A DNA stretch of 42,114 nt, taken from a virus (Duplodnaviria > Heunggongvirae > Uroviricota > Caudoviricetes). The notes beneath the pieces were generated by a model. It did not search any database and was not told the DNA's origin. It worked only from the letters and a program-made list of their open reading frames with translations. Where the stretch lies: IMG/VR virus record IMGVR_UViG_2875703104_000005. One strand, given 5' to 3'. A program made the translations under genes and the position numbers. Shown here one piece after another: positions 1 to 42,114 of the stretch. How positions within the stretch are numbered: position 1 is the first letter of the stretch; every line of letters begins with the position of its first letter.

Positions 1-1251
1 GTGCTTACCGATACAAAATTAAAAAACCTCAAGCCGCAGGACAAACTGTACAAGGTCTCCGATCGTGACGGGCTGTATGTAGCTGTGCTTACGTCAGGCA
101 CGGTCTCGTTTCGCTATGACTACCGTATCAACGGTCGCCGCGAAACACTGGTAATCGGGCAGTATGGGCGTGACGGTATCAGCCTGGCAGAAGCGCGAGA
201 AGAACTGATTGCTGCAAAGAAGCTGCTTAAAGCAGGCCAGTCACCGGCTGCGGCTAAACGTGACGGTATCAAAAAGATTCGTGGTGCCGAGACGTTTGCG
301 GTACATACCGACAGTTATATGAAACATGTCATCCTAGCTGACAGTACCCGCGCAATGAAGCAGGTGGTGATCGACCGTGACATACTTCCGGTTCTTGGCA
401 ACAAAATGATGACTGAAATTACCACATCGATGGTTCGTGATTTGTGTGACCGGATTGTCGAACGCGGCGGCCGGGCAACAGCAGTGCAGGCCAGGGAGAT
501 CATCAGCAGCGTATACCGTCATGCCAATGACCGTGGTCATGGTTTGTTTAATCCTGCGGCTGACATTAAACCTTCGTCTATCGCCATATTTAAACCACGA
601 GAGCGAACACTGACACCAGAAGAAATTGGTCTGTTCTTCCGCACGCTGGATGCCATTGGTGCTATGGGCACTATGAAAATGGCTTTAAAGCTGGTGCTTA
701 TCACTATGGTTCGTAAAGGCGAATTCACCAATGCAACGTGGGATGAAATAGATTTTAAAAAATGGACATGGACAATTCCTTCAGACCGCATGAAGGGAAG
801 CCGGGCGCACGTTATTTACCTGCCTAAACAGGCACAGGATATATTGGTTGGGTTGCAGATGTGCGCTGGTGGAAGTGAATATCTGGTTCCTGGTCGTTAC
901 AATTTCCGGAAGCCATTATCTAATGCCGCGCTGAACTCTCTGATCGACAGAACGGTGAAAATAATAAATGAAGATGGTGAGCATATTCAGGGCTTCACCG
1001 TACACGATATGCGCCGTACAGCCAGTACGTTGTTGCATGAGGCTGGTTATCCTTCAGACTGGATTGAAAAGGCTCTGGCACATGAGCAGAAAGGTGTGCG
1101 CGCCGTATATAACAAAGCGGAATACGCCAGACAGCGCGCCTACATGTTGCAGCAGTGGGCCGATATGATTGATTCCTGGATTAACGGGGAGCATACGGAT
1201 CTGATTCCGTTCTCCCCGTCGAAGTTTGAGAAGTGGATGGCGGGGGAATAA
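1..1251 (+). CDS. Tyrosine-type phage integrase
   Basis: 416-aa ORF with C-terminal catalytic region (HDMRRTASTLL ... VRAVYNKAEY). Begins with GTG at window position 1, so the true 5' end could lie beyond the window. Confidence 0.85.
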   Translation: MLTDTKLKNLKPQDKLYKVSDRDGLYVAVLTSGTVSFRYDYRINGRRETLVIGQYGRDGISLAEAREELIAAKKLLKAGQSPAAAKRDGIKKIRGAETFAVHTDSYMKHVILADSTRAMKQVVIDRDILPVLGNKMMTEITTSMVRDLCDRIVERGGRATAVQAREIISSVYRHANDRGHGLFNPAADIKPSSIAIFKPRERTLTPEEIGLFFRTLDAIGAMGTMKMALKLVLITMVRKGEFTNATWDEIDFKKWTWTIPSDRMKGSRAHVIYLPKQAQDILVGLQMCAGGSEYLVPGRYNFRKPLSNAALNSLIDRTVKIINEDGEHIQGFTVHDMRRTASTLLHEAGYPSDWIEKALAHEQKGVRAVYNKAEYARQRAYMLQQWADMIDSWINGEHTDLIPFSPSKFEKWMAGE

Positions 1252-1254
1252 CGT

Positions 1255-1449
1255 TTAATAGTTCTGCTGATTTTCTTCCATCTCTGCTTCTGCTGCCAGT
1301 GATTCAATTTTGTTTTCGAATATTGCTGACAGTGTTGCAAATTCAGCATCAGTGACAGCGGGAATTGGAACAAACCTGATCCCGCTGTGTGCAAGCATGT
1401 TTGCAGTTTCAAGGCATTTTCTTAAATCTGCTGGTGATGCCATGTTCAT
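1255..1449 (-). CDS. Small hypothetical phage protein (64 aa)
   Basis: ATG overlaps the stop of the upstream methyltransferase gene (ATGA coupling); same operon direction. Longer ORF-track form 1255-1569 rejected because it overlaps the methyltransferase. Confidence 0.45.
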   Translation of the reverse strand: MNMASPADLRKCLETANMLAHSGIRFVPIPAVTDAEFATLSAIFENKIESLAAEAEMEENQQNY

Positions 1450-2096
1450 GCAGCACGCTCCCGCCCCTGGTTGTCTGTTGGTGACAGCGGAGAATTGCTG
1501 AATGCATTTGTTAATCCGCCAATATCCAACGCGTATCCAGGGTGTAGTTGCACTGCCGAGTCTTCGCACTGATTACCCCAAACATCGAAGCCATGAGACG
1601 ACTGGCGGGCGAACAGTTCAATGCGAGAAACATCGCCTAACAATTGCACAAGTTTTTCACGAACGACATCTGGTTTTCTTGAGTGCTCAAGCCGCGGTGC
1701 GGTAAATGACTGAACGATCCCTGCATTAATGCGCGGAGGTAGTTTTCCCTTTACCGCAAACAGGCAATCTTCACTATTGGCGCGAGTCATGTGTCCCATA
1801 CCCATAACCAGTTTATCTGGTTGTCGACTACCACATTTTATCCACGTGAAGCCCTTCATGGTCATAAGACGAAATCCCCAGGCTTCAACAACTTTTAGTG
1901 CTTCGAGTGGTTGTGTTGGCACCCACCACATGGCCAACAGACAGTTTTCAGCGGCCAAATCCCACACAGGAAGGCGGCAGATATCCAGCACACTCATAAC
2001 TGGATATTTAAAACCGGCACCGCGATTACCATCTGCGGCTTTGTCCCGGTATACCCATGGTGGATCTGCATAGATTAGCGTGTATTTCTTAGTCAT
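1446..2096 (-). CDS. DNA N6-adenine methyltransferase, MT-A70-like
   Basis: 216-aa ORF with the DPPW catalytic motif (LIYADPPWVY) near the N-terminus, typical of MT-A70/phage Dam-like methyltransferases. Confidence 0.75.
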   Translation of the reverse strand: MTKKYTLIYADPPWVYRDKAADGNRGAGFKYPVMSVLDICRLPVWDLAAENCLLAMWWVPTQPLEALKVVEAWGFRLMTMKGFTWIKCGSRQPDKLVMGMGHMTRANSEDCLFAVKGKLPPRINAGIVQSFTAPRLEHSRKPDVVREKLVQLLGDVSRIELFARQSSHGFDVWGNQCEDSAVQLHPGYALDIGGLTNAFSNSPLSPTDNQGRERAA

Positions 2097-2388
2097 AAAC
2101 CACCCCGCAACATCCTATACCGCTATAGTCTCCACGGCGAAGGCCGTTACCTTTTGTGATACATTGGTCCCTGCGAACCGCGATCCTTGCACGCTCAACA
2201 TCACCAGAAGCAACATCCATACACTGAAGCCAAAGGTGGGCGGCAATGCGGAACTGCCCTTTTTTCTCTCTTTCAATCGCGCGTTTTTCGAACTCTATCG
2301 CCGCAGGAGTAACGGCGATAACCTTTGAAGGACGGCGCATTGAAACCTTGTTCATGTGATATTTTTCAAGTCGGCTTAACTTTCTCAC
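2089..2388 (-). CDS. Hypothetical protein
   Basis: 99-aa ORF in the minus-strand early operon between the AlpA-like and methyltransferase genes; start codon uncertain (GTG at 2388 or internal ATG). Confidence 0.35.
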   Translation of the reverse strand: MRKLSRLEKYHMNKVSMRRPSKVIAVTPAAIEFEKRAIEREKKGQFRIAAHLWLQCMDVASGDVERARIAVRRDQCITKGNGLRRGDYSGIGCCGVVYD

Positions 2389-2497
2389 TTAATCCAACCC
2401 TCTCTGAAAATTAATGCCAGCAGATAAAGCCATGCTGAAACAGAGGCCAGGAATAAGTACCATCCTGACCATTTGCTCCAGTGCCTTAGCAGCGCAC

Positions 2498-2746
2498 TCA
2501 TGCAGCGTTGCTCACAGGACGATATACACGTTGCTGAACAGGAGGCTTTTTACCCTGGAACTCTGCCGGGCTTGCTGCCTGACGTTCATCAAGCCAACGC
2601 TCAACTTCGTCACGGTTCCATGCGCAGCGTTTGTCAGTGATATACCAGCGTTTAGGAAATTCCCCTGCGCGCTCCATACGGTCGATAGTGCTCCATGACA
2701 GTGGCACCACCGCCAGGAGTTCCTTCTTACCTAATGCACCTTTCAT
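2498..2746 (-). CDS. AlpA-family DNA-binding regulator / excisionase-like
   Basis: 82 aa; sequence LLAVVPLSWSTIDRMERAGEFPKRWYI matches the AlpA/Xis-type winged HTH pattern; AGAGAGG RBS upstream. Confidence 0.7.
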   Translation of the reverse strand: MKGALGKKELLAVVPLSWSTIDRMERAGEFPKRWYITDKRCAWNRDEVERWLDERQAASPAEFQGKKPPVQQRVYRPVSNAA

Positions 2747-2795
2747 AAATACCTCTCTTGGTTGCAGTGCGGCGCGCGTGGCGCCGCGGTGGTGG

Positions 2796-3737
2796 TTACA
2801 TAGATGTTTCGTTTAATTCTTCCCGACGAACGCTGTAAACGTCGGTGGCTTTTGCCAGCAGTTCGTCATCATCTGAAAGTTTCTGTTCAATGTATTTGTA
2901 AGCCTTATCCAGTTCGGAGACAGTGCTGTAATTCATCGCTGCGCTGGTAAAGGCCATCAGCATTTCTTCTGGATCACGGCTATCCGCTTTACGCGTTTGC
3001 TCATCAGGCTTTTTCACTGGTTTAGCGTTGATCAGACTGTTCATTCCCGCAGCAGTGGTCGTTTGCGGAGTAATGTCTCGCTCAACGCGCGGTGCCGTTT
3101 CCTGTAATTCGTCAGGGGTGTAGACGCCCATGATTACGTCAGGACAGTGCAAGCGAGACCAGCGTTTTGTCGCAAGGTATGCGAGTTGTTGTTTCGGATC
3201 ACTGGCCCAAAGTGTGGAGTTTCTTACCTGTGCTTGAGACAGCATTAACTCAAGCACTCGAGGTTGATCCTCGCCCTTCATGGTTGCCCATACGCGAACA
3301 CCGCAGCCTTCTTCGTCTTTTAGAGTCCAGCCTGGTGCGATATATGGATTGCCGTTTTTGGATGTTTTCTCAACAAACTTACCGATCACGCGTTCCCACG
3401 GCCCGAACCACTCGTAGTTGATGCGATCTTTTGTTGGCGACATCGTTGAGATAACTGCGTTTACTAATTGGGCTTCATAACCTAGCGTGCCGTTCACAAC
3501 ATGGGTTTTCTGAGCCACGGCAAACGGGTTCATTCCCCACTGCGCAGCCTGCATTGCCACGGCCATGCAATCAGCTGGTTTCCCGGCGAGGTGCGCCGGT
3601 ACCGTTACGCGGCTTTGCGCCATTACCTCGGCGAATTTCATCAGTTGGTTCAAGCCGTCTGGGCTGAAAATAGTTGCAGCAGTTCCAGCGATTGCTGTGT
3701 CTACTGGTGCGTTGATGTTTGCGATGTCGTTGCTCAT
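2796..3737 (-). CDS. RecT/Red-beta-family single-strand annealing protein
   Basis: 313 aa; QWGMNPF motif resembles QYGLNPW of lambda Bet. Start ATG overlaps the stop of the upstream exonuclease gene (ATGA). Confidence 0.65.
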   Translation of the reverse strand: MSNDIANINAPVDTAIAGTAATIFSPDGLNQLMKFAEVMAQSRVTVPAHLAGKPADCMAVAMQAAQWGMNPFAVAQKTHVVNGTLGYEAQLVNAVISTMSPTKDRINYEWFGPWERVIGKFVEKTSKNGNPYIAPGWTLKDEEGCGVRVWATMKGEDQPRVLELMLSQAQVRNSTLWASDPKQQLAYLATKRWSRLHCPDVIMGVYTPDELQETAPRVERDITPQTTTAAGMNSLINAKPVKKPDEQTRKADSRDPEEMLMAFTSAAMNYSTVSELDKAYKYIEQKLSDDDELLAKATDVYSVRREELNETSM

Positions 3738-4555
3738 ATGTACATATCCTGTTTGCGTGCCCACTCAGGGCGTTTAATGATTTCCACACCGCCCCATTCA
3801 TCATTGATGCGGCATTCGTGATAGGTATTCAGATCCCGGCGGAACAGAGCGTGCCCGGCATCGACATCCTGCGCATCCAGCTCGAACACGCGTACCGGAT
3901 ACCGACCACAATCAATGCTTTCGCTCACGGCAAGAAAGAAAAAACCATGCGGCTGACCAGTAACCCTCATTGCGCCTTCGCGGTACATTGCGTCCTGCAC
4001 GTGGTAGCGGAATTCCTCGATGTGGCGTGCAAAACGGTCCATATCTGCAACCTTTTTCACGTCGACGATCACGTTGTGCTCGTTCAGCCATTTGTCTGGA
4101 CGAATTCGGCACAACTCCCCCGTCTCTTCATCGTTCCAGTACATTGATGCTTCGCAGTAACCAGGTGCTTCCAACATCCAGCGTGCCGCCGGGTGAGCCA
4201 TTGCGCTATCACGCATCAGCTCCAGTTTCCGCCACTGCTCTGCATCAAGTACCGAAATCCCCATATCCGCAATATCACGAAGAAATGCCTCTTCGTCAGC
4301 TTTACCTTGTTTCGTCCGACGTTCGAATTTCGGTGAAACAATGAAGCGTTTGTCGAACTCTCCAGGCTCCAGAAGCAGACAGTGCAATGCGGTTCCCATA
4401 TCCAGTGCAGACTTTTTCTCTTCGTCTTCTGGTGCTGCCTGAACCCATTTAAGAAGCGCCGGATTCTTGGCAACCATGTCCAGTTGCGACTTACTCACGC
4501 CGTCACCGGCGTGGTAGTCTTCGTTGCTGATGTCGAAATAAATTCCCGGTTTCAT
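3734..4555 (-). CDS. PD-(D/E)XK exonuclease, recombination partner of the annealing protein
   Basis: 273 aa; N-terminal GIYFDISNEDYHA and D-x-K ... E-x-x-Y-x-x-Q block (VDVKKV ... EEFRYHVQDAMY) typical of phage exonuclease VIII-like nucleases; translationally coupled to the annealing protein gene. Confidence 0.65.
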   Translation of the reverse strand: MKPGIYFDISNEDYHAGDGVSKSQLDMVAKNPALLKWVQAAPEDEEKKSALDMGTALHCLLLEPGEFDKRFIVSPKFERRTKQGKADEEAFLRDIADMGISVLDAEQWRKLELMRDSAMAHPAARWMLEAPGYCEASMYWNDEETGELCRIRPDKWLNEHNVIVDVKKVADMDRFARHIEEFRYHVQDAMYREGAMRVTGQPHGFFFLAVSESIDCGRYPVRVFELDAQDVDAGHALFRRDLNTYHECRINDEWGGVEIIKRPEWARKQDMYI

Positions 4556-4851
4556 GCCGCGTCCCTCTGCCCATCAAGCTGATCAGCCAGATCCCAGCGG
4601 GCGATAATTGCCATTGCCTCTCGCCGGTAGGAATCCATCAGTTCTTCGAACTCTGGACTGTCTTTAGCGGCCTCCAGTACTTCCTGGCGAACGCCTTTAC
4701 CTGTTACAGCGTCGAAAGTTGAGGCCAGTTGATGAAGCCGGATGCTCTCGATCAGTTCAACTTGTCGGTCATATAGCTGTTCTGACAGGCGGTAGTCCTT
4801 GTCGAATGCCAGCATGATTTTTTGAAGATTTTTCTGCTGATTAACGTTCAT
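4552..4851 (-). CDS. Hypothetical early protein
   Basis: Start chosen at ATG 4851 (MNVNQQ) with GGAGGG RBS; overlaps the stop of the upstream small ORF. Confidence 0.5.
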   Translation of the reverse strand: MNVNQQKNLQKIMLAFDKDYRLSEQLYDRQVELIESIRLHQLASTFDAVTGKGVRQEVLEAAKDSPEFEELMDSYRREAMAIIARWDLADQLDGQRDAA

Positions 4852-4853
4852 TA

Positions 4854-5006
4854 TCAGCCCTCCCATATCTCGTTATCGTTGGCCACATCGCGAGCTTCTT
4901 TGCTGACGAAAGCCCACTTAATGCCTTCCTGTAAGGTGCGGAACTTCCAGCTCATGAATCCGCATGCAGTAACGCAGTACCAACCGTTGATGATTTTCCA
5001 CTGCAT
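4854..5006 (-). CDS. Small Cys-containing protein (50 aa), first gene of the leftward early operon
   Basis: Not in the ORF track (under 60 aa). ATG at 5006 with GAGGT RBS; stop couples to the next gene; operator-like palindrome at 5087-5103 upstream. Translation MQWKIINGWYCVTACGFMSWKFRTLQEGIKWAFVSKEARDVANDNEIWEG. Confidence 0.35.
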   Translation of the reverse strand: MQWKIINGWYCVTACGFMSWKFRTLQEGIKWAFVSKEARDVANDNEIWEG

Positions 5007-5086
5007 AACTTGTTACCTCGGTCTGTTACCGTTGAGGTAATAATTATGCGTATTTGGTTTGATGTCAATAGATATGAGTTAAAAAA

Positions 5087-5103
5087 ATTACCCATTAGGT
5101 AAT
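5087..5103. promoter_or_regulatory. Operator-like palindrome ATTACC-CATTA-GGTAAT (leftward early promoter region)
   Basis: Perfect 6-5-6 inverted repeat between the repressor-gene terminator and the leftward operon start. Confidence 0.55.
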
Positions 5104-5112
5104 AGTATAGGC

Positions 5113-5138
5113 AATAAAAAAGCCGCCAGAAGGCGGCT
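5113..5138 (-). terminator. Intrinsic terminator after the repressor gene
   Basis: Stem AGCCGCC/GGCGGCT with loop, followed on the minus strand by TTTTTATT; about 20 bp past the repressor stop. Confidence 0.65.
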
Positions 5139-5159
5139 TACTTACTGAAAAATATGATT

Positions 5160-5744
5160 TTATTGTTTGTTTTTTTCGTTCTGGTTGATGACAAATTCAA
5201 TGTAACTTTCGATCTTTGCTTTCTCGGTTTCGGGTAACAATGCGTAGCGCGAGCGGTCATAGTTGATGGTCGCAGGGTCGTGCGGGTGAATCAGTAATTC
5301 ATAGCCGTGACGCCCGAATGCTGATGCAACATTCTCCAGGGTGGAAATGGAAACACTGACCTCATTGTTTAACAGGCGGCTGATTGTCACCTGGGCGACG
5401 CCGGATGCGCGGTGAAGTTTTCCCTGAGTTGAAAGGTCGCGGCTTTCGCTCATCCAGCGTTCCAGGTTGTGAGCCGCCAGCTGACCAATGTCGCTTGGGC
5501 CGACAGGCTGAAAACCTTCCTGAGAAAGCGAGCGATCGATATCAAGCCAGTTACGTGGTTTATTGGCGGCAGCTTCAATTTTTCGCGCAACCTGGTCGCC
5601 GATAACCTTCTTGCCAAGAGCCCAGCGGTTTACCAGATTTGCCTGAGTTCCAAGTTTTTCTGCCATCCGCGTCTGAACACCATTGAATTCACGGTCGATC
5701 AAGTCGTTGAGATTTTGCCTGCGGACGTCCTGGATACTTTTCAT
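5160..5744 (-). CDS. CI-like repressor with two HTH domains, no S24 peptidase domain
   Basis: 194 aa; two XRE-type HTH segments (AEKLGTQANLVNRWALGKK and ASGVAQVTISRLLNNEVSVSISTLENVA); no Ala-Gly/Ser-Lys autocleavage module. Divergent from the Cro-like gene across a three-site operator region. Confidence 0.6.
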   Translation of the reverse strand: MKSIQDVRRQNLNDLIDREFNGVQTRMAEKLGTQANLVNRWALGKKVIGDQVARKIEAAANKPRNWLDIDRSLSQEGFQPVGPSDIGQLAAHNLERWMSESRDLSTQGKLHRASGVAQVTISRLLNNEVSVSISTLENVASAFGRHGYELLIHPHDPATINYDRSRYALLPETEKAKIESYIEFVINQNEKNKQ

Positions 5745-5798
5745 TTTCTGGAAAATCGCCTCATATATGAATCAGTAGATGATTCAATTTAAAGCAAT

Positions 5799-5863
5799 AT
5801 TACCCAACAGGTAAATGCACCTCATGGGTAACTATCCTTGATTTTTGTTACCTTATGGGTGAA
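5799..5863. promoter_or_regulatory. Three-site operator cluster between repressor and Cro-like genes
   Basis: ATTACC-CAACA-GGTAAA (5799-5815), degenerate TGCACC-TCATG-GGTAAC (5816-5832), GTTACC-TTATG-GGTGAA (5847-5863). The last lies in the spacer of a plausible rightward promoter (TTGTTA 5845-5850, TATTAT 5868-5873). Confidence 0.6.
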
Positions 5864-5898
5864 TATTTATTATCTGAAATAAATATCAGGCAATAGCT

Positions 5899-6129
5899 AT
5901 GAGCGATAACGGACATTTCGATTTCAAAAAGCACTGGCTTGCACTTACTCCGGATGAGCGTGAAGCCTTCGCACAGGAAGCCGGAACGACGAGTCACTAT
6001 ATCCAGACTCACTTAACAGGTAAGCGCAAAATGCCAGGTAAAGTATTGATGAATGGGCTTTTTAAAGCCTGTAAAACAAGACAATGGCTGCGCTCAAAAG
6101 CAGAACTGGCATACTTCTTCTACTCATGA
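5899..6129 (+). CDS. Cro-like small DNA-binding protein
   Basis: 76 aa, first gene of the rightward operon, divergent from the repressor gene; followed by a tR1-like terminator. Assignment is mainly positional. Confidence 0.5.
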   Translation: MSDNGHFDFKKHWLALTPDEREAFAQEAGTTSHYIQTHLTGKRKMPGKVLMNGLFKACKTRQWLRSKAELAYFFYS

Positions 6130-6150
6130 TATCCAGCTACAACCCTCTGT

Positions 6151-6175
6151 AGACCGCCACCCGGCGGTCTTTTCA
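6151..6175 (+). terminator. tR1-like intrinsic terminator after the Cro-like gene
   Basis: Stem GACCGCC/GGCGGTC, loop ACCC, then TTTTCAT. Confidence 0.6.
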
Positions 6176-6183
6176 TATCTATT

Positions 6184-6200
6184 CGTACCTCAAAGGTAAT
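6184..6200. promoter_or_regulatory. Degenerate operator-like site CGTACC-TCAAA-GGTAAT
   Basis: One perfect half-site, one 4/6; between the tR1-like terminator and the zinc-ribbon gene. Confidence 0.3.
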
Positions 6201-6277
6201 AAAAAACCAAATCTGGTTGATCAAATTTTCCAATTGTGCAAAATAGCCAATATCAATAACAAAAAGGGGCGGAAAAA

Positions 6278-6490
6278 TTGAAGATAGTAACCAGAATGGA
6301 GGCCGCAAAAGCCGGGTTAAATCGCTATTTCACAGGAAAGCGGTGCCGTCACGGCCATCTCTCTGAAAGGTATGTTCTGAACGGAACATGTGTTGAATGT
6401 GCAATGAATAGCGCCAACCGCCATCGTAATGAATTTGCTTGTGCACTAAAGAGTGCAAGAGGGGAAACCTATGGCAAGCAGCTGGATTAA
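6278..6490 (+). CDS. Small zinc-ribbon protein in the cII position
   Basis: CRHGH ... CVEC arrangement; start ambiguous (TTG 6278 or ATG 6296); no recognisable similarity to lambda CII. Confidence 0.4.
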   Translation: MKIVTRMEAAKAGLNRYFTGKRCRHGHLSERYVLNGTCVECAMNSANRHRNEFACALKSARGETYGKQLD

Positions 6491-7301
6491 GGTTGAAGTT
6501 ATCACTCCTGATAAACCTGAAATTTTTCAGATAGCAGAAATTCTGGGTATTGATCCAGATGCTGTTCTTGGAAAGCTGGTTCGTATATGGGCATGGGCTG
6601 ACCAGCAAACAATAGACGGTAACGCTGGCAGCGTTACAAAAGGAGTACTTGATAGACTCGCTTTTATTACAGGATTTGCTGACGCCCTCATTAGCGTCGG
6701 ATGGCTTGCTTATCATGACGGCAAACTAATTCTTCCAAACTTTGAGCGACATAATGGAGAATCATCGAAAAAACGTGCACTTACGAATAGAAGAGTGGCA
6801 GAGCATCGAAAACGAGTAACGCAAAAAGTAACGCCAACAGCGTTACAAAAGGAGTTACCAGAGGAAGAGGAAGAGGAAGATATATATAAAACCCCACACA
6901 TAGCGCACGTGCGCGAGGGTGCTCCGACCAGTGAAGCGAACGGTATGCCGTTGCAGGTGGCTGAACCTGAATTTCTGGATGGCCTGAGTGAACCCATCGG
7001 GAAATTTCCGATGACCGATGGCTGGCATCCGTCGCCGGATTTTCGACGGCGTGCTGCGCTGTGGGGAACGGCCCTGCCGGAACCGGAATTTACACCTGCT
7101 GAACTTGCTGCATTCCGGGATTACTGGATGGCTGAGGGCAAAGTGTTCACGCAGGTTCAGTGGGAACAAAAATTCGCCAGGCACGTAAATCATATCAGGG
7201 GAAAATCAAAAAACGCCGGGAAAAGCGATGAGCTTGACTGGAATAACACTGACTGGATAGAAGGGGTGTGGGATGAAATCAACTCCAGAACTTCTCAATG
7301 A
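6471..7301 (+). CDS. Replication initiator / replisome organizer (O-like, DnaT-like C-terminus)
   Basis: N-terminus MASSWIKVEVITPDKPEIFQIAEILGI and C-terminal DnaT-like block (FRDYWMAEGKVFTQVQWEQKFARHV); sits directly upstream of the P-like gene. Start set at ATG 6471 with AGAGGGG RBS. Confidence 0.65.
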   Translation: MASSWIKVEVITPDKPEIFQIAEILGIDPDAVLGKLVRIWAWADQQTIDGNAGSVTKGVLDRLAFITGFADALISVGWLAYHDGKLILPNFERHNGESSKKRALTNRRVAEHRKRVTQKVTPTALQKELPEEEEEEDIYKTPHIAHVREGAPTSEANGMPLQVAEPEFLDGLSEPIGKFPMTDGWHPSPDFRRRAALWGTALPEPEFTPAELAAFRDYWMAEGKVFTQVQWEQKFARHVNHIRGKSKNAGKSDELDWNNTDWIEGVWDEINSRTSQ

Positions 7302-8049
7302 GTACGATCGCTTACGTGAGCATGGTGTTGCTGTGCATGAAGAGCGGCGTGACAGCAATGGCAAAAAGGAGCAGGTTGCTAGAATTTTCAATGAACTATT
7401 TGTCCAGTTACAGGCTGCATTTCCTGCAAGCGTTTCGACCATAAGGGAGCAGAACAAACTTAATGAATTCCGTAAGCAATGGATGCTTGCGTTTCTGGAG
7501 AATGGGATCACAACAATGGAACAGGTTAACGCTGGTATGCGCCACGCCCGCGCCAGTGAATCTCCGTTCTGGCCGTCGCCTGGGCAATTCATCAAGTGGT
7601 GCAAAGACAGCAAGATGGTTCTTGGCGTCACCATTGACGATGTGATGGCGGAGTTTCACCGGTACAGCAAGGAAAAAAGTTTATATCCTGGTGGTCCCGA
7701 AAGATTCCCGTGGCGACATCCGGTTATGTACTGGGTCGTATGTGATACCCGCCGTGCAATGTATCAGCGCCAGCTTAGCGAGATTGAGGTTGAGAAACAC
7801 GCGCGCAGGCTGCTCGATGATTGGGCGAAAAAGGTGGCTTCCGGACAGCAGATACCCGATCCGGTGATCAGCATACAGGCAAAGCCAGAACCCATGAGTA
7901 CACCTCCGGACACAGGGAGAGACGTTTACCATCCACCAGGGCGAAGTTTCGGGTGTATGCCTAACGCCGCCACCCTGGGGGGAATAACACCGGCGCAGTG
8001 GCTGATGGAGGAATACAGGCGGGGAAAGGCGGCAGGATTTATCAAGTAA
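7273..8049 (+). CDS. Replication protein P-like helicase loader
   Basis: ENGITTMEQVNAGMR ... SPGQF block closely matches lambda P; 258 aa. Confidence 0.8.
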   Translation: MKSTPELLNEYDRLREHGVAVHEERRDSNGKKEQVARIFNELFVQLQAAFPASVSTIREQNKLNEFRKQWMLAFLENGITTMEQVNAGMRHARASESPFWPSPGQFIKWCKDSKMVLGVTIDDVMAEFHRYSKEKSLYPGGPERFPWRHPVMYWVVCDTRRAMYQRQLSEIEVEKHARRLLDDWAKKVASGQQIPDPVISIQAKPEPMSTPPDTGRDVYHPPGRSFGCMPNAATLGGITPAQWLMEEYRRGKAAGFIK

Positions 8050-8054
8050 TACCA

Positions 8055-8074
8055 GCGCGATAGCGCATTTTTTT
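8055..8074 (+). terminator. Weak intrinsic terminator after the P-like gene
   Basis: Short GCGC/GCGC stem followed by ATTTTTTT. Confidence 0.35.
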
Positions 8075-8085
8075 ACGTCTTGATA

Positions 8086-8102
8086 ATTACCTGTTGGGTA
8101 AT
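8086..8102. promoter_or_regulatory. Operator-like palindrome ATTACC-TGTTG-GGTAAT
   Basis: Perfect half-sites, after the terminator that follows the P-like gene. Confidence 0.5.
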
Positions 8103-8147
8103 AAAATATTCTAAACTCTATTGATTTCGTGTCTTATGTGGTTTTTA

Positions 8148-8164
8148 ATTACCTCAGGGGTAAA
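8148..8164. promoter_or_regulatory. Operator-like palindrome ATTACC-TCAGG-GGTAAA overlapping an RBS
   Basis: Ends 3 bp before the ATG of the 8167 gene and overlaps its Shine-Dalgarno. Confidence 0.45.
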
Positions 8165-8166
8165 TC

Positions 8167-8511
8167 ATGAGAAAACAGATACAGGCTCTTGGTCGACTCA
8201 AAACAGGCCAGATGAACAAAACAGAATCTGTGTATTGCCAGCACCTTGAGCTGCGTAAACGTGCAGGGGAAATCGCCTGGTATCGATTCGAGGGTATCAA
8301 GCTGCGGTTAGCTGATAACACGTTCTATACGCCAGATTTCGCTGTGATGCTCGCCACCGGAGAGATGGAACTGCACGAAGTGAAAGGTTTCTGGACCGAC
8401 GACGCCAGGGTGAAAACCAAAGTCGCCGCAGATCAATATCCGTTCCGAATCATCGGGGTAACTGTTAAGCCAAAGAAAGCAGGTGGCGGATGGAAAATCG
8501 AAGAGTTCTGA
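8167..8511 (+). CDS. Putative PD-(D/E)XK-type nuclease (DUF1064-like)
   Basis: 114 aa; YTPDF ... ELHEVKG resembles a D-x(n)-E-x-K nuclease core; preceded by two operator-like palindromes. Confidence 0.45.
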   Translation: MRKQIQALGRLKTGQMNKTESVYCQHLELRKRAGEIAWYRFEGIKLRLADNTFYTPDFAVMLATGEMELHEVKGFWTDDARVKTKVAADQYPFRIIGVTVKPKKAGGGWKIEEF

Positions 8512-8572
8512 ATCGACGATCTTTTTAGTTATCAATGTAATCAATAAGTTATGTGGATAAGCGAGGGTAAAG

Positions 8573-9136
8573 ATGGAAAGTAATATCAAAGGGTTAGTTG
8601 CCGCCGGGCATGAGATGGCTTCGGAACTGAAAGCAGAATGTGGTGCCGTTGATATGCGCAGTGTGGCAAAGCTGATCAGCGATTTGGCAACGCAACTGGA
8701 AGTGCAACTGGTGCGTGCTAATGCGCTGGCGGCGGAGAATGCACTTGCTCGTAAAGCTGTTCAGGCATTCTGTGAGGTTGTTGGCGACAACACTGAGATT
8801 ATCTCCGAGTTGGTTGGGCAAGATGACGTTCTGGTTATTTTGAAGGCCATGAAGGCAACAGGAAATATGTCAGCCACCGATGCTTTCCTGGCTGAAATAC
8901 GTGCGGAGGCACGCAACGAGGGGATTAACTATACCGCCAGCCGTCTTGCTGCTGCGTTCAATCACGGATTTATCAATAAGTCTTTGCGTGAAGTTTTCGA
9001 CGTTACACGCATGATTTTGTCAGCGAAAGAAGAGTTGGCTAATGAAGCGCATCCGATTGATGGCCTGTCTGGTGAATATGCGGAGAAATCCCTTGAAGAA
9101 TGGGCGGAACAGATTCGCAAAGGAAGCAGCCAGTGA
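8573..9136 (+). CDS. Hypothetical nin-region protein
   Basis: 187-aa ORF with GAGGG RBS; no recognisable motif. Confidence 0.5.
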   Translation: MESNIKGLVAAGHEMASELKAECGAVDMRSVAKLISDLATQLEVQLVRANALAAENALARKAVQAFCEVVGDNTEIISELVGQDDVLVILKAMKATGNMSATDAFLAEIRAEARNEGINYTASRLAAAFNHGFINKSLREVFDVTRMILSAKEELANEAHPIDGLSGEYAEKSLEEWAEQIRKGSSQ

Positions 9137-9423
9137 ATATCGACACGACAATAACGATCGATACGCTCCTAAATACCGGTCTGGCACTTCTCGGTTGGCT
9201 TTACATCATGTCCCGTACATGGCGATGGCTGGGTTCCATTTTCCTAAAACAGTGGAAAAAACGGCGCAAACAGGAACTACGCCAGAAGGCATTAGAAGCG
9301 TTCTATGACGCATTTGAGCTTAGCCGCATTGAACCAGGTACAACAGCCAGGATAGCGACAAAAGGCGACCTGATGATAGTGATGTTCCGACAGGAGAGAG
9401 CAGAGAAAGGGGAATCAGCATGA
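9133..9423 (+). CDS. Hypothetical small membrane protein
   Basis: GTG start overlapping the upstream stop; hydrophobic segment LLNTGLALLGWLYIM; AGGAAG RBS. Confidence 0.4.
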   Translation: MNIDTTITIDTLLNTGLALLGWLYIMSRTWRWLGSIFLKQWKKRRKQELRQKALEAFYDAFELSRIEPGTTARIATKGDLMIVMFRQERAEKGESA

Positions 9424-9680
9424 AATTTTCCAAATTTTCTGAGTTGGTGAATCGTATTTTGTCCAACAACCACAGCCATCGTCGCGATATGGATGTAACA
9501 ATCGTTGTTCATTCGCCTGGCAGCATTGGTTCAACACCTTCAGTTGAGGTTCAGTCAATTCACGCTGGTTTTGATTGGGATTCCGGGAAAGTGCTTATTT
9601 TCCCATCACAGCCACTGACCACGCTAACACCAGAACTGGATGCTCTCTGTGGCGAAAAGAGAAACCAGACTGGCAGATGA
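9420..9680 (+). CDS. Hypothetical protein
   Basis: 86 aa; ATG overlaps the upstream stop; AAGGGG RBS. Confidence 0.45.
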   Translation: MKFSKFSELVNRILSNNHSHRRDMDVTIVVHSPGSIGSTPSVEVQSIHAGFDWDSGKVLIFPSQPLTTLTPELDALCGEKRNQTGR

Positions 9681-9893
9681 TGTAAGGCTATTGCGCCAGG
9701 AGGAACAGGAAAGGCGGAAAAATATAGAAAAGTTAATTTAGATTGAGCGTAACGCGAAAGCGCGGATATGCAGGGCGACAAAATCCAGAACTGAATAATT
9801 AAATTTAGCACTGTAAATAAAATCAAATCCTTAACCGGAGGGATTTCTGCACCCTCAGAACATCAGGAGGCCGTCCGAAAGGGCGGTAGTGAA

Positions 9894-10076
9894 ATGCGAA
9901 AATTCAAAATAATTATTGAAACGGGAATAGCCGGTGGAGATTTCGAGGATGAATTCGAAGTGGATGATGATGCAACACCAGATGAAATACAGGATGAAGC
10001 TAAAGATATTTTCTTTAACTACTGCAATTACTCATACCACGAAATAAAAGACGAAGAGGAAGAACAAAATGGCTGA
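9894..10076 (+). CDS. Small acidic hypothetical protein
   Basis: 60 aa, very acidic C-terminus; follows a 213-bp noncoding gap. Confidence 0.4.
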   Translation: MRKFKIIIETGIAGGDFEDEFEVDDDATPDEIQDEAKDIFFNYCNYSYHEIKDEEEEQNG

Positions 10077-10245
10077 TTTTGGTTCAACTAAATATAACGC
10101 CAGTTTTGAAGAATGGCATGAACTGTTAATGGATTATGCAGAGTTACGCGGTGGAAGTGCCGCTGATGCTGAAGCATGGCGTGATGATTATGAAGCAGGG
10201 AAAACACCGGTCGAAGCATATTGTGATGAGTGGGGCGATGAATGA
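10069..10245 (+). CDS. Small protein (58 aa), C-terminal 34 aa shared with the 10602-10829 product
   Basis: Not in the ORF track; ATG 10069 overlaps the upstream stop. Its 3' part lies inside the first copy of the tandem duplication. Confidence 0.4.
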   Translation: MADFGSTKYNASFEEWHELLMDYAELRGGSAADAEAWRDDYEAGKTPVEAYCDEWGDE

Positions 10246-10601
10246 GCGAGATTAATTATCAGGAAGGGCATGAAAAGGTAGGGCAGGCAAAACCAGTGGC
10301 ATGGCGATATCGCTACGTGAAAAAAGGCGTTACAGACTTTCAGGGGAAGCAGTGGGTTGGTGACTGGAAATATGTCCCGACAAAAGAGGATTGTAACGAC
10401 AGACCAAACTATGAAATTCAGGCGTTATTCACGGCCCCGCCAGCTTCGGTGACATCAGAAGGACTGGTTAAAGCTGTGCGCTTTTATGAACAGGTACGGC
10501 GTGAGGATCCGCCAGTTGAAACCGGAGCATGGAAAGACGCTATTGACTGGGTACTCAAGGAGGCCTGCCTGGTTGTAAACACGGGCATCAAAGGAGGCTG
10601 A
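10242..10601 (+). CDS. Hypothetical protein, paralog A
   Basis: 119 aa; first about 78 residues identical to the 10826-11185 product, C-terminal part diverged. Confidence 0.55.
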   Translation: MSEINYQEGHEKVGQAKPVAWRYRYVKKGVTDFQGKQWVGDWKYVPTKEDCNDRPNYEIQALFTAPPASVTSEGLVKAVRFYEQVRREDPPVETGAWKDAIDWVLKEACLVVNTGIKGG

Positions 10602-10829
10602 ATGGGTATTGCCGCAAGTTATACCATGCATCTCTATTGTGATTGCCGCCAGTGTACGGATGGCAAATATCAGTCGCCAGATTTTGGTGAGTATATCGGT
10701 ACGTCATGGGCTGGCTGTGCAACAGAGTTACGCGGTGGAAGTGCCGCTGATGCTGAAGCATGGCGTGATGATTATGAAGCAGGGAAAACACCGGTCGAAG
10801 CATATTGTGATGAGTGGGGCGATGAATGA
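10602..10829 (+). CDS. Small Cys-rich protein (75 aa), chimeric across the duplication junction
   Basis: Strong AAGGAGG RBS; N-terminus unique (CDCRQC), C-terminal 34 aa identical to the 10069-10245 product. Confidence 0.45.
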   Translation: MGIAASYTMHLYCDCRQCTDGKYQSPDFGEYIGTSWAGCATELRGGSAADAEAWRDDYEAGKTPVEAYCDEWGDE

Positions 10830-11185
10830 GCGAGATTAATTATCAGGAAGGGCATGAAAAGGTAGGGCAGGCAAAACCAGTGGCATGGCGATATCGCTAC
10901 GTGAAAAAAGGCGTTACAGACTTTCAGGGGAAGCAGTGGGTTGGTGACTGGAAATATGTCCCGACAAAAGAGGATTGTAACGACAGACCAAACTATGAAA
11001 TTCAGGCGTTATTCACGGCCCCGCCAGCTTCGGTGACATCAGAAGGACTGGTTAAAGCAGTACGCTTCTATGAACAGGTAAAGCGCGAGAATCCGCCAGT
11101 CGAAACCGGAGCATGGAAAGACGCGGTTGACTGGGTGCTCAAAGAGGCTTGCCAGGCTGTAAACATTGGTACCAAAGGAGATTGA
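10826..11185 (+). CDS. Hypothetical protein, paralog B
   Basis: 119 aa; lies in the second copy of the tandem duplication. Confidence 0.55.
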   Translation: MSEINYQEGHEKVGQAKPVAWRYRYVKKGVTDFQGKQWVGDWKYVPTKEDCNDRPNYEIQALFTAPPASVTSEGLVKAVRFYEQVKRENPPVETGAWKDAVDWVLKEACQAVNIGTKGD

Positions 11186-11186
11186 T

Positions 11187-11960
11187 ATGAGCACTTTTAC
11201 CGACAAAGAACTGATTAAAGAAATCAAAGAGCGCATAGGCAGCCTGGACGTGAGAGACAATATTGAGCGCCGGGCTTATGAAATAGCGTTAGCCTCGCTG
11301 GAAGCAGAACCGGTGGCGTGGATGCGTGATGACGCAGATGGTCGTGAGTATAACGCTCGCAATGAATTTTCTGGTGGAGGGGGAGGAGTTCCACTCTACG
11401 CCACCCCTCCAGTGCCAGTAGTACCGGAAGAAAAACCAATGCCTAATCCTCTTAGCATGTACGCGGTTGATGCTGTTGCCGCTATTGCAGAGGTGAGAGG
11501 CTGGAACGCCTGCCGCGCCGCCATGCTTCATGGTGCCGAACCTGCAAGTAATCATGAAGAGTTGCCACTTGATTATCTCCAAGGTCAAAAAGATGGTCTT
11601 GAATGGGCTGCGCAGCTTGCAGAAGCAAATCACCCACAAACTGGCGACTGGCTTTACGATGACCCGCTGGAGCTGGCTAAAGCTATCAGAAAAGGTCCTG
11701 ACATGCCCGAATTCGATGGACCAACTCCGGTAACTCTGGATGGTTGGATAAGCTGTAGTGAGCGAATGCCTGAGAACATTCCCGGAAGTTGTAAAGAGTA
11801 TCTGGTGTTTGATGGGCTTAATAATAAAGTTCATCACGATTACTGGGTTGTCCCTGATGGAGACAGTGCGCCAGTTGCGTCGTTCTGGAATCATTACGGG
11901 GCACATGTAACTCACTGGATGCCTCTACCAGAACCGCCGAAGGAGGTTAACCGTGGCTAA
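11187..11960 (+). CDS. DUF551-like nin-region protein
   Basis: C-terminal THWMPLPEPP motif characteristic of DUF551 phage proteins; start set at ATG 11187 with AAAGGAG RBS. Confidence 0.5.
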   Translation: MSTFTDKELIKEIKERIGSLDVRDNIERRAYEIALASLEAEPVAWMRDDADGREYNARNEFSGGGGGVPLYATPPVPVVPEEKPMPNPLSMYAVDAVAAIAEVRGWNACRAAMLHGAEPASNHEELPLDYLQGQKDGLEWAAQLAEANHPQTGDWLYDDPLELAKAIRKGPDMPEFDGPTPVTLDGWISCSERMPENIPGSCKEYLVFDGLNNKVHHDYWVVPDGDSAPVASFWNHYGAHVTHWMPLPEPPKEVNRG

Positions 11961-12234
11961 CCTGCAACTTGCCGTTAAAGGTGAATACTTCGATGCCATG
12001 ATTCGCGGGGAGAAAACGGAAGAGTATCGCCTGTGTAATGACTACTGGAATAAGCGCCTCGTTAACCGTAAGTATTACCGCCTGATTATCACAAAGGGAT
12101 ATCCGAAGCGCGAAGACTTCAGTCGCAGAATTGACGTCCCGTATAACGGATATGAAATAAAGACAATCACACATCCGCACTTCGGTGATAAACCGGTAAA
12201 GGTGTTCGCGATAAAGGTAAATATTGATGGCTAA
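11953..12234 (+). CDS. Small hypothetical protein, possibly ASCH/DUF3850-like
   Basis: 93 aa; GTG start with AAGGAGG RBS; fold assignment is tentative. Confidence 0.4.
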   Translation: MANLQLAVKGEYFDAMIRGEKTEEYRLCNDYWNKRLVNRKYYRLIITKGYPKREDFSRRIDVPYNGYEIKTITHPHFGDKPVKVFAIKVNIDG

Positions 12235-12565
12235 ATCAGCAGCAGAGCGCAAAGCCGCTCAGAGAGCCAGACAAGCTGCATCTGGTGTGCGTAAGCTGGA
12301 GATTGTGCTTGATGCTCAGGAAATTGAAATTCTGGAGCGTAACTGTGCCACGCGTCGCCCCGGGCGTGCGCCTTACGAATTTGGTGAGTATATAGCGTTA
12401 CTGATCCGCCAGGATGATGCACGCGTGCACGGGCGTATAAAATCGATCAGCAGAACACGTTGCGGTAAGTGCGGCGAGAGAGTTCCAGTTAATTCATGTC
12501 CGTGTAATGGTGACTCACAATGCTGGGTGACTAAAGGCTGGCATGAAACGAAATTAATAGTGTGA
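12227..12565 (+). CDS. Zinc-finger protein in the Q position (candidate late-gene regulator)
   Basis: Basic N-terminus and C-terminal CGKCG ... CPC cluster; last early-region gene, directly followed by a 14-mer repeat, a terminator, and an operator-like site before the terminase genes. Confidence 0.4.
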   Translation: MAKSAAERKAAQRARQAASGVRKLEIVLDAQEIEILERNCATRRPGRAPYEFGEYIALLIRQDDARVHGRIKSISRTRCGKCGERVPVNSCPCNGDSQCWVTKGWHETKLIV

Positions 12566-12574
12566 CATGTCACG
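12561..12574. repeat. 14-mer TGTGACATGTCACG, copy 1
   Basis: Overlaps the stop of the zinc-finger gene, 40 bp upstream of the terminator that precedes the terminase genes. Confidence 0.6.
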
Positions 12575-12614
12575 AGTAGATTATGCATGATGAATTTGAT
12601 GGATTTTGAATACT

Positions 12615-12640
12615 GCCGCCAACTATGGCGGCTTTATTTT
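12615..12640 (+). terminator. Intrinsic terminator between the early/nin region and the terminase genes
   Basis: Stem GCCGCC/GGCGGC, loop AACTAT, then TTTATTTT. Confidence 0.65.
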
Positions 12641-12650
12641 GCATGGTATT

Positions 12651-12667
12651 ATTACCACAACGGTAAC
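12651..12667. promoter_or_regulatory. Operator-like palindrome ATTACC-ACAAC-GGTAAC upstream of the terminase genes
   Basis: Between the 12615-12640 terminator and the terminase small-subunit start; a further ATTACC half-site follows at 12669-12674. Confidence 0.5.
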
Positions 12668-12683
12668 AATTACCACGGTAGTT

Positions 12684-13280
12684 ATGATGCCTGCTGAACC
12701 TAAAACCTATAAACGCAAATCAACGCAATTTAAGCCGCTCACAGCAATGCAGGAGGCTTATTGCCAGTCATACATCAAAACGCCTGAAAACCAGACTCAG
12801 GCTGCGATTAACGCAGGATTCTCCCCAAATACAGCGGCAGTTAAAGCCAGTGTCATGATGCGCGATGAACGCATTCAGAAACGGATTGCCGAGTTGATGG
12901 AGGAGCGCAACAAACGAATGCGTGTCAGTGCTGATTACGTTCTCATGCGCCTGGTGGAGATCGACCAGATGGACGTGATCGACATCCTCAACGACGATGG
13001 GAGCCTTAAACCAATCCGTGAGTGGCCGAAAATCTGGCGCACTACGCTTAGTGGCTTTGATCTGTCATCGACCATCATGAACATGAACGAGGATTCAATA
13101 GAGACAATCCTCAAAAAAATTAAATGGCCTGACAAGGTGAAGAACCTTGAGCTGATTGGTAAGCATGTTGATGTCAACGCATTCAAAGAACGTCTGGATG
13201 TTAATGTGAATGTGACAATTGCTGATCGCATAGCAGCAGCCAGGAAGCGACTCAAAGAACGTCAGGATGGTAATCAGTGA
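12684..13280 (+). CDS. Terminase small subunit
   Basis: LTAMQEAYCQSYIKTPENQTQAAINAGFSPNTAAVKA matches the Terminase_2 HTH pattern. Start set at ATG 12684 because the ORF-track TTG start (12606) would include an intrinsic terminator hairpin. Confidence 0.65.
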   Translation: MMPAEPKTYKRKSTQFKPLTAMQEAYCQSYIKTPENQTQAAINAGFSPNTAAVKASVMMRDERIQKRIAELMEERNKRMRVSADYVLMRLVEIDQMDVIDILNDDGSLKPIREWPKIWRTTLSGFDLSSTIMNMNEDSIETILKKIKWPDKVKNLELIGKHVDVNAFKERLDVNVNVTIADRIAAARKRLKERQDGNQ

Positions 13281-14752
13281 CAGATACAGCGTTATCTCCT
13301 GAAGAGCAGTTAATCGAGGATATTGCAGGGTTCACTCACGATCCGCTTGGCTATGCCCTCTATGCGTTCCCGTGGGGGGAAGATGGGACTGAACTGGCAC
13401 ATGCCACCGGTCCACGTCAGTGGCAGGCTGATGCGTTCCGAGAGATACGTGATCACCTGCAGAATCCAGAGACGCGCTATCAGCCGCTTATGCTGGCACG
13501 CGCTTCGGGTCACGGTATTGGTAAATCCGCATTCATCTCAATGCTGATCAACTGGGGCATGTCCACTTGCGAGGATTGTAAGGTTGTGGTGACCGCCAAC
13601 ACCGACAACCAGCTACGAACGAAGACCTGGCCGGAAATTATCAAGTGGTCGAACCTTGCTATCACGAAAGACTGGTTTACCTGTACCGCTACCGCGATGT
13701 ACAGCAATGACCCTGGGCACGACAAGCGGTGGCGAGCTGACGCAATCCCCTGGTCTGAGCACAACACTGAGGCGTTCGCCGGACTACACAACGAGCGCAA
13801 ACGCATCATCGTGGTATTCGATGAAGCGTCGAACATTGCGGATCTGGTGTGGGAAGTTGCTGAGGGTGCGCTTACGGACGAAGACACTGAGATTATCTGG
13901 GTAGCGTTCGGAAACCCTACACGTAACACCGGGCGTTTCCGCGAATGTTTCCGCAAATATAAACACCGCTGGAAAACTGCGCAGATTGACAGCCGGACGG
14001 TGGAAGGCACTAACAAACAGCAGTTGCAGAAATGGGTTGATGACTACGGGGAAGATAGCGACTTCGTTAAAATCCGTGTGCGCGGCATATTCCCTGATGC
14101 ATCTGAATTGCAGTTTATCCCTACCGGTCTTACTGACGAGGCAATGAAACGGGTGGTAACCGCTGCGCAGGTTGCACATGCTCCGGTGATAATCGGCGTT
14201 GACCCGGCATACTCAGGCGTTGATGACGCTGTGATATACCTGCGGCAGGGGCTGCACAGTAAGGTGCTGTGGACTGGCAACAAGACCACTGACGATCTGA
14301 TTATGGCGAAGCGTATCGCTGACTTTGAAGACCAGTACCAGGCTGACGCAGTGTTCATCGACTTCGGTTACGGAACTGGTCTGAAGTCAATCGGTGACGG
14401 CTGGGGTCGTACATGGCAACTTGTTCCGTTCGGTGGCGCGTCTACTGACCCGCAGATGCTCAACAAGCGTGGGGAGATGTTCAACTCATGCAAGACATGG
14501 CTGAGGCTCGGCGGCATGCTGGATGACCAGGAAACAGCGGACGACCTGTCGGCAGCAGAGTACAAAGTTCGTGTGGACGGTAAAATCGTTATCGAACCGA
14601 AGGAAGATATCAAGGAGCGGCTTGGGCGTTCGCCGGGTAAAGGCGATGCGCTACTGCTGACGTTTGCTTTCCCTGTGTCGAAGCGTCTGCGAATTCCTGG
14701 GCAGCAGAACCAGCAAGGCAAAGCCATCACAGACTATGATCCTTTTGCATAA
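13277..14752 (+). CDS. Terminase large subunit
   Basis: 491 aa; ATPase region (LARASGHGIGKSAFI; VVFDEASNI) and C-terminal nuclease region; GTG start overlapping the small-subunit stop. Confidence 0.85.
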   Translation: MTDTALSPEEQLIEDIAGFTHDPLGYALYAFPWGEDGTELAHATGPRQWQADAFREIRDHLQNPETRYQPLMLARASGHGIGKSAFISMLINWGMSTCEDCKVVVTANTDNQLRTKTWPEIIKWSNLAITKDWFTCTATAMYSNDPGHDKRWRADAIPWSEHNTEAFAGLHNERKRIIVVFDEASNIADLVWEVAEGALTDEDTEIIWVAFGNPTRNTGRFRECFRKYKHRWKTAQIDSRTVEGTNKQQLQKWVDDYGEDSDFVKIRVRGIFPDASELQFIPTGLTDEAMKRVVTAAQVAHAPVIIGVDPAYSGVDDAVIYLRQGLHSKVLWTGNKTTDDLIMAKRIADFEDQYQADAVFIDFGYGTGLKSIGDGWGRTWQLVPFGGASTDPQMLNKRGEMFNSCKTWLRLGGMLDDQETADDLSAAEYKVRVDGKIVIEPKEDIKERLGRSPGKGDALLLTFAFPVSKRLRIPGQQNQQGKAITDYDPFA

Positions 14753-14775
14753 AAAAGCCCGCGAATCGGCGGGCT
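14751..14775 (-). terminator. Intrinsic terminator after the minus-strand moron
   Basis: Stem AGCCCGC/GCGGGCT followed on the minus strand by TTTTTT. Confidence 0.65.
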
Positions 14776-14778
14776 GAT

Positions 14779-14792
14779 TGTGACATGTCACG
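14779..14792. repeat. 14-mer TGTGACATGTCACG, copy 2
   Basis: Immediately 3' of the terminator hairpin that follows the terminase large-subunit gene. Confidence 0.6.
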
Positions 14793-14795
14793 GCG

Positions 14796-15218
14796 TTAGA
14801 AGGTTATTTTATCGAATGCGGCGTTGATTGCCTTGGCGTCCTGCTCAGCACCAACCACATCAAGTAAAGATCTTTTACTAAGCACTTCAGCCAGGCATTG
14901 TAACTTCATGTTGTATAAGTTTTCGCGCATGTAATCATCATCACTTTTTTCTTTGGCGTATACAGCGCGAGAAATATCAAACACATTGCCTTTTTCCATT
15001 TCAGTTTTCTGCGCTGAAATCCAGTCATGGCAAGTAACTCCTATTCCATGGTCATCGCTAAGCGTTAACCCGGCAAGTCGCTCACCTGGAATTGCTTCAC
15101 AAAGCATTTCATTTCCTGCAAAAACACCATAAAAAATTGAGTCATCACCCTGAACAATGCGTACATATTTGCACGGCCATTCATTTAGATATTTAGCTAG
15201 CATGTCGGCTGTTTTCAT
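14796..15218 (-). CDS. Hypothetical moron protein, antisense insert between terminase and portal
   Basis: 140 aa; AAGGTGAG RBS; intrinsic terminators on both sides; opposite strand to the flanking late genes. Confidence 0.5.
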   Translation of the reverse strand: MKTADMLAKYLNEWPCKYVRIVQGDDSIFYGVFAGNEMLCEAIPGERLAGLTLSDDHGIGVTCHDWISAQKTEMEKGNVFDISRAVYAKEKSDDDYMRENLYNMKLQCLAEVLSKRSLLDVVGAEQDAKAINAAFDKITF

Positions 15219-15230
15219 GATCTCACCTTA

Positions 15231-15253
15231 AAAAAATGCCCGGCGAACCGGGC
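15231..15253 (-). terminator. Intrinsic terminator downstream of the tRNA-Arg
   Basis: Stem GCCCGG/CCGGGC, loop, then ATTTTTT on the minus strand, immediately before the moron RBS. Confidence 0.6.
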
Positions 15254-15416
15254 GAACTGGAAGCAATGAGTTATGCCTTCCGTGGCTGTACTGGTTTACA
15301 GCATGAAGTCATCGCAATGGCGTCCTGCTGTAAAAAGGGCGGTGATAGTCCTTCAAGGGAAACCATCACCGCCAAGCCCCTGGAACTTCTGGCATCACGG
15401 TCCTTAGGCGTGATTC

Positions 15417-15493
15417 TGGCGTGGCATGCAGGATTCGAACCTGCGACCAACCGCTTAGAAGGCGGTTGCTCTGTCCAACTGAGCTAATGCCAC
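15417..15493 (-). tRNA. tRNA-Arg (anticodon UCU), phage-borne
   Basis: 77-nt cloverleaf read directly: acceptor GTGGCAT/ATGCCAC, D-arm GCTC AGTTGGACA GAGC, anticodon loop CTTCTAA, T-arm GCAGG TTCGAAT CCTGC, discriminator G, CCA. Closely resembles enterobacterial argU-type tRNA. Confidence 0.8.
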
Positions 15494-15814
15494 AACGCTG
15501 AGAGCACTTAGCCTGTTAAGGCGCCACACTTTGTCGCGGCTCCATAAATGCTCTCATCGTTGTACCCTCGTCTCTTCCGAGGCGTCACACCGAATCGCCG
15601 GGATGGTGAATCCCCGTGCGCGGAATAAAACCGCTCGACTTGCACATTCCGGCTACCTGGTTCGTTTGCCACAGCCAGGGAGGGTGCCCCTTAAACGCAT
15701 CCAGACCGCTATCGGCGCATGTGCCATACGCCGTACTGCTCAAAATAAAAGCTCACTCCACCTGTTCAATTTAACGACAAGCCAGTCAGGTTAGTAACCG
15801 GAATGAACTCTTTG

Positions 15815-15831
15815 GTTACCTGAAAGGTAAT
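15815..15831. promoter_or_regulatory. Operator-like palindrome GTTACC-TGAAA-GGTAAT upstream of the portal operon
   Basis: 90 bp upstream of the first structural-operon ATG; core identical to the site at 36382-36398. Confidence 0.5.
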
Positions 15832-15920
15832 AATTCGCACGTTAAATGTCAACTGTCTACGATAAATAAATCATATGTGGTTAAATTGGTAATAATTTAA
15901 TTGCGTACGGAGTCATTGAT

Positions 15921-16127
15921 ATGTGCATGGGTAGCTCACCATCAGTGCCTGCAACACCAGAAGTTCAGGCAGCACCACAGGAGCAGGATGCCGCCGTTGT
16001 TGATGCCCGCGACGAAGAAACTCGTCGCCGTCGCGCTGCTGCTGGTCGTAGTTCTACGCTGCTTACCGGTTCTCAGGGCGACACATCAACTGCTAATACC
16101 AGCGGTAAAACGCTGCTTGGTCAGTAA
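15921..16127 (+). CDS. Small virion-associated protein (T7 gp6.7-like by position and composition)
   Basis: 68 aa starting MC, low complexity, immediately upstream of the portal gene with GGAG RBS. Confidence 0.4.
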   Translation: MCMGSSPSVPATPEVQAAPQEQDAAVVDARDEETRRRRAAAGRSSTLLTGSQGDTSTANTSGKTLLGQ

Positions 16128-16141
16128 CCGGAGTCATTGAA

Positions 16142-17821
16142 ATGGCGGAAACAACTAAAGAGCGATTGAACAAACAGTTCGCACAACTTGAAAGCGAGCG
16201 TCAGTCGTTCGAGCCGCACTGGCGCGAGTTGAGTGATTACATCAACCCGCGTGGTTCCCGCTTTCTGACTTCTGAGGTTAACCGTAACGATCGACGCAAT
16301 ACACGCATTATTGATTCGACCGGGACTATGGCGGCGCGCACTCTCGCCAGCGGCATGATGTCAGGCATCACAAGCCCCGCGCGTCCGTGGTTTCGCCTGG
16401 CTACGCCAGATCCTGAAATGATGGATTATGGCCCTGTTAAGTTGTGGCTTGAGGCGGTGCAGAACCGCATGAACGATATGTTCAATAAGTCGAATCTCTA
16501 TCAGTCGCTGCCGCAGTTATACGGAAGCCTCGGCACATACAGCACTGGTGCAATGGCAGTGCTGGAGGATGACGAGGACATCATTCGCACAATGCCATTC
16601 CCGATAGGCAGTTACTACCTGGCTAACTCACCTCGTGGCAGTGTGGACACCTGTTTTCGCAAGTTCTCTATGACTGTTCGTCAGCTTGTTCAGGAGTTCG
16701 GGCTAAATAACGTCAGCGAATCCGTAAAAAGCATGTGGGAAAGCGGAACCTACGAGAAGTGGATTGAAGTGATGCATTCGGTTTACCCGAACATTGACCG
16801 CGATACATCGAAGCTGGATAGCAAGAACAAGCCATTCAAATCGGTTTATTACGAGGTTGGTGGCGATAACGACAAGTTGTTGCGTGAGTCCGGATTCGAT
16901 GAGTTTCCAATTATGGCTCCGCGCTGGGAAGTTAACGGCGAAGATGTTTATGGATCATCATGCCCGGGTATGCTGGCGCTTGGACCTGTTAAGGCATTGC
17001 AGCTTCTCCAGAAGCGCAAGTCGCAGTTGATTGATAAAGCCACCAATCCGCCGATGGTTGCTCCGACTTCCCTCAAGAATCAGCGTGCCTCCCTTCTTCC
17101 TGGCGACATCACGTATATCGATCAGATTACTGGTCAGGATGGTTTCAGGCCTGCTTATCTGGTTAACCCCAGTACAGCAGATTTGGTGGCAGACATTCAG
17201 GACACCCGTCAAATCATTAACAGCGCCTACTTTGTCGATCTGTTCATGATGTTGCAGAACATCAATACCCGCTCGATGCCTGTTGAAGCGGTGATCGAAA
17301 TGAAAGAAGAAAAACTTCTGATGTTGGGGCCGGTTCTGGAGCGTCTGAACGACGAATGTCTTAATCCTCTCATTGACCGCGCTTTCTCGATGATGGTGCG
17401 TAAAAACATGCTGCCGCCACCGCCTGACGCGATGGAAGGTATGCCCCTGAAGGTCGAATACATTTCCGTCATGGCTCAGGCGCAGAAGTCTATCGGCCTG
17501 TCCAGTCTGGCGTCTACGGTCAACTTCATTGGTCAACTTGCGCAAGCGAAACCAGAAGCTCTCGACAAACTCAACGTTGATCAGGCGATCGATGCATTCG
17601 CTGATATGTCCGGAGTGTCTCCAACCGTCATTGTTCCGCAGGAACAGGTTGAGCAGGCTCGCCAGCAACGGGCACAGCAACAACAGCAGCAACAAATGAT
17701 GGCGATGGGGATGGCGGCGGCACAGGGTGCCAAGACGCTAAGCGAAGCTAAAACTTCGGATCCGAGTGTTTTGTCAGCTATGGCGAATGCAGTTAGTGGT
17801 CAGGGTGGGCAATCACAATGA
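16142..17821 (+). CDS. Portal (head-to-tail connector) protein
   Basis: 559 aa; Gln/Ala/Met-rich C-terminus (QQQQQQMMAMGMAAAQGA) resembles podovirus gp8-type portals; sits between terminase and scaffold/capsid. Confidence 0.75.
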   Translation: MAETTKERLNKQFAQLESERQSFEPHWRELSDYINPRGSRFLTSEVNRNDRRNTRIIDSTGTMAARTLASGMMSGITSPARPWFRLATPDPEMMDYGPVKLWLEAVQNRMNDMFNKSNLYQSLPQLYGSLGTYSTGAMAVLEDDEDIIRTMPFPIGSYYLANSPRGSVDTCFRKFSMTVRQLVQEFGLNNVSESVKSMWESGTYEKWIEVMHSVYPNIDRDTSKLDSKNKPFKSVYYEVGGDNDKLLRESGFDEFPIMAPRWEVNGEDVYGSSCPGMLALGPVKALQLLQKRKSQLIDKATNPPMVAPTSLKNQRASLLPGDITYIDQITGQDGFRPAYLVNPSTADLVADIQDTRQIINSAYFVDLFMMLQNINTRSMPVEAVIEMKEEKLLMLGPVLERLNDECLNPLIDRAFSMMVRKNMLPPPPDAMEGMPLKVEYISVMAQAQKSIGLSSLASTVNFIGQLAQAKPEALDKLNVDQAIDAFADMSGVSPTVIVPQEQVEQARQQRAQQQQQQQMMAMGMAAAQGAKTLSEAKTSDPSVLSAMANAVSGQGGQSQ

Positions 17822-18114
17822 CAGATTACGAAGACGATCAACTGAAAGAAGAAAACGCCCGTAAGCAACGTGACATGGCACAGCGTGAAATTGATGACAT
17901 TTGCTTTGTCATGAGCAGTGAACAGGGGCGTCGCGTTGTCTGGTCGGTGCTGGAGAAAGGCCGTGTGTTTTCCGCTATCTCACCGATGGACGCTATGGCT
18001 ATGGCATTTAATGAGGGGCAACGCAATCTGGCGCTGGAACTGTTTCAGCGCGTTATGGCGCATTGCCCTGAACAGTATTTGAAGATGGCCAAAGAGGCCA
18101 GTGAACAGGAGTGA
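17818..18114 (+). CDS. Hypothetical head-assembly protein
   Basis: 98 aa between portal and scaffold genes, translationally coupled. Confidence 0.45.
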   Translation: MTDYEDDQLKEENARKQRDMAQREIDDICFVMSSEQGRRVVWSVLEKGRVFSAISPMDAMAMAFNEGQRNLALELFQRVMAHCPEQYLKMAKEASEQE

Positions 18115-18812
18115 TCATGAATTTATTTGAGCGTTTGCTGTATCGCCGTCTTTGCAATGAGCAACCAGTCGATGGTGGAGCAGCTCCGGCTGCGTCAGAA
18201 CCGTCAGCGCCTGCAGGTGATAACCCTGCTCCAGTTGGTGATCCATCACAACCGGAAGGTGATAAGCCACAACCTGTTGCTGATGGCGATAAACCTGCTG
18301 ATGACAAAAAGCCTGAAAACGATAAGCAGGATGAAAAAAAGGACGGCGATAAAACAGAGGGTGCGCCTGAGAAGTACGAGTTTCAGGCTGCCGAAGGCGT
18401 AGAGCTGGATACAGAAGCGTTGAAGGAATTCGAGCCGGTGGCGCGAGAACTAAACCTGACCAACGAGCAAGCGCAAAAGCTGGTTGATGCTTATCCGAAG
18501 ATTCTGGCAGGTGTTCAGCAGCGCCAGGCAGAAGCCTGGCAGAAAACAACCGAGCAGTGGGCTGCTGATGTAAAAGCTGACAAAGAAATCGGTGGCGACA
18601 AGTTGATTTCTAACCTTAGCGCCGCACAGCGTGCGCTTGACCAGTTCGGGACACCTGAACTCAAAGAATATCTGAACACCACCGGGCTGGGTAATCACCC
18701 TGATCTGGTCAAAACGTTCGTGAAAATCGGAAAGGCGATGTCTGAAGATGGCATGGTCACCGGTGGTAATGAAGGCCAGCGTAGTGCGGCCGAAGTGCTC
18801 TATGGCAAATAA
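18111..18812 (+). CDS. Scaffolding protein
   Basis: 233 aa, acidic, Pro/Asp/Lys-rich, immediately upstream of the capsid gene. Confidence 0.55.
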   Translation: MIMNLFERLLYRRLCNEQPVDGGAAPAASEPSAPAGDNPAPVGDPSQPEGDKPQPVADGDKPADDKKPENDKQDEKKDGDKTEGAPEKYEFQAAEGVELDTEALKEFEPVARELNLTNEQAQKLVDAYPKILAGVQQRQAEAWQKTTEQWAADVKADKEIGGDKLISNLSAAQRALDQFGTPELKEYLNTTGLGNHPDLVKTFVKIGKAMSEDGMVTGGNEGQRSAAEVLYGK

Positions 18813-18826
18813 GAGAGGAAATGACA

Positions 18827-19813
18827 ATGGCTGTTAAAGGCTTAACTGCGCTAACGCTGGCTGACTGGGGTAAGCGCGTCGATCCAAACGGGAAAGTCGA
18901 TAAGATTATCGAGCTTCTCGGTCAAACTAACCCGATCCTTCAGGATATGCCTTTTGTCGAAGGGAACCTTCCTACCGGACACCGAACCACCATTCGTTCT
19001 GGTTTACCTTCAGCTACCTGGCGTTTGCTGAACTATGGCGTACAGCCAAGCAAATCAACCACAGTACAGGTAACCGATTCCGTTGGCATGCTGGAAACCT
19101 ATGCGGAAGTCGATAAGTCACTGGCTGATCTGAACGGCAATACCGCCGAATTCCGCCTGTCTGAAGACCGCGCATTTATTGAAGCGATGAATCAGCAGAT
19201 GGCGCAGACGCTGTTTTATGGTGATTCCAGCGTTAACCCTCAGCAGTTTATGGGACTGTCCTCCCGCTATTCCAGCCTGTCTGCGGGTAATGCTCAGAAC
19301 ATCATTGATGCTGGTGGCACGGGTACAGATAACACCTCAATCTGGTTAGTGGTGTGGGGCGAAAACACCGTGCATGGCATCTTCCCGAAAGGGCAGAAGG
19401 CTGGCATCCAGATGGAAGATAAAGGCCAGGTGACACTGGAAGATGCTAATGGCGGCAAGTACGAAGGCTATCGCACCCATTACAAATGGGATAACGGACT
19501 TGCTCTGCGTGACTGGCGTTATGTTGTTCGCATTGCAAACATCGATGTCAGCAATCTTTCAGAACCTTCCTCTGCCGCAAATATTGCGAAGTTGATGGTT
19601 AAAGCACTGCATCGCATTCCAAATCGTGGCATGGGTCGCCCGGTGTTCTACATGAACCGCACTGTAGGCCAGGCTCTTGATCTGCAATCTCTGGAGAAAA
19701 CATCTCTGGCGATCAGCGTAAAAGAGACAGAAGGCGAGTGGTGGACTTCATTCCGTGGTGTACCAATCCGTGAAACTGATGCGCTTCTGGAAACAGAAGC
19801 CCGCGTGGTGTAA
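18827..19813 (+). CDS. Major capsid protein
   Basis: 329 aa after the scaffold gene; strong AGAGAGGA RBS; size and position fit a major capsid protein. Confidence 0.65.
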   Translation: MAVKGLTALTLADWGKRVDPNGKVDKIIELLGQTNPILQDMPFVEGNLPTGHRTTIRSGLPSATWRLLNYGVQPSKSTTVQVTDSVGMLETYAEVDKSLADLNGNTAEFRLSEDRAFIEAMNQQMAQTLFYGDSSVNPQQFMGLSSRYSSLSAGNAQNIIDAGGTGTDNTSIWLVVWGENTVHGIFPKGQKAGIQMEDKGQVTLEDANGGKYEGYRTHYKWDNGLALRDWRYVVRIANIDVSNLSEPSSAANIAKLMVKALHRIPNRGMGRPVFYMNRTVGQALDLQSLEKTSLAISVKETEGEWWTSFRGVPIRETDALLETEARVV

Positions 19814-19864
19814 CGCCTGTTATTAACCTGTGGGTCGTAACAGACCCACTAATGGAGAAAGAAG

Positions 19865-20302
19865 ATGATCACCGACAAACTGTTGATGTTCTCCGAAGCA
19901 CAGGCGGTAACTGATACCGCGGCTTCTACTGACGTAATCGATCTCGGTCCAATTGACGGAAAACGTCGTGATATCGGCGTGGGTTACCCGCTTGAGTTTT
20001 GGGCGCTGGTTAACACAGCCGCCGCAGCAAGCGGTGATGCAACTGTAAACATCCAGTTGCAGACGAGTGAGGATAACAGCTCATGGTCCACTATTTATGA
20101 TAGTGGCGCACTGGCAAAGGCCACCCTGACAGCAGGTAAGCGAGTTGTTTCTGCAAAGGTGCCAGCCGGTGTTCAGCGATATCTGCGTGTTAACTACTCC
20201 GTCGCAACTGGCCCACTAACGGCTGGCAAATTCACTGCGGGTATCAATCTTGATGTTGATGCCAATACGCCGTATCCGATCCGCTCAAAAGTAACTGGTT
20301 AA
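19865..20302 (+). CDS. Putative capsid decoration / structural protein
   Basis: 145 aa, Ala/Thr/Gly-rich beta-type composition, just downstream of the capsid gene. Confidence 0.4.
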   Translation: MITDKLLMFSEAQAVTDTAASTDVIDLGPIDGKRRDIGVGYPLEFWALVNTAAAASGDATVNIQLQTSEDNSSWSTIYDSGALAKATLTAGKRVVSAKVPAGVQRYLRVNYSVATGPLTAGKFTAGINLDVDANTPYPIRSKVTG

Positions 20303-20312
20303 GGTGATATTG

Positions 20313-20648
20313 ATGTCAGGTGAGAAACCAAGATACCGCGTTCTGCGCCTCTCTCATATCCATAACACTCTGTGGCCGGAGGGGGCAGAAATCGAATACG
20401 AAGGTGAGCCTGGTAGCGCACTGGAACCTGTTAACGATGCAGCCAGACAGGCAAAAGCAAAAGTTGCAGGAAAAGAGTCAATGGCAGCAACCAGCACCAA
20501 AATCATCAACGATGTGTCAGATGATGGTGAACTGGATAAGCTCCGTGAAGAGTACGAATTGCTCTTTAACGAGAAGCCACACCATAACGCCAAAGCCGAA
20601 ACGCTCCGCGAGAAGATCGCAGATAAGCGTAAAGAACTGGGCGTGTAA
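20313..20648 (+). CDS. Hypothetical structural-module protein
   Basis: Start set at ATG 20313 with AAGGTGA RBS; followed by an intrinsic terminator. Confidence 0.45.
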   Translation: MSGEKPRYRVLRLSHIHNTLWPEGAEIEYEGEPGSALEPVNDAARQAKAKVAGKESMAATSTKIINDVSDDGELDKLREEYELLFNEKPHHNAKAETLREKIADKRKELGV

Positions 20649-20666
20649 GCCTCGCGGATCAGACAA

Positions 20667-20687
20667 GGGGCTTCGGCCCCTTTATTG
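20667..20687 (+). terminator. Intrinsic terminator / attenuator after the capsid gene block
   Basis: Stem GGGGC/GCCCC with TTCG tetraloop, then TTTATTG. Confidence 0.55.
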
Positions 20688-20698
20688 CAGGAGTGTAT

Positions 20699-21022
20699 AT
20701 GGAACTCGTAAACCTCAAAACCGGCACTGACAGCTACCAGGATGAGAGCGGAGAAACCAGAACTCGCGATGAATACCCGTGGGGGCTGTGCATCACTCTT
20801 AATAACGACACATTGAATAAGCTGAAGGCGCAACCTCAGGGCGTCGGAACAGAAGTGATGATAACTGCAAAGGCTGTTATTCGAGGCCTGTCTGCCAGAG
20901 AAACTGACGATGGTGTTAATCGCAGCGCCGATCTGCAGATCACTGATATGGCGATCGCTCCTGTTTCCGGGGATGTAGAAAAATCAGCGGCTGAAACCCT
21001 GTACGGCAATGGGGGTGAGTAA
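20699..21022 (+). CDS. Hypothetical virion protein
   Basis: Start ATG 20699 with GGAG RBS directly after the terminator. Confidence 0.45.
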   Translation: MELVNLKTGTDSYQDESGETRTRDEYPWGLCITLNNDTLNKLKAQPQGVGTEVMITAKAVIRGLSARETDDGVNRSADLQITDMAIAPVSGDVEKSAAETLYGNGGE

Positions 21023-21627
21023 TGGCCTCTGTAGTAGAGATCTGCAATCGTGCGCTGTCCAATATTGGCAATAGCCGCAGCATTAACAGCCTGACGGAAG
21101 CCAGCAAGGAAGCGGGGGAATGTTCGCTGCACTTTGAGGCCTGCCGTGATGCTGTGCTTTCTGATTTTGACTGGAACTTTGCTACCAAACGCGTGGCGCT
21201 GGCAGATACGAGCAATCCACCGCCTGACTGGGAATATGCGTATCAGTACCCGTCCGATTGTCTGCGCATTACTGAAATTATGCTTCCTGGTGTACGCAAT
21301 CCAACAGCAGCAATGCGCGTTCAGTACGAAGTAGGTGTAGACACCAACGGAACAGGAAAGTTGATCTACACAGACCAGCCTCAGGCATGGCTCAAGTATG
21401 TCTCTCGCGTTACAGATGTGAACATGTTTGATGCCATTTTTATGGAGGCGTTGGCCTGGCGTCTTGCGGCAGCTATTAACATGGCGCTGACTGGGAATGC
21501 AGACCTCGGTACGTTTGCCCTCAATATGTACAATCGCGTGATTCTTAGTGCTGGCTCGCATAGCCAGAATGAATCACAGGAACCACAGCCACCGGTTGAC
21601 GAGTTTACCATTGCGAGGTTGTCCTGA
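21022..21627 (+). CDS. Tail protein, adaptor / tubular-A-like by synteny
   Basis: 201 aa, coupled to the 823-aa tail protein; size and order parallel podovirus gp11; no motif-level confirmation. Confidence 0.4.
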   Translation: MASVVEICNRALSNIGNSRSINSLTEASKEAGECSLHFEACRDAVLSDFDWNFATKRVALADTSNPPPDWEYAYQYPSDCLRITEIMLPGVRNPTAAMRVQYEVGVDTNGTGKLIYTDQPQAWLKYVSRVTDVNMFDAIFMEALAWRLAAAINMALTGNADLGTFALNMYNRVILSAGSHSQNESQEPQPPVDEFTIARLS

Positions 21628-24098
21628 TGGCTATCAGTTGGATACAGCCCAGCTTTGCCGGTGGTGAGATTGGACCGTCGTTGTACGGTCGTATCGACAT
21701 GGCGAAGTACCAGGTGGCATTGCGCAAGTGCGATAACTTTATCGTGCGGCAGTATGGCGGCGTTGAGAATCGACCTGGTACGCGTTTTGTCGGTGCCGCC
21801 AAATACCCAAATCGGAAATGCCGCCTGATCCCGTTCCAGTTCTCGACGGTTCAGACCTATGCTCTGGAGTTCGGACACCAGTACATGCGCGTTATCAAAG
21901 ATGGTGCGTTGGTGCTGAACAGCAGCAATGTTATTTATGAAATTTCCACGCCATATACTGAAGCCGATCTGTTCCGAATTAAATTCACGCAAAGCGCAGA
22001 CGTGCTTACGCTGGTTCATCCGGCATACCCGCCGAAAGAGTTGCGCCGCTATGCGCATGACAACTGGCAACTGGTTGATGTGGTAACGAAGAACGGGCCA
22101 TTTGAAGATATCAATATTGACGAGTCAGTGACGGTTTATGCCAGCGCCAGCACCGGGACAATTACGTTAACGGCAAGCGCCTCTATTTTTGGCGCGGAGC
22201 AGGTAGGCAAATTGTTCTATCTGGAACAGCCTGCAGTGGATTCTGTGCCGGTATGGGAAACCAGTAAGAGTACGTCGATTGGCGATATTCGCCGTGCAGA
22301 CAGTAACTACTATCGCGCCGTTACAGCAGGCAAAACAGGTACTTTGCGCCCTTCGCATACAGAAGGCACATCATGGGATGGCTGGGGCGGATCCGGTGAT
22401 GATGATACTGGCATTGAGTGGGAGTATCTGCACAGTGGTTTTGGCATTGCCCGTATCACTGCTGCAAATGGCACTACTGCAACTGCTGAGGTGATTTCCT
22501 ATATCCCTTCGCAGGTCGTTGGCGAGGATAATGCCAGCTATAAATGGGCTAAATATGCCTGGAACAGTGTTAATGGTTATCCTGGCACTGTTGTTTATTA
22601 TCAACAACGTCTTTACTTCGCCGCATCGACTGCGTTTCCTCAGACTATCTGGGCCAGCCGTACCGGGGATTATAAGGATTTTGGCAAAAGCAATCCTACG
22701 CAGGATGACGACAGAATTATCTACACCTATGCCGGACGTCAGGTTAATGAGATCCGCCACCTGATTGATGTTGGTTCTCTGGTGGCGCTGACTTCCGGAG
22801 GTGAGTACGTCATCACCGGCGACCAGAACAAAGTGTTAACCCCATCATCATTTGCATTCAGCTCTCAGGGATCAAATGGCTCAAGCAACGTCCCGCCAAT
22901 TGCCGTGGCGAATATTGCTCTGTTCGTCCAGGAGAAAGGCAGCGTTGTCCGTGATCTGGCCTACTCATTCGATGTTGACGGCTATCAGGGGAACGACCTG
23001 ACCATCCTTGCCAATCATCTTTTTCAGAAGCACAGCATTGTTGACTGGTGCTTCTCGATTGTCCCTTACTCCAGTGCCTTCTGCATTCGTGATGACGGTA
23101 AATTACTGGTGATGACCTATTTGCGTGATCAGCAGGTTTTTGCATGGGCACCACAATCCAGTACCGGAAAATATGAAAGCACATGCAGTATCAGCGAAGG
23201 CAATGAAGATGCGGTGTATTTCGTCGTTAACCGAACCGTTAACGGGCAAACAGTGAGATACATCGAGCGACTGTCCAGCCGTTTATTTACCAGCGATGAA
23301 GATGCTTTCTTTGTTGATTCTGGCCTTAGCTATGATGGAAGAAATACGTCTGACAGAACGATGACCATCACTGGTGGTTCTGGTGAATGGGATTACCATG
23401 CGGAATATACAATCAGTGTTTCTGGTGGTGCGTACTTCACCAGTAGTGATGTCGGCGCGCAACTACAGTTCCCTTATACCGGAACTGATCCTGATACTGG
23501 CGATGAAGTGTCAAAAGAATTACGTTGCGACATTATTTCTGTAACCAGCAATACCGCTGTAGTGGTTCGTGCTAACAGGAACGTCCCGCCATCCCTCAGG
23601 AATGTGGCCACCACGAACTGGCAGATGGCGCGCCGGACATTTGGCGGCTTGTCTCATCTTGAAGGCCAGACCGTAAACATCCTCTCTGATGCGAACGTGG
23701 AACCACAGAAAGTGGTTTCCGGAGGTGCCGTCACGCTGGAATCTCCGGGGGCTGTAGTGCACATCGGCCTGCCAATAACTGCTGAATTCGAAACACTGGA
23801 TATCAACATTAACGGACAGGAAACGCTGCTGGACAAAAAACAGGTGATCCCGTCCGTTACTCTGGTTGTGAATGCCAGTCGCGGCATCTGGGCGACTACG
23901 CCCGGCGGTAAATGGTACGAATATCCACAGCGTGAATTCGAGTTCTACGATGATCCTGTTGATGATGCTACCGGAAAAGTAGAAGTGAAACTGGACAGTA
24001 ACTGGGGCAAAAACGGACGTGTAAAAATCCGTCAGCTTGATCCGTTGCCGCTGTCTGTTCTTGCCGTTATTCCTCGCCTTACTGTTGGGGGATTCTGA
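21627..24098 (+). CDS. Large tail protein, nozzle / tubular-B-like by synteny
   Basis: 823 aa, coupled to the upstream adaptor-like gene. Confidence 0.45.
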   Translation: MAISWIQPSFAGGEIGPSLYGRIDMAKYQVALRKCDNFIVRQYGGVENRPGTRFVGAAKYPNRKCRLIPFQFSTVQTYALEFGHQYMRVIKDGALVLNSSNVIYEISTPYTEADLFRIKFTQSADVLTLVHPAYPPKELRRYAHDNWQLVDVVTKNGPFEDINIDESVTVYASASTGTITLTASASIFGAEQVGKLFYLEQPAVDSVPVWETSKSTSIGDIRRADSNYYRAVTAGKTGTLRPSHTEGTSWDGWGGSGDDDTGIEWEYLHSGFGIARITAANGTTATAEVISYIPSQVVGEDNASYKWAKYAWNSVNGYPGTVVYYQQRLYFAASTAFPQTIWASRTGDYKDFGKSNPTQDDDRIIYTYAGRQVNEIRHLIDVGSLVALTSGGEYVITGDQNKVLTPSSFAFSSQGSNGSSNVPPIAVANIALFVQEKGSVVRDLAYSFDVDGYQGNDLTILANHLFQKHSIVDWCFSIVPYSSAFCIRDDGKLLVMTYLRDQQVFAWAPQSSTGKYESTCSISEGNEDAVYFVVNRTVNGQTVRYIERLSSRLFTSDEDAFFVDSGLSYDGRNTSDRTMTITGGSGEWDYHAEYTISVSGGAYFTSSDVGAQLQFPYTGTDPDTGDEVSKELRCDIISVTSNTAVVVRANRNVPPSLRNVATTNWQMARRTFGGLSHLEGQTVNILSDANVEPQKVVSGGAVTLESPGAVVHIGLPITAEFETLDININGQETLLDKKQVIPSVTLVVNASRGIWATTPGGKWYEYPQREFEFYDDPVDDATGKVEVKLDSNWGKNGRVKIRQLDPLPLSVLAVIPRLTVGGF

Positions 24099-24562
24099 TG
24101 ATCGATGTTCAAATTATTCCCGCAACCGAAGAGCATCTTCAGATGATTTTGCCGGATGTTCGTCAGGCTGATATTGACGAACTGTATGCGGTATCACTGA
24201 TGACTACCGAAGATGCGCTGCGTGTTGGTCTGCGTACTGCGACTATGGCCTGGTCAGGATTTGCGAACGGAGAACTGGTAACCATGTTTGGCGTATCTCC
24301 GGCGTCAATGATCGGTGGCAATGGTACGCCCTGGCTGGTCGGAACCAGCCGCATCGAAAAATATCAGAAGACATTTCTTCGCCACTGCCGCCCTGTATTG
24401 CAGCAGATGCTGGCAGTTTATCCGCGCCTGGAAAACTATGTCGACGAGCGAAACCATGTTGCCAAAGCATGGCTGCACTGGCTTGGATTCAGGCTTGAAG
24501 AAGCCGCGCCTTATGGTGCTCTTGGTCTTAATTTCCACAGATTTCACATGGAGAGAAAATAA
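24098..24562 (+). CDS. Hypothetical virion protein
   Basis: 154 aa, coupled (ATGA overlap) within the tail/core gene string. Confidence 0.4.
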   Translation: MIDVQIIPATEEHLQMILPDVRQADIDELYAVSLMTTEDALRVGLRTATMAWSGFANGELVTMFGVSPASMIGGNGTPWLVGTSRIEKYQKTFLRHCRPVLQQMLAVYPRLENYVDERNHVAKAWLHWLGFRLEEAAPYGALGLNFHRFHMERK

Positions 24563-25128
24563 TGTGTAACCCAGCCATCGCTTTGGTTGCCGTCACAGTG
24601 GCATCCACAGCCGCGTCAATGTACAGCCAGAGCAAGCAGGCAAAATACCAGTCAGCCATAGCTGATCGGAATGCTGAAATTGCTGAAGCTCAGGCACAGG
24701 ATTCAATCAATCGTGGGAATATTGAAGCGGATCAGCGTCGTCGTGAAATGCGTCAACGCTCAGGCACTGCGGCGGCCACTATGGGGGCTACCGGTGCGGA
24801 ATTAAGTAGCGGAACAGCTCTTGACGTTTTTGCGGATAATGCTCAGTTCGGCACTCTTGATGCGTTAACGACAGTGAATAATGCTCAGCGTGAGGCATAT
24901 GGGTATCAGGTTCAGGGAATGAATGCTCAGGCACAGGGGGCTGCTGCTCAGTCGGCTGCTAAATCATCGATGACCAGCACTTTGTTAACGGCACCACTAA
25001 AAGCATACGGTGCATATAAGTTGGGTAGCGGAAGTATCAATCCGATTAGTAAGCAAGGAAACACGCCAATGTTATCTAACTCAGGTTTTATGAATTCTGA
25101 CTCCCGATTCAAAATAGGAGGTTACTGA
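24562..25128 (+). CDS. Internal virion protein
   Basis: 188 aa, N-terminal hydrophobic segment, Ala/Gln-rich; upstream of two very large core genes. Confidence 0.4.
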   Translation: MCNPAIALVAVTVASTAASMYSQSKQAKYQSAIADRNAEIAEAQAQDSINRGNIEADQRRREMRQRSGTAAATMGATGAELSSGTALDVFADNAQFGTLDALTTVNNAQREAYGYQVQGMNAQAQGAAAQSAAKSSMTSTLLTAPLKAYGAYKLGSGSINPISKQGNTPMLSNSGFMNSDSRFKIGGY

Positions 25129-27875
25129 TGCCTGTTGTTCCTACTACATCCGGACGCCAGGTGCAAAGTCGTGGTGTGCAAACCGGTGGTTTTCAGACCT
25201 TCGATGTTCCTCAAGCAGGTCAGGTGCTGGCGAATGTCGCAGATCAGTATGCGGTGGCATATGGTGAAGCCAGGCAGAAAGCGAATGTTGCTATGGCCCA
25301 GGAGGCGTTACTGCAATTTAACCAATTTGCAGATGACCAGATTAACAACCCTGAAAATGGGCTGATTTCTAAACAGGGTAAAAACGCTCTTGGTCAGAGT
25401 GACGCTGTTATGAAAAATATGCAGGAAAGGGCTCAGGCATTATTAGGCTCAATTCCTGAAAGTGAGGAAAGGAATAAATTATCCTTTCAACTCCAGCAGT
25501 CTATGCAGTCTTATTACAATCAGGCACGTCGATATGAAGTTGGGCAGTTTCAGCAATTCCAAGATCAAACGTATTTGTCAGGAAATGCATTGGCTGTCAC
25601 TCAGTCTGCGGGGCTATATAGCGATAACCAAGCATTTGTCGATTTAGCCAAGCAGCGATTTGAATCTATTGATCAATACGCTGATGCGCATGGGCTTCCT
25701 GATGAGTGGCGTGTTCAGCAGAAAACTCAGCTCAAGGAACAAATGGGGCAGCAAGCATGGATAGGAAATATCGCTCAAAAATACAACGAGTTTCTTCAGG
25801 TTAATGGAGAGCCAGGGGATCTTGATGGTGTGAGTCGTGCAATATCACATGGTAATTCATTGGATGCTCGTGGTTTACGTAATAATAACCCCGGTAATAT
25901 TGAAGCGAGCAAATCTAACCCGTGGGAAGGTCAGATCGGTAGCGATGGACGTTTTGCAACGTTTGCTACCCCTGAGCATGGAATCCGCGCGTTGGGTAAA
26001 AATATGTTGTCTTACCAGCGTCAAGGCTATGACACCGTTAGCGAGATTGTTAATCGCTATGCTCCGGCTAGTGATGGTAATAATACTGATGCTTATATTA
26101 GGGCATTGTGTGGTGAGCTTGGTGTTGGGGAGAATGATCAGCTTGATATCTCTAACCCAAAGACACTAGCTGCTTTATGTGCTGGGATTATTAAACACGA
26201 AAATGGCAGTATGCCTTATAGCACCGAACAGCTTGAAACTGGTATCTCGGCAGCCCTTGGTCTAACTAACCTTGATTCACCTAAGCGTTATACGGGCAAT
26301 GCGGCATTTGATGCTATGAGCCCTCAAATGCAAATACAGGCATTGAGGCAGGCTAATGAGCTGAGAAATCAGTACCGCCAGCAGTATGCGGACCAGCTTA
26401 GCACCGTAGTTAAAGATGCATATTCAGCCCTTGATGAAGGATTGAAACCTGAGAAGTTACCTTCTGAGGACGATTTTATCCGGGCCAATGGTCCGCGCAT
26501 TGGCGCTATGAAGTGGAAGGATATGCAGGCGCAGATACAATATGGAGGTGTCATTGGTGCCGCTAAAGACCTCACTCCAGAAGGACGGCAAGACATTCTT
26601 GAACGTTTACGTCCACAGGATCCAAACGCTCCTGGATTTGCAGCTAACCAGCAACGCTGGGAGAAAATGCAGGCCAAATTTAAAGAGATGGATAGGGAGT
26701 GGGAGATTCAGCAGGGAAGAAACAGGTTCGTGTCTTCAATGCAAAATAACTTCCCGCTGGACCCGAACGACAAAAACAATCAGGCAGCGGTAGACCGTTA
26801 TTTCGCGCAGGATATCGCGCCTTCGTTTTCCATATCTGATCCGCAGAGCATCAATACACTGGTCACCGTCACAACTAAAAGCGGCATGATACCAACTCAG
26901 ATTAAAACAATGCTTAACAGTGGAGCGACATCAAGAGATCCTGCGCTGGTTGTCCCGATGGCAAAATTCTACGGTCAGTTATTCGATAATAATCCGGCGG
27001 CAGCGGCAACACTTGATAAAAGTACGATGGCATTTTACGGCAAGGTTTACGATTATTCCCGCGCTGGCGTGCCGGAGGATAAGGCTGTTGATATGGCTTA
27101 CAGCCAGGTGTTCCAACAGGATGACCGAATGAAACAGATGCTTTCCACTGCCATGCGAGACAAAAAATATGTCGCGGCGAGGGCAACTGCTGCACAAAAT
27201 AACGCCAGCAGTCTGACTTCCTTTGGTTCGTGGTCTCCGGATATTACCGATCCAGGAAAATCAAATGCGGCCTATCAGCGAGATTACCAGACAATTTACG
27301 ATGCTAACTTTGTACAGACAGGTGGCGATGCAGAACAGGCTGAGAAAATGACCAATGCCATGATCAGAACCACTTGGGGAGTTTCTACGGTTAATGGCAA
27401 AGCAGAGGTTATGAAGTATGCACCTGAGGCATTGTACGGAGTAAATAATGGTGCTGGTAACTGGATACAGGGGCAGTGGGAGCAGGAAAAACGCGAGCTT
27501 AAATCAAAATCCTTTGGCGGTCCTCGCAGTGATACGGACTTAATACTTGTTTCTGATGGCCTTACGGCAAGGGATAGGAGTTATGCTGTTATGGTTTTAC
27601 AGCCTGACGCAAACGGAGCGATAGAACCGAGAAATTATATTGGAGAAAATGGTCTCCCTGTTCGTTTCAAGCCGGATCAGCTGACATCTCCAATGTACAG
27701 GCAAACCATTCAGTTCCAGCAACAGCGTGTTGATGAGGCTAGAGTGCGGAGAGAAGGCAATCCGCTGCCGCAGTTCAGCAATAAAGATGGATATACTCCT
27801 CCAGATCTGACAAAACCATTCGGTTATGGTTCAGCCAATTACCTTCCGAGCAATATATACGCAGGGGGCAAATAA
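25128..27875 (+). CDS. Large internal virion / core protein
   Basis: 915 aa; contains a conserved block RNNNPGNIEASKSNPWEGQ ... FATFATPEHGIRA inside an AT-rich, apparently mosaic middle segment. Confidence 0.5.
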   Translation: MPVVPTTSGRQVQSRGVQTGGFQTFDVPQAGQVLANVADQYAVAYGEARQKANVAMAQEALLQFNQFADDQINNPENGLISKQGKNALGQSDAVMKNMQERAQALLGSIPESEERNKLSFQLQQSMQSYYNQARRYEVGQFQQFQDQTYLSGNALAVTQSAGLYSDNQAFVDLAKQRFESIDQYADAHGLPDEWRVQQKTQLKEQMGQQAWIGNIAQKYNEFLQVNGEPGDLDGVSRAISHGNSLDARGLRNNNPGNIEASKSNPWEGQIGSDGRFATFATPEHGIRALGKNMLSYQRQGYDTVSEIVNRYAPASDGNNTDAYIRALCGELGVGENDQLDISNPKTLAALCAGIIKHENGSMPYSTEQLETGISAALGLTNLDSPKRYTGNAAFDAMSPQMQIQALRQANELRNQYRQQYADQLSTVVKDAYSALDEGLKPEKLPSEDDFIRANGPRIGAMKWKDMQAQIQYGGVIGAAKDLTPEGRQDILERLRPQDPNAPGFAANQQRWEKMQAKFKEMDREWEIQQGRNRFVSSMQNNFPLDPNDKNNQAAVDRYFAQDIAPSFSISDPQSINTLVTVTTKSGMIPTQIKTMLNSGATSRDPALVVPMAKFYGQLFDNNPAAAATLDKSTMAFYGKVYDYSRAGVPEDKAVDMAYSQVFQQDDRMKQMLSTAMRDKKYVAARATAAQNNASSLTSFGSWSPDITDPGKSNAAYQRDYQTIYDANFVQTGGDAEQAEKMTNAMIRTTWGVSTVNGKAEVMKYAPEALYGVNNGAGNWIQGQWEQEKRELKSKSFGGPRSDTDLILVSDGLTARDRSYAVMVLQPDANGAIEPRNYIGENGLPVRFKPDQLTSPMYRQTIQFQQQRVDEARVRREGNPLPQFSNKDGYTPPDLTKPFGYGSANYLPSNIYAGGK

Positions 27876-30800
27876 TGCCGATATATGAACAGGATCCTAA
27901 AGAGTTGCTTGGCGAGGGTATTCAGCAAATAGCAGCACCTGATGACAGTAATTTCTATATGGAAACACCTTCTTTGCTTTCTGCTGTGAACCCATTTACC
28001 AGTGATCAACGCGTTCAAAGGTCTAGACAAGCAGCATTTCGTATAGATAACACGCTGGGTAGCTTTATTGCCAGTGCTCCTTTCAGTCAGTTTGACAGGG
28101 TTGAAGGATATAACCCATTTGATAACGATGCAGCAGATATTAAAGGCTATGAAGATTTTGCAGATTCGTTTATCAACTCCGGTTCGCATGAAGAAACAAT
28201 GGCAATTAAACATCGAATCGATCAGCAGAGAGCTGACATGGAATACAATTCAGGCTTGGGATTTGCTGGTACAGTCTCTTCTGTAGCAATGAGATTAGCA
28301 GATCCATTCAATGCGATTTCTATGTTTATTCCGTTCGGCGCTGTCGTTCGTGGCGGTCGTATTGCAGAAACAGCCGGACGTTTTGCTTTAGCCAATGCTG
28401 CTGGCAGTGTTGCTTCAGAGGCCGCATTGCAGGCCACTCAGGAAGCTCGCTCACCGATGGAGAGCGTATCGAACGTTGTTGTTGATGCTCTCGTTGGTGG
28501 GATCCTTGGTGCTGGTGCACAGCTACTTGCTGGACCTAGCGCGCGCGAGGCAGTGGTTAACTCAGTAGGTAATCATTTGCGAGGTATGGATTCTCCTCAA
28601 AGCATTGGTGCAGCTCAGGTTTTCAATACCACACTCGATCAGGAACAGCTTGCTGGACTTGGACTTGCTAACAAAACGTTGAGTGTCACTCCTGCTGGCC
28701 GCTTGGCGCAATCACCATCTCTTGTTTCCCGTCAGATTAACCAGCAGCTTGCCGAAAATAACTATTTCTTCGCCAAAAATGATGAGGGGTTGGCTACGTT
28801 TACGGCAGTCGAGACTAAGATTAAGCAATACGACGCCATGCTTTATAAGCAGATGGAAGCTACTCGTGATGCTTACCAGCAGTACAGCAAATCTGTCAGC
28901 GCCCGCGGCGTGAAGAGGATGAACTTTATTGATTTCAATGAAGCTGTTGGCATGGCTATGCGCCGTGGTGATCAGAGTGATATTCCTGAGGTTTCACAAG
29001 CAGCCGCCAGAATCCGCCCCATTTTTGAGACCACAAAAGCCCGTATGCAGGAATTGGGGATCCTTCCTGAGGATATCGATGTCGTGACGGCGAAGAGTTA
29101 TCTTCCCCGCATTTATAAGTTCGATAAGATACTTTCCGACCGCACTGAATTCAGAGGGCGAATTGCCAACTGGATACAAGGGATTAGTGCCAAAGGTGCT
29201 GACAAAGCAGGTCAGCGAATTGAAAAGATAAATTCATTGCTAAAAACTGCAGAGGAATCAGCACCGCGCGCTGATGCTCTCGCTAGTGAAATCGCTGAAG
29301 CGGAGAAATGGTCTGGTAAAAAAATTCTACTCATGGAAGAACTGGATAAACGAAATAAGCTTATATCTCAGGAGACTGACACACAGGCGCGTCTTACAAG
29401 AATAGAAAAAGAGTTGGCCGAGACTTCATCAGAAAAACTTCAGGCAAGAATGATGAAAGAAAGCTCTGACCTTAAAACACGCCTTGATGATATAGCGCAG
29501 GCAAAGAGTGAGCTTCCTGTCTATCAGCGCCATATGGAGTTGCTGGATAATCCACGGAAATATCGTTCTGAGCTTCGCCGACTGCAAAAACGGGCAAATT
29601 CAACCACAAGGCTGAATGCAAGCCGCGAGCGAGCACTGAAGCAGATGGAGCCTCTATCCCGAGAGGAAGCAGAGGACGCTGCTGACGAGATCGTGAATAA
29701 AATAATAGGCGCACCTTCCGGGCTTGTACCAGCCGATATTATCCCAGAGAGACTCGTTGGTCGGGCTGGTTTCACTAAAAGCCGAACGCTGCTTATTCCT
29801 GATGAGCGTATAGAAGATTTTCTTGAATCAGATGTTAACTACATCATGGAAAGTTATCTCCGGCAGGTGGCACCAGAAATTGAGCTGACTGCGCAGTTTG
29901 GCCGTAAAGATATGGGGGAGCAAATCCGTCAGGTTAGTGAGGAATATACCCGGCTAATAAAAGAGGCTAAAACACCTAAACGACGTGCAGCTCTTGAGAA
30001 GCAACGGGAGGCTGATATTAGGGATATTACGGCTATGCGTGACCGACTGCTTGGTACTTACGGCGCACCTCAAGATCCACGCAGTTTCTTTGTTCGTGCC
30101 GGGCGAGTTGCTAGGAATATTAACTTCCTCCGTTTGCTTGGTGGAATGACCGTCTCCGCTGCAACTGATCTGATGCGACCGATGATGCAGCATGGCCTGA
30201 GAAAATCTCTCGGACCAATGGTAAGCATGCTTAAAAATATGGACTCAGTGAAAATTGCAACCAGGGATTTGCGAGAAATGGCAGTTGGGCTTGATTATGT
30301 CCTGTCTACGCGTACAAAGGCTATAGCGGATCTTACTGACCCCTATAGCCGGAGAAGCGCCGCTGAGCGAGGTCTGAACTGGATGACGCAGAAATTCGGT
30401 AACTGGACGCTGATGAATCAGTGGAACAGCGCACTTAAATCATGGTCTGGGATGATAGTGCAGTCGAGGATACTTGACGCGGCTCGCCAAGTTTCTGCTG
30501 GTGGCACGCTCTCCAAAAGTGAAATGCGGAAGATGGCACAGGTCGGCATCAATGAAGATGTTCTGCGCCGAATCGGGGAGCAATTCGGGAAGCACGGAGA
30601 GGATATGGACGGGCTGTTAACCGGGCATAGTCATCTGTGGGATGACCGTTTCGCTAGAGAGATTTTCCAGTCTGCAGTGCTGAAAGATGTAGACTCAGTG
30701 ATTGTAACGCCTGGCGTAGGTGATACACCGCTGTTTTTTAGTAAAGAAGGCTGGAAGATGATCACGCAGTTCAAAACGTTTATCTTCGCACAGCATAACA

Positions 30801-31264
30801 GGGTGCTGGTATCTGGTATCCAGCAGGGCGATGCTGCATTCTATCTTGGTGCGCTTGGCACGATTGCGCTTGGCTCAATGGTCTATATGATGAAACAGAA
30901 GTTAAGCGGTCGCGATATCGACTACAGCTGGAATAACCTTGTGAAAGAGGGGATCGACCGGGGCGGAATGCTTGGCTGGCTCTCTGAGCCGCTGAATACC
31001 GTTGAGAACATAAGCGGCGGTAGGTTTGGTCTTGGCGCGATGTTTGGTGCGCCTCCGGTATCAAGGTTTCAGAGTCGTAATGCTATTGGTGCTTTACTTG
31101 GTCCTACCTTTGATCTTGGCGGTGATGCCGCGACGGTTGCGAATGGTGTACTTAACGGAGAATTTGACAGCCAGCAAACCCACGCGGTCCGTAAAATGCT
31201 ACCTTTTCAGAACCTGTGGGCGATATCACCATTACTGAATAAAGTTGAAGAGCAGATGAAATAG
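27875..31264 (+). CDS. Very large internal virion / DNA-ejection protein
   Basis: 1129 aa, long coiled-coil middle region, C-terminal hydrophobic segments; last gene of the core string. Confidence 0.5.
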   Translation: MPIYEQDPKELLGEGIQQIAAPDDSNFYMETPSLLSAVNPFTSDQRVQRSRQAAFRIDNTLGSFIASAPFSQFDRVEGYNPFDNDAADIKGYEDFADSFINSGSHEETMAIKHRIDQQRADMEYNSGLGFAGTVSSVAMRLADPFNAISMFIPFGAVVRGGRIAETAGRFALANAAGSVASEAALQATQEARSPMESVSNVVVDALVGGILGAGAQLLAGPSAREAVVNSVGNHLRGMDSPQSIGAAQVFNTTLDQEQLAGLGLANKTLSVTPAGRLAQSPSLVSRQINQQLAENNYFFAKNDEGLATFTAVETKIKQYDAMLYKQMEATRDAYQQYSKSVSARGVKRMNFIDFNEAVGMAMRRGDQSDIPEVSQAAARIRPIFETTKARMQELGILPEDIDVVTAKSYLPRIYKFDKILSDRTEFRGRIANWIQGISAKGADKAGQRIEKINSLLKTAEESAPRADALASEIAEAEKWSGKKILLMEELDKRNKLISQETDTQARLTRIEKELAETSSEKLQARMMKESSDLKTRLDDIAQAKSELPVYQRHMELLDNPRKYRSELRRLQKRANSTTRLNASRERALKQMEPLSREEAEDAADEIVNKIIGAPSGLVPADIIPERLVGRAGFTKSRTLLIPDERIEDFLESDVNYIMESYLRQVAPEIELTAQFGRKDMGEQIRQVSEEYTRLIKEAKTPKRRAALEKQREADIRDITAMRDRLLGTYGAPQDPRSFFVRAGRVARNINFLRLLGGMTVSAATDLMRPMMQHGLRKSLGPMVSMLKNMDSVKIATRDLREMAVGLDYVLSTRTKAIADLTDPYSRRSAAERGLNWMTQKFGNWTLMNQWNSALKSWSGMIVQSRILDAARQVSAGGTLSKSEMRKMAQVGINEDVLRRIGEQFGKHGEDMDGLLTGHSHLWDDRFAREIFQSAVLKDVDSVIVTPGVGDTPLFFSKEGWKMITQFKTFIFAQHNRVLVSGIQQGDAAFYLGALGTIALGSMVYMMKQKLSGRDIDYSWNNLVKEGIDRGGMLGWLSEPLNTVENISGGRFGLGAMFGAPPVSRFQSRNAIGALLGPTFDLGGDAATVANGVLNGEFDSQQTHAVRKMLPFQNLWAISPLLNKVEEQMK

Positions 31265-31265
31265 G

Positions 31266-32114
31266 ATGAAAAAAATAAATTTGTTTGGCATTGTGCTTTC
31301 AATAGTCGCTGTAAATCCTACAGCCGCCAGTTCATTGCAATGCAATAAGGATAACTTTGATGCATGCAAAACGTGTGAACAATTATCAAAGGCTATCGAC
31401 TTAAAAGAACCTAATCGCGGCGATTACTATAGAGGGGCTTTATGGAATGGGCTTTACGTCTCCTATGTAATTAATTGCCCTGTGGTTGCTGAGAAGTTAT
31501 TGAGCCATGGTGCTATACCATCATATGGCGGATATATGGGGTCTATGGGGGCGGTTCTGACAGGGAAATGGCCTCATAACAATGAATCAATAAATCTTTC
31601 ATGGGCAGATTTGCTTATAAAACATGGGTTTGATGTTAATAAGCATACTGGGCATTATAAATCAGCTACTGAGGTATGGGCTATAGATAAAAAACAGATT
31701 GAATATAAGTCAGTGTTTGACAAGTTAATTCAATCCAGCGAAGTAAAACCACTCGATCCTTCAAGAAATTTAGAATGGTGTGCGTCTGAAGGGTATCGCT
31801 CAGTTGTCGTTTATTCCCTTAACTCATGTATAGAAAATGCTATAAAACGTTTAGATGACGGTGTTTCTTCAGCGTCTGATATTTCATCCGCAGCCGTAAA
31901 TTCATGTACTAGCGATGTAGAAAATTTCAATAAGCATTTGTCATGCAAATCAGCTGTTAAAGAAAATTCTGATAAAGAGAAAAGAAACGTTTATCAGTTA
32001 TTAACCAGTGATAGTCAAATGAATAAAAATGTTATGGATATGCTGAAGGAAAGAAATATTGAAACGGTTCTTGAATTCAGAGCTGAAAATCGTGCAATGA
32101 AAACTTCACAATAA
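31266..32114 (+). CDS. Secreted protein of unknown function (low-GC moron)
   Basis: 282 aa; N-terminal signal peptide (MKKINLFGIVLSIVAVNPTAASS), several Cys, possible ankyrin-like repeats; markedly AT-rich compared with flanking genes. Confidence 0.5.
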   Translation: MKKINLFGIVLSIVAVNPTAASSLQCNKDNFDACKTCEQLSKAIDLKEPNRGDYYRGALWNGLYVSYVINCPVVAEKLLSHGAIPSYGGYMGSMGAVLTGKWPHNNESINLSWADLLIKHGFDVNKHTGHYKSATEVWAIDKKQIEYKSVFDKLIQSSEVKPLDPSRNLEWCASEGYRSVVVYSLNSCIENAIKRLDDGVSSASDISSAAVNSCTSDVENFNKHLSCKSAVKENSDKEKRNVYQLLTSDSQMNKNVMDMLKERNIETVLEFRAENRAMKTSQ

Positions 32115-32191
32115 TAAAACATCTGTTCTGGATTGCGCCACTAATAAACCAGGTGGATCCGGTGATGAAGTAATTTTATAGAGGTGCTTAT

Positions 32192-32488
32192 ATGGATATT
32201 AAAGAGTTTAGTGAGTTAGAGAGACGCTATGAGCAAGCTAAAACGAACCGAGCTATAGGGGCATTTATTGGCGGCGGTGGGGTATTTGCTCTGTTAGCCG
32301 ATTTTTTATGGGATGTTGCGAACCCAATATCAATAGGGGTATTAATAGGCGGCGGACTTGTTTTTTTTGCTGTATGCCACGAACAGGTTCGAAGTTCATT
32401 AAGAAAGTTGGATGAAGAATGTTATTTGAAGTATGGCAAGTCTTACTCTCAATCATTCCATGAAATTTTTAAAGACAAATATAATTAG
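32192..32488 (+). CDS. Small two-transmembrane protein (low-GC moron)
   Basis: 98 aa; two Gly-rich hydrophobic helices (AIGAFIGGGGVFALL; ISIGVLIGGGLVFFAV); GAGGTG RBS; AT-rich. Confidence 0.5.
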   Translation: MDIKEFSELERRYEQAKTNRAIGAFIGGGGVFALLADFLWDVANPISIGVLIGGGLVFFAVCHEQVRSSLRKLDEECYLKYGKSYSQSFHEIFKDKYN

Positions 32489-32836
32489 TTAGTGGCGGGA
32501 GAAATAGTACACACGGAAATAAGTTACCGTCATAATCAACCGTGTCGATATCGATACGGTTGATGTTTCAATACTTTCGCGGATTACAGGGCAGACTTTG
32601 TTTGGCTGAATGCTTGAAAGCCAAGCCGCAAACTTACGAAAGGCAAGGCATATCATTAACTGTTTACCGCCAGCAGAAGGTATTTCGATTTCCGAAATAC
32701 CTTTGACAAATCTCTGTTTTAATTTAACAAATTGAGCAGCCCAAACCATACCCATGCCTTCAACGATAGGTTTCATTGGGGTGTACGGTTCGCCGTTGTG
32801 ATTGACGACATAAAGCTCTGCGCCGTGTAATGGCAC
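32489..32836 (-). pseudogene. Probable truncated remnant of a phage regulatory / anti-repressor-like gene
   Basis: 115-aa ORF whose N-terminal two thirds look like a conserved phage domain and whose C-terminus is low-complexity; abuts the moron and the inverted-repeat leader. Confidence 0.3.
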
Positions 32837-32983
32837 GTTGATAGTAGTGACAAATTTGAAACATCGCTGGTTGTAAGCCAGCAGATGCTCGTTATTTTAC
32901 GTCGCGGCACAATTTCTCGCTGCTGGCTCTTTTACACACATTAACCAAATATGGTTGATTTTAATGTTTGTCTGTGTCTATCA

Positions 32984-33000
32984 TTACCTTTGCGGTAAAT
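32984..33000. promoter_or_regulatory. Operator-like palindrome ATTACC-TTTGC-GGTAAA at the start of the left anti-repressor leader
   Basis: Marks the start of the inverted-repeat leader that precedes the Bro-N anti-repressor gene. Confidence 0.5.
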
Positions 33001-33090
33001 TTACACCGCACTCCTCTTGTGCCATAGTAATCGGGCACTGGCAAAATCCAGTGCCGGGATTGGCGTCCCGGATTACTAAAAGGCGCATTC

Positions 33091-33110
33091 ACCGCGCAAG
33101 CGGTTTTTTT
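33091..33110 (+). terminator. Leader terminator / attenuator upstream of the Bro-N anti-repressor
   Basis: Stem ACCGC/GCGGT with GCAA loop and a 7-T run, about 100 nt downstream of the operator-like site. Confidence 0.5.
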
Positions 33111-33267
33111 ATGCGTATAGCACGGCCACATTCGTATTATGGTGGGCTGTGTGGGGGCACCGAAAGGTGCGCCGGGTCCTTTTAGCCGGTTACGCCAACC
33201 CTGCACAGTTCACCACCAACCGATTGGCGTCGGTAGTGGTGATTAACCAGACTAAAAGGTAACCACT

Positions 33268-33963
33268 ATGACAGCTACAAAAAGCACGTCCATTTTTTCT
33301 TTCGAATCTCAAGCCGATATACGGGTAATCGTCATTAATGGTGAGCCATGGTTTATCGCTTCAGATGTTTGTCGGGCTATAGGCATAGCAAACCATCGAG
33401 ATGCTGTTCGAAAACTTGATGATGATGAGAAGGGCGTCGCTTCAACCGACACCCCTGGCGGTGAGCAAGAATCGATCATTATCTCCGAGTCAGGCCTCTA
33501 CACACTGATCCTCCGCTGCCGCGATGCGGTGACACCAGGCACTATCCCATACCGCTTTCGTAAATGGGTTACAGGTGAGGTTCTTCCTCAGATCCGCCGC
33601 ACCGGAAGTTACATTAAAAACTCGCTCCCGCAGGAAGAACGCATAAAGATGGTTGCCGACCAGGTAGCCAACGCCACGGCGTCAGCAGTAATGCAGGCGA
33701 TGAAGATAGAGAACAAAACCTACAGTGCCCCGCTGAAGCCCGGCTACCGCAGCCTGATTCATTCGCCGTCGGGTGTTCTCGGCCTGACGGAGAACTCACT
33801 GCTGATGAATCTGCTGAACCAGTTACAGGAAGACGGGCACGACGTATCGGGCGCGGCGGCGGAACTGACCACCATGTTCTGCTACATCGTCGGTGTGAGC
33901 AAATGCCTGCGTGATATCCAGACGCACGCGGAGTACATCAACGACAAGGCAGGGTTCTTCTGA
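33268..33963 (+). CDS. Anti-repressor, Bro-N N-terminal domain with shared C-terminal domain
   Basis: 231 aa; Bro-N pattern (IRVIVINGEPWFIASDVCRAIG ... ESGLYTLILRCR); C-terminal 80 aa identical to the C-terminus of the 35074-35730 product. Confidence 0.7.
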   Translation: MTATKSTSIFSFESQADIRVIVINGEPWFIASDVCRAIGIANHRDAVRKLDDDEKGVASTDTPGGEQESIIISESGLYTLILRCRDAVTPGTIPYRFRKWVTGEVLPQIRRTGSYIKNSLPQEERIKMVADQVANATASAVMQAMKIENKTYSAPLKPGYRSLIHSPSGVLGLTENSLLMNLLNQLQEDGHDVSGAAAELTTMFCYIVGVSKCLRDIQTHAEYINDKAGFF

Positions 33964-33990
33964 CGGGCGGCGGCACAGGGATGTGCCTTT
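33721..33990. repeat. Inverted repeat, anti-repressor C-terminal domain, left arm (partner 35048-35316)
   Basis: About 240 bp coding the shared 80-aa domain plus about 25 bp of 3' flank; only about two mismatches seen. Confidence 0.8.
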
Positions 33991-34034
33991 AAATAATTCT
34001 GTACAGATTGCAGACTGGGGGTGAATAGCGTACT

Positions 34035-34051
34035 ATTACCTCAAGGGTAAG
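34035..34051. promoter_or_regulatory. Operator-like palindrome ATTACC-TCAAG-GGTAAG upstream of the moron
   Basis: 59 bp upstream of the ATG at 34110. Confidence 0.45.
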
Positions 34052-34109
34052 AAAGCATTTTTAATCTTCCCTTCAAAACGCGTCCTGTAGCCAAACATGG
34101 GAGGACGAA

Positions 34110-34742
34110 ATGAGAACAAATACAACAAGAAAAGCGATGCCATACATTATCCCAGAAGCAGATTTCGATAGAAAACTGAACATGTCTGAGAAGAACACTA
34201 GTCACACCGAAAGCTACTTAGCGAAAGGTGTGGTTGATTTCGTTCTTCCGGGATTCACAACACCTTATGGTTATCGCCTTGTAAAATCTTGTAATGGCGA
34301 TCATTACAGAATGATTACTACCAGCGATACTCCAGAAACGGTGTATGCGGTTAAGTTAATCTTTCGGGAAGATATCGTCGAAGCCAAAAGAACATGTACG
34401 CAGATCATGGTATGGCGTACGCCTAATGTTATTCATGACCGTGCTGTTCATGGTTTGCCTCAGATTTTTTTTCAGTTCTTCCTAGAGCAATATGCGATCG
34501 TTGTATCTGATGAGCAACAAACAATCGATGGGAGAAGATTCTGGGAAAGAATGATTTCTTGGGCTATAAACACCCCAGGATATAATGTATACGTTTCAGA
34601 TGGCTCTGAAGAAGATAGACCTCTTAGCTTCATGACATCATGGGATGATTTCTATAGCCAGTGGGCTGATTTCTGTTGGGGCAGTGATAAAGATGTGCAT
34701 ACCCACAGACTACTGGTTATAAGCAAAGATAAACTGCATTAA
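34110..34742 (+). CDS. Hypothetical moron protein with its own operator-like site and terminator
   Basis: 210 aa; GGAGG RBS; operator-like palindrome 59 bp upstream; strong terminator immediately downstream; lower GC than the core genome. Confidence 0.5.
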   Translation: MRTNTTRKAMPYIIPEADFDRKLNMSEKNTSHTESYLAKGVVDFVLPGFTTPYGYRLVKSCNGDHYRMITTSDTPETVYAVKLIFREDIVEAKRTCTQIMVWRTPNVIHDRAVHGLPQIFFQFFLEQYAIVVSDEQQTIDGRRFWERMISWAINTPGYNVYVSDGSEEDRPLSFMTSWDDFYSQWADFCWGSDKDVHTHRLLVISKDKLH

Positions 34743-34745
34743 TAG

Positions 34746-34770
34746 AAGCCCGCAGCGCGGGCTTTTTTGT
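34746..34770 (+). terminator. Intrinsic terminator after the moron
   Basis: 8-bp stem AAGCCCGC/GCGGGCTT, loop AGC, then TTTTTT. Confidence 0.7.
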
Positions 34771-34840
34771 GGACGAAACAAAAGTCAGTGCTACACTCAT
34801 TGACGCCACATTGAGGTGGCTTATAGATGGAAATTTCACA

Positions 34841-35002
34841 ATGAAAAAAGCATTTGCTGCACTGTTCGTTTTGTTGTCTCTGGTAGCTTCAACTCAGGCC
34901 TTTGCCGGTCGTTGTCAGCACGACAGCGATACTGCCGCTGACGGCTCCCGCTGCGGTGGGCGTTCTGCGGATTCCCGCCCAGGCGGCGGTGGCATTCGTT
35001 AA
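34841..35002 (+). CDS. Small secreted Gly/Arg/Cys-rich peptide (53 aa)
   Basis: Signal-peptide-like N-terminus MKKAFAALFVLLSLVASTQAFA; weak RBS, so tentative. Confidence 0.3.
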   Translation: MKKAFAALFVLLSLVASTQAFAGRCQHDSDTAADGSRCGGRSADSRPGGGGIR

Positions 35003-35024
35003 AAACAAGGCCGCGAAAGCGGCC
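35001..35024 (-). terminator. Intrinsic terminator after the AntA-type gene
   Basis: Stem GGCCGC/GCGGCC, loop GAAA, then TTGTTTTT on the minus strand. Confidence 0.55.
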
Positions 35025-35038
35025 TGTGACATGTCACG
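35025..35038. repeat. 14-mer TGTGACATGTCACG, copy 3
   Basis: Immediately 3' (plus strand) of the hairpin that terminates the AntA-type gene. Confidence 0.6.
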
Positions 35039-35047
35039 ATAGTTTCG

Positions 35048-35316
35048 TTTTGCACGTCCCTGTGCCGCCGCCGTCAGAAGAACCCTGCCTTGTCGTTGAT
35101 GTACTCCGCGTGGGTCTGGATATCACGCAGGCATTTGCTCACACCGACGATGTAGCAGAACATGGTGGTCAGCTCCGCCGCCGCGCCCGATACGTCGTGC
35201 CCGTCTTCCTGTAACTGGTTCAGCAGATTCATCAGCAGTGAGTTCTCCGTCAGGCCGAGAACACCCGACGGCGAGTGAATCAGACTGCGGTAGCCGGGCT
35301 TCAGTGGGGCACTGTA
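35048..35316. repeat. Inverted repeat, anti-repressor C-terminal domain, right arm
   Basis: Reverse complement of 33721-33990 with about two mismatches. Confidence 0.8.
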
Positions 35317-35730
35317 TTCTTTTTTGTCTTCCAGCTTGATCGCCTCCATAATGGCGGGCATGAAGCCTGACAAGACCTTCTCCACCTTTGTTTCTTGTTG
35401 TCTTAAACGTTTCTCGCATTCAATGAAGTATCGGCGTATCTGGCGGCCTTTTTCGTTGCGCTCGACCATCGCAGTTTCTTTGGCCGTATCGAGGGTGAGG
35501 TGATAGTCTTTGCTACGGCGATCGCCTCCTCGACCTTTGATTTCCCGATTTGGGGAAACCAAAATATAGTCCTGATTTTCAACGAAACCATATTCAGCAA
35601 TGCGTTCTGTAATCCACGATGCAAAGCGTTTACCTACCCCAAGAAAAGTATGTAAATCGCGAGCATTAACGAGAAGAGTGGTTTCGTTGGCGATAGTGCC
35701 GTTGAATACGGGGATGAGTTGAGCGTTCAT
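35074..35730 (-). CDS. Anti-repressor, AntA-type N-terminal domain with shared C-terminal domain
   Basis: 218 aa; AntA-like N-terminus (LIPVFNGTIANETTLLVNARDLHTFLGVGKRFASWI); C-terminal 80 aa identical to the Bro-N paralog; GGAG RBS. Confidence 0.7.
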   Translation of the reverse strand: MNAQLIPVFNGTIANETTLLVNARDLHTFLGVGKRFASWITERIAEYGFVENQDYILVSPNREIKGRGGDRRSKDYHLTLDTAKETAMVERNEKGRQIRRYFIECEKRLRQQETKVEKVLSGFMPAIMEAIKLEDKKEYSAPLKPGYRSLIHSPSGVLGLTENSLLMNLLNQLQEDGHDVSGAAAELTTMFCYIVGVSKCLRDIQTHAEYINDKAGFF

Positions 35731-35888
35731 GATGGCGTCTCCACTTAGCGAATTACATCACCACCGCTGAGACCAATCAGATGGTGGTGAACTGAACGGA
35801 GTTGGTCTTACCGGCCTAAGTGGTACCGGCGTCCTTTCGGACCCCCATTCAGCCCACCATAATTCTGGCATGACTGTGCTATACGCAT

Positions 35889-35910
35889 AAAAAAACCACG
35901 TCTGGCGTGG
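35889..35910 (-). terminator. Leader terminator / attenuator upstream of the AntA-type anti-repressor
   Basis: Stem CCACG/CGTGG with a 7-T run at the equivalent leader position; stem sequence differs from the left arm but pairing is preserved. Confidence 0.5.
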
Positions 35911-36000
35911 TATGCGCCACTTAGTAATCCGGGAGACCAATCCCGGCACTGGATTTTGCCAGTGCCCGATTACTATGGCACAAGAGGAGTGCGGTGTAAA

Positions 36001-36017
36001 TTTACCGCAAAGGTAAA
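36001..36017. promoter_or_regulatory. Operator-like palindrome TTTACC-GCAAA-GGTAAA at the start of the right anti-repressor leader
   Basis: Mirror copy of the 32984-33000 site, in the right-arm leader driving the minus-strand AntA-type gene. Confidence 0.5.
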
Positions 36018-36047
36018 TATAAGCACTCCACTTGGTAATTACAAACC

Positions 36048-36320
36048 TTATCTGGTTTGTTTTCGTAATTGTTCGGCACAATAGTCGAGATGTGTTTGCA
36101 GATCCCGCATAGACATCTGTGAGCTGGTGACGTAGTTAATCAGTGCAGTCAGTTCGGCAAGTGGACCATCGACATTAAATCCATCCTTATCGAGATCCCG
36201 GAGTAATTTCATCAAGTGCGATCCCTCCACCAGTGACCTGACGCCTCCCGGCGTGTGAATCCTTTCGGTAAATCCCTCTTCCAGTGGATAGTGATACTGC
36301 TGCATCTTAATCTTCTCCAT
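36048..36320 (-). CDS. Small anti-repressor-like protein behind a LexA box
   Basis: 90 aa; homologous to the shared C-terminal domain of the two large anti-repressors (PL--G----IH-P-GV ... ELT ... RD-QTH--Y spacing conserved); consensus LexA box 8 bp upstream of its ATG. Confidence 0.6.
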   Translation of the reverse strand: MEKIKMQQYHYPLEEGFTERIHTPGGVRSLVEGSHLMKLLRDLDKDGFNVDGPLAELTALINYVTSSQMSMRDLQTHLDYCAEQLRKQTR

Positions 36321-36327
36321 GCAATAA

Positions 36328-36343
36328 CTGTATATTTATACAG
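36328..36343 (-). promoter_or_regulatory. LexA box (SOS operator)
   Basis: CTGTATATTTATACAG with flanking A/T matches CTGT-N8-ACAG; 8 bp upstream of the ATG of the 36048-36320 minus-strand gene. Confidence 0.75.
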
Positions 36344-36381
36344 TAGCAAATAATTTGTTTGCTATCCAGCACGTTTTGAAA

Positions 36382-36398
36382 ATTACCTGAAAGGTAAT
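36382..36398. promoter_or_regulatory. Operator-like palindrome ATTACC-TGAAA-GGTAAT between the LexA box and the tailspike gene
   Basis: Perfect half-sites, 104 bp upstream of the tailspike ATG and 39 bp from the LexA box. Confidence 0.5.
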
Positions 36399-36501
36399 AT
36401 CTATTCATATTCACAGTCTCTCTATCCATATATGGTTTTTCGGGTAATAGAATAACCAGATATGCGGCGCAACGGGTGCTGCGACTATCTGGAGATTTAA
36501 C

Positions 36502-38964
36502 ATGACGGTCTCAACCGAAGTTGACCACAACGAATACACAGGTAACGGCGTTACGACATCATTTCCGTATACCTTCCGTATTTTCAAAAAATCCGACCTG
36601 GTTGTTCAGGTGTCTGACCTTAACGGTAACGTTACAAAACTAGTGCTGGATGCTGGTTATACGGTAACAGGGGCGGGAACTTATAGTGGCGGTGCAGTGG
36701 TTCTTCCGTCGCCGCTTGCTGCTGGCTGGCGAATCACGATAGAGCGTGTGCTTGATGTGGTGCAGGAGACTGATCTTCGCAATCAGGGAAAATTTTTCCC
36801 CGAAGTTCATGAGGATGCATTTGACTACCTGACGATGCTGATCCAGCGATGTTTTGGGTGGTTCAGACGTGCATTGATGAAACCATCTTTGCTTGCAAAA
36901 TATTACGATGCAAAGCAAAACAGAATATCTAACCTTGCCGATCCATCACTTGAGCAGGACGCTGTAAATAATCGCTCAATGCGTAATTATGTCGATGCTG
37001 CAATCGCCGGGGTTGTTGGTGGTTTTGGTTGGTTTATTCAGTATGGTTCTGGAGCGGTATACAGAACACTCCAGGATAAGATGCGTGATGGTGTCAGCAT
37101 TAAGGATTTTGGAGCTCAAAATGGAATCTTAAATGATAACAAGGAGGCTTTTACAAAATCATTACATTCGTTTAGCAGTGTTTTTGTTCCGGAAGGGGTA
37201 TTCAATACATCTTTAGTTTCTCTTTCACGTTGTGGCTTGTACGGAACAGGTGGGGGAACGATAAAACAGTATGACAGAGATGGTAATCATCTGGTTTTTA
37301 ACATGCCCGATGGTGGCATGCTTAGTACGCTAACAATTATGGGAAATAAATCAGATGATAGTGTGCAGGGACACCAGGTGTCATTTTCAGGTGGCCATGA
37401 TGTATCGGTTAAAAATATCAGATTTACAAATACGCGAGGAACAGGATTTAGCTTGATCGCTTATCCGAATAATGGTATTCCGTCAGGTTACATTGTTAGA
37501 GATATAAGAGGAGAGTATTTAGGGTTCGCAAATAATAAAAAAGCAGGTTGTGTGCTTTTTGATTCATCGCAAAATACGCTAATTGATGGTGTGATAGCCA
37601 GAAATTATCCTCAGTTTGGTGCAGTGGAACTTAAAACAGCAGCAAAATATAACATTGTCAGCAATGTTATTGGTGAAGAGTGTCAGCACGTTGTTTACAA
37701 TGGAACTGAGACGGAAACTGCCCCAACGAATAATATCATTAGCAGTGTAATGGCTAACAACCCAAAATACGCCGCAGTAGTTGTTGGCAAGGGGACTGGT
37801 AACCTGATTTCGAATGTGCTGGTTGATTACTCTGAATCGGACGCAAAGCAGGCGCACGGAGTCACCGTTCAGGGAAATAATAATATTGCCAGTAATATTC
37901 TAATGACTGGGTGTGATGGGAAAAATGAATCAGGAGATCTGCAGACATCTACAACCATTCGTTTCTTAGATGCTGCACGCAGTAATTATGCGTCAATATT
38001 CCCCATGTATAGTTCTTCCGGCGTGGTTACCTTCGAGGAAGGGTGTATCAGGAACTTTGTTGAAATTAAACATCCGGGTGACAGAAATAATATTCTGAGT
38101 TCTGCATCAGCGGTGACTGGTATTTCCAGTATAGACGGCACTACAAATAGCAATGTTGTTCACGTCCCTGCGCTTGGTCAGTACGTTGGGACTATGTCAG
38201 GGCGTTTTGAATGGTGGGTTAAATATTTTAACCTTGCTAACCAGACGCTTGTTTCTGCAGATAAATTCAGAATGCTTGCTGAAGGCGATGTATCTCTGGC
38301 TGTGGGAGGCGGTATAAGTTCGCAATTGAAATTATTCAATAGTGATAATACTAAAGGCACTATGTCGCTAATAAATGGAAATATTCGAATATCTACTGGA
38401 AATTCAGAATATATACAGTTTTCTGATTCAGCCATGACACCATCGACAACGAATACTTATTCTCTTGGGTTGGCTGGTCGTGCATGGTCGGGGGGATTTA
38501 CCCAGTCAGCGTTTACGGTGCTGTCCGATGCGCGTTTCAAGACTGCTCCAGAGGTTATTGATGAGAAAATACTGGACGCATGGGAAAGAGTGGAATGGGT
38601 TTCATACCAGTACCTTGACAGGATCGAAGTGAAAGGTAAAGACGGAGCAAGATGGCACTTTGGTGCAGTTGCGCAGCATGTTATCAGTGTATTTCAGAAT
38701 GAAGGCATAGATGTGTCACGACTGGCATTTATCTGTTATGACAAGTGGAATGAGACCCCGGCAGAATACAGGGATGTGACGGAAGAAGAGCATTCTGCAG
38801 GAGTTTACCCACTTATACAGACAAAGGTTCTGGTACGCGAAGCCGTCGAGGCTGGTGAATGTTACGGTATCCGTTATGAAGAGGCTCTGATTCTGGAATC
38901 TGCGATGATGAGACGCAGGGTTAAAAAGCTGGAAGAGCAAGTTTTGCAATTAACAGGGAATTGA
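36502..38964 (+). CDS. Tailspike / tail fibre with C-terminal intramolecular chaperone (S74-like) domain
   Basis: 820 aa; conserved tail-fibre N-terminus (YTGNGVTTSFPYTF), central beta-helix-like repeats (low-GC), C-terminal SDARFK ... autoproteolytic chaperone motif. Confidence 0.75.
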   Translation: MTVSTEVDHNEYTGNGVTTSFPYTFRIFKKSDLVVQVSDLNGNVTKLVLDAGYTVTGAGTYSGGAVVLPSPLAAGWRITIERVLDVVQETDLRNQGKFFPEVHEDAFDYLTMLIQRCFGWFRRALMKPSLLAKYYDAKQNRISNLADPSLEQDAVNNRSMRNYVDAAIAGVVGGFGWFIQYGSGAVYRTLQDKMRDGVSIKDFGAQNGILNDNKEAFTKSLHSFSSVFVPEGVFNTSLVSLSRCGLYGTGGGTIKQYDRDGNHLVFNMPDGGMLSTLTIMGNKSDDSVQGHQVSFSGGHDVSVKNIRFTNTRGTGFSLIAYPNNGIPSGYIVRDIRGEYLGFANNKKAGCVLFDSSQNTLIDGVIARNYPQFGAVELKTAAKYNIVSNVIGEECQHVVYNGTETETAPTNNIISSVMANNPKYAAVVVGKGTGNLISNVLVDYSESDAKQAHGVTVQGNNNIASNILMTGCDGKNESGDLQTSTTIRFLDAARSNYASIFPMYSSSGVVTFEEGCIRNFVEIKHPGDRNNILSSASAVTGISSIDGTTNSNVVHVPALGQYVGTMSGRFEWWVKYFNLANQTLVSADKFRMLAEGDVSLAVGGGISSQLKLFNSDNTKGTMSLINGNIRISTGNSEYIQFSDSAMTPSTTNTYSLGLAGRAWSGGFTQSAFTVLSDARFKTAPEVIDEKILDAWERVEWVSYQYLDRIEVKGKDGARWHFGAVAQHVISVFQNEGIDVSRLAFICYDKWNETPAEYRDVTEEEHSAGVYPLIQTKVLVREAVEAGECYGIRYEEALILESAMMRRRVKKLEEQVLQLTGN

Positions 38965-39036
38965 ACCGTAAATGGTGTGTTGTTGCGCGGTATACTTTTC
39001 CTGAAGCAGGGTGTTTGCAAATAAACGGGTTTCGTT

Positions 39037-39441
39037 ATGTCATTCCAACTAACCAATGAAACTTCAAATCAGTGGCTTAGTGTTAGTTCTCTTGCTGCGG
39101 TTATTGCAGGTGTCCCTCCGGAGGTTGCTTTAGGGGCTTTGGCTGGGGCGGTAATTTTTGTTACCTCTGCAGTAGAGTACCCCATCCGTCGCCGGGTGCT
39201 CCTGTCGATGCTCAGCTTTCTTTGCGGCCTTCTCTTTTACAAACCAGCAGCATCAATTCTTATCGGCATAGCCAGCCTGATCCCTACCATCACGCAGGAC
39301 TCTTTTGAAAAAGGGATTGTTTTCTCTGCAGGCGCATTCGTGTCAGCAATTGTCGCCGTGCGTATTGGCATCTGGCTCTATCACCGTTCCGATAATCCAC
39401 GCGAGTTAATTCCGGGGAGAAAAGACGATGGTAACGCATGA
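39037..39441 (+). CDS. Holin-like membrane protein
   Basis: 134 aa with several hydrophobic helices, directly upstream of the endolysin cassette; no clear Shine-Dalgarno. Confidence 0.4.
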   Translation: MSFQLTNETSNQWLSVSSLAAVIAGVPPEVALGALAGAVIFVTSAVEYPIRRRVLLSMLSFLCGLLFYKPAASILIGIASLIPTITQDSFEKGIVFSAGAFVSAIVAVRIGIWLYHRSDNPRELIPGRKDDGNA

Positions 39442-39736
39442 GTTTTTTTTGCTTATCACCAATGCAGTTATTTGTACTGGCATAGCAATTCGCGTTGTCA
39501 CATTCCGGCGTAACGGCTCTCAACATCGAAGATGGGGAGGGTGGCTTGCTTATTTCCTTATTGTTGCTGCGGCAAGTATTCCTGTTCGTGTCGTCTATGC
39601 AATCTGGTTACGCACGCCAATGGCTGTGGATTTATCTGAGGTCATTATCAACGCTGTCATGCTTGCCGCGGTTATTAAAACACGCGGTAACGTTGTTCAT
39701 ATTTTCAAAATATCGAGGTCTAAACATGGAGATTAA
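39428..39736 (+). CDS. Second small membrane protein (holin / antiholin-like)
   Basis: 102 aa, three hydrophobic segments, GGGGAG RBS, overlaps the endolysin start. Confidence 0.45.
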   Translation: MVTHEFFLLITNAVICTGIAIRVVTFRRNGSQHRRWGGWLAYFLIVAAASIPVRVVYAIWLRTPMAVDLSEVIINAVMLAAVIKTRGNVVHIFKISRSKHGD

Positions 39737-40355
39737 ACAATTCCAGCGAGCTGCTGGTATTAGCGAGGCGCTGGCCGCTCGCTGGTTCTCGCATATAACT
39801 TCTGCGATGAAAGAGTTTGGTATCAGCAAACCCGAAGATCAGGCAATGTTTATTGCTCAGGTCGGGCATGAGTCTGGTGGCTTCAACCGGTTGCAGGAAA
39901 ATTTCAACTACAGCGTCACCGGACTGGCTAACTTCGTTCGGGCTGGGCGTCTCACCCAGGGACAGGCTAACGCACTGGGCCGCCGTGCTGGTGAGCCACC
40001 ATTGCCACTTGAGCGCCAGCGCGCGATCGCAAATCTGGTGTACAGCAAACGCATGGGTAACAATGCCTCTGGTGATGGCTGGAATTACCGTGGTCGCGGA
40101 CTTATCCAGATTACCGGTTTGAATAACTATCGTGACTGTGGAAACGGTCTTAAGGTTGACCTGCTGGAGAGTCCTGAACTGCTGGCGCAGGACGAATACG
40201 CGGCTCGTAGCGCGGCGTGGTTCTTTGCCAGCAAAGGATGCATGAAGTATACCGGCGATATTGCACGTGTAACTCTGATTATCAATGGTGGCCGGAACGG
40301 CATCGACGACCGGCGCGCGCGGTACATCACTGCCAGTAAGGTGCTGGCGGTATGA
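39726..40355 (+). CDS. Endolysin, glycoside hydrolase family 19 (chitinase-like)
   Basis: GH19 signature blocks AQVGHESGGF and NYRGRGLIQITG; start set at ATG 39726 (MEIKQFQ) with GAGGT RBS rather than the longer ORF-track frame. Confidence 0.75.
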   Translation: MEIKQFQRAAGISEALAARWFSHITSAMKEFGISKPEDQAMFIAQVGHESGGFNRLQENFNYSVTGLANFVRAGRLTQGQANALGRRAGEPPLPLERQRAIANLVYSKRMGNNASGDGWNYRGRGLIQITGLNNYRDCGNGLKVDLLESPELLAQDEYAARSAAWFFASKGCMKYTGDIARVTLIINGGRNGIDDRRARYITASKVLAV

Positions 40356-40849
40356 TCTGGGCATTCGCAAAAGCATACTGGAAACAGTTGGTTATCATGG
40401 CGATGCTTGCTGTTCTGGTCATATCAGGAGTTGTAGCCTGGAATGCACACGGCAGTCGTCAGTACGACGCCGGGTATGCGCAGGCACAGGAAGATCAGAA
40501 ACAGGCTGATGATAAGGCCAGGTCACAACGTGATCAGGAGAAAACACAAATTGAACGTGAAGCACAGTCCCGTATCGATGTGGCGCGTGTTGATGCTGAG
40601 CATGCTAATGCCGCTGCTGACAGCCTGCGCGCCGAGCTTGACAAAACCAAGCGACTCGCCGAACACTATACCGGATCTTTCCCCACTGGCACGCCAGCCA
40701 GCAAGGTCATCGGTGTGCTCGCCGACATGCTTGAAGAAAGCAACCGAGTTTACAACGCAACAGCAGCTGAGGCTGAAAAGTATCGGATTGCAGGAGAATC
40801 CTGCGAACAGCAATACGATTCACTGAAGAAGCAAAAATCGTGGCACTGA
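40352..40849 (+). CDS. Rz-like i-spanin
   Basis: 165 aa; N-terminal transmembrane helix then charged coiled-coil; coupled to the endolysin gene. Confidence 0.65.
   Translation: MIWAFAKAYWKQLVIMAMLAVLVISGVVAWNAHGSRQYDAGYAQAQEDQKQADDKARSQRDQEKTQIEREAQSRIDVARVDAEHANAAADSLRAELDKTKRLAEHYTGSFPTGTPASKVIGVLADMLEESNRVYNATAAEAEKYRIAGESCEQQYDSLKKQKSWH
40593..40826 (+). CDS. Rz1-like o-spanin lipoprotein, embedded in the +1 frame of Rz
   Basis: Lipobox LLTAC followed by a Pro-rich sequence, wholly nested in the Rz gene; start among ATGs at 40578-40608 uncertain. Confidence 0.5.
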   Translation: MLSMLMPLLTACAPSLTKPSDSPNTIPDLSPLARQPARSSVCSPTCLKKATEFTTQQQLRLKSIGLQENPANSNTIH

Positions 40850-40965
40850 TTTCCGGTGACGGTATATAAAACGGTACGGTGAAAATCATTTGGAAGAAAG
40901 TTGTTATCAGTCAATTGTTTATGTGTATCGTAAATAATTGAGTGGGAATGATTTGACTCTGCACT

Positions 40966-40996
40966 ATGAATGAACAAAACCCTCTGTTACTACAGA
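40966..40996. terminator. Bidirectional intrinsic terminator at the prophage right end
   Basis: 9-bp stem ACCCTCTGT/ACAGAGGGT flanked by AAAA and TTTTTT; serves both the lysis operon and the convergent minus-strand genes. Confidence 0.7.
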
Positions 40997-41043
40997 GGGT
41001 TTTTTATACTCACGAATCATAGGATTGAAGTTACTAACATCGA

Positions 41044-41583
41044 TTAATTAAACCAGCTATCTGATTTATTCTCTTCTGCTTTGCCCACGCTTTTCATCAG
41101 ATCGCGACCGCCTTCAGTCATATTCCTGTTTGCGTCAGCTTCAGATTGCACCACATCGGTTTGCGCAGCTTTGTGCTTCAGTTCCTGATCGATAAATTCG
41201 TTTTCTCGCTTAACGCGGGCTTCTTCTTTCGCCAGCGCCAGTTTTTGCTTCTGAATCTCTAAGCTGCGTAGCTCATCTTCATAACTTTGATCGCGTCTTT
41301 TGTCCGCAGTGGCTTCGGCGTCCAGTTTATCCTGACGAGCTTTCTTATTCGCCGCTGCCGTTGCCGCTCTTTTATTAGCCGCGGCCTGGGCGTTTGCGCG
41401 ACGTTGCTTCTCTTGCTGGATTTCCCTGTTGCGCTCCGCGACCCATTCGTCATGCTGCCTTTGCTCTTCATTTTTACCTTGCTGTTCCGCTTCTGCGACA
41501 GCCGAGAGTTGATCCTGCAATGATGAGGCGATAGCCGGATAGCTTAAGGAGGCTAAGATGGCGCAAAGAAAAACTTTCTTCAT
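41044..41583 (-). CDS. Periplasmic coiled-coil protein, probably host (DUF1090/YfgI-like?)
   Basis: 179 aa; signal peptide then Ala/Lys/Gln/Glu-rich coiled coil; lies beyond the prophage right-end terminator. Identity is by recollection only. Confidence 0.45.
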   Translation of the reverse strand: MKKVFLCAILASLSYPAIASSLQDQLSAVAEAEQQGKNEEQRQHDEWVAERNREIQQEKQRRANAQAAANKRAATAAANKKARQDKLDAEATADKRRDQSYEDELRSLEIQKQKLALAKEEARVKRENEFIDQELKHKAAQTDVVQSEADANRNMTEGGRDLMKSVGKAEENKSDSWFN

Positions 41584-41598
41584 GACTCCTCCTGATCA

Positions 41599-42114
41599 TT
41601 AGCTCTTTTCAGGACATTTCGTATTTGGCTGAATACGCGTTTCGTTATACGTCGTGGTAATAACAACGGCTAAACCTGTCGTAAACTGGCACTCTTTACC
41701 CACCTGGGTGGAGGTATACACTTTGGTGCCTTCCTTATACGTTAGAGAAACACCTTCCACTAAGGTTTTATCATTCACCATAGAACCCGCTGCCGCGCCA
41801 ACAGCTCCGCCGCCAACTGCACCTGCCGTCGTTCCGGAATTGCTGCCAGACCCCACGTTGTGGCCGATTACACCGCCAGCGACTGCACCAATAAGCGCGC
41901 CGAAGGCTTGTGCATTTCGTTTATTTTGGGCGTTGTCTACGGCAACTTTTGCGGGAAGAATGGAAATAATATTAACGGTTTTAGTTTCTTGTTTGGTATT
42001 CAGTTGATCGGTTTGATAAACATCGGCGGCATGATCATCAGCATTTGACTGGCATCCTGCCAGAGTGAATGACGCTAACATTGCCACAGGCAGAAGACAT
42101 TTTTTAAATTTCAT
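41599..42114 (-). CDS. Glycine-zipper outer-membrane lipoprotein, probably host (YfgH-like?)
   Basis: 171 aa; lipobox LAGC and a Gly-zipper segment (GALIGAVAGGVIGHNVGSGS ... GGGAVGAAAG). Start codon is at the window end. Confidence 0.5.
   Translation of the reverse strand: MKFKKCLLPVAMLASFTLAGCQSNADDHAADVYQTDQLNTKQETKTVNIISILPAKVAVDNAQNKRNAQAFGALIGAVAGGVIGHNVGSGSNSGTTAGAVGGGAVGAAAGSMVNDKTLVEGVSLTYKEGTKVYTSTQVGKECQFTTGLAVVITTTYNETRIQPNTKCPEKS

Follow-up and report, generated by a model that had tools for sequence, protein, structure and literature searches.

A 17-bp palindrome, ATTACC-N5-GGTAAT, recurs before early, late and accessory genes in the stretch of viral DNA analysed here (IMG/VR record IMGVR_UViG_2875703104_000005; 42,114 nucleotides, hereafter the window). 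This raises the question of which protein reads the palindrome, and how much of the phage that protein controls.

Phage identity and repressor

The window is a prophage of Escherichia coli that belongs to the genus Uetakevirus (epsilon15/phiV10/ZX5-like); its right end contains attR and the host genes yfgI and yfgH. Positions 4500-9000 are 98.6% identical to ZX5. The first-pass annotation had treated the phage as lambdoid and the arrangement of sites as unusual; the phage is epsilon15-like instead, and for this genus the arrangement is the conserved, already annotated state.

The repressor Rep, homologous to Rep of Salmonella phage SPC32H, binds DNA through its N-terminal domain, which is followed by an HTH_3-type domain (Pfam HTH_3, residues 106-147) and a C-terminal tetramerisation region; it has no S24 autocleavage domain. 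Published work describes an architecture of N-terminal DNA-binding, dimerisation and tetramerisation domains (PMC9986798), and a tetramer that acts on palindromic sites with DNA-binding domains paired from different dimers (PMC9638917). Transcripts of holin and endolysin fell by more than 99.9% when the ZX5 repressor, which is identical to that of the window, was overexpressed (PMC9782041). This result is indirect, given that a block of early genes would abolish late transcripts too.

Table 1. Positions of the regulatory genes, operators and accompanying palindromes in the window (core, TACC-N5-GGTA).
Feature	Coordinates	Strand	Sequence	Context	Score, homology or counterparts
Operator OL1 (core)	5025..5041		GTTACCGTTGAGGTAAT	over -10/+1 of predicted leftward promoter PL	19.2 bits
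M2	5046..5059			fills PL spacer	weak in window, strong in Tyrion
Operator OL2 (core)	5087..5103		ATTACCCATTAGGTAAT	62 bp from OL1; centre ~ -61.5 relative to PL	
rep	5160..5744	-		repressor, 194 aa	SPC32H Rep homolog, 5D50_A, E 4e-42
Operator OR3 (core)	5799..5815		ATTACCCAACAGGTAAA	strong site closest to rep	
Operator OR2 (degenerate)	5816..5832		TGCACCTCATGGGTAAC	abuts OR3, 17 bp centre to centre	5.7 bits; strong site in epsilon15 (33357), SPC32H (34406), BUCT711 (6401)
Operator OR1 (degenerate)	5847..5863		GTTACCTTATGGGTGAA	spacer of predicted rightward promoter PR	12.3 bits
Cro-position gene	5899..6129	+		76 aa	phrog_35 'transcriptional repressor'
Operator (core)	6184..6200		CGTACCTCAAAGGTAAT	upstream of replication genes, 13 nt past cro terminator	15.6 bits
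M2	6205..6218		AACCAAATCTGGTT	4 nt past operator 6184	
Operator (core)	8086..8102			before DUF1064 / nin-type region; upstream member of 62-bp pair	
M2-like	8130..8143		TGTCTTATGTGGTT	4 nt ahead of operator 8148	Tyrion counterpart AACCGTATATGGAT
Operator (core)	8148..8164			over -10/+1 of conserved promoter; downstream member of 62-bp pair; ATG 8167 3 nt on	
Operator (core)	12651..12667			between terminator after gp49-like regulator gene and terS	epsilon15 11-27, annotated repressor-binding
Operator (core)	15815..15831			upstream of gp3/portal late operon	conserved island in 5 genomes; epsilon15 2931-2947, annotated repressor-binding
M2	15869..15882		AATCATATGTGGTT	centre 52.5 bp from operator 15815	
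M2	32943..32956		AACCAAATATGGTT	41.5 bp from operator 32983	
Operator (core)	32983..32999			start of Bro-N antirepressor leader	copy of 36001 site by inverted duplication
Operator (core)	34035..34051			upstream of phrog_1349 / phrog_3117 accessory cassette	specific to window
Operator (core)	36001..36017			start of AntA-type antirepressor leader, leftward transcription	ZX5 2042, phiV10 20496, Tyrion 21392
M2	36044..36057		AACCTTATCTGGTT	41.5 bp from operator 36001	
ant	36048..36320	-		small antirepressor	SPC32H Ant homolog, 5D50_E, E 6e-47
LexA box (perfect)	36328..36343		CTGTATATTTATACAG	at ant promoter	conserved in 5 genomes
Operator (core)	36382..36398			divergent ant / tailspike interval	epsilon15 19895-19911, annotated repressor-binding
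M2	36424..36437		ATCCATATATGGTT	40.5 bp from operator 36382, upstream of tailspike gene	
Weak operator-like match	36614..36630		CTGACCTTAACGGTAAC	inside tailspike gene	11.5 bits; status uncertain

Frequency and distribution of the palindrome

The exact 17-mer occurs three times in the whole window (0.00 expected), and 16 matches have at most two mismatches, against 1.09 expected and a maximum of four in shuffled sequence. The core TACC-N5-GGTA is present 12 times, with two weak sites added in the rep/cro interval, against about one expected. A weight matrix trained exclusively on sites of epsilon15, Tyrion and BUCT711 scored the 12 cores at 15.6-23.4 bits; next came 5847 and 36614, followed by a gap down to 6.5 bits. 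At a threshold of 10 bits or more, there were 14 hits in the window and 0.5 in shuffles. Non-coding sequence, 7.5% of the window, holds 12/12 cores (binomial P ~3e-14), a count in which 32983 and 36001 are not independent because they are copies within one inverted duplication, and in which 'intergenic' depends on choices in the gene map: terS starts at 12687, following the epsilon15 and ZX5 annotation, and not at the TTG at 12606, and the open reading frames 4822-5040, 32961-33206 and 35758-36081 are left out.

The recurrent palindrome reported in the first-pass annotation is therefore real and was slightly undercounted. Its claim that all sites are intergenic holds for the cores on this map, and the motif is not equally common in coding sequence, where the match in the tailspike gene is weak. 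A strong site at 5025 had been missed, and 32984 is corrected to 32983. The site at 6184 had been classed as degenerate and belongs with the strong ones, while 5847 is a site with three mismatches, degenerate and not near-perfect as described; 5816 was correctly called degenerate (four mismatches).

A 5-7 bp stem with a 3-5 nt loop is possible at each site, so that the palindromes might act as RNA hairpins, such as processing or termination signals. Such a role is scarcely credible: the folds have little stability (-3.6 to -5.9 kcal/mol, z -0.8 to -3.1), a U-tract is missing from most of them, and the stem TTACC/GGTAA is itself conserved across ~90 sites in seven genomes with no compensatory changes. 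Furthermore, several sites are upstream of predicted promoters and would thus not be transcribed.

Operators around rep and the early promoters

Operator clusters flank rep on both sides. The leftward pair OL1/OL2, conserved in all relatives, adjoins the predicted PL (consensus match TTGACA 5068 / AATTAT 5040, minus strand). The three sites between rep and the Cro-position gene do have the lambda OR1-3-like layout noted in the first-pass annotation, with OR2 and OR1 degenerate; these two are credible mainly because stronger sites occupy the same positions in epsilon15, SPC32H and BUCT711. OR1 follows a conserved cTTGATTTTT. Past the cro terminator (6151-6170), the operator at 6184 keeps its position in relatives, ~337-341 bp from OR.

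Before the DUF1064 gene, a sigma-70 promoter had been proposed whose spacer contains site 8086; the -35 hexamer of this promoter is not conserved in relatives. The conserved inner promoter by site 8148, TTGATT (8120) / TTTAAT (8143), is the more likely one.

Conservation and the binding protein

The epsilon15 RefSeq record contains seven protein_bind 'repressor' features with ATTACC-N5-GGTAAT, which precede terS, the gp3/portal operon, the tail fibre gene, gp37 (leftward early operon) and ruvC. Orthologous motif positions are found in ZX5, phiV10, epsilon15, Tyrion, SPC32H and Klebsiella phage BUCT711, and are kept although Rep identity drops to 42-45%. In aligned relatives, the operator is a conserved island next to upstream sequence that cannot be aligned.

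Homology breakpoints between the window and its relatives fall exactly on operators (e.g., 15816, 5042, 32984), and the inverted duplication of the antirepressor cassette begins at one, as would be expected if the palindromes were mainly recombination linkers kept at mosaic-module borders for module exchange. However, operators stand at transcription-unit starts, which are themselves natural module borders, so the coincidence is expected as a by-product. A linker role also leaves unexplained why paired sites keep spacings of 17 bp and 62 bp, why sites overlap promoter elements, and why they cluster as OL/OR by the repressor gene in unrelated Pseudomonas phages, and is considered highly improbable as the main function.

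These Pseudomonas phages help to identify the protein involved. In 19 unrelated loci (PseuP_224 and 18 more), the repressor has only the N-terminal domain in common with Rep, with 23 invariant columns between Rep and PseuP_224 cI, and TTACC-N4-GGTAA is confined to the OR and OL regions of this repressor. The half-site follows this domain, which ties the motif to it; the Cro-position protein of the window and the Cro-position ORF of PseuP_224 have no similarity. A host transcription factor as the binding protein has nothing specific in its favour, and is hardly conceivable. The right half GGTAAA superficially resembles the CpxR half-site, GTAAA, but the motif is an inverted and not a direct repeat, phages of four host genera carry it, and the N4 form in Pseudomonas phages occurs only beside a repressor with the homologous domain.

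The palindromes are thus very probably operators of Rep, judging from sequence comparison. The proposal of one CI-like repressor whose operators stand at almost all early and late transcription units is supported by Rep homology, the OL and OR clusters, the N-terminal-domain link and the epsilon15 record. Physical binding of Rep at each of the sites is what we would infer from this.

Late operons and a second palindrome

The likeliest -10 element of the portal and tailspike promoters, and of the lysis promoters in relatives, is ~65-80 bp downstream of the operator, and simple occlusion of RNA polymerase is not evident there. Repression at this distance would need a partner site or looping. No convincing sigma-70 promoter was seen at the terS operator.

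Most operators are accompanied by a second palindrome, M2 (consensus AACCATATATGGTT), at a distance of 2, 4 or 5 helical turns. M2 is possibly a new element. The Cro-position protein may be a second reader of the operators or of M2. Cro-like or other phage proteins may also share operator sites.

Another regulator, either the Cro-position protein or the gp49-like protein (12224-12565), could be the main user of the late-operon sites for timing or activation, leaving Rep at OL and OR only. An operator centre ~65-80 bp upstream of the likeliest start at portal, tailspike and lysis genes is activator-like, M2 accompanies the sites in helical phase, and the same DNA-binding domain in the Pseudomonas relatives uses OL and OR only. 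Against this, the late sites are among the best matrix matches (19-23 bits) and indistinguishable from OL sites, the half-site tracks the N-terminal domain of Rep and not the Cro-position protein, and the epsilon15 record labels the late sites as repressor-binding. Such a division of labour is therefore unlikely, and direct repression of the late operons by Rep is the reading that the sequences suggest.

Proposed mechanism

In this model of Rep control, one N-terminal helix-turn-helix domain of Rep would read each half-site, (T)TACC. The frequent pairing of operators would reflect a tetrameric Rep with two pairs of DNA-binding domains, at spacings of 17 bp (abutting) in OR and 62 bp (~6 helical turns) around PL and around the promoter that precedes DUF1064. 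Occupancy by Rep in the lysogen, with an operator at or near the start of about ten transcription units, would keep the whole lytic programme silent. These units would comprise PL and PR/PRM, the replication genes, the nin-type region, terS-terL, the portal-to-tail operon, the tailspike and lysis genes, two accessory antirepressor cassettes and one further accessory cassette. Induction is assigned to the LexA-controlled antirepressor and not to CI cleavage: DNA damage would release LexA from the box at 36328, Ant would be made, and Ant would then pull Rep off the DNA.

Comparison with known systems

The motif is a well-confirmed instance of the known epsilon15-type system and not a discovery, given that the annotation of Salmonella phage epsilon15 already marks these sites as repressor-binding. 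The epsilon15 sites (NC_004775 / AY150271) are reportedly cited with Kropinski et al. 2007, Virology 369:234. The two phages belong to the same genus and have the identical consensus, with orthologous sites before terS, the gp3/portal operon, the tail fibre gene, the first PL gene and the post-replication-module gene. They differ in that the record holds seven sites where scanning finds 12-16 per genome (among them the OR cluster, the int-proximal site and the lysis-promoter site), in that Rep of the window is only 42% identical to epsilon15 gp38, and in the additional sites that the window carries at three accessory cassettes, two of them with antirepressors.

The Rep-Ant-LexA lysis-lysogeny switch of SPC32H is said to have been described by Kim & Ryu 2013 (J Virol) and Kim et al. 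2016 (PNAS), with PDB entries 5D50 and 5D4Z. The window resembles it in the Rep and Ant homologs, the LexA box before ant and the absence of an S24 autocleavage domain, and a tetrameric repressor fits the paired operators. However, the window carries two more genes of antirepressor type, Bro-N and AntA, and each has a separate operator in front of it.

P1 C1 is one repressor with many genome-dispersed operators that controls many operons, with antirepressors in the circuit, and the window is alike in all these respects. The 17-mer operators of P1 are asymmetric and a C1 monomer binds them; the late genes of P1 require the activator Lpa as well. In contrast, the sites of the window are palindromic and read by an unrelated HTH protein; no similarity to P1 C1 was found in any search. 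In Cluster A mycobacteriophages (L5 gp71), the stoperators block elongation from within operons; they are 13-mers that lack symmetry and point in the direction of transcription. They share with the window many repressor sites outside the immunity region and genome-wide silencing in the lysogen, whereas the sites of the window are symmetric and stand at transcription-unit starts next to promoter elements.

The likeness to lambda CI lies in the divergence of rep from the Cro-position gene across an interval of three operators, a further cluster beyond rep, and likely cooperative site pairing. Unlike lambda CI, the repressor of the window has no RecA-dependent cleavage domain, and its operators extend to late operons too. 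The restricted layout of lambda is found instead in the Pseudomonas phages that have only the DNA-binding domain in common with Rep.

Operator sites in the window

The first-pass annotation proposed that a recurrent 17-bp palindrome, ATTACC-N5-GGTAAT, is a global operator, most simply of the CI-like repressor (Rep). The recurrence is real and very strong. The exact 17-mer is found three times in the window where none is expected, copies with at most two mismatches number 16 against 1.09 expected, and the core TACC-N5-GGTA occurs 12 times. When scored with a weight matrix trained on sites from epsilon15, Tyrion and BUCT711 only, which keeps the window out of the motif definition, 12 window sites reach 15.6-23.4 bits and are set apart from all others. 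Below them are the site at 5847 (12.3 bits) and a match at 36614 within the tailspike gene (11.5 bits), while the rest score 6.5 bits or less. The comparison with shuffled and coding DNA that had been suggested alongside the proposal comes out in its favour: 14 matches of at least 10 bits are present against 0.5 in shuffles, and 12 of 12 cores lie in non-coding DNA, which is 7.5% of the window (P ~3e-14). The gene map behind this fraction was built from the ZX5, phiV10 and epsilon15 annotations, and the intergenic count assumes a terS start at 12687 and leaves out three unannotated ORFs as genes.

All sites are palindromic, and the strong ones are all intergenic and stand at the starts of transcription units, often directly after a terminator; about ten transcription units begin with an operator. 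Most of the originally listed sites stand, with the corrections that the strong site at 5025 had been overlooked, 32983 had been given one base off, 6184 had been underrated and 5847 overrated. The same symmetry might have been explained by RNA hairpins, a reading that was rejected as the folds are weak and show no covariation.

Features of the window and of Pseudomonas phage PseuP_224
Feature	Position	Strand	Remarks
Integrase gene	1-1251
Operators OL1, OL2	5025, 5087
Operators OR3, OR2, OR1	5799, 5816, 5847
Other early operators	6184, 8086, 8148
Operator, terS	12651
Operator, portal	15815
Operators, in order at Bro-N leader, accessory cassette, AntA leader and ant/tailspike interval	32983, 34035, 36001, 36382
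Terminators	5120-5139, 6151-6170, 12615-12632
PL, predicted leftward early promoter	TTGACA 5068, 17-nt spacer, AATTAT 5040	-	OL1 over -10 end and +1; OL2 centre 62 bp upstream
DUF1064 promoter, predicted	TTGATT 8120, 17 nt, TTTAAT 8143		8148 over -10/+1; 8086 62 bp upstream
Rep gene	5160-5744	-	194 aa
Palindrome CTGAAATAAATATCAG	5874-5889
Cro-position gene	5899-6129	+
gp49-like gene	12224-12565		phrog_536
Second palindrome (M2)	5046-5059, 6205-6218, 8130-8143, 15869-15882, 32943-32956, 36044-36057, 36424-36437
Degenerate M2-like AACCGTAAATGGTG	38964-38977		tailspike/lysis junction
Inverted duplication	32974-33243 vs 35757-36026; 33708-33966 vs 35071-35329		antirepressor cassette
Bro-N gene	33268-33963		one duplication arm
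AntA gene	35074-35730		other duplication arm
Ant gene (small antirepressor)	36048-36320	-	90 aa
LexA box CTGTATATTTATACAG	36328		8 nt from ant start
att core (attR) attgagtgggaatgatt	40937-40953
Host yfgI (DUF5384)	41044-41583	-
Host yfgH (glycine-zipper lipoprotein)	41599-42114	-
PseuP_224 N4 sites	10905-10946, 11767-11821		beside cI
PseuP_224 Cro-position ORF	11851-12081		76 aa, unannotated

Conservation of the operators in the epsilon15 genus

Between 4500 and 9000 the window is 98.6% identical to Escherichia phage vB_EcoP_ZX5 (ZX5) and 97% identical to TL-2011b and phiV10, which are members of the genus Uetakevirus, the epsilon15-like temperate podophages. The window belongs to the same genus by its structural genes and by its gene order (integrase, early-left genes, rep, replication/nin-type genes, terS/terL, head/tail genes, accessory genes, tailspike and lysis). 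The att core is followed by yfgI and yfgH, which identifies the window as an integrated prophage carrying ~1.2 kb of E. coli chromosome on the right. As it begins exactly at the int start codon, the int-proximal operator ATTACCYTAAAGGTATA, present in all relatives, is cut off.

The RefSeq record of epsilon15 contains seven protein_bind features labelled 'repressor / lysogeny', and all seven sequences are (A)TTACC-N5-GGTAAT. One of these features stands upstream of each of terS, gp3/portal, the tail fibre gene and ruvC, the other three stand upstream of the first gene of the leftward operon, and the window has sites at the same positions (terS, gp3/portal, tail fibre, first PL gene and post-replication gene). 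Scans of six relatives with a cut-off of 9 bits gave 14-17 matches in each genome, mostly at a conserved set of positions. Of the early positions, PL has two sites 62 bp apart, OR has an abutting 17-bp pair and a third site, a single site follows the cro terminator and another 62-bp pair lies beyond the replication genes; the late positions are terS, the portal operon and the ant/tailspike interval. Further sites are found just upstream of int (outside the window), at the accessory antirepressor where present, and at the lysis cassette of phiV10, epsilon15, Tyrion and SPC32H, which in these phages is set apart from the tailspike gene by another gene. Scans found no operator at the tailspike/lysis junction of the window, where the lysis genes directly follow the tailspike gene, or in the 300-bp gap at this junction in ZX5. 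Klebsiella phage BUCT711 keeps the layout, with a Rep 45% and a portal protein 60% identical to those of the window.

In alignments of the DNA upstream of the portal and tailspike genes, the operator is a conserved island beside non-alignable upstream sequence. Homology breakpoints against epsilon15, SPC32H, ZX5 and BUCT711 fall on operators or a few bases away (15816, 5042 and 32984; also 8053 and 5780), and the operators thus mark the borders of mosaic modules. The first three breakpoints lie exactly on operators, which has suggested that the palindromes serve as linkers in mosaic recombination; however, such coincidence is expected if operators mark transcription-unit borders, and a linker function leaves the pairing of sites and their overlap with promoters unexplained. 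A heteroimmune genus member, with the same late genes and another repressor, was also sought; a Rep homolog is encoded in 37 phage records, all of genus members, and none showed a swap.

Taken with the Rep homology, the conservation and the public annotation indicate that the earlier proposal of one repressor with operators at nearly all transcription units is essentially right. Its view that this would be unusual for a lambdoid phage gives way to a conserved, annotated operator system of the epsilon15 genus. The genome-wide spread is, as judged from these genomes, a conserved trait of the Uetakevirus lineage and not of the DNA-binding domain.

Rep, Ant and half-site specificity

Rep is homologous to SPC32H Rep along its whole length (5D50_A, E 4e-42, residues 1-190), with the first ~70 residues best conserved, and the small antirepressor Ant matches SPC32H Ant (5D50_E, E 6e-47). 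The LexA box close to the ant start is perfect and is kept in five genomes. All three features of a putative SPC32H-type Rep/Ant/LexA switch are present in the window. Rep is built of an N-terminal domain for DNA binding, a middle one for dimerisation and a C-terminal one for tetramerisation, the last of which also binds Ant (PMC9986798). It binds palindromic sites as a tetramer, in which the pairs of DNA-binding domains are drawn from different dimers (PMC9638917), and the mechanism of Rep-type repression has 'not been extensively characterized' (PMC9638917; PMC9986798). The Cro-position protein and the gp49-like regulator had no match in PDB, Pfam or NCBIfam.

The assignment of the motif to the N-terminal domain draws on a second repressor architecture. 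Pseudomonas phage PseuP_224 is a lambda-like siphophage whose cI resembles Rep in its N-terminal 65 residues only (39% identity with 23 invariant columns). Pseudomonas cI proteins with this common domain are ~245 aa long and have a different C-terminal part containing GNSMEP, read as a probable S24-type motif. Throughout the 43-kb PseuP_224 genome, ATTACC-N4-GGTAAT occurs only beside cI, with two sites downstream and three upstream. With the 73-aa N-terminal domain as query, a protein search found near-identical fragments only. Eighteen further Pseudomonas-type IMG/VR loci were obtained, whose N-terminal domains share as little as 53% identity with the PseuP_224 domain. Seventeen of these carry TTACC-N4-GGTAA at -74, -35, ~+800 and +826 relative to the repressor start, and the most distant one (L107) keeps a site at -75 and a pair near +1000. 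Rep-type loci, encoding repressors of 190-195 aa, have N5 sites. No similarity links the PseuP_224 ORF in the Cro position to its counterpart in the window.

The half-site thus follows the Rep N-terminal domain across two repressor architectures. This comparison gives computational support to the view that the N-terminal domain reads TTACC, and spacer length follows the remainder of the repressor, being N5 for the Rep type and N4 for the Pseudomonas cI type. Binding of the motif by a host factor is unlikely, given that the motif goes with the domain of a phage repressor across five host genera. As a separate observation, the N4 half-site pairs of the Pseudomonas siphophages (L008, that is PseuP_224, and L089-L107) are restricted to OL and OR.

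Accessory antirepressor cassettes

The accessory region contains an inverted duplication of an antirepressor cassette, with the Bro-N gene in one arm and the AntA gene in the other. The leaders of the two arms are 76-87% complementary and the 3' ends 96%. Both arms begin at a Rep operator, the sites at 32983 and 36001 being copies within the duplication, and each leader contains a terminator-like hairpin. Together with the LexA-controlled Ant, the prophage thus has three antirepressor-type genes.

Promoter architecture and proposed action of Rep

The promoters described here are consensus matches, by themselves no evidence of function but in agreement with conservation. The DUF1064 promoter has the same build as PL and is kept in Tyrion. 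At the predicted rightward early promoter (PR), a conserved cTTGATTTTT precedes the weak OR1, which lies in the spacer, and OR2 and OR3 abut each other on the rep-ward side. The 17-bp and 62-bp operator pairs would fit a tetramer with two DNA-binding pairs. The first-pass annotation had also placed one site in the spacer of a sigma-70 promoter; a consensus match (TTGATA-16-TAAAAT) does surround 8086 in the window, but epsilon15 and Tyrion do not keep its -35, and the conserved inner DUF1064 promoter is preferred. Immediately after the predicted PR -10 lies the palindrome CTGAAATAAATATCAG, which resembles a LexA box but has A/T where T/A is normal; its counterpart in Tyrion is CTGACATAAATATCAG, and none is present in epsilon15, SPC32H or BUCT711.

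Sequence inspection and alignment revealed no convincing promoter upstream of terS, and the operator is centred ~65-80 bp upstream of the likeliest start at the portal and tailspike promoters and, in relatives, at the lysis promoter. On both counts, direct repression at the late operons is a step that we infer. Overexpression of the ZX5 repressor reduced holin and endolysin RNA by >99.9% (PMC9782041), an indirect result that is compatible with direct late repression. The gene for the gp49-like 'transcriptional regulator' is directly upstream of the strong terminator at 12615-12632, the operator at 12651 and terS, and its product could be a late regulator.

A second palindrome beside the operators

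A 14-bp palindrome, M2 (AACCATATATGGTT, core ACC-N6-GGT), was noticed while aligning late promoters. It lies beside most operators outside OR and is conserved across the genus; it is absent at OR, terS and 34035, and is not annotated in the epsilon15 RefSeq record. A matrix built from the M2 copies of epsilon15, Tyrion and BUCT711 gives the six top window matches 11.9-22.5 bits, and all six are 19.5-52.5 bp, centre to centre, from an operator. These distances cluster at ~19.5, 40.5-43.5 and 52.5 bp in 7/7 genomes, corresponding to 2, 4 and 5 helical turns, and in 55 distinct IMG/VR immunity regions 71 of 101 M2-like matches are 19.5 or 21.5 bp from an operator. M2 stands within the core promoter or a little upstream of it: it occupies the spacers of PL and the DUF1064 promoter, coincides partly with the -35 region at the portal, tailspike and lysis promoters, and at late promoters is 7 nt upstream of TAATAA, TAATAG or TATAAT. 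One fixed position relative to the -10 was ruled out, as the offset shifts by 7 and 14 bp between the three promoter classes, and M2 is thus phased with the operator and not with polymerase elements. Compared by eye with the consensus sequences, it does not fit an IHF, CRP or DnaA site.

Relatives with an intervening gene have a lysis promoter with operator and M2 at the tailspike/lysis junction, where the window has the degenerate M2-like AACCGTAAATGGTG.

A tentative reading, which we consider rather doubtful, is that the genus uses a two-motif promoter code, in which M2 would either give the Rep tetramer its second docking point at 'single-operator' promoters or bind a second regulator, one that sets early/late timing. 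If true, either role would explain how late promoters are silenced by an operator 65-80 bp upstream. M2 is the sole lead here that may be new.

Comparison with other repressor systems

The operators are those of a known epsilon15-genus system, with a repressor family of solved structure and a known LexA-Ant induction route. The map carries little weight as a discovery, since the motif, its attribution to the repressor and its spread to late operons are already public in the epsilon15 annotation. It does provide ~14 sites for phiV10-like E. coli prophages; a full-text literature search for the motif or operators in the genus found only the ZX5 paper (PMC9782041), in which operators are not described. 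Phages of this group are used as O157 reporter phages and alter O-antigens, so mapping the sites that probably keep them silent is of practical use.

The lambda CI/Cro system differs in two respects. Lambda-type repressors have an S24 (LexA-like) autocleavage domain, whereas Pfam gives only HTH families for the window Rep, whose C-terminal part aligns with the dimerisation/tetramerisation region of SPC32H Rep. Lambda operators are confined to OL and OR, whereas 8 of the 12 strong window sites lie elsewhere. The likeness to P1 C1 or to mycobacteriophage stoperators drawn by the first-pass annotation does not hold either. Searches with Rep in PDB, Pfam and NCBIfam brought up SPC32H Rep and HTH families, none of them named C1, and the P1 C1 operator is asymmetric, in contrast to the palindromic window sites. 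Stoperators are likewise asymmetric, oriented with transcription and scattered within operons, whereas the window sites are symmetric, intergenic and located at the starts of transcription units.

Follow-up and report, generated by a model that had tools for sequence, protein, structure and literature searches.

A probable recombination scar between two prophages of one Escherichia coli clone at an apparent tandem duplication

Rad52-like phage recombinases drive exchange between temperate phages and resident prophages, and the mosaics found between phages and prophages have a median length of 400–500 bp, with a trace of homology on a flank in approximately 30% of cases (PMC3945230). Whether a non-homologous route to mosaicism exists was left open for approximately 70% of mosaics (De Paepe et al., PMC3945230). 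Joints that combine homologous and illegitimate steps are also known from E. coli, where ligation of linear DNA followed by a single crossover yields duplications approximately 10 times more commonly than homology-facilitated illegitimate recombination occurs (PMC3240628).

We analysed one stretch of 42,114 nucleotides (hereafter the window; IMG/VR virus record IMGVR_UViG_2875703104_000005), in which a recent tandem duplication of small genes had been predicted. The backbone of the window is a resident prophage of E. coli MCJCHV-1, here P1, and the DNA that sets the window apart from P1 at this locus is found in a second prophage of the same strain, P2. We consider it likely that the locus is a recombination scar, left when a P2-type segment entered P1 by homologous pairing in a block that the two prophages share, together with one illegitimate joint. 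On this reading, two prophages of one clone would have produced a mosaic patch specific to the strain, by a known process of which the locus is a clean but unremarkable example.

Repeat geometry and the chimeric reading frame

Base-by-base comparison of the window with itself revealed a direct repeat in which positions 10139–10600 recur at 10723–11184, with a start-to-start spacing of 584 bp. The chance expectation for the longest exact repeat in 42 kb is approximately 15 bp, against 336 bp observed. The original prediction spoke of a tandem unit of approximately 584 bp, and this value holds as a spacing but not as a unit present twice in full: the homologous copies are 462 bp each and a unique spacer of 122 bp (10601–10722) parts them, so that the array amounts to approximately 1.8 units. 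The perfectly identical part of the copies, 10139–10474 and 10723–11058, both on the plus strand, measures 336 bp rather than the 334 bp first given, and its identity is indeed perfect. Beyond it, the predicted divergence of the remainder was confirmed as 21 differences in 126 bp (83.3% identity), continuing up to 10600 and 11184 at the end of the 119-aa genes, where similarity stops. No similarity between the copies was found on either side of the homologous 462 bp. The differences are thus very unevenly placed (0 in 336 bp against 21 in 126 bp; Fisher p=4e-13), and they amount to 10 synonymous and 8 non-synonymous codon changes (18 changed codons).

The reading frames are those described originally, all on the plus strand. 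An intact gene for a 58-aa protein, here X (10069–10245; phrog_519, function unknown), is identical to WP_000753053.1 of P1, P2 and strain NCTC86. It is followed by a first 119-aa gene (10242–10601), a 75-aa ORF (10602–10829), a second 119-aa gene (10826–11185) and a gene for a 257-aa protein with a DUF551 domain (11187–11960; Pfam PF04448, E=1.6e-13). The first 119-aa gene, allele A, is the P2 allele (WP_001289989.1, phrog_660), its DNA being 100% identical to 6104–6463 of the P2 record L005, and the second, allele B, is the resident P1 allele (WP_032153985.1, phrog_660), whose usual downstream neighbour in P1 is the DUF551 gene. Between the two 119-aa products there are 8 residue differences, all of which lie beyond residue 85, near the C-terminus. 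The 58-aa and 75-aa products have different N-termini and an identical C-terminus of 34 aa (E25–E58 in one, E42–E75 in the other).

The suspicion of chimeric small ORFs proved correct. The 75-aa ORF splits into two PHROG halves, residues 1–44 aligning with positions 1–44 of phrog_926 and residues 42–75 with positions 100–137 of phrog_519. It consists of residues 1–40 of the product of a P2 gene, here Y, a joint codon ACA (T41) and residues 25–58 of X. The ORF is a fusion of Y with the 58-aa gene because the allele-A tail and 121 nt of Y are joined in frame to the middle of X. At the illegitimate joint (10722–10727), Y (ending in GTGCAA) meets X (beginning with CAGAGTTACGC); the sequences read GGCTGTGCAAAAGAGGCACG in Y, GATTATGCAGAGTTACGCGG in X and, in the window, GGCTGTGCAA followed directly by CAGAGTTACGCGG. 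Homology at the exact crossover point, 10722/10723, is zero, and an interrupted AGAG match lies just after it, an imperfect microhomology of 4 out of 5 positions (AAGAG in Y, CAGAG in X). The fusion retains the Shine-Dalgarno sequence and start codon of Y, as well as the ATGA stop/start overlap of X with the following 119-aa gene, and translational coupling to allele B has therefore probably been retained.

Parentage of the segments in two prophages

Outside the locus the window is P1. Positions 1–9636 and 10723–42114 are 100.000% identical to E. coli MCJCHV-1 (NZ_CP030111, 1361740–1403371), corresponding to 2741–12376 and 12981–44372, each at 100%, of the P1 record L006. P1 is a prophage adjoining guaA. 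According to its annotation, the early region is lambdoid, with an integrase, RecT and a PD-(D/E)XK exonuclease, a repressor and replication genes, and the virion genes are epsilon15-like (capsid staple gp10 and a core protein of the T7 gp14 family). The gene order in P1 is DUF7167, X, 119-aa allele B and DUF551, with one copy each, and gene Y is absent.

The original prediction had proposed looking for single-copy versions in related prophages, and these exist: a form shorter by 584 bp is present in at least 31 complete genomes at 98.7% identity. Thirty complete genomes have the P1 backbone in the single-copy form of the MCJCHV-1 type, and at least six of them belong to ST1193 as named in PMC11488385, where MS10858, MS8320, MS8324, MS10711, 09-02E and MCJCHV-1 are listed under that type. 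Collapse of the repeat would convert the window form to the reference form, so that the duplication could be older than a recent gain implies.

The second parent was found in the same strain. Over 1,093 bp, window positions 9635–10727 depart from the P2 prophage of MCJCHV-1 (at approximately 2.68 Mb) in a single base, the joint base 10723. Among the genes of this lambdoid element are ydaS/ydaT, hokD, rusA and Q, and at the locus the order is DUF7167, X, 119-aa allele A, Y (71 aa, phrog_926) and DUF4014, with no DUF551 gene. The description of the region as nin-like fits by position, since it lies downstream of replication gene P in both prophages and, in P2, between P and rusA/Q. The P2 sequence is also present in NCTC86, an unrelated strain, and in many others, and the left and right parentage of the window was recovered again when it was compared with NCTC86 and with L001.

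P1 and P2 are identical to each other over window positions 9637–10474 (plus strand; approximately 840 bp), where no mismatch to either L006 or L005 was observed. This shared block contains the DUF7167 gene (9894–10076), X and the first 233 nt of the 119-aa gene. In both prophages it is annotated with the same accessions (WP_001224665.1 and WP_000753053.1). Past 10474, identity between the two prophages drops to 83% as far as the 119-aa stop codon, after which they are unrelated. The 19 mismatches between the window and P1 all fall within 10475–10588. A tract of 248 bp (10475–10722, plus strand) is diagnostic of P2, comprising the 3′ end of allele A, its stop codon and the first 121 nt of Y, with 0 mismatches to L005 6337–6584. 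From left to right, the window therefore runs from P1 through the shared block into the P2 allele-A tail and 121 nt of Y, then into the middle of X and back into P1 (3′ part of X, allele B and DUF551). Each 119-aa tail is linked to its own downstream gene, A to Y and B to DUF551.

These data bear directly on how the repeat arose. The prediction had been a duplication followed by replacement of one 3′ end, in other words an intragenomic tandem duplication of a resident 584-bp unit with later divergence or gene conversion. Adjacent direct copies with a perfect 336-bp block, joined by a novel joint between unit end and unit start (Y to X at 10722/10723), are what such a duplication would leave. 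However, the single-copy P1 has neither Y nor the allele-A tail, so that the whole repeated unit is not present in the parent, and those 248 bp are P2 sequence. The spacer cannot have been copied from P1, because P1 has no Y, and the copy-1 tail and spacer recur with 100% identity in another prophage and in unrelated strains. Nor are the differences spread as they would be after duplication: 17% divergence, with 10 synonymous changes in 126 bp beside none in 336 bp, cannot follow a recent duplication, and both tails exist as separate alleles elsewhere. We therefore regard self-duplication as hardly credible. What stands of the prediction is that two paralogous copies lie side by side, that the small ORFs are chimeric, that the event is recent and that one copy differs in the history of its 3′ end; the idea that a resident unit was duplicated does not stand. 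The differences between the tails are best read as pre-existing alleles, because 21 of them are confined to 126 bp with none in 336 bp, and the 336-bp identity of the copies is explained by the identical block of approximately 840 bp that P1 and P2 already had in common. An insertion sequence or other mobile element was rejected as the cause, the spacer being the 5′ end of gene Y. As regards adaptive amplification (an 'accordion'), two copies only are present, and they are different alleles.

The pattern is that of a mosaic patch. The tract is nearly identical to P2, which is otherwise unrelated, both flanks are 100% P1, and existing homology lies at a boundary (9637–10474, the last 336 bp of which are repeated at 10723–11058, with 83% identity to the gene end). 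The block in P1 is itself mosaic in appearance; it fits the 'HR trace' of De Paepe et al. (PMC3945230), because its left flank is non-homologous and its right flank is 83% identical. Two backbone variants carry different patches at this place, from which we conclude that the P1 segment has been exchanged repeatedly: in the AHB7 variant, the P2-like tract is longer and extends further left, with X, allele B and DUF551 in single copy, and the E15 variant has neither X nor the 119-aa gene. Donor and recipient types occur together in one host lineage, both loci being present in MCJCHV-1, EcPF40, SCU-204 and WP3-W18-CRE-03, and the P2 block occupies a second locus in at least four single-copy P1-backbone genomes. 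The donor allele is widespread, with more than 250 records at ≥99% identity, and the co-resident P2 is accordingly the most economical candidate donor.

The two joints and possible routes of the exchange

The window differs from P1 at a second place. An upstream ORF of 86 aa, similar to phrog_6026 (9420–9680, plus strand), carries a window-specific in-frame deletion of 99 bp (33 codons), the joint lying at 9633–9636 (GAAC). The missing stretch corresponds to L006 12377–12475, the match picks up again at about 12475, and GAAC repeats flank it. These 99 bp are ancestral, as they are found in MCJCHV-1 and in the E15 backbone variant (L007), where the ORF continues intact. The deletion lies approximately 1.1 kb upstream of the repeat and is a second change private to the window. 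Its right end falls within approximately 5 bp of the left edge of the P1/P2 homology, a coincidence that a simple import model leaves unexplained and that hints at a more complex single event.

Both joints are rare. The k-mers GGCTGGCTGTGCAACAGAGTTACGCGGTGGA and CTAACACCAGAACTGGATGCTCTCTGTGGCG cover them, and neither the right joint (26-mer) nor the left joint (31-mer) was found in viral, species-representative genome or metagenome contigs. In BLAST searches with 200-bp queries spanning the joints, both were absent from 5,426 complete E. coli genomes, which gave only two-piece matches corresponding to the parental arrangement, and the right joint, the only one searched there, was not found with its 200-bp spanning query in 50,697 phage records. 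The 75-aa chimera and the 86-aa deleted protein had no exact match in a collection of 153 billion genes; this absence carries little weight, since contigs assembled from short reads would end in the shared repeat before either ORF was complete.

Such rarity raises the question of an assembly or library artefact that joined reads of P1 and P2 through their shared repeat. The identical repeat of approximately 840 bp is not spannable by short reads, and both joints are unique to this sequence. Mis-joining via the repeat would, however, run on into the downstream genes of P2 and not return to P1 at a novel, non-homologous junction. Moreover, two novel junctions would each require supporting reads, and each of them preserves the frame and coincides with a microhomology of the kind usual in real illegitimate recombination, which makes an artefact very unlikely.

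A real structure of this kind could also have been read in the wrong direction, the duplicated form being older and the approximately 30 sequenced complete genomes having collapsed via the 336-bp repeats. Deletions between direct repeats of such length are frequent, and collapse between these two yields exactly the reference P1; with zero SNPs in 41.5 kb, there is nothing by which to root the difference. Against this, the locus is single copy in all 30 MCJCHV-1-type genomes and in AHB7, an independent variant, and the joint occurs in no other record searched. The window also carries the clearly derived 99-bp deletion and hence is not an unmodified ancestor, and more events are needed than for a private gain. 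We judge the reversed direction to be decidedly improbable.

Gain of a P2-type segment, the reading that we favour, would have proceeded as follows. At the start, P1 would have had a single X, allele B and DUF551, and P2 of the same clone X, allele A and Y. The two prophages would already have shared the identical block of approximately 840 bp, reaching from upstream of the DUF7167 gene to nt 233 of the 119-aa gene. The imported segment would span at least the stretch from the allele-A tail to nt 121 of Y. One side of the exchange would have been homologous, inside the identical block, with 336 to approximately 840 bp usable for pairing; the other would have been illegitimate, leading from Y to the middle of X at the imperfect AGAG microhomology. 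Extended homology at one joint and zero to a few nucleotides at the other are indeed what the identical block and the interrupted AGAG at the Y/X boundary present. Because the point in the recipient reached by the illegitimate joint is upstream of the anchor, the outcome would be a gain of 584 bp that resembles a tandem duplication, with the resulting gene order X, 119A, the Y–X fusion, 119B and DUF551. As a consequence, the prophage would have gained the 119-aa gene a second time, as another allele, together with a truncated Y that ends in the tail of X, and would have kept the translational coupling to the downstream gene. Since the direct repeats are perfect over 336 bp, the structure should be unstable, and its collapse would restore the exact reference P1. 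We infer that the gain took place in this lineage with the co-resident P2 as donor, the enzymes being either RecA or the phage RecT and exonuclease. Candidates for the latter, by inference only, are the RecT-family recombinase (2796–3737) and PD-(D/E)XK exonuclease (3734–4555) of P1, which together occupy 2796–4555 on the minus strand and take their annotation from L006 5536–7295, 100% identical to the window.

Three routes would give the same product and cannot be told apart from sequence alone. In the first, end-joining could have made a circle of a 584-bp fragment of P2, from CAGAG in X to GCAA in Y, which one crossover within the 336-bp block then inserted into P1. The second would be homology-facilitated illegitimate recombination, or a template switch from P1 to P2 in the block and back to P1 at AGAG. 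In the third, a microhomology-mediated tandem duplication would have formed inside P2 and then been transferred into P1 by double homologous exchange. No Chi sites, considered as possible hot spots for breaks, were found in 9300–11500, the three Chi sites of the window being far away, and no hairpin-forming inverted repeats were found near the joints within the same interval.

The two private changes might instead be the product of a single complex event, such as MMBIR-like template switching or gap repair, leading from P1 12376 into P2 and back into P1 in X, with the loss of 99 bp and the gain of 584 bp occurring together. We consider this conceivable but unlikely, and the same holds for its equivalent formulation, the replacement of P1 12377–12980 by a 1,086-bp P2 tract with microhomology joints at both ends. 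In its favour, the two private rearrangements are separated by 1.1 kb, the prophage being otherwise unchanged over 41.5 kb, they bound exactly the P2-identical stretch 9635–10727, and both joints show short microhomology. However, the left-joint microhomology is 4 bp (GAAC) if the event took place within P1 and only 2 bp (AC) with P2 as the partner; window positions 9637–10474 can be assigned to neither parent; and a right end inside perfect homology would be expected to pair homologously, not at AGAG. If a single event did occur, the locus would be a natural record, legible base by base, of how mosaics form by the non-homologous route, and the clone would still contain both parents.

Gene products and comparison with known systems

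The genes involved offer few clues to a role. The only families that the 58-aa, 119-aa and 71-aa proteins match are PHROGs without an assigned function, and the approximately 1,000 homologues of the 119-aa protein are all labelled 'hypothetical'. In these homologues, exchangeable N-terminal leaders and C-terminal tails, DUF551 fusions included, surround a conserved core (PVAWRYRY...KEAC); the leaders are variable and end in EAEPVAW. An AlphaFold2 model of the 119-aa protein, built from an alignment of 27 sequences, was unusable (mean pLDDT 43.6). When the 119-aa protein was compared with the N-terminal part of the DUF551 protein as a possible paralog, BLASTP returned only the short PVAW motif (E=0.31), although both proteins match phrog_660. 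We saw no sign that the rearrangement has given rise to a new function.

In setting, the genes resemble the Ead/Ea22-like and DUF551 accessory genes of lambdoid early and nin regions, with which they share position, neighbours (DUF7167, DUF551, DUF4014 and ead/Ea22-like) and the modular shuffling of N-terminal leaders and C-terminal tails. Unlike that set, the 58-aa, 119-aa and 71-aa proteins have no match in Pfam, NCBIfam, PADLOC or PDB sequences.

Significance is otherwise limited, since accessory genes of unknown function in one lineage are concerned and mixed homologous and illegitimate mosaicism is well established. What the locus offers is a view, at single-base resolution, of the birth of a new mosaic joint and a chimeric ORF between prophages of one host, with both parental sequences surviving in near-identical genomes of the same clone. 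It also illustrates that what looks like a 'recent tandem duplication' in a prophage may have been imported from a paralogous element, and arguments from copy number and paralog divergence that use sequence only can therefore mislead.

Among described processes, microhomology-mediated tandem duplication in bacterial chromosomes gives a similar outcome, with adjacent direct repeats, a novel joint at very short homology and an expected instability, but here the copies do not come from one resident segment, and one of them brings an allele and a gene fragment of another element. The likeness to homology-facilitated illegitimate recombination, or to ligation followed by a single crossover (PMC3240628), is that one end is homologous and the other has 0–5 nt of homology and, for the ligation route, that the homologous segment is duplicated. 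That work concerned conjugated plasmids at lacZ, whereas the DNA here would have come from a prophage in the same cell or from an infecting phage, by a presumed route.

The mosaics between phages and prophages described by De Paepe et al. (2014, PMC3945230) are likewise short, near-identical tracts between otherwise different genomes, in this case lambdoid and epsilon15-like, with lower but above-background identity on one flank (the 'HR trace') and none on the other. The tract is close in size to their reported median of 400–500 bp, and the recipient encodes a Rad52-like (RecT) recombinase. The locus departs from those mosaics in that one joint, the second, is an illegitimate one on the upstream side of the anchor, giving a gain with duplication and not a replacement, and in that a single clone allows the product to be compared with its two parents base by base.

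Further exchange within the same backbone segment

Two structural variants of the prophage backbone carried by the window were found in the same segment, one in Escherichia coli AHB7 (L008; NZ_OZ547152, 5110345-5115086) and the other in E. coli E15 (L007; NZ_CM143879, 1369326-1373832). In AHB7, the tract resembling P2, the second lambdoid prophage of strain MCJCHV-1, reaches approximately 460 bp further left and includes the WP_000403780.1 gene in intact form together with a portion of an ead/Ea22-like gene. The E15 variant lacks the DUF7167 gene, the 58-aa gene X and the 119-aa gene. This segment of the prophage backbone is a site of recurrent exchange.

Upstream of the block in P1, the resident single-copy reference prophage of MCJCHV-1, lies an ORF (L006, 12160-12524; approximately 9420-9680 in the window) that is truncated relative to the intact and longer gene of the E15 variant (L007, 1953-2500), being cut off where an older mosaic joint connects it to the P2-type block. 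The homology at this joint, where ...GATTGAACT meets GGATGCTC, is short and imperfect, and in the DNA that it has in common with P2 the P1 ORF uses another reading frame than P2's own gene. Given this truncation and difference in frame, NCBI PGAP labels the ORF a pseudogene with a missing C-terminus.

In the window, this ORF (9420-9680) additionally lacks 99 bp, in frame, compared with all 30 reference genomes, with the joint at 9633-9637 and GAAC repeats on either side of the deletion. The left edge of P1/P2 homology lies within approximately 5 bp of the right end of the deletion. Both this deletion and the 584-bp duplication 1.1 kb downstream of it were found in the window alone.

Other features of the window

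The antirepressor/BRO region contains nested inverted repeats that bracket a BRO-N gene and are flanked by a partial antirepressor pseudogene on one side and by an intact, oppositely oriented ant gene on the other. The inner repeat (33708-33966 and 35071-35329) is 259 nt long with 96% identity and arms 1.1 kb apart, while the outer arms (32974-33243 and 35757-36026) are 76-87% identical; this arrangement could have arisen by inverted duplication, or the segment could be invertible. Between the terminase and portal genes, on the minus strand at 15417-15493, the window carries a phage-borne gene for tRNA-Arg with the anticodon TCT.

Shuffling of the 119-aa protein core and related records

Among homologous proteins (P0040-P0108), the core of the 119-aa protein is joined to many differing N-terminal leaders, each ending in the motif EAEPVAW, and its C-terminal tails also vary, with 119-, 148- and 170-aa forms as well as DUF551 fusions. 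The N-termini of the 187-aa ORF (8573-9136) and the DUF551 protein (11187-11960) of the window match two of these leaders. Recombination among these accessory genes may use the region of the EAEPVAW motif as a linker.

The phage record PP818812.1 ('Actinobacillus phage vB_Apl-pPE4'), attributed to Actinobacillus pleuropneumoniae, contains a hok-family gene and is 92-95% identical at the nucleotide level to the E. coli prophage block described here; either its host assignment looks doubtful or the phage looks to be an E. coli-type lambdoid.

What the first reader, a model, noticed from the sequence alone, without database searches (positions are those of the whole stretch)
12227..12683. Candidate late-control region: zinc-finger protein, 14-mer, terminator and operator-like site ahead of the terminase genes
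The last early-region gene encodes a basic 113-aa protein with a Cys cluster in the position lambda Q occupies. It is followed in order by a 14-mer copy, a good intrinsic terminator (12615-12640) and an operator-like palindrome (12651-12667), then the terminase small-subunit start. The arrangement suggests regulated entry into late transcription, but by a mechanism not obviously Q/qut-like.
Basis: inference. Interest (0 to 1): 0.5.

Follow-up and report, generated by a model that had tools for sequence, protein, structure and literature searches.

The report
Early–late gene junction of ε15-like prophage
This is the boundary between the early and the packaging genes of an ε15/phiV10-type prophage: a terminator, then a promoter guarded by the prophage repressor's operator, preceded by a small uncharacterised DNA-binding protein gene that carries what looks like its own binding site on its stop codon in many unrelated phages.

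Summary
All four features are at the stated coordinates and none is a chance match. The window is an ε15/phiV10-like (Uetakevirus) prophage.

- **Terminator:** 12615-12640 ends the early-right operon. It is annotated at the same place in ε15.
- **Operator-like palindrome:** 12651-12667 is one of about 13 copies of ATTACC-N5-GGTAAT. ε15's RefSeq record labels these as prophage-repressor sites. This copy overlaps a conserved extended -10 (TGgTATTAT), so terS probably has its own repressor-controlled promoter.
- **Protein:** it belongs to PHROG 536 (ε15 gp49 / N15 gp46). It has a basic N-terminus, a possible ribbon-helix-helix core and a conserved Cys4 cluster. It has no Q homology.
- **14-mer:** it overlaps the gene's stop codon. 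Its core GTGAC-NN-GTCAC lies at or near the 3' end of this gene family in ε15-like, lambdoid, ZF40, Pantoea AH07, N15-like and Mu-like phages. In a P2-like clade it lies 0.5-4.5 kb downstream.

Five of these phage types carry their own Q, Ogr-like or Mor/C-type late regulator. Three Mu-like genomes that lack the gene also lack the site.

The Q-like reading is therefore only partly supported. The protein most likely binds the palindrome as a dimer. A boundary or roadblock role is my inference and is untested. The new element is the conserved gene-plus-site module.

The parts
12227..12565 (+). Last early-right gene: 112-aa member of PHROG 536 (ε15 gp49 / N15 gp46 family). Basic N-terminal helix, possible ribbon-helix-helix core, conserved Cys4 C-terminus.
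   Evidence: phrog_536 E 3.3e-53. No Pfam hit above threshold. 715 clusters of relatives, all named hypothetical. Conserved columns. AF2 monomer pLDDT 70.6 with helices at 5-18, 30-43 and 52-75.
12561..12574 (.). Site 1: 14-mer TGTGACATGTCACG (core palindrome 12562-12573) overlapping the TGA stop of the gene. Probable cognate DNA site of the gp49-family protein.
   Evidence: Same position relative to the stop in ε15, TL-2011b, PAS61, PAT1, Omnitron, Klebsiella and Enterobacter relatives, in 75 of 80 close IMG/VR relatives, in N15-like loci 49/49 and in Pantoea AH07. It lies 2-6 nt after the stop in ZF40 and Chlobot.
12615..12640 (+). Intrinsic terminator ending the early-right operon.
   Evidence: The orthologous stem-loop is annotated as a rho-independent terminator in ε15 RefSeq at 39646-39672.
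12644..12652 (+). Extended -10 element TGgTATTAT of the inferred terS promoter. There is no good -35, which would fall inside the terminator.
   Evidence: Read from the sequence. Conserved as TGgTAyTAT / TGtTACTAT in TL-2011b, PAS61, ε15, PAT1 and Klebsiella Kp4865-1. A -10-like hexamer starts 4 nt before the operator in 8 of 13 operators, in the direction of the downstream gene. Promoter activity is inferred, not shown.
12651..12667 (.). Operator O1 of the prophage repressor (ATTACC-N5-GGTAAT family).
   Evidence: 16 matches against 1.09 expected. The ε15 orthologue at 12-27 is annotated protein_bind 'repressor; lysogeny'. Present directly upstream of terS in all Uetakevirus relatives examined.
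12669..12685 (.). Degenerate second operator O2 (ATTACCACGGTAGTTAT, 2 mismatches), 18 bp from O1, overlapping the terS start codon.
   Evidence: Better conserved in PAS61 (…GGTTAT) and ε15 (ATTACTTCGGTGGTAAC). Function inferred.
12684..13280 (+). Terminase small subunit (start at ATG 12684 or 12687). The longer TTG-12606 ORF would run through the terminator.
   Evidence: Pfam Terminase_2 E 1e-29. phrog_51. ε15 annotation.
14756..14792 (.). Site 2: hairpin 14756-14775 (minus-strand terminator of ORF 15218..14796) followed by the 14-mer at 14779-14792, directly after the terL stop (14752).
   Evidence: Hairpin plus palindrome are conserved, with changes on both stem arms, in seven relatives, while the neighbouring minus-strand gene differs.
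35009..35038 (.). Site 3: hairpin 35009-35024 followed by the 14-mer at 35025-35038, between the stop of the minus-strand antirepressor gene ant (35074-35730) and its terminator.
   Evidence: Ant identified by AntA Pfam E 3.6e-27. ε15 has the same palindrome-plus-hairpin module in the opposite orientation after gp18.

Best explanation
**Junction.** The region is the junction between the early-right operon and the packaging operon of an ε15/phiV10-type temperate phage. Early transcripts end at the intrinsic terminator 12615-12640. The terminase operon then starts from its own promoter: an extended -10 (TGgTATTAT) overlapped by operator O1 of the prophage repressor, with a weaker O2 over the terS start. 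The repressor therefore shuts packaging genes off directly in the lysogen. Similar operator-plus--10 units precede the tailspike operon and several other genes, and an operator also precedes the portal operon.

**Protein and site.** The last early gene encodes a small dimeric DNA-binding protein of the ε15 gp49 / N15 gp46 family. Its cognate site is the palindrome (T)GTGAC-NN-GTCAC(A), placed on its own stop codon and at two further operon ends (after terL; after the structural/cargo block next to ant).

**Mechanism (inferred).** Once made, the protein occupies these palindromes. I think it most likely acts as a boundary or roadblock element that limits transcription running across operon ends. 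In other phages it would limit transcription through early genes that carry internal sites. It is not a Q-type late activator.

**Shown or strongly supported:** the anatomy, the identity of the operator family, family membership, and the gene-site linkage.
**Inferred:** promoter activity, protein-site binding, and the roadblock effect.

**Sub-probabilities:** junction, terminator and repressor operator about 0.9; the protein binds the palindrome about 0.75; the boundary/roadblock function about 0.35.
For: **Identity of the phage.** 96% DNA identity to PAS61, O157 typing phages 9 and 10 and TL-2011b.

**Operator and terminator.**
- ε15 RefSeq annotates both at the orthologous places.
- The operator motif has 16 matches against 1.09 expected, at the immunity region and ahead of late operons.
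- TGgTAyTAT plus the operator is conserved right before terS even in a Klebsiella relative that has no terminator there.
- The -10/operator geometry recurs at 8 of 13 operators.

**Protein.**
- phrog_536 at E 3e-53.
- Weak but concordant ribbon-helix-helix hints: YbfE E 0.07; RHH_5, RepB-RCR_reg and RHH_1 at E 0.01-0.07.
- Invariant basic residues R8 and R13, and an invariant Cys set.

**Gene-site linkage.**
- GTGACNNGTCAC gives 3 matches against 0.02 expected in the window and is present in 196 of 204 loci held.
- It overlaps or abuts the stop codon in ε15-like, lambdoid, ZF40, AH07 and N15-like phages.
- In Mu-like phages it lies inside the 3' coding end, as the codons for VTGH.
- The arms are invariant and the central two bases vary freely (AT, AG, GT, TG, CT, CC, CA, CG, GG). 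That is the signature of a symmetric dimer on double-stranded DNA.
- Three Mu-like genomes without the gene have no site. The transposase genes of gene-positive phages carry sites that gene-negative relatives lack; at one position the relatives keep the amino acids (RDWS) without forming the palindrome.

**Boundary reading.**
- In the window and in ε15 the three sites mark the 3' ends of three successive rightward transcription units, next to terminator hairpins.
- P2-like phages carry an array of three sites 33-34 bp apart in non-coding DNA between two convergent terminators.
- In ZF40, Mu-like and N15-like phages the extra sites lie inside early genes (cII-like and gp08; transposase A; repA).
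Against: - No binding, transcription or expression data exist for this protein or these sites.
- The fold is not established. The AF2 monomer has pLDDT 70.6, and Foldseek against the PDB found nothing.
- The terS promoter has no recognisable -35, and the tool's two-hexamer scan did not call it.
- A roadblock at the protein's own 3' end would also shut off downstream genes. In N15-like phages and Chlobot those genes start immediately after the site, with GGAGG next to it. That makes sense only if their expression is meant to be transient.
- The order 'palindrome then terminator' rests on only three independent sites, so it is not statistically significant.
- ε15-type phages have no identified late activator. 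A late-control role specific to this genus therefore cannot be excluded.
Confidence: 0.55

Rival explanations
1. The Cys-cluster protein is a functional analogue of Q or N. It is loaded at the 14-mer and makes RNA polymerase read through the terminator at 12615-12640, and through the terminators next to sites 2 and 3, joining early, packaging and structural operons into a timed late transcript.
For: - The gene is the last early gene, and the site lies 41 nt (13 nt in ε15, 22 nt in Omnitron) upstream of a terminator.
- All three sites sit at ends of rightward operons.
- The N-terminus is an arginine-rich helix.
- The C-terminal Cys region aligns weakly (E 0.17) with the TraR/YbiI DksA-type zinc finger of proteins that bind RNA polymerase.
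- A promoter-like GTGACA-18-CATGAT overlaps site 1.
- No other late regulator is known in this genus.
Against: - There is no homology to any Q, N, Ogr or Mor family.
- The family coexists with Q, Ogr-like or Mor/C regulators in at least four other phage types.
- Site-terminator spacing is not conserved, and the terminator is missing in Klebsiella/Enterobacter relatives.
- terS has its own conserved operator and -10.
- In P2-like phages the site array lies downstream of the early terminator, in DNA between convergent terminators.
- The TraR-like second CxxC knuckle is absent.
- At sites 2 and 3 in this window, the terminators next to the palindrome serve minus-strand genes. Reading through them would produce antisense RNA.
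Confidence: 0.12
2. The protein is a conventional promoter regulator (repressor or activator). The palindromes are operators for nearby promoters, for example the SOS-type promoter that follows site 1 in Klebsiella relatives, or a promoter in the P2-like three-site array.
For: - In Kp4865-1, BUCT554 and ST11-OXA245phi3.2 the palindrome ends 6 nt before the -35 (TTGACT) of a promoter carrying a perfect LexA box.
- The P2-like array of three sites at 33-34 bp spacing looks like a cooperative operator.
- PHROG labels the family 'transcriptional regulator'.
Against: - In this window no convincing promoter adjoins any of the three sites.
- Many sites lie deep inside coding regions.
- The one constant position is the gene's own 3' end, not a promoter.
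Confidence: 0.15
3. The gene-plus-site pair works on DNA rather than on transcription. It would be a centromere-like, bridging or packaging/replication accessory system. The logic resembles ParB/parS or SopB/sopC, where the site lies in or just after the gene and a few further copies are dispersed.
For: - The site is at the gene's own 3' end in most lineages.
- The P2-like array sits in non-coding DNA about 230 bp from a GC-rich cos-like stretch.
- In Uetakeviruses sites 1 and 2 bracket terS-terL.
- Sites occur in the replication genes of N15 (repA) and Mu-like phages (transposase).
- That N15 is a plasmid prophage is my own knowledge.
Against: - There is no partner ATPase or other constant neighbour.
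- ε15-type, lambdoid, P2-like and Mu-like phages integrate and need no partition.
- There are only 1-4 sites per genome.
- Site positions relative to pac/cos are not consistent between lineages.
Confidence: 0.13
4. The palindrome acts as an RNA hairpin (UGUGA-CAUG-UCACG) in the 3' UTR. The protein would bind it to control translation of the next gene or formation of the adjacent terminator.
For: - It folds as a 5-bp stem with a tetraloop.
- It directly precedes the Shine-Dalgarno GGAGG of the next gene in N15-like phages and Chlobot and precedes terminator hairpins here.
- The arginine-rich N-terminus recalls the peptides that bind boxB RNA. This is a resemblance from memory and was not tested.
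Against: - The stem arms never covary. They are invariant in sequence across relatives at about 30% protein identity, while the would-be loop centre varies freely. This is the opposite of what a protein-bound RNA hairpin shows.
- The P2-like arrays lie between convergent terminators.
- The stem is very short.
Confidence: 0.05

Closest known systems
ε15 gp49 / N15 gp46 (PHROG 536), annotated 'transcriptional regulator' in RefSeq
   Same: A direct orthologue: 75% amino-acid identity to ε15 gp49. It is the same last-early-gene position, has the same palindrome on the stop codon, and is followed by the same terminator and repressor operator.
   Different: Nothing functional is known for any member. 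I found no paper on it, or on the palindrome, in the held library. The ε15 and SPC32H papers themselves are not held.
Lambda Q / qut / tR' late antitermination
   Same: A small regulator gene at the end of the early-right operon, a DNA site, then a terminator ahead of the late genes.
   Different: There is no sequence relationship. The site is not embedded in a demonstrable promoter with a promoter-proximal pause. The late operon has its own repressor-controlled promoter. The family coexists with genuine Q genes in N15 and ZF40.
Repressor (Rep, ε15 gp38 type) operators of ε15/SPC32H-type phages
   Same: The 12651-12667 palindrome matches the ATTACC-N5-GGTAAT family. It is orthologous to the ε15 site annotated as repressor-binding upstream of terS.
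   Different: Nothing material. The second, degenerate copy (12669-12685) and the overlap with an extended -10 are my reading and are not annotated.
Ribbon-helix-helix phage and plasmid regulators (Arc, Mnt, CopG, RepB-type, YbfE)
   Same: Small size, a basic N-terminal arm, a predicted strand-helix-helix core, a short palindromic target, and weak profile hits.
   Different: The hits are below every curated threshold. There is an added conserved Cys4 C-terminal module. The target sits at the gene's 3' end and inside other genes, rather than at the protein's own promoter.
Protein roadblocks to elongating RNA polymerase (LacI on an intragenic operator, CodY or CcpA in Bacillus). Recalled from general knowledge.
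   Same: A sequence-specific DNA-binding protein whose sites lie inside or at the ends of transcription units rather than at promoters.
   Different: This is an analogy only. No elongation block has been shown for this family.
ParB/parS and SopB/sopC centromere modules
   Same: The binding site is in or directly after the gene for the binding protein, with a few dispersed copies. N15 itself has dispersed Sop centromere palindromes (from memory).
   Different: There is no partner ATPase and no ParB fold. The hosts are integrating prophages.

Membership tests
PHROG 536 (ε15 gp49 / N15 gp46 family) | Full-length match to the family profile | tested here: met
   E 3.3e-53, residues 1-111 on profile positions 2-114 of 115. 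Identity is 75% to ε15 gp49 and 34% to N15 gp46.
PHROG 536 (ε15 gp49 / N15 gp46 family) | Conserved basic N-terminus and Cys cluster (C79, C82, C99 plus a fourth Cys) | tested here: met
   Alignments A2, A3 and A4.
Lambda-type Q antiterminators | Sequence membership in a Q family | tested here: not met
   No Pfam, NCBIfam or PHROG hit to any Q family. Genuine Q-like genes are present alongside family members in ZF40 and N15.
Lambda-type Q antiterminators | DNA site embedded in a late promoter, followed by a short terminated leader | tested here: inconclusive
   The terminator is present 41 nt downstream. The only promoter-like match is a 9/12 GTGACA-18-CATGAT overlapping the site. The spacing is 13 nt in ε15, and the terminator is absent in Klebsiella relatives.
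P2 Ogr/Delta zinc-finger late activators | Ogr/Delta-type Cys4 finger and sequence membership | tested here: not met
   No profile hit. The Cys spacing here is C-x2-C-x8-C-x1-C-x5-C. The P2-like phage carrying a family member also has a separate small regulator gene after gpD.
Ribbon-helix-helix superfamily | N-terminal beta strand followed by two helices, forming a dimer | tested here: inconclusive
   Sub-threshold hits: YbfE E 0.07; RHH_5 0.013; RepB-RCR_reg 0.028; RHH_1 0.071. The AF2 monomer shows helices 30-43 and 52-75 but no strand. A dimer could not be modelled here.
DksA/TraR C4 zinc finger | C-x2-C-x17-C-x2-C finger with a significant profile match | tested here: not met
   Best PDB profile hits are TraR and YbiI at E 0.17. 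The second CxxC knuckle is replaced by C-W-x-T.
ε15-type repressor operators (ATTACC-N5-GGTAAT) | Match to the motif and membership in the dispersed set that includes the immunity region | tested here: met
   One mismatch; 16 matches against 1.09 expected, including the flanks of the repressor gene at 5025, 5087 and 5799. The orthologue is annotated as a repressor site in ε15.
ε15-type repressor operators (ATTACC-N5-GGTAAT) | Bound by the prophage repressor | not testable with these tools
   This rests on the RefSeq annotation of ε15. The primary papers are not held.
Intrinsic (rho-independent) terminators | G+C-rich hairpin followed by a U-run | tested here: met
   A hairpin of 6 G-C pairs (7 pairs as folded) plus TTTATTTT. 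Conserved in E. coli and Salmonella relatives.
ParB/parS-type centromere modules | Partner NTPase gene next to the DNA-binding protein gene | tested here: not met
   No constant neighbour in any of the seven genomic contexts inspected.

The most novel reading that the evidence does not exclude
The gp49/N15-gp46 family and its GTGAC-NN-GTCAC site form a previously unrecognised, self-contained 'gene plus boundary site' module of temperate enterobacterial phages. A protein made at the end of the early operon would bind palindromes placed at operon ends or inside early genes. It would thereby set transcript boundaries, either by blocking read-through or by licensing it. In ε15-type phages this would time the hand-over from early to packaging and structural operons, and would supply the late-control step that has not been identified in this genus.
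Probability: 0.2. Interest if true: 0.75.

Novelty: new variant of a known kind. Interest (0 to 1): 0.45.

Why it matters
How ε15/phiV10-type phages time their late genes has not, to my knowledge, been worked out. These phages are used as reporter and biocontrol phages for E. coli O157 and Salmonella.

The evidence points to late operons that each carry a repressor operator on their own promoter, rather than a single Q-type switch.

Separately, a small protein family now has a precise candidate DNA target. The family has about 200 clusters at 50% identity and is spread over ε15-like, lambdoid, ZF40, N15-like, P2-like and Mu-like phages. The target is invariant across the family and physically tied to the gene. 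That turns a 'hypothetical protein' into a directly testable regulator. It also gives annotators a simple marker (GTGACNNGTCAC at the stop codon) for this module and for operon ends.

Tried and rejected
- **Structure:** Foldseek of the AF2 model against the PDB gave nothing below E = 1. The monomer model has only moderate confidence, so I make no fold assignment.
- **Solved structures by sequence:** phmmer against PDB sequences found nothing. The profile search gave only TraR/YbiI at E 0.17, which I keep as a lead, not a result.
- **RNA families:** Rfam on 12000-16200 found only the tRNA and sub-threshold noise.
- **Defence systems:** PADLOC models gave no hit for this protein, its neighbours or distant family members.
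- **Literature:**
  - The ZX5 paper concerns the repressor, antirepressor and integrase, not this gene.
  - Searches for gp49, N15 gp46 and the palindrome sequence found nothing relevant.
  - 'gp46' in the lysogen proteome of telomere phage NAR688 turned out to be the cB repressor, not this family.
  - The ε15 genome paper and both SPC32H Rep/Ant papers are not held.
- **Host-factor sites:** I considered CRP (TGTGA-N6-TCACA), LexA (CTG-N10-CAG) and LacI-type operators for the palindrome and rejected them. The spacing or sequence does not fit, and the site tracks the phage gene.
- **Promoter at site 1:** only a 9/12 match, not conserved.
- **One seed for distant relatives:** P0259 found nothing in the viral contig collection.
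Full report
**What the window is.** The stretch 11900-13300 is 96% identical to Escherichia phages PAS61, O157 typing phages 9 and 10 and TL-2011b. It is about 84% identical to Salmonella ε15-type phages, which belong to the genus Uetakevirus. The finding therefore lies in an ε15/phiV10-like temperate podovirus. ORF 12684-13280 is the small terminase subunit (Pfam Terminase_2, E 1e-29) and 13277-14752 is the large subunit. Upstream lie a DUF551 protein and a 93-aa ORF with a weak, sub-threshold ASCH match (PHROG 625), both typical accessory early genes.

**Checking the observation.**
- The ORF is 112 aa from ATG 12227.
- The 14-mer TGTGACATGTCACG is at 12561-12574. It overlaps the TGA stop rather than following the gene. 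Its only other copies are at 14779 and 35025, in the same orientation.
- Its core is a perfect 12-bp palindrome. GTGACNNGTCAC occurs 3 times against 0.02 expected.
- The terminator (GCCGCC-loop-GGCGGC, then TTTATTTT, 12615-12640) is found by the scan and by folding.
- The palindrome at 12651-12667 matches ATTACC-N5-GGTAAT with one mismatch. That motif has 16 matches at up to two mismatches against 1.09 expected.

**The operator-like site belongs to the prophage repressor.** The RefSeq record of ε15 annotates 'protein_bind: repressor; lysogeny' in these places:
- at 12-27, directly upstream of terS;
- upstream of the portal operon;
- upstream of the tailspike gene;
- three times next to the repressor gene gp38;
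- once in the replication region.

The window's copies lie at the same kinds of place. They are at 5025 and 5087, 5799, 6184, 8086 and 8148, 12651 (plus a degenerate copy at 12669), 15815, 32983, 34035, 36001 and 36382.

At the clearest early promoter the geometry is explicit. The leftward promoter is TTGACA-17-AATTAT, and the -10 runs into the operator at 5025. A -10-like hexamer that starts 4 nt before the operator recurs at 8 of 13 operators, in the direction of the downstream gene. At terS this hexamer is TATTAT preceded by TG, which makes an extended -10 (12644-12652). It is conserved as TGgTAyTAT or TGtTACTAT in TL-2011b, PAS61, ε15 and PAT1. It is also conserved in Klebsiella phage Kp4865-1, where no terminator precedes it.

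I therefore read 12644-12685 as a repressor-controlled promoter for the packaging operon. A second, weaker operator lies over the terS start codon. Promoter activity and repressor binding are inferred from sequence and from the ε15 annotation. The primary papers were not available.

**The terminator.** ε15 RefSeq annotates the orthologous stem-loop as a rho-independent terminator after gp49. It ends the early-right operon. It is present in the E. coli and Salmonella relatives, and Citrobacter phage Omnitron has an unrelated hairpin 22 nt after the palindrome. In Klebsiella and Enterobacter relatives a promoter with a perfect LexA box and a 109-aa ORF occupy this place instead.

**The protein.**
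- It matches PHROG 536 at E 3e-53. It has no Pfam or NCBIfam assignment.
- It is the orthologue of ε15 gp49, which RefSeq notes as similar to N15 gp46.
- The family is small. A profile search of 1.84 billion representative proteins finds 207 clusters at E ≤ 0.001.
- Across relatives down to about 30% identity, the conserved features are a basic N-terminal segment (R8 and R13 invariant; K9, Q12 and Q16 conserved among closer relatives), a hydrophobic strand-like stretch, two helices containing R43, Y50 and E54, and a Cys cluster.
- Weak hits point to a ribbon-helix-helix core: YbfE at E 0.07; RHH_5, RepB-RCR_reg and RHH_1 at E 0.01-0.07.
- The Cys region aligns at E 0.17 with the TraR/YbiI zinc finger but lacks the second CxxC.
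- The AF2 monomer has moderate confidence, and the fold search was uninformative.
- 'Basic protein with a Cys cluster' is therefore confirmed. 'Zinc finger' is plausible. 'Ribbon-helix-helix' is unproven.

**The 14-mer travels with the gene.** This is the main new result. The palindrome GTGAC-NN-GTCAC sits at or next to the stop codon of the family gene in very different phages:

| Phage or clade | Position of the site |
|---|---|
| ε15 | overlaps the stop; two further copies, after terL and at the gp18 stop |
| All Uetakevirus relatives examined | overlaps the stop |
| Close IMG/VR relatives | overlaps the stop in 75 of 80 |
| Lambdoid phage Chlobot (gene lies near xis/int) | 6 nt after the stop |
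| Pectobacterium myovirus ZF40 | 2 nt after the stop; two more identical TGTGACATGTCACA copies inside gp08 and the cII-like gene |
| Pantoea phage AH07 | overlaps the stop |
| N15 and N15-like loci | overlaps the stop in 49 of 49; a second copy in repA |
| Mu-like phages | inside the 3' coding end, where GTG ACC GGT CAC encodes VTGH; further copies inside the transposase gene |
| P2-like Yersinia clade | 0.5-4.5 kb downstream, as an array of three sites spaced 33-34 bp, in non-coding DNA between convergent terminators and near a GC-rich cos-like stretch |

Overall, 196 of the 204 loci held contain the motif.

The five-base arms never change, while the two central bases take nine different values. 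A symmetric dimer reading double-stranded DNA produces that pattern. A protein-bound RNA hairpin produces the opposite pattern, with covarying stems and a conserved loop.

As a control I examined three complete Mu-like genomes. Their transposases are about 50% identical to those of gene-positive Mu-like loci, but they lack a family gene, and they contain no site at all. At one of the two transposase positions the gene-negative relatives keep the amino acids (RDWS) without forming the palindrome.

**Why the Q-like reading is weak.**
- The family coexists with dedicated late regulators: a Q-like protein in ZF40, Q (gene 40) in N15, a small regulator ORF after gpD in the P2-like phage, and a Mor/C-type activator two genes downstream in the Mu-like loci.
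- The spacing between site and terminator varies, and the terminator can be absent.
- The only promoter-like match at site 1 is 9/12 and is not conserved.
- terS has its own operator and -10.
- The terminator hairpins next to sites 2 and 3 in this window serve minus-strand genes: an unknown 140-aa ORF and the antirepressor Ant.

**What the protein-site pair may do.** In the window and in ε15 the three sites mark the ends of three successive rightward transcription units: the early-right operon, terS-terL, and the structural/cargo block. Each site lies beside a hairpin. The palindrome-plus-hairpin module at site 3 is inverted between ε15 and this window.

In other lineages the extra sites lie inside early genes or between convergent operons. 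The reading that fits most of these placements is a DNA-bound boundary or roadblock: it would limit transcription across operon ends and, in other phages, through early operons once the protein has accumulated. I give this about 0.35.

The alternatives are listed with their evidence under rival explanations: antitermination 0.12, ordinary promoter control 0.15, a DNA-organising, packaging or centromere-like role 0.13, an RNA element 0.05. None can be settled without experiments.

**Comparison with what is known, and verdict.** The terminator, the repressor operator and the gene are already annotated in ε15, so that part of the region is ordinary. The conserved gene-plus-site module is, as far as the held literature shows, undescribed. 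That makes the finding a new variant of a known kind, namely a small phage DNA-binding regulator with a palindromic target. Its unusual features are that the site sits on the gene's own stop codon and that the half-sites are invariant across the family. Interest is moderate.

Noticed in passing
window 15417-15493 (-): A tRNA-Arg (anticodon TCT) gene lies between terL and the portal operon, on the minus strand, in the same variable block as the 140-aa minus-strand ORF 14796-15218. The operator at 15815 has its best promoter-like match on the minus strand (TAGACA-18-AATTAT), pointing towards this block.
   Followed up: partly
window 10069-11185: A tandem duplication of about 584 bp. There are two nearly identical 119-aa ORFs (10242-10601 and 10826-11185). 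The C-terminal part of the 58-aa ORF 10069-10245 is repeated in 10602-10829.
   Followed up: no
window 35074-35730 (-): An antirepressor gene (AntA domain, E 3.6e-27; phrog_377). Palindrome copy 3 lies between its stop codon and its terminator. Repressor operators at 36001 and 36382 lie upstream.
   Followed up: partly
L091 3790-3860, L093 and L094 3790-3870 (Klebsiella/Enterobacter Uetakeviruses): Between palindrome copy 1 and terS these relatives carry a promoter with a perfect LexA box (CTGT-N8-ACAG over the -10) and a 109-aa ORF annotated UmuD-like, which has no Pfam hit. The window keeps only a short relic (GCATGAT) of this insert.
   Followed up: partly
L151 10850-10930 and the other P2-like loci L144-L180: An array of three related sites (GTGACATGGCAC, GTGACATGTCAC, TGTGACTGACACA) spaced 33-34 bp apart. 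The left flank is conserved and the right flank is variable. The array lies about 230 bp from a GC-rich cos-like stretch and between two convergent terminators. The distance from the family gene varies from 0.5 to 4.5 kb, because cargo of different sizes is inserted.
   Followed up: partly
L182 687-698 and 1128-1139 (Mu-like transposase gene): Two palindrome copies 441 bp apart lie inside the transposase coding sequence (ICDQS and RDWSQ). Gene-negative Mu-like relatives have no palindrome at either position. At the second they keep RDW(S); at the first their residues differ.
   Followed up: yes
window 5025/5087 and 8086/8148: Two pairs of repressor operators are each exactly 62 bp apart. In each pair one operator overlaps a promoter's -10 or spacer. 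The second pair lies ahead of ORF 8167-8511, after the replication genes.
   Followed up: partly
window 12606-13280 versus L002 12387-13061: The PAS61 record annotates terS from the upstream TTG, which gives 224 aa. That start would place the terminator and both operators inside the coding sequence. The ε15 start, equivalent to ATG 12684, is more plausible.
   Followed up: partly
window 2089-2388 (-): A PerC-family transcriptional activator (Pfam PerC E 5.6e-7; phrog_868) lies in the early-left operon. It is the orthologue of ε15 gp31 and is another candidate regulator that has not been studied.
   Followed up: no
L003 5861-6339 (phage Chlobot): The family gene is annotated as two pieces ('UmuD-like protein' and a 141-bp 'transcriptional regulator'), although tblastn aligns residues 20-112 in one piece. 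This is probably a mis-annotation or a frameshift near the 5' end.
   Followed up: no

Follow-up and report, generated by a model that had tools for sequence, protein, structure and literature searches.

A gene encoding a 112-aa protein and a short palindromic DNA site, the latter present about three times in each genome, recur together in several temperate phage groups that are unrelated to one another. The pair was identified in IMG/VR record IMGVR_UViG_2875703104_000005, a phiV10/epsilon15-like (Uetakevirus) E. coli prophage whose whole stretch of 42,114 nucleotides is referred to as the window. Judged from the sequence, a 14-mer that is repeated in the window is probably the cognate DNA site (operator) of the protein encoded at 12227-12565; the association between protein and palindrome is correlative. 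No literature on the palindromic motif was found, and the gene-plus-site pair is not mentioned in the publications that could be searched. Both E. coli and Salmonella commonly carry epsilon15/phiV10-like prophages, and in 129 of 5,426 complete E. coli genomes the first 25 kb of the window is present to 80% or more.

The Repeated 14-mer Has a Palindromic Core

The 14-mer TGTGACATGTCACG is present in the window as three exact copies (12561-12574, 14779-14792, and 35025-35038) which all read on the plus strand, as described in the initial annotation. Its 12-bp core GTGACATGTCAC is a perfect palindrome. Scanning the window with up to two mismatches gave seven matches to the 14-mer, a count in which near-palindromic copies each score on the minus strand as well, and this number was reached in none of 100 dinucleotide-preserving shuffles (mean 0.30). 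The symmetric core GTGAC-NN-GTCAC was observed three times vs. 0.029 expected per window under a first-order Markov model (Poisson P ~4e-6). Both calculations bear out the earlier claim that the recurrence is unlikely to have arisen by chance. The common orientation of the copies holds within the window but is not kept across relatives, as the cassette carrying copy 3 is inverted in phiV10. Because of this inversion, and because copy 3 of epsilon15 is a perfect palindrome (TGTGACATGTCACA), the symmetric 12-mer is taken as the functional unit. A fourth copy with one mismatch (17869-17882, minus strand) lies within a coding region and is considered a chance occurrence, since it decays to a two-mismatch form in 33 relatives.

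The Three Sites Are Associated With Transcription Unit Ends

Bases 3-5 (TGA) of site 1 (12561-12574) form the stop codon of the gene encoding the proposed palindrome binder (12227-12565, plus strand). The early-right operon ends with this gene, and copy 1 occupies the place of lambda Q/qut. An intrinsic terminator on the plus strand (12615-12640), consisting of the hairpin GCCGCC-AACTAT-GGCGGC (12615-12632) followed by TTTATTTT, follows site 1 at a distance of 40 nt and precedes the ATTACC...GGTAAC operators and TerS, and an equivalent terminator is annotated in epsilon15. Site 2 (14779-14792) is located between the TerL stop codon and the adjacent hairpin on one side and the stop codon of a convergent minus-strand gene (14796-15218) on the other. 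The intrinsic terminator of this minus-strand unit, which comprises a tRNA-Arg and gene 14796-15218, spans 14748-14775 (hairpin 14756-14775, T-tract 14755-14748), and is preceded by site 2 at a distance of 3-4 nt when read on the minus strand. Two copies therefore bracket the terminase module (TerS, starting at 12606 or 12686, and TerL, 13277-14752), in agreement with the initial annotation. Site 3 (35025-35038) separates ORF 34769-35002, with which a plus-strand unit ends, from the AntA antirepressor gene that converges on it from the minus strand (35074-35730), and abuts the 5' side of the intrinsic terminator of the antirepressor unit (35000-35025, minus strand), in which the hairpin at 35008-35025 is followed by TTGTTTTT.

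The copies had also been described as lying next to terminator hairpins. This is correct for copies 2 and 3, which adjoin the G+C-rich hairpins 14756-14775 and 35008-35025, but not for copy 1, which abuts no hairpin and overlaps the TGA of ORF 12227-12565. The T-tracts of the hairpins at copies 2 and 3 are on the minus strand and terminate gene 14796-15218 and AntA, respectively, so that the motif is 5' of the hairpin when read on that strand. Each of the three sites of the window is found where a transcription unit ends, with a convergent or successive module beyond it, and none appears to be at a promoter. In Uetakeviruses, likewise, units end at the sites, which immediately precede intrinsic terminators and coincide with mosaic junctions. 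Among 169 distinct contexts of the core, mostly from related Uetakeviruses, a terminator-like hairpin is located no more than 70 nt away in 97, with the motif on its 5' side in 90 of these.

Conservation and Mosaic Junctions Among Relatives

With at most one mismatch, site 1 is present in 79 of 80 close relatives and also in epsilon15; in phiV10 it is present and split by the record ends. It stays beside the 112-aa gene whatever sequence follows downstream. Site 2 is found in phiV10, epsilon15 and 64 of 76 close relatives, and is dispensable, as it is missing in the other 12, in which the entire segment following TerL has been replaced. Equivalents of site 3 are present in phiV10 (inverted cassette) and in epsilon15, where the site overlaps the stop codon of gp18. 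The proposed link to module boundaries therefore extends to equivalent boundaries in related phages.

Homology among relatives ends exactly at the edge of the motif, with 10 or more distinct sequences flanking each site on the right, and the hairpin-plus-motif cassette of site 3 has at least 10 different flanks in IMG/VR contigs. The earlier suggestion that the motif is a boundary sequence for modular exchange thus holds as a description, although the boundary more probably results from the conservation of a functional site than being what the site is for. The sites mark swap points of morons, which makes them useful for prophage annotation and engineering.

The Gene and the Site Recur Together in Unrelated Phage Groups

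The gene family (PHROG 536) includes phiV10 gp55, epsilon15 gp49, and N15 gp46, and its hosts belong to the Enterobacterales, Vibrionales, Aeromonadales, and Alteromonadales. GTGAC-N2-GTCAC sites are present in all six gene-bearing genomes examined, with two in phiV10 (and one more with a mismatch) and three each in the window, epsilon15, N15, Pectobacterium ZF40, and Vibrio K303, where 0.02-0.04 sites are expected (P 1e-6 to 4e-4 for each genome); no rise in half-site frequency was found in these genomes. Lambda and P22, which both lack the gene, have zero such sites, and the motif is absent from a 10-kb sample of E. coli K-12 as well. The pair is common to Uetakeviruses, N15-type telomere phages, ZF40, Vibrio and Aeromonas phages, and marine prophages. 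Among 120 IMG/VR stretches chosen by the 14-mer alone, the stored sequence includes a gene for a homologue in 46.

Usually, one site per gene-bearing genome is on or beside the stop codon of the gene. The stop codon is inside the palindrome in the window, phiV10, epsilon15, N15, and one Paraglaciecola MAG. The same applies to 46 of 49 N15-like contigs, in which the centre is mostly TG (GTGACTGGTCAC); in the remaining three the site is 21 bases beyond the end of the matched stretch. The palindrome follows the stop codon by 6 nt in Tolumonas and by 2 nt in ZF40, and in Symbiopectobacterium it is translated through as 'VTGH' at the 3' end of the gene, so that the distant homologues of Paraglaciecola, Tolumonas, and Symbiopectobacterium all retain the palindrome at the gene 3' end. 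Vibrio K303 and two IMG/VR lineages are exceptions in that the stop codon of the gene has no site. Other sites are inside repA and upstream of the antirepressor operon (N15), inside gp08 and a cII-like gene (ZF40), or within a cII-like ORF (some of the 46 homologue-encoding stretches selected by the 14-mer). Site position differs by lineage, and a single positional logic (promoter or terminator) does not hold for all.

The 112-aa Protein Is Predicted to Be a Ribbon-Helix-Helix Protein

The predicted structure of the protein comprises a ribbon-helix-helix (RHH) DNA-binding fold, a Cys4 zinc knuckle (C79-x2-C82-x17-C100, with the fourth Cys displaced), and a basic, Arg-rich N-terminal helix (AERKAAQRARQ). 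The modelled strand-helix-helix fold dimerises through the strand. Searches of Pfam and NCBIfam with the window protein gave no match, and no match to Q proteins was obtained in Pfam, NCBIfam, or PDB. When 60 family members were compared with curated RHH families, only one or two reached E 0.01-0.07 (RHH_5, RHH_1, TacA1), and no curated RHH family matched the family at a significant E-value. A Foldseek search of PDB gave nothing significant. For the C-terminal half (long helix, CxxC-x17-C, helix), the best PDB sequence-profile matches were YbiI and TraR (hmmsearch E 0.017-0.02; hhalign probability 55%).

Comparison With Known Systems

The matS consensus is GTGACRNYGTCAC, 13 bp in length (PMC6907758 Table 2). 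The half-sites GTGAC...GTCAC are identical to those of the phage sites, and both systems consist of a two-fold symmetric site and an RHH protein (predicted, in the phage), have sites in or between genes rather than at promoters, and have a similar host range. The phage spacer is 2 bp whereas that of matS is 3 (RNY); the sites of the window, phiV10, epsilon15, N15, and ZF40 are all 12-mers with a 2-bp centre, and none fits the 13-bp matS. There are about three sites per 40-kb phage vs. 23 over 800 kb for matS, and one phage site is on the stop codon of the protein's own gene. The phage protein lacks the four-helix bundle and coiled coil of MatP and has a Cys4 zinc knuckle instead. Alignment of the family profile with E. 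coli MatP in hhalign gave a probability of 0.6%, and the MatP domains PF06303 (N-terminal bundle) and PF17414 (RHH/C-terminal) had no Pfam match in the phage family. The identity of the half-sites raises the questions whether the phage and host systems are derived from one another and whether there is cross-talk.

RHH repressors and antitoxins (Arc, Mnt, CopG, ParD, MazE, TacA, and the PutA N-domain) have operators that overlap their own promoters, whereas the phage sites are at the 3' ends of units or within ORFs and the phage family adds the basic N-terminal helix and the C-terminal zinc module. An operator over its own promoter was rejected, as the sites are at a stop codon, at terminators or within ORFs, and promoter-like matches are not above those in shuffles. 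The zinc module resembles the C4 zinc fingers of the DksA/TraR type (TraR, YbiI) in its C-x2-C-x17-C spacing and a 'CG..(I/L)P' motif, but the fourth zinc ligand is displaced in the phage protein, and the RNA polymerase secondary-channel helix of TraR corresponds to helix B of the phage RHH core. TraR was not recovered in fold searches with the phage protein, and zf-dskA_traR of Pfam gave no match among the 25 families listed. The arrangement at copy 1 is similar to the lambda Q/QBE-PR'-tR' module in that the early genes end with that of the regulator, which is directly 5' of the late (packaging) genes, with the site right after the gene and an intrinsic terminator within 40 nt. It differs in that the protein is outside the Q family, in that the phages have three sites per genome, and in that neither a promoter nor a pause element is conserved; besides the 112-aa family, N15 and ZF40 have distinct Q-like genes. 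The antitermination or Q-utilisation element proposed in the initial annotation is thus a possible role, with the position of the motif 5' of terminators in Uetakeviruses and of copy 1 at the place of lambda Q/qut in its favour, and with the protein's lack of membership in the Q family, the distinct Q-like genes of N15 and ZF40, and the free variation among relatives of the sequence after copy 1 against it.

Proposed Mode of Action

The co-occurrence of gene and palindrome, the site on the stop codon and the RHH model indirectly support the phage-regulator part of the initial suggestion that the motif is a binding site for a host or phage regulator; its host part is weighed below. The protein, made late in the early-right operon, would bind the two-fold symmetric GTGAC-N2-GTCAC as a dimer. 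Arg8 and Arg13 of the N-terminal helix, both nearly invariant, would probably read the invariant arms, and the beta-ribbon would face the central dinucleotide, which varies by lineage. Since the arms are invariant and do not co-vary with the protein, we infer site specificity only from co-occurrence. As a best guess, the bound protein might act on elongating RNA polymerase at unit boundaries, where it might be a symmetric roadblock or insulator or might locally modulate read-through of the terminator. The extent to which early, terminase, virion, and antirepressor transcripts continue into neighbouring units during lytic growth might be determined in this way.

A further-reaching reading, which we consider unlikely, is that the protein is a DNA-tethered effector instead of a classical repressor, being either a polymerase-contacting factor or a counterpart of MatP/matS. 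In the former case, the TraR/DksA-like zinc module of the site-bound protein would contact RNA polymerase at operon ends; termination or read-through at module boundaries would then be conditional on a delayed-early phage protein, forming a protein-DNA analogue of nut or Q sites, terminator by terminator. In the latter case, the matS-like sites with a spacer of 2 would loop the phage genome or unload host MukBEF/SMC-type complexes. If true, either version would represent a new and widespread class of cis/trans system in temperate phages of gamma-proteobacteria. With one small protein and one 12-bp site, the pair offers a cheaply testable handle.

Alternative Explanations

The palindrome could work as RNA. 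It might form a small 3'-UTR hairpin (GUGA-CAUG-UCAC) that is stacked on the terminator hairpin and makes 3' ends more stable, or the Arg-rich N-terminal helix might bind it as a nut/boxB-like site on which an antiterminator would be loaded. The Arg-rich AERKAAQRARQ would suit the latter, and in Uetakeviruses the motif is 0-35 nt after a stop codon and before the terminator on the T-tract strand, where folding predicts a 4-bp hairpin right beside the terminator stem. By itself this hairpin is weak (-2.7 kcal/mol, z -1.5), no compensatory changes were seen when the sites of relatives were compared, and no Rfam family covers the sites. As sites also occur in both orientations, within ORFs, and upstream of promoters (N15, ZF40), and as conserved two-fold symmetry with fixed arms and a free centre is what a dimer on duplex DNA would produce, matching the predicted fold, a role as RNA seems quite improbable. 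Alternatively, the site could be matS-like, and its binding by MatP or a different protein of the host could link phage or prophage to host chromosome organisation. The arms are identical to those of matS, the clade with MatP overlaps the hosts of the phage gene family, and Vibrio K303 has one true matS-consensus site (GTGACACCGTCAC) besides. The spacer of 2 instead of 3 in all enterobacterial copies nevertheless changes the phasing of the half-sites, and the sites follow the phage gene, with one copy on its stop codon, rather than the host, given that lambda and P22 of the same hosts have none; binding by a host factor is therefore very unlikely.

No more probable is a recombination linker, a short conserved boundary promoting exchange or inversion of modules between phages. 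The end of homology at the motif edge with at least 10 right-hand flanks at each site, the inversion of the hairpin-plus-motif cassette between phiV10 and the window and the RecE/RecT-like functions encoded by the phage would fit such a linker, but 12-14 bp is very short for homologous exchange, junctions are expected to build up beside any indispensable short site, and N15-like phages, ZF40 and marine prophages keep the palindrome within ORFs without mosaic junctions. The lowest probability is given to a promoter element or Q-type site, in which GTGACA would be the -35 hexamer or the QBE of a late promoter and the hairpin 12615-12632 would act as tR'. The gene is at the position of lambda Q, directly 5' of the packaging genes and with the terminator 40 nt downstream; a scan gave a weak promoter-like match (GTGACA-18-CATGAT) at site 1, and GTGACA-17-TAAATT can be read by eye in epsilon15. 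Such matches are no commoner in the region than in shuffles, however, and any -10 element is unconserved because the sequence downstream of site 1 varies. In many relatives only 4-10 nt separate the motif from the Shine-Dalgarno sequence and ATG of the next gene, no plausible -10 is present at sites 2 and 3, and N15 and ZF40 carry Q-like genes of their own.

Other Regulatory Motifs in the Window

The exclusion of CRP, LexA, and LacI consensus sites in the initial annotation was correct. A CRP site (TGTGA-N6-TCACA) was rejected as the motif reads TGTGA-N4-TCACG, and a LexA site (CTGT-N8-ACAG) was rejected for the motif; a LexA-like box is located elsewhere, at 36328-36343. The motif was also rejected as operator of the prophage repressor, for which the epsilon15-type sequence ATTACC-N5-GGTAAT forms a separate set at the starts of units. 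With up to two mismatches this sequence has 16 matches in the window (about one expected), 10 of them with at most one mismatch.

Three copies of a palindromic 14-mer in the prophage

The window is an E. coli prophage of the phiV10/epsilon15 type (Uetakevirus), in which the integrase is located at the left end, the early region between integrase and terminase, the terminase at 12.6-14.75 kb and the virion genes up to about 32 kb, followed by two antirepressor modules and then the tailspike and lysis genes. A scan of the window identified three exact copies of the 14-mer TGTGACATGTCACG, starting at 12561, 14779 and 35025 and all on the plus strand. This number was reached by no shuffle of the window, and the triplicate repeat described in the initial annotation is sound. 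The inner 12 bases, GTGACATGTCAC, form a perfect palindrome, and the general form GTGAC-NN-GTCAC was observed three times in the window against 0.029 expected under a first-order Markov model (P ~4e-6). A one-mismatch fourth copy (17869-17882, minus strand) is coding, drifts to a two-mismatch form in 33 relatives and was set aside as chance.

The terminase genes lie between copies 1 and 2, in agreement with the earlier statement that two copies bracket this module. All copies had also been described as lying next to intrinsic terminators, which applies to copies 2 and 3, both adjoining G+C hairpins, whereas copy 1 overlaps a stop codon and has a plus-strand terminator 40 nt downstream. A terminator scan placed the T-tracts of the hairpins at copies 2 and 3 on the minus strand; these two hairpins terminate convergent minus-strand units, and on that strand the motif is immediately 5' of each. 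The TGA stop codon within site 1 belongs to an ORF (12227-12565) that encodes a protein of 112 amino acids and is the last gene of the early-right operon, homologous to phiV10 gp55 and epsilon15 gp49.

Conservation among Uetakeviruses

The motif is found at the same three places in phiV10 and epsilon15. In phiV10, the ends of the record divide site 1, which has a single mismatch, and the site-3 cassette of motif and hairpin is inverted relative to the window. The common orientation reported initially is therefore a property of the window, and from these comparisons only the symmetric core appears to matter. Site 3 of epsilon15 has full symmetry and includes the gp18 stop codon. The inverted segment with hairpin and motif is about 48 bp long (window 34980-35080 versus 19486-19560 in phiV10, L001) and has short, inverted, GC-rich sequences at its borders (ggcggcggtggc ... 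gccgccgccg).

Of 80 close IMG/VR relatives, 79 have site 1, the exception being the record of phiV10 itself, which stops within the site; site 2 was found in 64 of 76. In the remaining 12 of 76 the whole segment after TerL has been swapped for other cargo (replacement loci L125, L168, L172, L183, L185, and L191), and site 2 is therefore dispensable. AT-rich foreign genes abut the TerL stop codon in these relatives instead of the hairpin, site 2 and the usual moron. The post-TerL junction is thus a hot spot for cargo. When IMG/VR was scanned with the exact 14-mer, contig homology stopped exactly at the motif, with at least 10 unrelated sequences after each of the three sites, and various minus-strand genes each ended 3 nt from site 2.

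Several IMG/VR relatives carry a gene for a UmuD-like protein of 109 amino acids (MGFPSPAKDY..., identified by reading the sequence) between site 1 and TerS; the strong promoter that drives it (TTGACT-17-TATACT) includes a consensus LexA box (L003, 6270-6680). This insert would be an SOS-controlled moron at the site-1/TerS junction. A link of the motif to LexA-controlled antirepressors was considered and rejected: in IMG/VR contigs with a LexA-box promoter directly behind the motif, the gene that follows is, as read from its sequence, this UmuD-like moron, and the two are not functionally linked.

Linkage of the palindrome to the gene for the 112-amino-acid protein

The epsilon15 record notes similarity of the protein to N15 gp46. 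The stop codon of N15 gp46 lies inside the palindrome CGTGACTGGTCACG, and N15 has two further identical 14-mers, one within repA and the other some 24 nt 5' of a promoter-like TTGACG-18-TAGAGT that precedes the antirepressor genes. All 49 N15-like contigs retain GTGAC-NN-GTCAC where the gene ends or shortly after, 48 of them as GTGACTGGTCAC; the palindrome coincides with the stop codon in 46, and in the other three it follows the matched stretch by 21 bases. The repA copy is also kept in those contigs whose locus extends far enough.

Pectobacterium phage ZF40 has three copies of GTGACATGTCAC, located 2 nt after the homologue's stop codon, inside a cII-like gene and inside gp08, and Vibrio phage K303 has three sites with a 2-bp spacer and one with a 3-bp spacer. 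A genome scan with a six-sequence alignment returned only five loci, and homologues at a greater distance, sharing 29-52% identity with their query, were inspected as well. The homologue's stop codon lies inside TGTGACAGGTCACA in a Paraglaciecola MAG, TGTGACCGGTCACA is found 6 nt past it in Tolumonas, and in Psychromonas the palindrome is within the gene. In Symbiopectobacterium it codes for VTGH within a C-terminal extension; such '...VTGH...' ends of some homologues are encoded by GTGACCGGTCAC. The six complete gene-carrying genomes contain two to three sites each, versus 0.02-0.04 expected (Markov/Poisson estimate), and none was found in lambda and P22, both of which lack the gene. Of 120 stretches chosen by the 14-mer alone, 46 encode a homologue within the stored piece. 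Our core conclusion is that the gene and the palindrome go together in podoviruses, siphoviruses, a myovirus and marine prophages alike. Of the candidate roles put forward initially, the evidence favors a binding site for a phage regulator.

The spacer-3 site of K303, GTGACACCGTCAC (L260, 19491-19503), is a true matS consensus and shares bases with the gene 0027 stop codon. In a Photobacterium prophage, whose homologue is 29% identical, two spacer-3 sites (L257, 4278 and 10963) occur within a longer repeat and spacer-2 sites are absent; a 3-bp spacer may be used by some lineages. The palindrome is also in frame in the cII-like genes of ZF40 (gp12; L259, 7622) and of IMG/VR contigs (L026, 1499; L033, 1398), where hand translation gives CDMSQ or RDMSH some 80 nt ahead of the stop codon. 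This would be a constraint on the DNA that shows up as a conserved peptide.

The protein family and the proposed mechanism

The protein matches PHROG 536 ('transcriptional regulator', a label that is not experimentally based), and no Pfam or NCBIfam match was found. The family comprises 149 cluster representatives at E <=1e-3 and shows the conserved pattern A.RK..QR.R ... E..L ... PY..EY...LI..D ... C.KCG..LP..C...G...C. The AlphaFold2 model is confident (pLDDT 92.6) and consists of a basic helix (residues 5-19), an extended segment (residues 20-29), helices at residues 30-42 and 52-74, and a Cys4 knuckle followed by a short C-terminal helix. A Foldseek search against the PDB gave no significant match. 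The top profile matches among PDB sequences were YbiI and TraR, DksA/TraR zinc fingers with which the protein shares the C-x2-C-x17-C spacing (E ~0.02; hhalign probability 55%); fold searches did not confirm this relation, and the likeness is a lead only.

The reading in which this protein recognizes the palindrome as its cognate site and binds it as a symmetric dimer is well supported, albeit indirectly. The invariant arms would be read by invariant residues, with Arg8 and Arg13 in the N-terminal helix as candidates, and the variable center would face the ribbon. As modeled, the system would be known in kind, a ribbon-helix-helix protein with a palindromic site. Unusual are a site on the gene's own stop codon, the approximately three sites per genome at unit ends instead of promoters, the added zinc module and the arms, which are identical to those of matS, GTGACRNYGTCAC (PMC6907758), the spacer of matS being one base longer. 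No sequence homology to MatP was detectable by single-sequence hhalign (the MatP homologue search listed only near-identical sequences). In the searchable literature, GTGACATGTCAC appears in no paper and GTGACTGGTCAC in two unrelated ones, and the vB_EcoP_ZX5 and telomere-phage papers do not mention the motif. The databases searched hold no experimentally based family name, only 'hypothetical protein' or the non-experimental 'transcriptional regulator'.

In Uetakeviruses the order is stop codon, motif, 0-40 nt and intrinsic terminator, on whichever strand has the T-tract, and the motif is 5' of a terminator in 90 of 97 distinct contexts with a nearby terminator. The sites part the early from the terminase unit, the terminase from a convergent tRNA-Arg-moron unit, and the virion-side unit from a convergent antirepressor unit controlled by C4 RNA. 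In the simplest mechanism, the output of which is uncertain, the DNA-bound dimer would act on elongating polymerase, either as a roadblock or insulator or by modulating read-through, and would do so only after the delayed-early protein has accumulated. Some of the sites in ZF40 and N15 are found within the leftward and rightward early operons, a few hundred bp in, a position that fits shut-off or a roadblock better than activation.

Alternative explanations

Regulation of promoters ranks low because the spacing between site and promoter is not consistent: it is about -47 in one lineage and about -66 in N15, and elsewhere there is none. MatP-like looping or organization is possible. That the motif is a site for host MatP itself is unlikely because its spacer differs and it is linked to a phage gene. 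A role at the RNA level is also unlikely, given the weak hairpin (-2.7 kcal/mol), the symmetry, the sites inside ORFs and the predicted fold; Rfam has no family at the sites, and RNA covariation was rejected since the rare variants are single changes without any sign of compensation.

A sequence promoting modular exchange, also proposed initially, describes the mosaic junctions but leaves conservation in distant, non-mosaic contexts unexplained, and a Q-type site suits the position of copy 1 only. A cos or pac site was rejected: the phiV10 record starts inside site 1 only because its depositors linearized it after the stop codon of the last gene, and N15 is a cos phage with sites far from cos. 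CRP, LexA, and LacI sites, already discounted in the initial annotation, have the wrong spacing or sequence. Operators of the prophage repressor were rejected as well, as the 'repressor' sites of epsilon15 are a different and much larger set, ATTACC-N5-GGTAAT.

Other regulatory features of the window

This second palindrome has 16 matches in the window at <=2 mismatches versus about one expected, ten of them with <=1 mismatch. The family is located at 5025-5103, 5799-5815, 6184-6200, 8086-8164, 12651-12685, 15815-15831, 32983-32999, 34035-34051, 36001-36017, and 36382-36398, mostly at unit starts (next to the repressor gene and ahead of TerS, gp3, the two Ant modules and the tailspike gene). 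The 14-mer therefore represents a palindrome system separate from and independent of this one, and it marks unit ends. The equivalents are labeled 'repressor' sites in the epsilon15 record, and if this label is right, late units are directly under repressor control.

Two inverted copies of an isrK-like sRNA with a C4 antisense RNA (33035-33220, plus strand; 35780-35965, minus strand; both above the Rfam gathering score) represent antirepressor control of the P1 c4 type. They are followed by antirepressor genes at 33268-33963 (plus strand) and 35074-35730 (AntA, minus strand), and site 3 (35025-35038) separates the 3' ends of these modules. The stretch from the minus-strand antirepressor unit to the tailspike gene contains a near-consensus LexA box, CTGTATATTTATACAG (36328-36343), which adjoins the perfect ATTACC-N5-GGTAAT at 36382 and suggests SOS control of the antirepressor.

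A tRNA-Arg gene (anticodon TCT; 15417-15493, minus strand) is located upstream of the moron at 14796-15218 and overlaps a mechanically listed plus-strand ORF (15236-15487), the equivalent of phiV10 p04. The terminator at 12615-12632 and ATTACC operators fall within the TerS ORF as annotated in phiV10 (TTG start equivalent to 12606; region 12606-12690; L001, 41-715). The epsilon15 start, an ATG equivalent to 12686-12689, fits better, and the phiV10-type TerS start is probably mis-set.

Follow-up and report, generated by a model that had tools for sequence, protein, structure and literature searches.

A conserved structured leader RNA at the head of a putative early antisense unit with exchangeable payloads in epsilon15/phiV10-like phages

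Analysis of a 42,114-nt stretch of phage DNA (hereafter the window) led us to view the region between the terL and portal genes as one early transcription unit, antisense to both, probably controlled by the phage repressor and conserved across epsilon15/phiV10-like phages, the leader RNA of which most likely aids read-through; this is the reading we consider probable. The tRNA and the cargo gene of the unit are ordinary for this group of phages, and the new item is the leader RNA. The latter is unannotated and belongs to no Rfam family, yet roughly 30% of complete E. coli genomes contain it, and it is also carried by P1 and by Shiga-toxin and cdt converting phages. Were it to control early read-through, it would account for the expression of the left operon in lambdoid phages devoid of N and offer a way to approach how toxin-converting prophages are induced; the 'sRNA promoter' published for E. 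coli K1 would then turn out to be one segment of a longer structured transcript. Whatever its role, the leader marks a portable module made of leader, payload RNA, terminator and cargo, which would explain the accumulation of tRNA and accessory genes at this spot. The features referred to below are listed by window position; promoter, operator and terminators are consensus matches in the sequence.

1-1251: integrase gene
13277-14752, plus strand: terL
14749-14775, minus strand: T3, end terminator of the antisense unit (hairpin 14775-14756; terminator scan)
14796-15218, minus strand: cargo gene, 140 aa, ATG start, phrog_4846 (ORF and PHROGs match)
15219-15229, minus strand: Shine-Dalgarno sequence AAGGUGAG and spacer of the cargo gene (read from the sequence)
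15230-15253, minus strand: T2, 6-bp all-GC hairpin (15253-15238) followed by ATTTTTTT/AUUUUUUU (terminator scan)
15331-15373, minus strand: T1, 14-bp hairpin (15373-15338) followed by CUUUUU, 44 nt past the tRNA (terminator scan)
15417-15493, minus strand: tRNA-Arg, anticodon UCU, full length with encoded CCA (ARAGORN, Rfam tRNA model, argU alignment)
15493-15562, minus strand: 3' domain of the leader RNA, with long closing stem P6 (CAACGAUGAGAGCA...UGCUCUCAGCGUUG; compensated variants)
15563-15735, minus strand: core of the leader RNA, with helices P1, P2, P4 and P5, a pseudoknot, a variable P3 and the 19-mer GGUAGCCGGAAUGUGCAAG (covariance model R1)
15816-15830, no strand assigned: operator-like palindrome TTACCTTTCAGGTAA, abutting the -10 hexamer (motif count)
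15830-15859, minus strand: promoter-like site of the antisense unit, TAGACA, 18 nt, AATTAT (promoter scan, sequence re-read)
15921-16127, plus strand: gp3-like gene
16142-17821, plus strand: portal gene

The host phage is an epsilon15/phiV10-like (Uetakevirus) prophage integrated at guaA. On the minus strand, between terL and the gp3-like and portal genes, the unit comprises in this order a sigma-70-type promoter with its operator-like palindrome, a leader of ~330 nt that closes with the conserved RNA (its final ~240 nt), tRNA-Arg(UCU), T1, a short conserved leader ending in T2, the cargo gene and T3. Of 36 distinct terL-flanked loci that show this antisense architecture, 23 contain the tRNA, and about 10 to 15 unrelated families occupy the cargo slot across such loci. 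The preliminary description of this region had taken it for an insert in the late operon and had it begin at 14751, a coordinate that overlaps the stop codon of terL. Comparison of the loci indicates instead that the antisense unit is a genus-wide conserved feature of which the payloads alone get swapped.

The conserved leader RNA as a whole spans 15735-15493 of the minus strand, or roughly 240 nt, the last base of P6 being G1 of tRNA-Arg. Its core packs five covarying helices into ~170 nt, one of them the pseudoknot, in which the UCACC loop of P4 pairs with GGUG. P6 forms a sixth stem, preserved in other loci through at least five different compensated variants. Covariance model R1, which describes the core, scored 141.6 bits and found a single copy in the window. 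In an alignment of 68 distinct sequences, 94.8% of cells were paired and 155 were compensatory, compared with at most 50% in slid controls, and none of 500 shuffles attained the observed pairing or covariation score. The conserved G-U pairs make the fold strand-specific. The 19-mer is near-invariant, being intact in 22 of the 23 hits of a search keyed on another part of the element. Searching 15494-15743 against Rfam 15 yielded no match at the gathering threshold, nor at E≤5 with lax filters. Overall, the leader is highly conserved; few non-coding sequences of these phages are as well preserved. This structured RNA directly upstream of the tRNA was absent from the preliminary description.

The leader element was present in 1638 of 5426 complete E. 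coli genomes; matches outside Enterobacterales in the genome scan were judged by the model to be chance matches, and prophage CPS-53 of K-12 contains no copy. It is shared by three groups, namely epsilon15-like podoviruses, P1-type phage-plasmids and lambdoid phages without N, among which are Stx2 and cdt converting phages, and it lies in the early operons of all three. In every record inspected it was devoid of annotation, and literature searches on the 19-mer, on P1 trnI-ban transcripts and on the Uetakevirus tRNA returned nothing on it. In every context, early genes follow the element in the same orientation, and nowhere does it have a promoter or terminator of its own. Near-consensus promoters precede it in cdtI, mEp390 and the present phage; in cdtI, mEp390 and Stenotrophomonas phage BUCT708 it starts ~50 to 120 nt past the early-left promoter. 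The cdtI and Stx2a_1447 records include Q, whereas N, judged from annotation only, is either not annotated or not in the left operon. A strong terminator separates the element from the first genes in BUCT708 and in the yfdP-type prophages. Since our terminator scan was blind to hairpins whose loops exceed 8 nt (the hairpin past sRNA-17, see below, is one of these), calls of 'no terminator' for lambdoid loci are unreliable. In P1, the element sits within the C1-controlled ban operon, with tRNA-Ile ending 11 nt before it and no terminator between it and ban. Epsilon15, finally, has lost the leader core and retains T2 before its cargo gene.

Upstream of the leader, the site at 15859-15830 is the only promoter-like site on the minus strand between 14400 and 16500. 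The palindrome abutting it conforms to TTACC-N5-GGTAA, a motif of which the window contains 14 copies where 0.5 would be expected, those at 5800 and 5848 adjoining the repressor gene, and the epsilon15 record carries an annotated repressor-binding site in the same intergenic region. We infer that this motif is the phage operator. Because the sole promoter-like site abuts it, we read the antisense unit as a repressed early operon and not as a moron expressed during lysogeny.

The tRNA and the cargo gene are separated by two terminators, T1 and T2. A terminator belonging to the tRNA and touching the downstream ORF had been described earlier; terminators do exist there, but the tRNA-proximal one is T1, which had not been listed, and the one directly 5' of the Shine-Dalgarno sequence AAGGTGAG and ATG of the cargo ORF is T2. 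Among the loci compared, the T1 hairpin or a shorter counterpart in its position occurs only downstream of a tRNA, suggesting that T1 and the tRNA travel as one module; a few tRNA-bearing loci have no hairpin. A short GC-rich hairpin followed by a T-run right before the cargo start codon is found in most Uetakevirus-type loci, and the junction of T2, Shine-Dalgarno sequence and ATG is kept even in epsilon15, which has no tRNA. T3 follows directly on the stop codon of the cargo ORF, back to back with the end of terL, and its equivalent hairpin is annotated as a terminator in the phiV10 record.

The cargo ORF is a real gene, as had been proposed: with a pN/pS of 0.26-0.38 it is under purifying selection. 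Its 140-aa product has 111 homologues, none of them named and all from Enterobacteriaceae except one from Hafnia, and an exhaustive profile search retrieved 31 clusters only. No match to the protein was obtained in Pfam, NCBIfam, PADLOC or, by sequence search, the PDB, and PHROGs gave no function. Its AlphaFold model is poor (pLDDT 61.8), with confidence restricted to a C-terminal helical hairpin, and Foldseek of this model against the PDB returned nothing below E=0.9. In phiV10, a Gp49-family gene fills the slot instead, and homology between the two phages begins within ~15 nt of the start codon. A relationship of the present cargo protein to the phiV10 cargo protein phiV10p03 was considered and rejected, as the two display no similarity.

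Together, these elements lead to the following model. Derepression would trigger transcription of the antisense unit, from which RNase P and 3' processing would free tRNA-Arg; the latter would raise the AGA-decoding capacity available to AGA-rich tail, injection and accessory genes. The promoterless cargo gene would be expressed only from transcripts that pass both T1 and T2. The leader RNA would most likely help RNA polymerase, or the transcript, to cross this long, untranslated and terminator-studded stretch, acting as an antiterminator RNA such as put does, though outside the put family. The preliminary description had left the choice between read-through and an embedded promoter for the cargo gene. 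Read-through fits better, in that the stretch from the tRNA to the ORF (15219-15416, minus strand) is free of promoter-like sites.

The put RNAs are among the closest known parallels of the leader. They render RNA polymerase resistant to termination via the zinc-binding domain of its beta' subunit. Like putL, which lies just downstream of PL and works without any phage protein (PMC9378689), the lambdoid copies of the leader are found ~50 to 120 nt past the early-left promoter in phages where no N gene is shown. This early-operon leader position was observed in cdtI, Stx2a_1447, mEp390 and BUCT708 (with N judged from annotation), and in several lineages a terminator lies between the leader element and the early genes. 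The two differ in size and complexity, the put RNAs of HK022 (putL and putR) and the put-like RNAs of HK639 consisting of two stem-loops within ~70 nt (the HK639 annotation gives 126 nt), compared with 170-240 nt, six helices and a pseudoknot for the leader, which moreover occurs as a single copy per genome, in the left operon. Homology between them was rejected: with filters off, the best R1 match in HK022 and HK639 scored 7.3 bits (E=0.29) and fell outside the annotated put-like RNA.

Transcription of the element is supported by published work on E. coli K1, in which RACE, Northern blotting and qRT-PCR detected RNA from the element-bearing strand (PMC7719688). The qRT-PCR forward primer sits at the 5' end of the element, indicating that the element itself is transcribed in K1. 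The RNA described in that study, sRNA-17 of strain RS218, originates from the same yfdP-type prophage locus and strand as the leader element, a correspondence that we established from the primers of the paper and the homologous locus. It consists of the 193 nt directly past P6 and ends at the next terminator (PMC7719688); it thus differs from the leader in excluding the element, which the paper treated as a promoter and ArcA-binding fragment. A blastn search of the window with the 194-nt homologue of sRNA-17 gave chance matches only, and the position of sRNA-17 is taken here by the module of tRNA-Arg and T1. 3' RACE on the K1 lysogen placed the transcript end at the terminator past the element, and yfdP was hardly expressed (PMC7719688), from which it follows that read-through is at best partial in the uninduced prophage. 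This 3' end speaks against a role of the leader in read-through, as do the loss of the core in epsilon15, the lack of a terminator before ban in P1 and the failure to match put. As epsilon15 retains T2, the leader is not strictly required there for cargo expression.

With these points in mind, we only tentatively put forward the broader proposition that the ~240-nt leader represents a new class of phage RNA, put-like but unrelated to put and common to three unrelated phage groups, which would act on RNA polymerase or Rho to let early transcripts cross terminators and untranslated payloads, and behind which tRNA or sRNA payloads and cargo genes would be plugged in as modules.

A less likely account, which we nonetheless take seriously, is that the leader does not act on transcription at all and is a stable trans-acting RNA (a decoy, sponge or guide directed at a host factor) freed from the early transcript by processing of its ends. 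The proposed release would involve tRNA 3' processing in P1, RNase P in the present phage and cleavage at CGUU/GUGG in the yfdP-type prophages. In keeping with such an account, the ends of the element are those of tRNAs in two phage groups (the tRNA-Ile of P1 on one side, tRNA-Arg starting at the last base on the other), the 5' end of sRNA-17 was mapped in E. coli K1 to the last bases of P6, the long invariant unpaired stretches suggest a conserved binding partner, and epsilon15 does without the core. The K1 5' end, however, may reflect the halting of reverse transcriptase by a stable stem, and the invariable placement of the element upstream of early genes, in their orientation and without its own promoter or terminator, is at odds with an independent RNA.

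We find improbable the view, developed from the preliminary description, of an autonomous moron in which the tRNA is joined to the 140-aa gene, and which would have an embedded promoter, have entered the late operon by insertion and be expressed from the prophage to the benefit of the lysogen. The unit does resemble morons and the accessory-gene hot spots of temperate phages in being a variable slot amid conserved genes that houses unrelated small genes and ends with a terminator: it is flanked by terminators and antisense to its neighbours, the cargo gene has a terminator of its own in T3, and the gene in the slot varies among phages that are otherwise 98% identical and thus occurs in some close relatives only, phiV10 and its unrelated gene being a case in point. 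Furthermore, the homologous region of a different type of prophage yields RNA detectable in uninduced cells (PMC7719688). The present slot differs from morons, however, in lacking its own promoter and in hanging on an early transcript that is probably repressed. The interval from the tRNA to the ATG has no promoter-like site and the Shine-Dalgarno sequence comes directly past the U-run of T2; the upstream promoter abuts a palindrome shared with the immunity region, which argues against expression from the repressed prophage; and a unit found throughout the genus was not inserted in the present phage. Autonomous expression in the prophage is not supported by these observations, and we favour the reading of an early operon served by read-through.

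That the conserved stretch is a DNA-level regulatory region, i.e., a promoter with ArcA sites, and not an RNA is very improbable. The fragment was used as the 'promoter of sRNA-17' in the K1 study, which reports ArcA control of sRNA-17 (PMC7719688), but the covariation preserves pairs and not sequence, the conserved G-U pairs would be mismatches on the other strand, and the near-consensus promoters of cdtI, mEp390 and the present phage lie upstream of the element.

With regard to the first payload, a complete, argU-like tRNA-Arg on the minus strand between terL and portal had been predicted, and the prediction is confirmed. ARAGORN identified tRNA-Arg(tct) at 15417-15493 (minus strand; anticodon at position 35) as the single tRNA of the whole window, and the covariance-model search suggested in the preliminary description returned a clear match, Rfam RF00005 scoring 73.3 bits (gathering score 29) and aligning over the whole of model positions 1-71. 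The gene is 83% identical to K-12 argU, from which it departs by compensatory changes in the acceptor and anticodon stems. The two share the anticodon loop, the D arm (D loop GGA), the T arm, A20, G73 and the encoded CCA; A20 and position 73 matter for arginine identity. Unlike argU, the present tRNA is phage-borne and would be under phage repressor control.

Codon usage, a comparison that had likewise been suggested, agrees with a supply role. Across 60 phage ORFs, AGA and AGG account for 7.3 and 5.8 per 1000 codons, respectively, versus means of 2.8 and 1.7 in four sampled host genes, and the housekeeping genes adjacent to the prophage (guaA, guaB and xseA) contain no AGA. Among the phage genes, AGA is missing from terL, portal, protease and capsid genes; 18 AGA codons are found in 25128-31264, 10 in 34110-34742 and 13 in 36502-38964, an ORF of 820 aa that presumably encodes the tailspike. 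On the basis of these codon counts, tRNA-Arg(UCU) would benefit AGA decoding.

The suggestion that the tRNA is a non-working 3' fragment or duplicate left at an att site by integration can practically be dismissed: argU or argW is indeed the integration target of many prophages, but this tRNA retains its full length, its four arms and its CCA, scores 73 bits and lies 15 kb inside a prophage whose integrase gene is at 1-1251 and whose type integrates at the 3' end of guaA (PMC9782041). A tRNA-Arg in this slot is already annotated in related phage records, of which our result is a confirmation. Phages of the phiV10 type (E. coli O157 typing phages 9 and 10, phiv142-3, SPN9TCW and SPC32H/N) have the same gene at the same place between terL and portal and on the same strand, the copies from E. 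coli phages being 98-99% identical in DNA to the present one, with no difference of substance. The gene is omitted from the PAS61 record, and the phiV10 record shows a spurious ORF on the opposite strand (phiV10p04) in its place.

The minus-strand unit of a tRNA-Arg(UCU) and a 140-aa open reading frame (ORF) lying between terL and the portal gene is real, and its tRNA part is already known; the worthwhile result is an unannotated leader RNA family, represented here by a conserved folded RNA directly upstream of the tRNA (the element), together with the modular unit that it heads. The features of the region, including three terminator-like hairpins (T1 to T3), are as follows.

13277-14752: terL
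14775-14756, minus strand: T3, terminator-like hairpin after the stop codon of the ORF
14796-15218, minus strand: 140-aa ORF (the cargo gene), with an ATG start
15253-15238, minus strand: T2, terminator-like hairpin, then AUUUUUUU and, at once, AAGGUGAG and the ATG
15373-15338, minus strand: T1, terminator-like hairpin 44 nt after the tRNA
15417-15493, minus strand: tRNA-Arg(tct) predicted by ARAGORN, the sole tRNA in the window
15735-15493, minus strand: the element, which ends on the tRNA's first base
15859-15830, minus strand: promoter-like site TAGACA-18-AATTAT, the only one near the unit on this strand
15921-16127: gp3-like gene
16142-17821: portal gene

The prophage adjoining guaA in E. 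coli MCJCHV-1 was 100% identical to the window over 1.5 kb around the finding, and Uetakevirus phages of the phiV10 and epsilon15 group were 98% identical over the same stretch. The integrase gene occupies positions 1-1251 of the window, and phages of this group integrate at the 3′ end of guaA, as also reported elsewhere (PMC9782041). The tRNA called by ARAGORN was recovered over the full model length by the Rfam tRNA model (73.3 bits). It shared 83% identity with K-12 argU, retaining the anticodon loop, the D and T arms, G73 and the CCA end, and differing from it by paired changes in the acceptor and anticodon stems. Since it is complete and lies 15 kb inside the prophage, its reading as a 3′ tRNA fragment left at an att site was ruled out. 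Of 36 distinct loci of this gene order, 23 carry the tRNA, which is already annotated in related phage records. The PAS61 record leaves it out entirely, and that of phiV10 carries on the opposite strand a protein ORF, PhiV10p04 (2672-2923 in phiV10, corresponding to 15236-15487, plus strand, of the window), which is probably spurious.

The 140-aa ORF, located between terL and the gp3-like and portal genes, belongs to phrog_4846, a family of unknown function. Its 111 homologues were from Enterobacteriaceae except for one from Hafnia, none of them named, and an exhaustive profile search yielded 31 clusters only; searches for family, defence-system and structure matches were negative, and the predicted structure of the product was too poor in quality for use. 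With pN/pS values of 0.26-0.38 against three homologues, the ORF is nonetheless a real gene. In phiV10 the same slot is occupied by an unrelated gene of the Gp49/Sf6-gp66 family, homology between the two phages starting within about 15 nt of the cargo start codon, and the genes in this slot fall into about 10 to 15 unrelated families across the 36 loci. Most Uetakevirus-type loci carry a short GC-rich hairpin and a T-run directly 5′ of the cargo ATG.

The preliminary description of a tRNA with its own terminator, an adjacent moron and flanking terminators thus holds in outline, except that two terminators, not one, separate the tRNA from the ORF. A minus-strand scan found no promoter-like site between them, so that, of the two routes to expression first envisaged, an embedded promoter finds no counterpart and the cargo gene would depend on read-through. 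The variable slot suits the term moron; the regulation does not, there being no promoter of its own and an operator-like palindrome, TTACCTTTCAGGTAA, abutting the -10 hexamer of the upstream promoter-like site. The motif TTACC-N5-GGTAA occurs in 14 copies in the window, against 0.5 expected (positions 5026, 5088, 5800, 5848, 6185, 8087, 8149, 12652, 15816, 32984, 34036, 36002, 36383 and 36615). Because the repressor gene has two copies on each flank, one pair lying between it and the cro-like gene, the motif is taken as the putative phage operator; in epsilon15, a repressor-binding site is annotated in the corresponding intergenic region. On this sequence evidence we interpret the unit as an early operon, one that would be off in the lysogen, and not as a moron driven by a promoter of its own. 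The scatter of the motif over many intergenic sites recalls the dispersed C1 operators of P1. The window also holds two inverted copies of an isrK + C4 antisense-RNA module (33035-33220, plus strand; 35780-35965, minus strand), the regulatory RNA type of the P1/P7 antirepressor immunity region, each facing antirepressor-type genes and having an operator-like palindrome ahead of it (at 32984 and 36002).

The 330 nt from promoter to tRNA are non-coding, yet 98% conserved among phiV10-type phages. About 650 E. coli records, comprising chromosomes and P1-like plasmids, aligned to part of this stretch with about 82% identity; among the matches listed, none had an annotation over it. Relatives of the element were found in other Uetakeviruses, in lambdoid phages and prophages (the cdtI, Stx2c and Stx2a_1447 converting phages, mEp390 and CPS-53-like prophages), in Stenotrophomonas phage BUCT708 and in P1, P7, D6 and SJ46. 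A scan of viral contigs with the near-invariant 19-mer GGTAGCCGGAATGTGCAAG returned at least 120 loci which, with those identified before, amount to at least 113 different sequences in at least 47 clusters at 90% identity. When one genome per species was scanned, using another portion of the element as the key, 23 hits proved true; apart from one probable contaminant they came from Enterobacterales, and 22 retained an intact 19-mer. A perfect enterobacterial-type copy (L167, 1157-1312; 164 bits) on a contig of 1.7 kb assigned to a Bacillota MAG probably reflects contamination or misbinning. The cdtI-type copy with its flanks matched 1638 of 5426 complete E. coli genomes, again with no annotation underneath among the matches listed. 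The window has one copy; a viral contig (L034) has two on the same strand about 800 nt apart (3997-4154 and 4804-4959). Rfam 15 gave no match to the element, even at E values up to 5, and a literature search for the 19-mer found no paper. A covariance model of the element, run with filters off, found nothing in HK022 or in HK639, which carries an annotated put-like RNA.

The predicted fold comprises a hairpin (helix P1), a long-range stem closing a variable insert (P2), a variable hairpin (P3), a hairpin whose conserved UCACC loop makes a pseudoknot with GGUG further downstream (P4) and a hairpin with a GAAGAGA loop (P5). Across 68 distinct sequences, standard pairs filled 94.8% of cells, compared to at most 50% when partners were slid; 13 of 29 pairs showed changes on both sides (155 compensatory cells), and none of 500 shuffles reached the observed pairing or covariation score. 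An earlier alignment gave the same picture. In yfdP-type copies the pseudoknot changes from C-G to A-U on both sides together, and G-U pairs, themselves conserved, make the fold specific to the transcribed strand. A sixth helix, P6, is a long stem that closes the 3′ domain and is retained through at least five compensated variants.

In other phages the element reads in the same direction as the early genes that come after it, within a shared layout: an early promoter, then the element, a payload RNA, a terminator and finally genes. In cdtI the element starts about 50 nt past a near-consensus promoter (TTGACA-16-CATAAT) situated behind cI and the cI terminator; in mEp390 and BUCT708 it starts about 55 and 120 nt, respectively, past the early-left promoter. 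The cdtI record annotates Q and not N, and no N gene is annotated in the inspected part of the Stx2a_1447 left operon. Between the element and the first genes lie a 7-bp GC hairpin and U7 in BUCT708, and a 10-bp hairpin and CUCUUUUU in the yfdP type. In P1 the element lies in the C1-controlled ban operon, starting 11 nt after tRNA-Ile and ending 95 nt before ban; this operon (L009, 269-370) also holds an annotated dicF-like region and three tRNA genes, and is thus long, RNA-rich and early. The payload in the window is the tRNA-Arg with T1; among the loci compared, T1 or a shorter hairpin in its place occurred only downstream of the tRNA, a few tRNA-bearing loci lacking it. In yfdP-type prophages and some tRNA-less Uetakeviruses, this junction (CGUU|GUGG) leads instead into an unrelated sequence of 136-194 nt. 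In epsilon15 (L007, 2528-2617) a single deletion took the 19-mer, the remaining core, the tRNA and the T1 stem, leaving of the leader only helix P1 and half of P2, with T2, the SD and the ATG retained.

Among published work, the closest is sRNA-17 of E. coli K1 RS218, which is 193 nt long and was mapped by RACE (PMC7719688). Placed by means of the published primers, it is exactly the stretch from the end of P6 to the next terminator, on the same strand, and the fragment studied as the promoter of sRNA-17 is the element itself. The qRT-PCR forward primer of that study falls at the 5′ end of the element, which is thus transcribed in vivo. sRNA-17 is the payload behind the element in yfdP-type prophages (L098, 194 nt after P6); the initial 136 nt of this payload are found behind the element at some Uetakevirus-type and other loci as well (L008, 2737-2912), so that it behaves as a mobile module of its own.

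We favour a role in which the leader helps transcription proceed past the terminators and across the long untranslated region. The element heads early operons of phages showing no N, and terminators come after it. A tRNA, itself excised from the transcript, can intervene between the two, an arrangement that a factor bound to the polymerase would fit better than a riboswitch-type attenuator; the put RNA likewise stays with the polymerase (PMC9378689). Against this role, epsilon15 keeps T2 despite having deleted the element core, tRNA and T1 stem, the terminator marks the 3′ end of transcripts in the K1 lysogen, where yfdP is nearly silent (PMC7719688), and P1 has no terminator after the element. 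In the main alternative, the leader would be a stable RNA that acts in trans after release by the processing events at its ends.

As to the tRNA, the proposal that it would supply AGA decoding is a reasonable one on codon counts. In a crude set of 60 phage ORFs, AGA and AGG stood at 7.3 and 5.8 per 1000 codons, compared to 2.8 AGA per 1000 in four host genes pooled; guaA, guaB and xseA, host genes beside the prophage, had none. Within the phage, AGA was missing from the terL, portal, protease and capsid genes, and was counted 18 times in the internal virion proteins (25128-31264) and 13 times in an 820-aa ORF (36502-38964) that is presumably the tailspike. The phage maximum by far was in the plus-strand ORF at 34110-34742, with 10 AGA in 210 codons (48 per 1000).

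What the first reader, a model, noticed from the sequence alone, without database searches (positions are those of the whole stretch)
31266..32488. Low-GC two-gene cassette (secreted Cys-containing protein plus small two-TM protein) between the core and tailspike genes
This cassette is clearly more AT-rich than its neighbours and encodes a 282-aa signal-peptide protein with possible ankyrin-like repeats and a 98-aa membrane protein with two Gly-rich helices. This position in podovirus-type temperate phages often carries lysogenic-conversion or superinfection-exclusion genes. Neither protein has a function I can assign, so this is a candidate undescribed system.
Basis: inference. Interest (0 to 1): 0.6.

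Follow-up and report, generated by a model that had tools for sequence, protein, structure and literature searches.

The report
Two independent prophage envelope cargo genes
Two small AT-rich genes at the end of a prophage's DNA-injection operon encode a secreted ankyrin-like protein and a tiny membrane protein; both are real but unrelated add-ons joined by recombination, and they probably block infection by rival phages, which has not been tested.

Summary
ORFs 31266-32114 (282 aa) and 32192-32488 (98 aa) exist, and they form the lowest-GC 1.2 kb of the window (0.371 vs 0.484, z -3.6). Both are under purifying selection. The window is a phiV10/epsilon15-like E. coli prophage, 100% identical to strain MCJCHV-1 over the cassette and its annotated flanks.

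The "two-gene system" reading is not supported. The 51 nt before the 98-aa gene's ribosome-binding site are a relic 3' end of a foreign core gene. Each gene also occurs alone, directly after the last ejection-protein gene, in other prophages. In 5,426 complete E. coli genomes the counts are 106 for the 282-aa gene, 38 for the 98-aa gene and 34 for both.

The 282-aa protein has a signal peptide and eight invariant cysteines. Its N-terminal domain is a divergent ankyrin-clan domain and its C-terminal domain is an unannotated helical Cys domain. It is conserved at this slot in Escherichia, Klebsiella, Serratia and Morganella. The 98-aa protein is a predicted in-in two-TM hairpin.

Neither is homologous to P22 SieA, T4 Spackle or Imm, phiV10p21 or any PADLOC family.

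Best inference (about 0.35): they are envelope accessory proteins that act on the ejection-protein conduit of incoming phages, i.e. superinfection exclusion. The adjacent 915-aa core protein carries a muralytic domain that could be a target. Expression and phenotype are untested.

The parts
31266..32114 (+). orf282: secreted two-domain protein (282 aa), translationally abutting the last core gene (stop TAG 31262-31264, one base, then ATG)
   Evidence: ORF. dN/dS 0.16. 13-member family with 8 invariant Cys. AF2 model all-alpha, pLDDT 81. phrog_6118, unknown function.
31266..31331 (+). Signal peptide (aa 1-22, MKKINLFGIVLSIVAVNPTAAS); probable signal peptidase I site just before the first invariant Cys; no lipobox
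   Evidence: Hydrophobic segment aa 4-24. pLDDT below 50 for aa 1-22. Homologues have equivalent N-termini ending AxA/AG two residues before Cys. The cleavage site is inferred.
31332..31745 (+). N-terminal divergent ankyrin-clan domain (aa ~23-160) with 4 invariant Cys and the motifs ALWNGLY and KWPHN; also exists as a stand-alone secreted family of ~160-175 aa
31746..32111 (+). C-terminal helical domain (aa ~161-282) with 4 invariant Cys and the motif C-x9-LDDGVS-x-ASDI-x-A-x4-C; related to unannotated small secreted proteins
   Evidence: pLDDT 90-97. Weak profile hits E 9e-8 to 1e-3 to secreted proteins of 110-190 aa. Shared motif in alignment A4. No Pfam hit.
32123..32173 (+). Relic 3' end of a foreign (TL-2011b-type) last-core gene; in frame it reads LFWIAPLINQVDPVMK*. 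Marks the recombination junction between the two genes
   Evidence: Identical to the C-terminus of the UTME-14 core remnant. A 45-nt stretch (32123-32167) is 100% identical to the 3' end of the TL-2011b core gene, whose protein ends ...VMR. Similarity to UTME-14 (97.9%) starts at 32123. Similarity to EC.W1-9 and Klebsiella ends at 32121. The 45-nt match lies inside CDSs in many genomes.
32180..32185 (+). Shine-Dalgarno AGAGGT, 6 nt upstream of the orf98 ATG
   Evidence: Read directly from the sequence.
32192..32488 (+). orf98: small inner-membrane hairpin protein. Charged N-terminus (aa 1-20), TM1 aa 21-40 (GGGG), 5-residue loop DVANP, TM2 aa 46-62 (GGG), charged C-terminus aa 63-98. Predicted N-in/C-in
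   Evidence: ORF. Hydropathy and charge distribution. 7 synonymous, 0 non-synonymous vs UTME-14; pN/pS 0.36 vs Citrobacter. phrog_21905, unknown. AF2 helical hairpin of low confidence. The topology is inferred.
27875..31264 (+). Context: last internal core/ejection protein (1129 aa); its conserved 3' end is the left recombination anchor for cargo in this slot
   Evidence: phrog_342, internal virion protein. The orf282 homologue directly follows its orthologue in Klebsiella, Serratia and Morganella. Relic 3' ends in the window and in Morganella.
25866..26324 (+). Context: muralytic (endolysin-like) domain, aa 247-399 of the 915-aa core protein; a candidate periplasmic target
   Evidence: PDB 9vvp_L Gp29 at E 5e-35 and 7q47 endolysin at 4e-15. 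phrog_1044, endolysin. The target role is inference only.

Best explanation
The locus is not one system. It is two independent accessory (moron-type) genes that each belong to the variable slot directly downstream of the last ejection/core protein gene of T7-core-type temperate podoviruses. In this prophage lineage they were brought side by side by recombination anchored in the conserved 3' end of the core gene.

orf282 is exported by the Sec pathway to the periplasm, where up to four disulfide bonds could form from its eight invariant cysteines. There it acts as a protein-binding module made of a divergent ankyrin domain plus a Cys-stapled helical domain. orf98 inserts in the inner membrane as a Gly-zipper hairpin with both ends in the cytoplasm.

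The most likely function of each is to interfere with the trans-envelope DNA-delivery conduit that incoming phages of the same core type build from their ejection proteins. orf282 would bind a periplasmic part of it, for example the muralytic domain of the 915-aa protein, as T4 Spackle does. orf98 would act at the inner membrane, as P22 SieA, T4 Imm and HK97 gp15 do. The result would be superinfection exclusion, or protection from lysis-from-without.

Shown: gene reality, export and membrane features, domain composition, independence of the two genes, slot linkage, dispensability. Inferred: localisation, target, phenotype and time of expression.
For: - Independence and mosaic origin: relic core 3' end at 32123-32173. 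orf98 alone after a core gene in UTME-14 and Citrobacter. orf282 alone in EC.W1-9, Klebsiella and 72 E. coli genomes. A second relic in Morganella.
- Accessory, not structural: Klebsiella phage ST512-KPC3phi13.3 has a 92%-identical core protein but an unrelated ORF in the slot. phiV10 and TL-2011b fill the slot differently. 14 of 120 E. coli prophages with this core gene lack orf282.
- Slot-specific linkage: orf282 homologues down to 40% identity always directly follow the last core gene, and their divergence tracks the backbone (85/83, 57/57, 40/38% vs the 915-aa protein).
- Recurrent small multi-TM proteins of unrelated sequence occupy the same slot: Serratia, Morganella, phiV10p21.
- Envelope targeting: signal peptide, 8 invariant Cys, 2 TM segments.
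- A muralytic domain is present in the adjacent ejection protein.
- Positional and functional precedents: P22 sieA lies between gene 16 and gene 9 next to immI, and its escape mutants map to ejection proteins. The window also has an immI-like c4-ant region next to the slot. HK97 gp15 is a small inner-membrane protein encoded in a late-operon moron. T4 Spackle is a periplasmic inhibitor of the gp5 lysozyme.
Against: - No sequence or fold homology to any characterised exclusion protein: SieA, Spackle, Imm, phiV10p21. No PADLOC hit.
- No promoter-like site upstream of orf282. It starts one base after the core gene stop with no usable Shine-Dalgarno spacing. In EC.W1-9 and Klebsiella a terminator follows it, so it looks like the last gene of the late operon. 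Expression from the repressed prophage, normally expected of a Sie gene, is therefore not indicated. P22 sieA, by contrast, is on the opposite strand with its own promoter.
- dN/dS 0.16 shows no arms-race signature.
- Stand-alone relatives of the N-domain occur in non-phage contexts, next to cytochrome c and NOX-like genes in Alphaproteobacteria, so the domain is a general periplasmic module.
- Truncated orf98 variants exist.
Confidence: 0.35

Rival explanations
1. Late-lytic accessory function for the phage's own cycle. orf282 (and orf98 where present) are made only late, as the terminal genes of the virion operon. They act in the envelope of the already infected cell. Possible roles are tuning lysis timing, sensing or neutralising superinfecting virions (T4 RI/Spackle-like resistance to lysis-from-without), or shielding peptidoglycan from the muralytic core protein of secondary adsorbers until progeny are complete.
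For: One-base gap to the core gene, no promoter-like site, weak or absent Shine-Dalgarno and hence probable translational coupling. A strong intrinsic terminator lies 8 nt after orf282 in EC.W1-9 and Klebsiella. Long-term co-divergence with the structural module. EC.W1-9, a phage isolated free from sewage, keeps the gene.
Against: The gene is dispensable in close relatives that have the same core proteins. A complete lysis cassette (two holins, GH19 endolysin, Rz-like protein) lies elsewhere. The conserved low GC and the cargo-like exchange by recombination are typical of host-benefit morons. In Morganella a hairpin and a 176-nt spacer uncouple it from the core gene.
Confidence: 0.25
2. Host-benefit factor unrelated to phages. 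orf282 is a periplasmic binding or immunity protein that neutralises a periplasm-acting toxin, such as a T6SS Tle-type lipase (like the ankyrin immunity protein Tli), a colicin or a host lysozyme. Alternatively it is a fitness or virulence moron of ExPEC. orf98 would be an unrelated small membrane stress protein.
Against: No cognate effector gene nearby. Strict positional linkage to the last ejection-protein gene across four genera, with divergence tracking the phage backbone, fits a phage-directed role better. Similarity to Tli is only generic ankyrin fold, with no sequence hit. All 107 E. coli copies are in this prophage slot and none elsewhere.
Confidence: 0.15
3. One reading: a co-evolved two-gene system in which the secreted protein and the 2-TM protein work together as one undescribed unit.
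For: The genes are adjacent, co-oriented and both AT-rich, with no terminator between them in the window. Serratia and Morganella also have a ~100-aa membrane protein after the orf282 homologue.
Against: A relic of a foreign core gene lies between them. Each gene occurs alone in the same slot. The Serratia and Morganella small proteins showed no evident similarity to orf98 by inspection and were not recovered in the orf98 homology search. Only 34 of 110 E. coli genomes with either gene have both. A terminator directly follows orf282 in the commoner arrangement.
Confidence: 0.05

Closest known systems
P22 SieA (superinfection exclusion A; Leavitt et al. 2024, PMC10883804)
   Same: Encoded in the slot between the last ejection-protein gene and the tailspike gene, next to an antirepressor (immI) region. 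Present in only some related phages. An envelope (inner-membrane) protein. Its target is the ejection-protein conduit.
   Different: No sequence similarity to orf98 or orf282. sieA is on the opposite strand with its own promoter, whereas the window genes are co-oriented with, and abut, the late operon. SieA is a 164-aa multi-TM protein, not a periplasmic soluble protein or a 98-aa hairpin.
T4 Spackle (gp61.3) plus Imm
   Same: Same division of labour by compartment: a signal-peptide periplasmic all-helical protein and a small inner-membrane protein of about 80-100 aa (the latter from the T4 record note and the translated sequence). Spackle inhibits the muralytic domain of the incoming phage (PMC7677548). 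The window phage's 915-aa ejection protein has a muralytic domain.
   Different: No sequence or profile similarity. No Spackle among the listed Foldseek PDB matches. T4 genes are early lytic genes of a virulent myovirus. orf282 is three times larger, has two domains and is ankyrin-like.
HK97 gp15 moron (Cumby et al. 2012; reviewed in PMC3594210)
   Same: A small inner-membrane protein encoded by an insertion inside a late virion operon of a temperate phage. It blocks genome entry in a manner dependent on the incoming phage's tail or ejection apparatus.
   Different: gp15 is YebO-related and has its own promoter and terminator. Homology to orf98 was not tested here, and no promoter was detected for the window genes.
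Periplasmic ankyrin-repeat proteins of Enterobacterales (E. cloacae Tli, PDB 7ubz; 7kb2)
   Same: Sec-exported ankyrin-fold proteins. Tli binds and neutralises a periplasm-acting enzyme.
PhiV10p21 (46-aa two-TM protein after the last core gene of phage phiV10)
   Same: Same slot, same strand, small two-TM membrane protein followed by a terminator.
   Different: No sequence similarity to orf98. Uncharacterised itself.

Membership tests
Moron (Juhala/Hendrix definition, as summarised in PMC3594210) | Present in some but absent from otherwise closely related phage genomes | tested here: met
   Klebsiella phage ST512-KPC3phi13.3 has a 92%-identical core protein but no orf282. E. coli counts are core 120, orf282 106, orf98 38 genomes.
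Moron (Juhala/Hendrix definition, as summarised in PMC3594210) | GC content differs from surrounding genes | tested here: met
   0.365 and 0.384 against 0.482 for the core gene; lowest in the window. The same offset is seen in four genera.
Moron (Juhala/Hendrix definition, as summarised in PMC3594210) | Own promoter | tested here: not met
   No sigma-70-like site upstream of either gene on the + strand. orf282 starts 1 nt after the core stop. A consensus scan cannot exclude a weak or embedded promoter.
Moron (Juhala/Hendrix definition, as summarised in PMC3594210) | Own terminator | tested here: inconclusive
   A strong terminator lies 8 nt after orf282 in EC.W1-9 and Klebsiella. It is absent at that place in the window, where the relic and orf98 follow. 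Only a non-T-rich hairpin follows orf98.
Moron (Juhala/Hendrix definition, as summarised in PMC3594210) | Expressed from the repressed prophage | not testable with these tools
   No expression data available.
P22 SieA family | Sequence homology, including the FxRYPxEAxxFNK motif | tested here: not met
   BLASTP E 7.7 and 1.1. The motif is absent from both proteins (motif).
P22 SieA family | Gene lies between the last ejection-protein gene and the tailspike gene | tested here: met
P22 SieA family | Blocks DNA injection by phages with cognate ejection proteins | not testable with these tools
   Needs plating or injection assays.
T4 Spackle | Sequence or fold similarity to gp61.3 | tested here: not met
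   hhalign probability 0.2%. No Spackle entry among the 50 listed Foldseek PDB matches, none of which has E below 0.29.
T4 Spackle | Periplasmic protein that inhibits the tail- or ejection-associated muralytic enzyme | not testable with these tools
   A signal peptide is present and a muralytic domain is present in the 915-aa core protein. Binding and inhibition are untested.
T4 Imm | Sequence homology | tested here: not met
   hhalign probability 0.45%.
Ankyrin repeat clan | Match to Pfam Ank models at the gathering threshold | tested here: not met
   No Pfam hit for orf282 or its N-domain, even at E 5. 2 of 17 stand-alone relatives hit Ank, best E 7e-5.
Ankyrin repeat clan | Profile-level and fold-level similarity to ankyrin repeats | tested here: met
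T6SS Tli-type ankyrin immunity protein | Encoded next to its cognate Tle effector | tested here: not met
   Neighbours are phage core and antirepressor genes.
Known anti-phage defence systems (PADLOC-DB v2) | Match to any defence-protein model | tested here: not met
   No hit at E up to 0.1 for either protein.
HK97 gp15 / YebO | Sequence homology to gp15/YebO | not tested
   The sequence was not fetched. Only the architectural analogy is used.

The most novel reading that the evidence does not exclude
orf282 founds a new class of phage exclusion protein. It would be a Sec-exported, disulfide-stapled ankyrin-plus-helical-domain protein that binds the periplasmic part of the ejection-protein conduit of T7-core-type podoviruses, for instance inhibiting the muralytic domain of the 915-aa protein. 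The post-core slot would be a dedicated, recombination-exchangeable 'entry-blocker' locus, in which unrelated small membrane proteins (orf98, phiV10p21, the Serratia and Morganella proteins) are alternative inner-membrane blockers.
Probability: 0.2. Interest if true: 0.65.

Novelty: new variant of a known kind. Interest (0 to 1): 0.4.

Why it matters
If the inference holds, this would be the first periplasmic ankyrin-type superinfection-exclusion protein. It would also define a conserved, exchangeable cargo slot behind the ejection-protein genes of epsilon15/phiV10-like and related temperate podoviruses. These prophages are present in about 2% of complete E. coli genomes, mostly from human isolates and including O25b:H4-ST131, CSF, blood and UPEC-named strains. 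Such proteins determine which therapeutic or competing podoviruses can infect lysogens. They would also give a handle on how ejection proteins assemble their trans-envelope channel. Even without a phenotype, the analysis defines two unannotated secreted-domain families and shows that recombination anchored in the core gene's 3' end shuffles this cargo.

Tried and rejected
- Direct annotation: Pfam, NCBIfam and PADLOC gave nothing for either protein. PHROGs gave only unknown-function families.
- PDB sequence searches with the single sequence and with the family profile gave only sub-threshold DARPin hits.
- Foldseek against PDB and BFVD gave no hit better than E 0.05. AFDB50 was unavailable.
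- Homology to P22 SieA, phiV10p21, T4 Spackle and T4 Imm: none.
- The Klebsiella phage 204-aa slot occupant is unrelated to orf282.
- Promoter and terminator scans of the window and of the Morganella locus found no convincing promoter for either gene.
- Context of stand-alone domain relatives gave no functional lead. N-domain relatives lie next to cytochrome c and a NOX-like gene in two alphaproteobacteria and in an integrase-rich region in a deltaproteobacterium. C-domain relatives are on an 857-bp contig and in a toxin-antitoxin-like island. The first C-domain alignment was too diverse for the locus scan.
- The AF2 model of orf98 is too low in confidence (pLDDT 56) for fold search.
- Literature searches for periplasmic ankyrin proteins in prophages, or for post-core-slot genes of Uetakevirus, found nothing specific.
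- Rejected: lysogenic conversion of O-antigen (no transferase features), a structural virion role (signal peptide; dispensable in relatives), and a spurious ORF (purifying selection in both genes).
Full report
**Observation**

Together they form the most AT-rich 1.2 kb of the 42-kb window. GC is 0.371 against a mean of 0.484, z = -3.6, and the global minimum of all 1223-nt windows starts at 31269. GC3 is 0.30 and 0.33, against 0.42-0.58 for the structural genes.

Both are real genes. orf282 has dN/dS of about 0.16 against the EC.W1-9 and Klebsiella orthologues. orf98 differs from the E. coli UTME-14 allele by 7 synonymous and 0 non-synonymous substitutions, and pN/pS against a Citrobacter homologue is 0.36.

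**Context**

Over the cassette and the annotated 25-kb stretch around it, the window is 100% identical to the chromosome of E. coli MCJCHV-1, next to yfgI/yfgH. It is a phiV10/epsilon15-like podovirus prophage. The gene order is:

- tail proteins;
- a T7-gp14-like protein;
- a 915-aa core protein;
- a 1129-aa core protein (27875-31264);
- orf282, then orf98;
- a truncated antirepressor pseudogene;
- two inverted c4-antisense-RNA/antirepressor modules;
- the tail fibre/tailspike gene (36502-38964);
- the lysis genes.

orf282 begins one base after the core gene's stop codon, with no promoter-like or terminator-like site between them. orf98 has a good Shine-Dalgarno, AGAGGT followed by 6 nt.

**The proteins**

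*orf282.* It belongs to a small family restricted to Enterobacterales: Escherichia, Klebsiella, Serratia, Morganella and Providencia, down to 39% identity. The family has a signal peptide, eight invariant cysteines and strongly conserved ALWNGLY and KWPHN motifs. An AlphaFold model built on the family alignment is all-alpha with mean pLDDT 81.

An exhaustive profile search splits the protein into two domains:

- An N-terminal domain that also exists as an abundant stand-alone secreted family of 160-175 aa (E 1e-41 to 1e-27).
- A C-terminal helical domain, weakly related to small secreted proteins that share a C-x9-LDDG(I/V)S-x-ASDIA-x-A-x4-C motif.

Neither domain is in Pfam.

The N-domain is a divergent member of the ankyrin clan. 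The evidence is:

- The profile hits genuine multi-ankyrin proteins at 3.6e-9 and 2.3e-4.
- Ank is the only Pfam family that recurs among stand-alone relatives.
- Foldseek lists are ankyrin-dominated but not significant.

*orf98.* It has a charged N-terminus, two Gly-rich hydrophobic helices separated by the five-residue loop DVANP, and a charged C-terminus. This predicts an in-in inner-membrane hairpin. It has only six relatives in 5.8 billion proteins and none in 50,697 phage records.

**The two genes are not a unit**

- Similarity to EC.W1-9 and to Klebsiella prophages ends at 32121, seven bases after the orf282 stop.
- From 32123 the window is 97.9% identical to E. coli UTME-14. There the identical 98-aa protein directly follows a different (TL-2011b-type) core gene.
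- Read in frame, window 32123-32173 gives LFWIAPLINQVDPVMK*, the exact C-terminus of that foreign core protein. orf98 therefore arrived with the tail end of another phage's core gene.
- A 59%-identical homologue in Citrobacter braakii also sits 10 nt after the last core gene of yet another podovirus prophage that lacks orf282.
- Conversely, orf282 occurs without orf98 in phage EC.W1-9, in Klebsiella and in most E. coli carriers. In EC.W1-9 and Klebsiella a strong intrinsic terminator follows it within 8 nt.
- Among 5,426 complete E. coli genomes, the core gene's 3' end is in 120, orf282 in 106 (34 with the window allele, 72 with an allele at about 95.6%), orf98 in 38, and both in 34.

**The slot**

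orf282 homologues always directly follow the last core gene, in Klebsiella, Serratia and Morganella as well. In every genus they are 10-15 GC points below that gene. Their divergence parallels the 915-aa core protein: 85/83, 57/57 and 40/38% identity. orf282 is thus an old resident of this phage lineage with an intrinsically AT-rich gene, not a recent import.

It is nonetheless dispensable:

- Klebsiella phage ST512-KPC3phi13.3 has a 92%-identical core protein but an unrelated, non-secreted 204-aa ORF in the slot.
- TL-2011b has two reverse-strand genes followed by arc-ant.
- phiV10 has a 46-aa two-TM protein plus a terminator.
- Serratia and Morganella carry small multi-TM proteins of 98-100 aa, with no evident similarity to orf98, after their orf282 homologues.
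- Morganella also has a relic core 3' end in front of its orf282 homologue.

The slot is therefore a cargo site whose contents are exchanged by recombination anchored in the conserved 3' end of the core gene. It repeatedly holds envelope proteins.

**Mechanism**

No characterised homologue exists. Tests against P22 SieA, phiV10p21, T4 Spackle, T4 Imm and PADLOC were all negative. The explanation below is therefore inferential.

The synteny [quoted passage not shown] matches P22. There the slot holds sieA, whose inner-membrane product blocks DNA delivery, and escape mutations map to ejection proteins gp16 and gp20 (PMC10883804). HK97 gp15 shows that a small inner-membrane exclusion protein can be encoded inside a late virion operon (PMC3594210). 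T4 Spackle shows that a periplasmic protein can exclude by inhibiting the incoming phage's muralytic enzyme (PMC7677548).

The 915-aa core protein just upstream carries such a domain, at aa 247-399 (E 5e-35 to PDB 9vvp Gp29, 4e-15 to endolysin 7q47). Periplasmic ankyrin proteins are known enzyme neutralisers, for example Tli.

I therefore favour, at about 0.35, the view that orf282 (a periplasmic binder) and orf98 (an inner-membrane hairpin) each interfere with the ejection-protein conduit of incoming phages of the same core type.

The main weakness is expression. orf282 looks like the terminal, translationally coupled gene of the late operon, with no promoter of its own. P22 sieA, by contrast, is on the opposite strand with its own promoter. 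This keeps a late-lytic accessory role alive at about 0.25. A phage-unrelated periplasmic immunity or fitness role is less likely, at about 0.15, because of the strict slot linkage and the absence of a cognate effector. The co-evolved two-gene system is essentially refuted.

**Verdict**

These are two independent, uncharacterised envelope cargo genes in a recombination-prone post-core slot. The exclusion function is plausible but untested. I rate novelty as a new variant of a known kind (moron-type or exclusion-type cargo with an unprecedented ankyrin-like periplasmic protein) and interest as moderate (0.4).

Noticed in passing
window 33022-33220 (+) and 35780-35978 (-): Two inverted copies of an isrK + C4 antisense RNA + c4-a1b1 target module (P1-type immI control). 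Each lies just upstream of an antirepressor-type gene: BRO-N at 33268-33963 (+) and Ant at 35074-35730 (-). The two proteins share an identical C-terminus of about 75 aa.
   Followed up: partly
window 34746-35027, compared with L001 7123-7404: This segment is inverted relative to phage EC.W1-9. It holds a 53-aa secreted Cys/Gly-rich peptide gene (34841-35002) and a strong terminator (35008-35025). In EC.W1-9 and Klebsiella the terminator sits 8 nt after the orf282 stop. The inverted c4-ant repeats may have mediated the rearrangement.
   Followed up: partly
window 32489-32836 (-): A truncated P22_AR_N antirepressor pseudogene abuts the orf98 stop codon; PGAP marks it as missing its C-terminus. 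A perfect 13-bp-stem hairpin without a T-run lies inside it at about 32535-32564.
   Followed up: no
window 25128-27875 (aa 247-399, nt 25866-26324): The 915-aa internal core protein carries an endolysin-like muralytic domain (PDB 9vvp Gp29 at 5e-35, 7q47 at 4e-15) that Pfam does not detect.
   Followed up: partly
window 34110-34742 (+): A 210-aa ORF of low GC (0.408) in phrog_1349, unknown function, with no Pfam, NCBIfam or PADLOC hit. It is another uncharacterised cargo gene between the two antirepressor modules.
   Followed up: no
L013 6633-7492 and L014 6618-7495 (alphaproteobacterial genomes): Distant stand-alone relatives of the orf282 N-domain are encoded 5 nt downstream of a small cytochrome c gene. 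A divergent EF-hand/ferric-reductase (NOX-like) gene lies beside them. The arrangement is conserved in two genomes, which suggests a periplasmic redox-associated role for that subfamily.
   Followed up: no
L006 7825-8000 (Morganella prophage): The 176-nt spacer between the core gene and the orf282 homologue contains a GC-rich hairpin. It also contains a relic core-gene 3' end that reads ...LLPFQNLFYLAPLRKQVKEQIINN. This is a second example of cargo exchange anchored in the core gene's 3' end.
   Followed up: yes
window 30300-32114, compared with other E. coli genomes: There is a sharp divergence step exactly at the orf282 start. The core 3' end is at least 99% identical in 116 of 120 genomes, while orf282 is only about 95.6% identical in 72 of 106. 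Two orf282 alleles are therefore being swapped on a nearly invariant backbone.
   Followed up: partly
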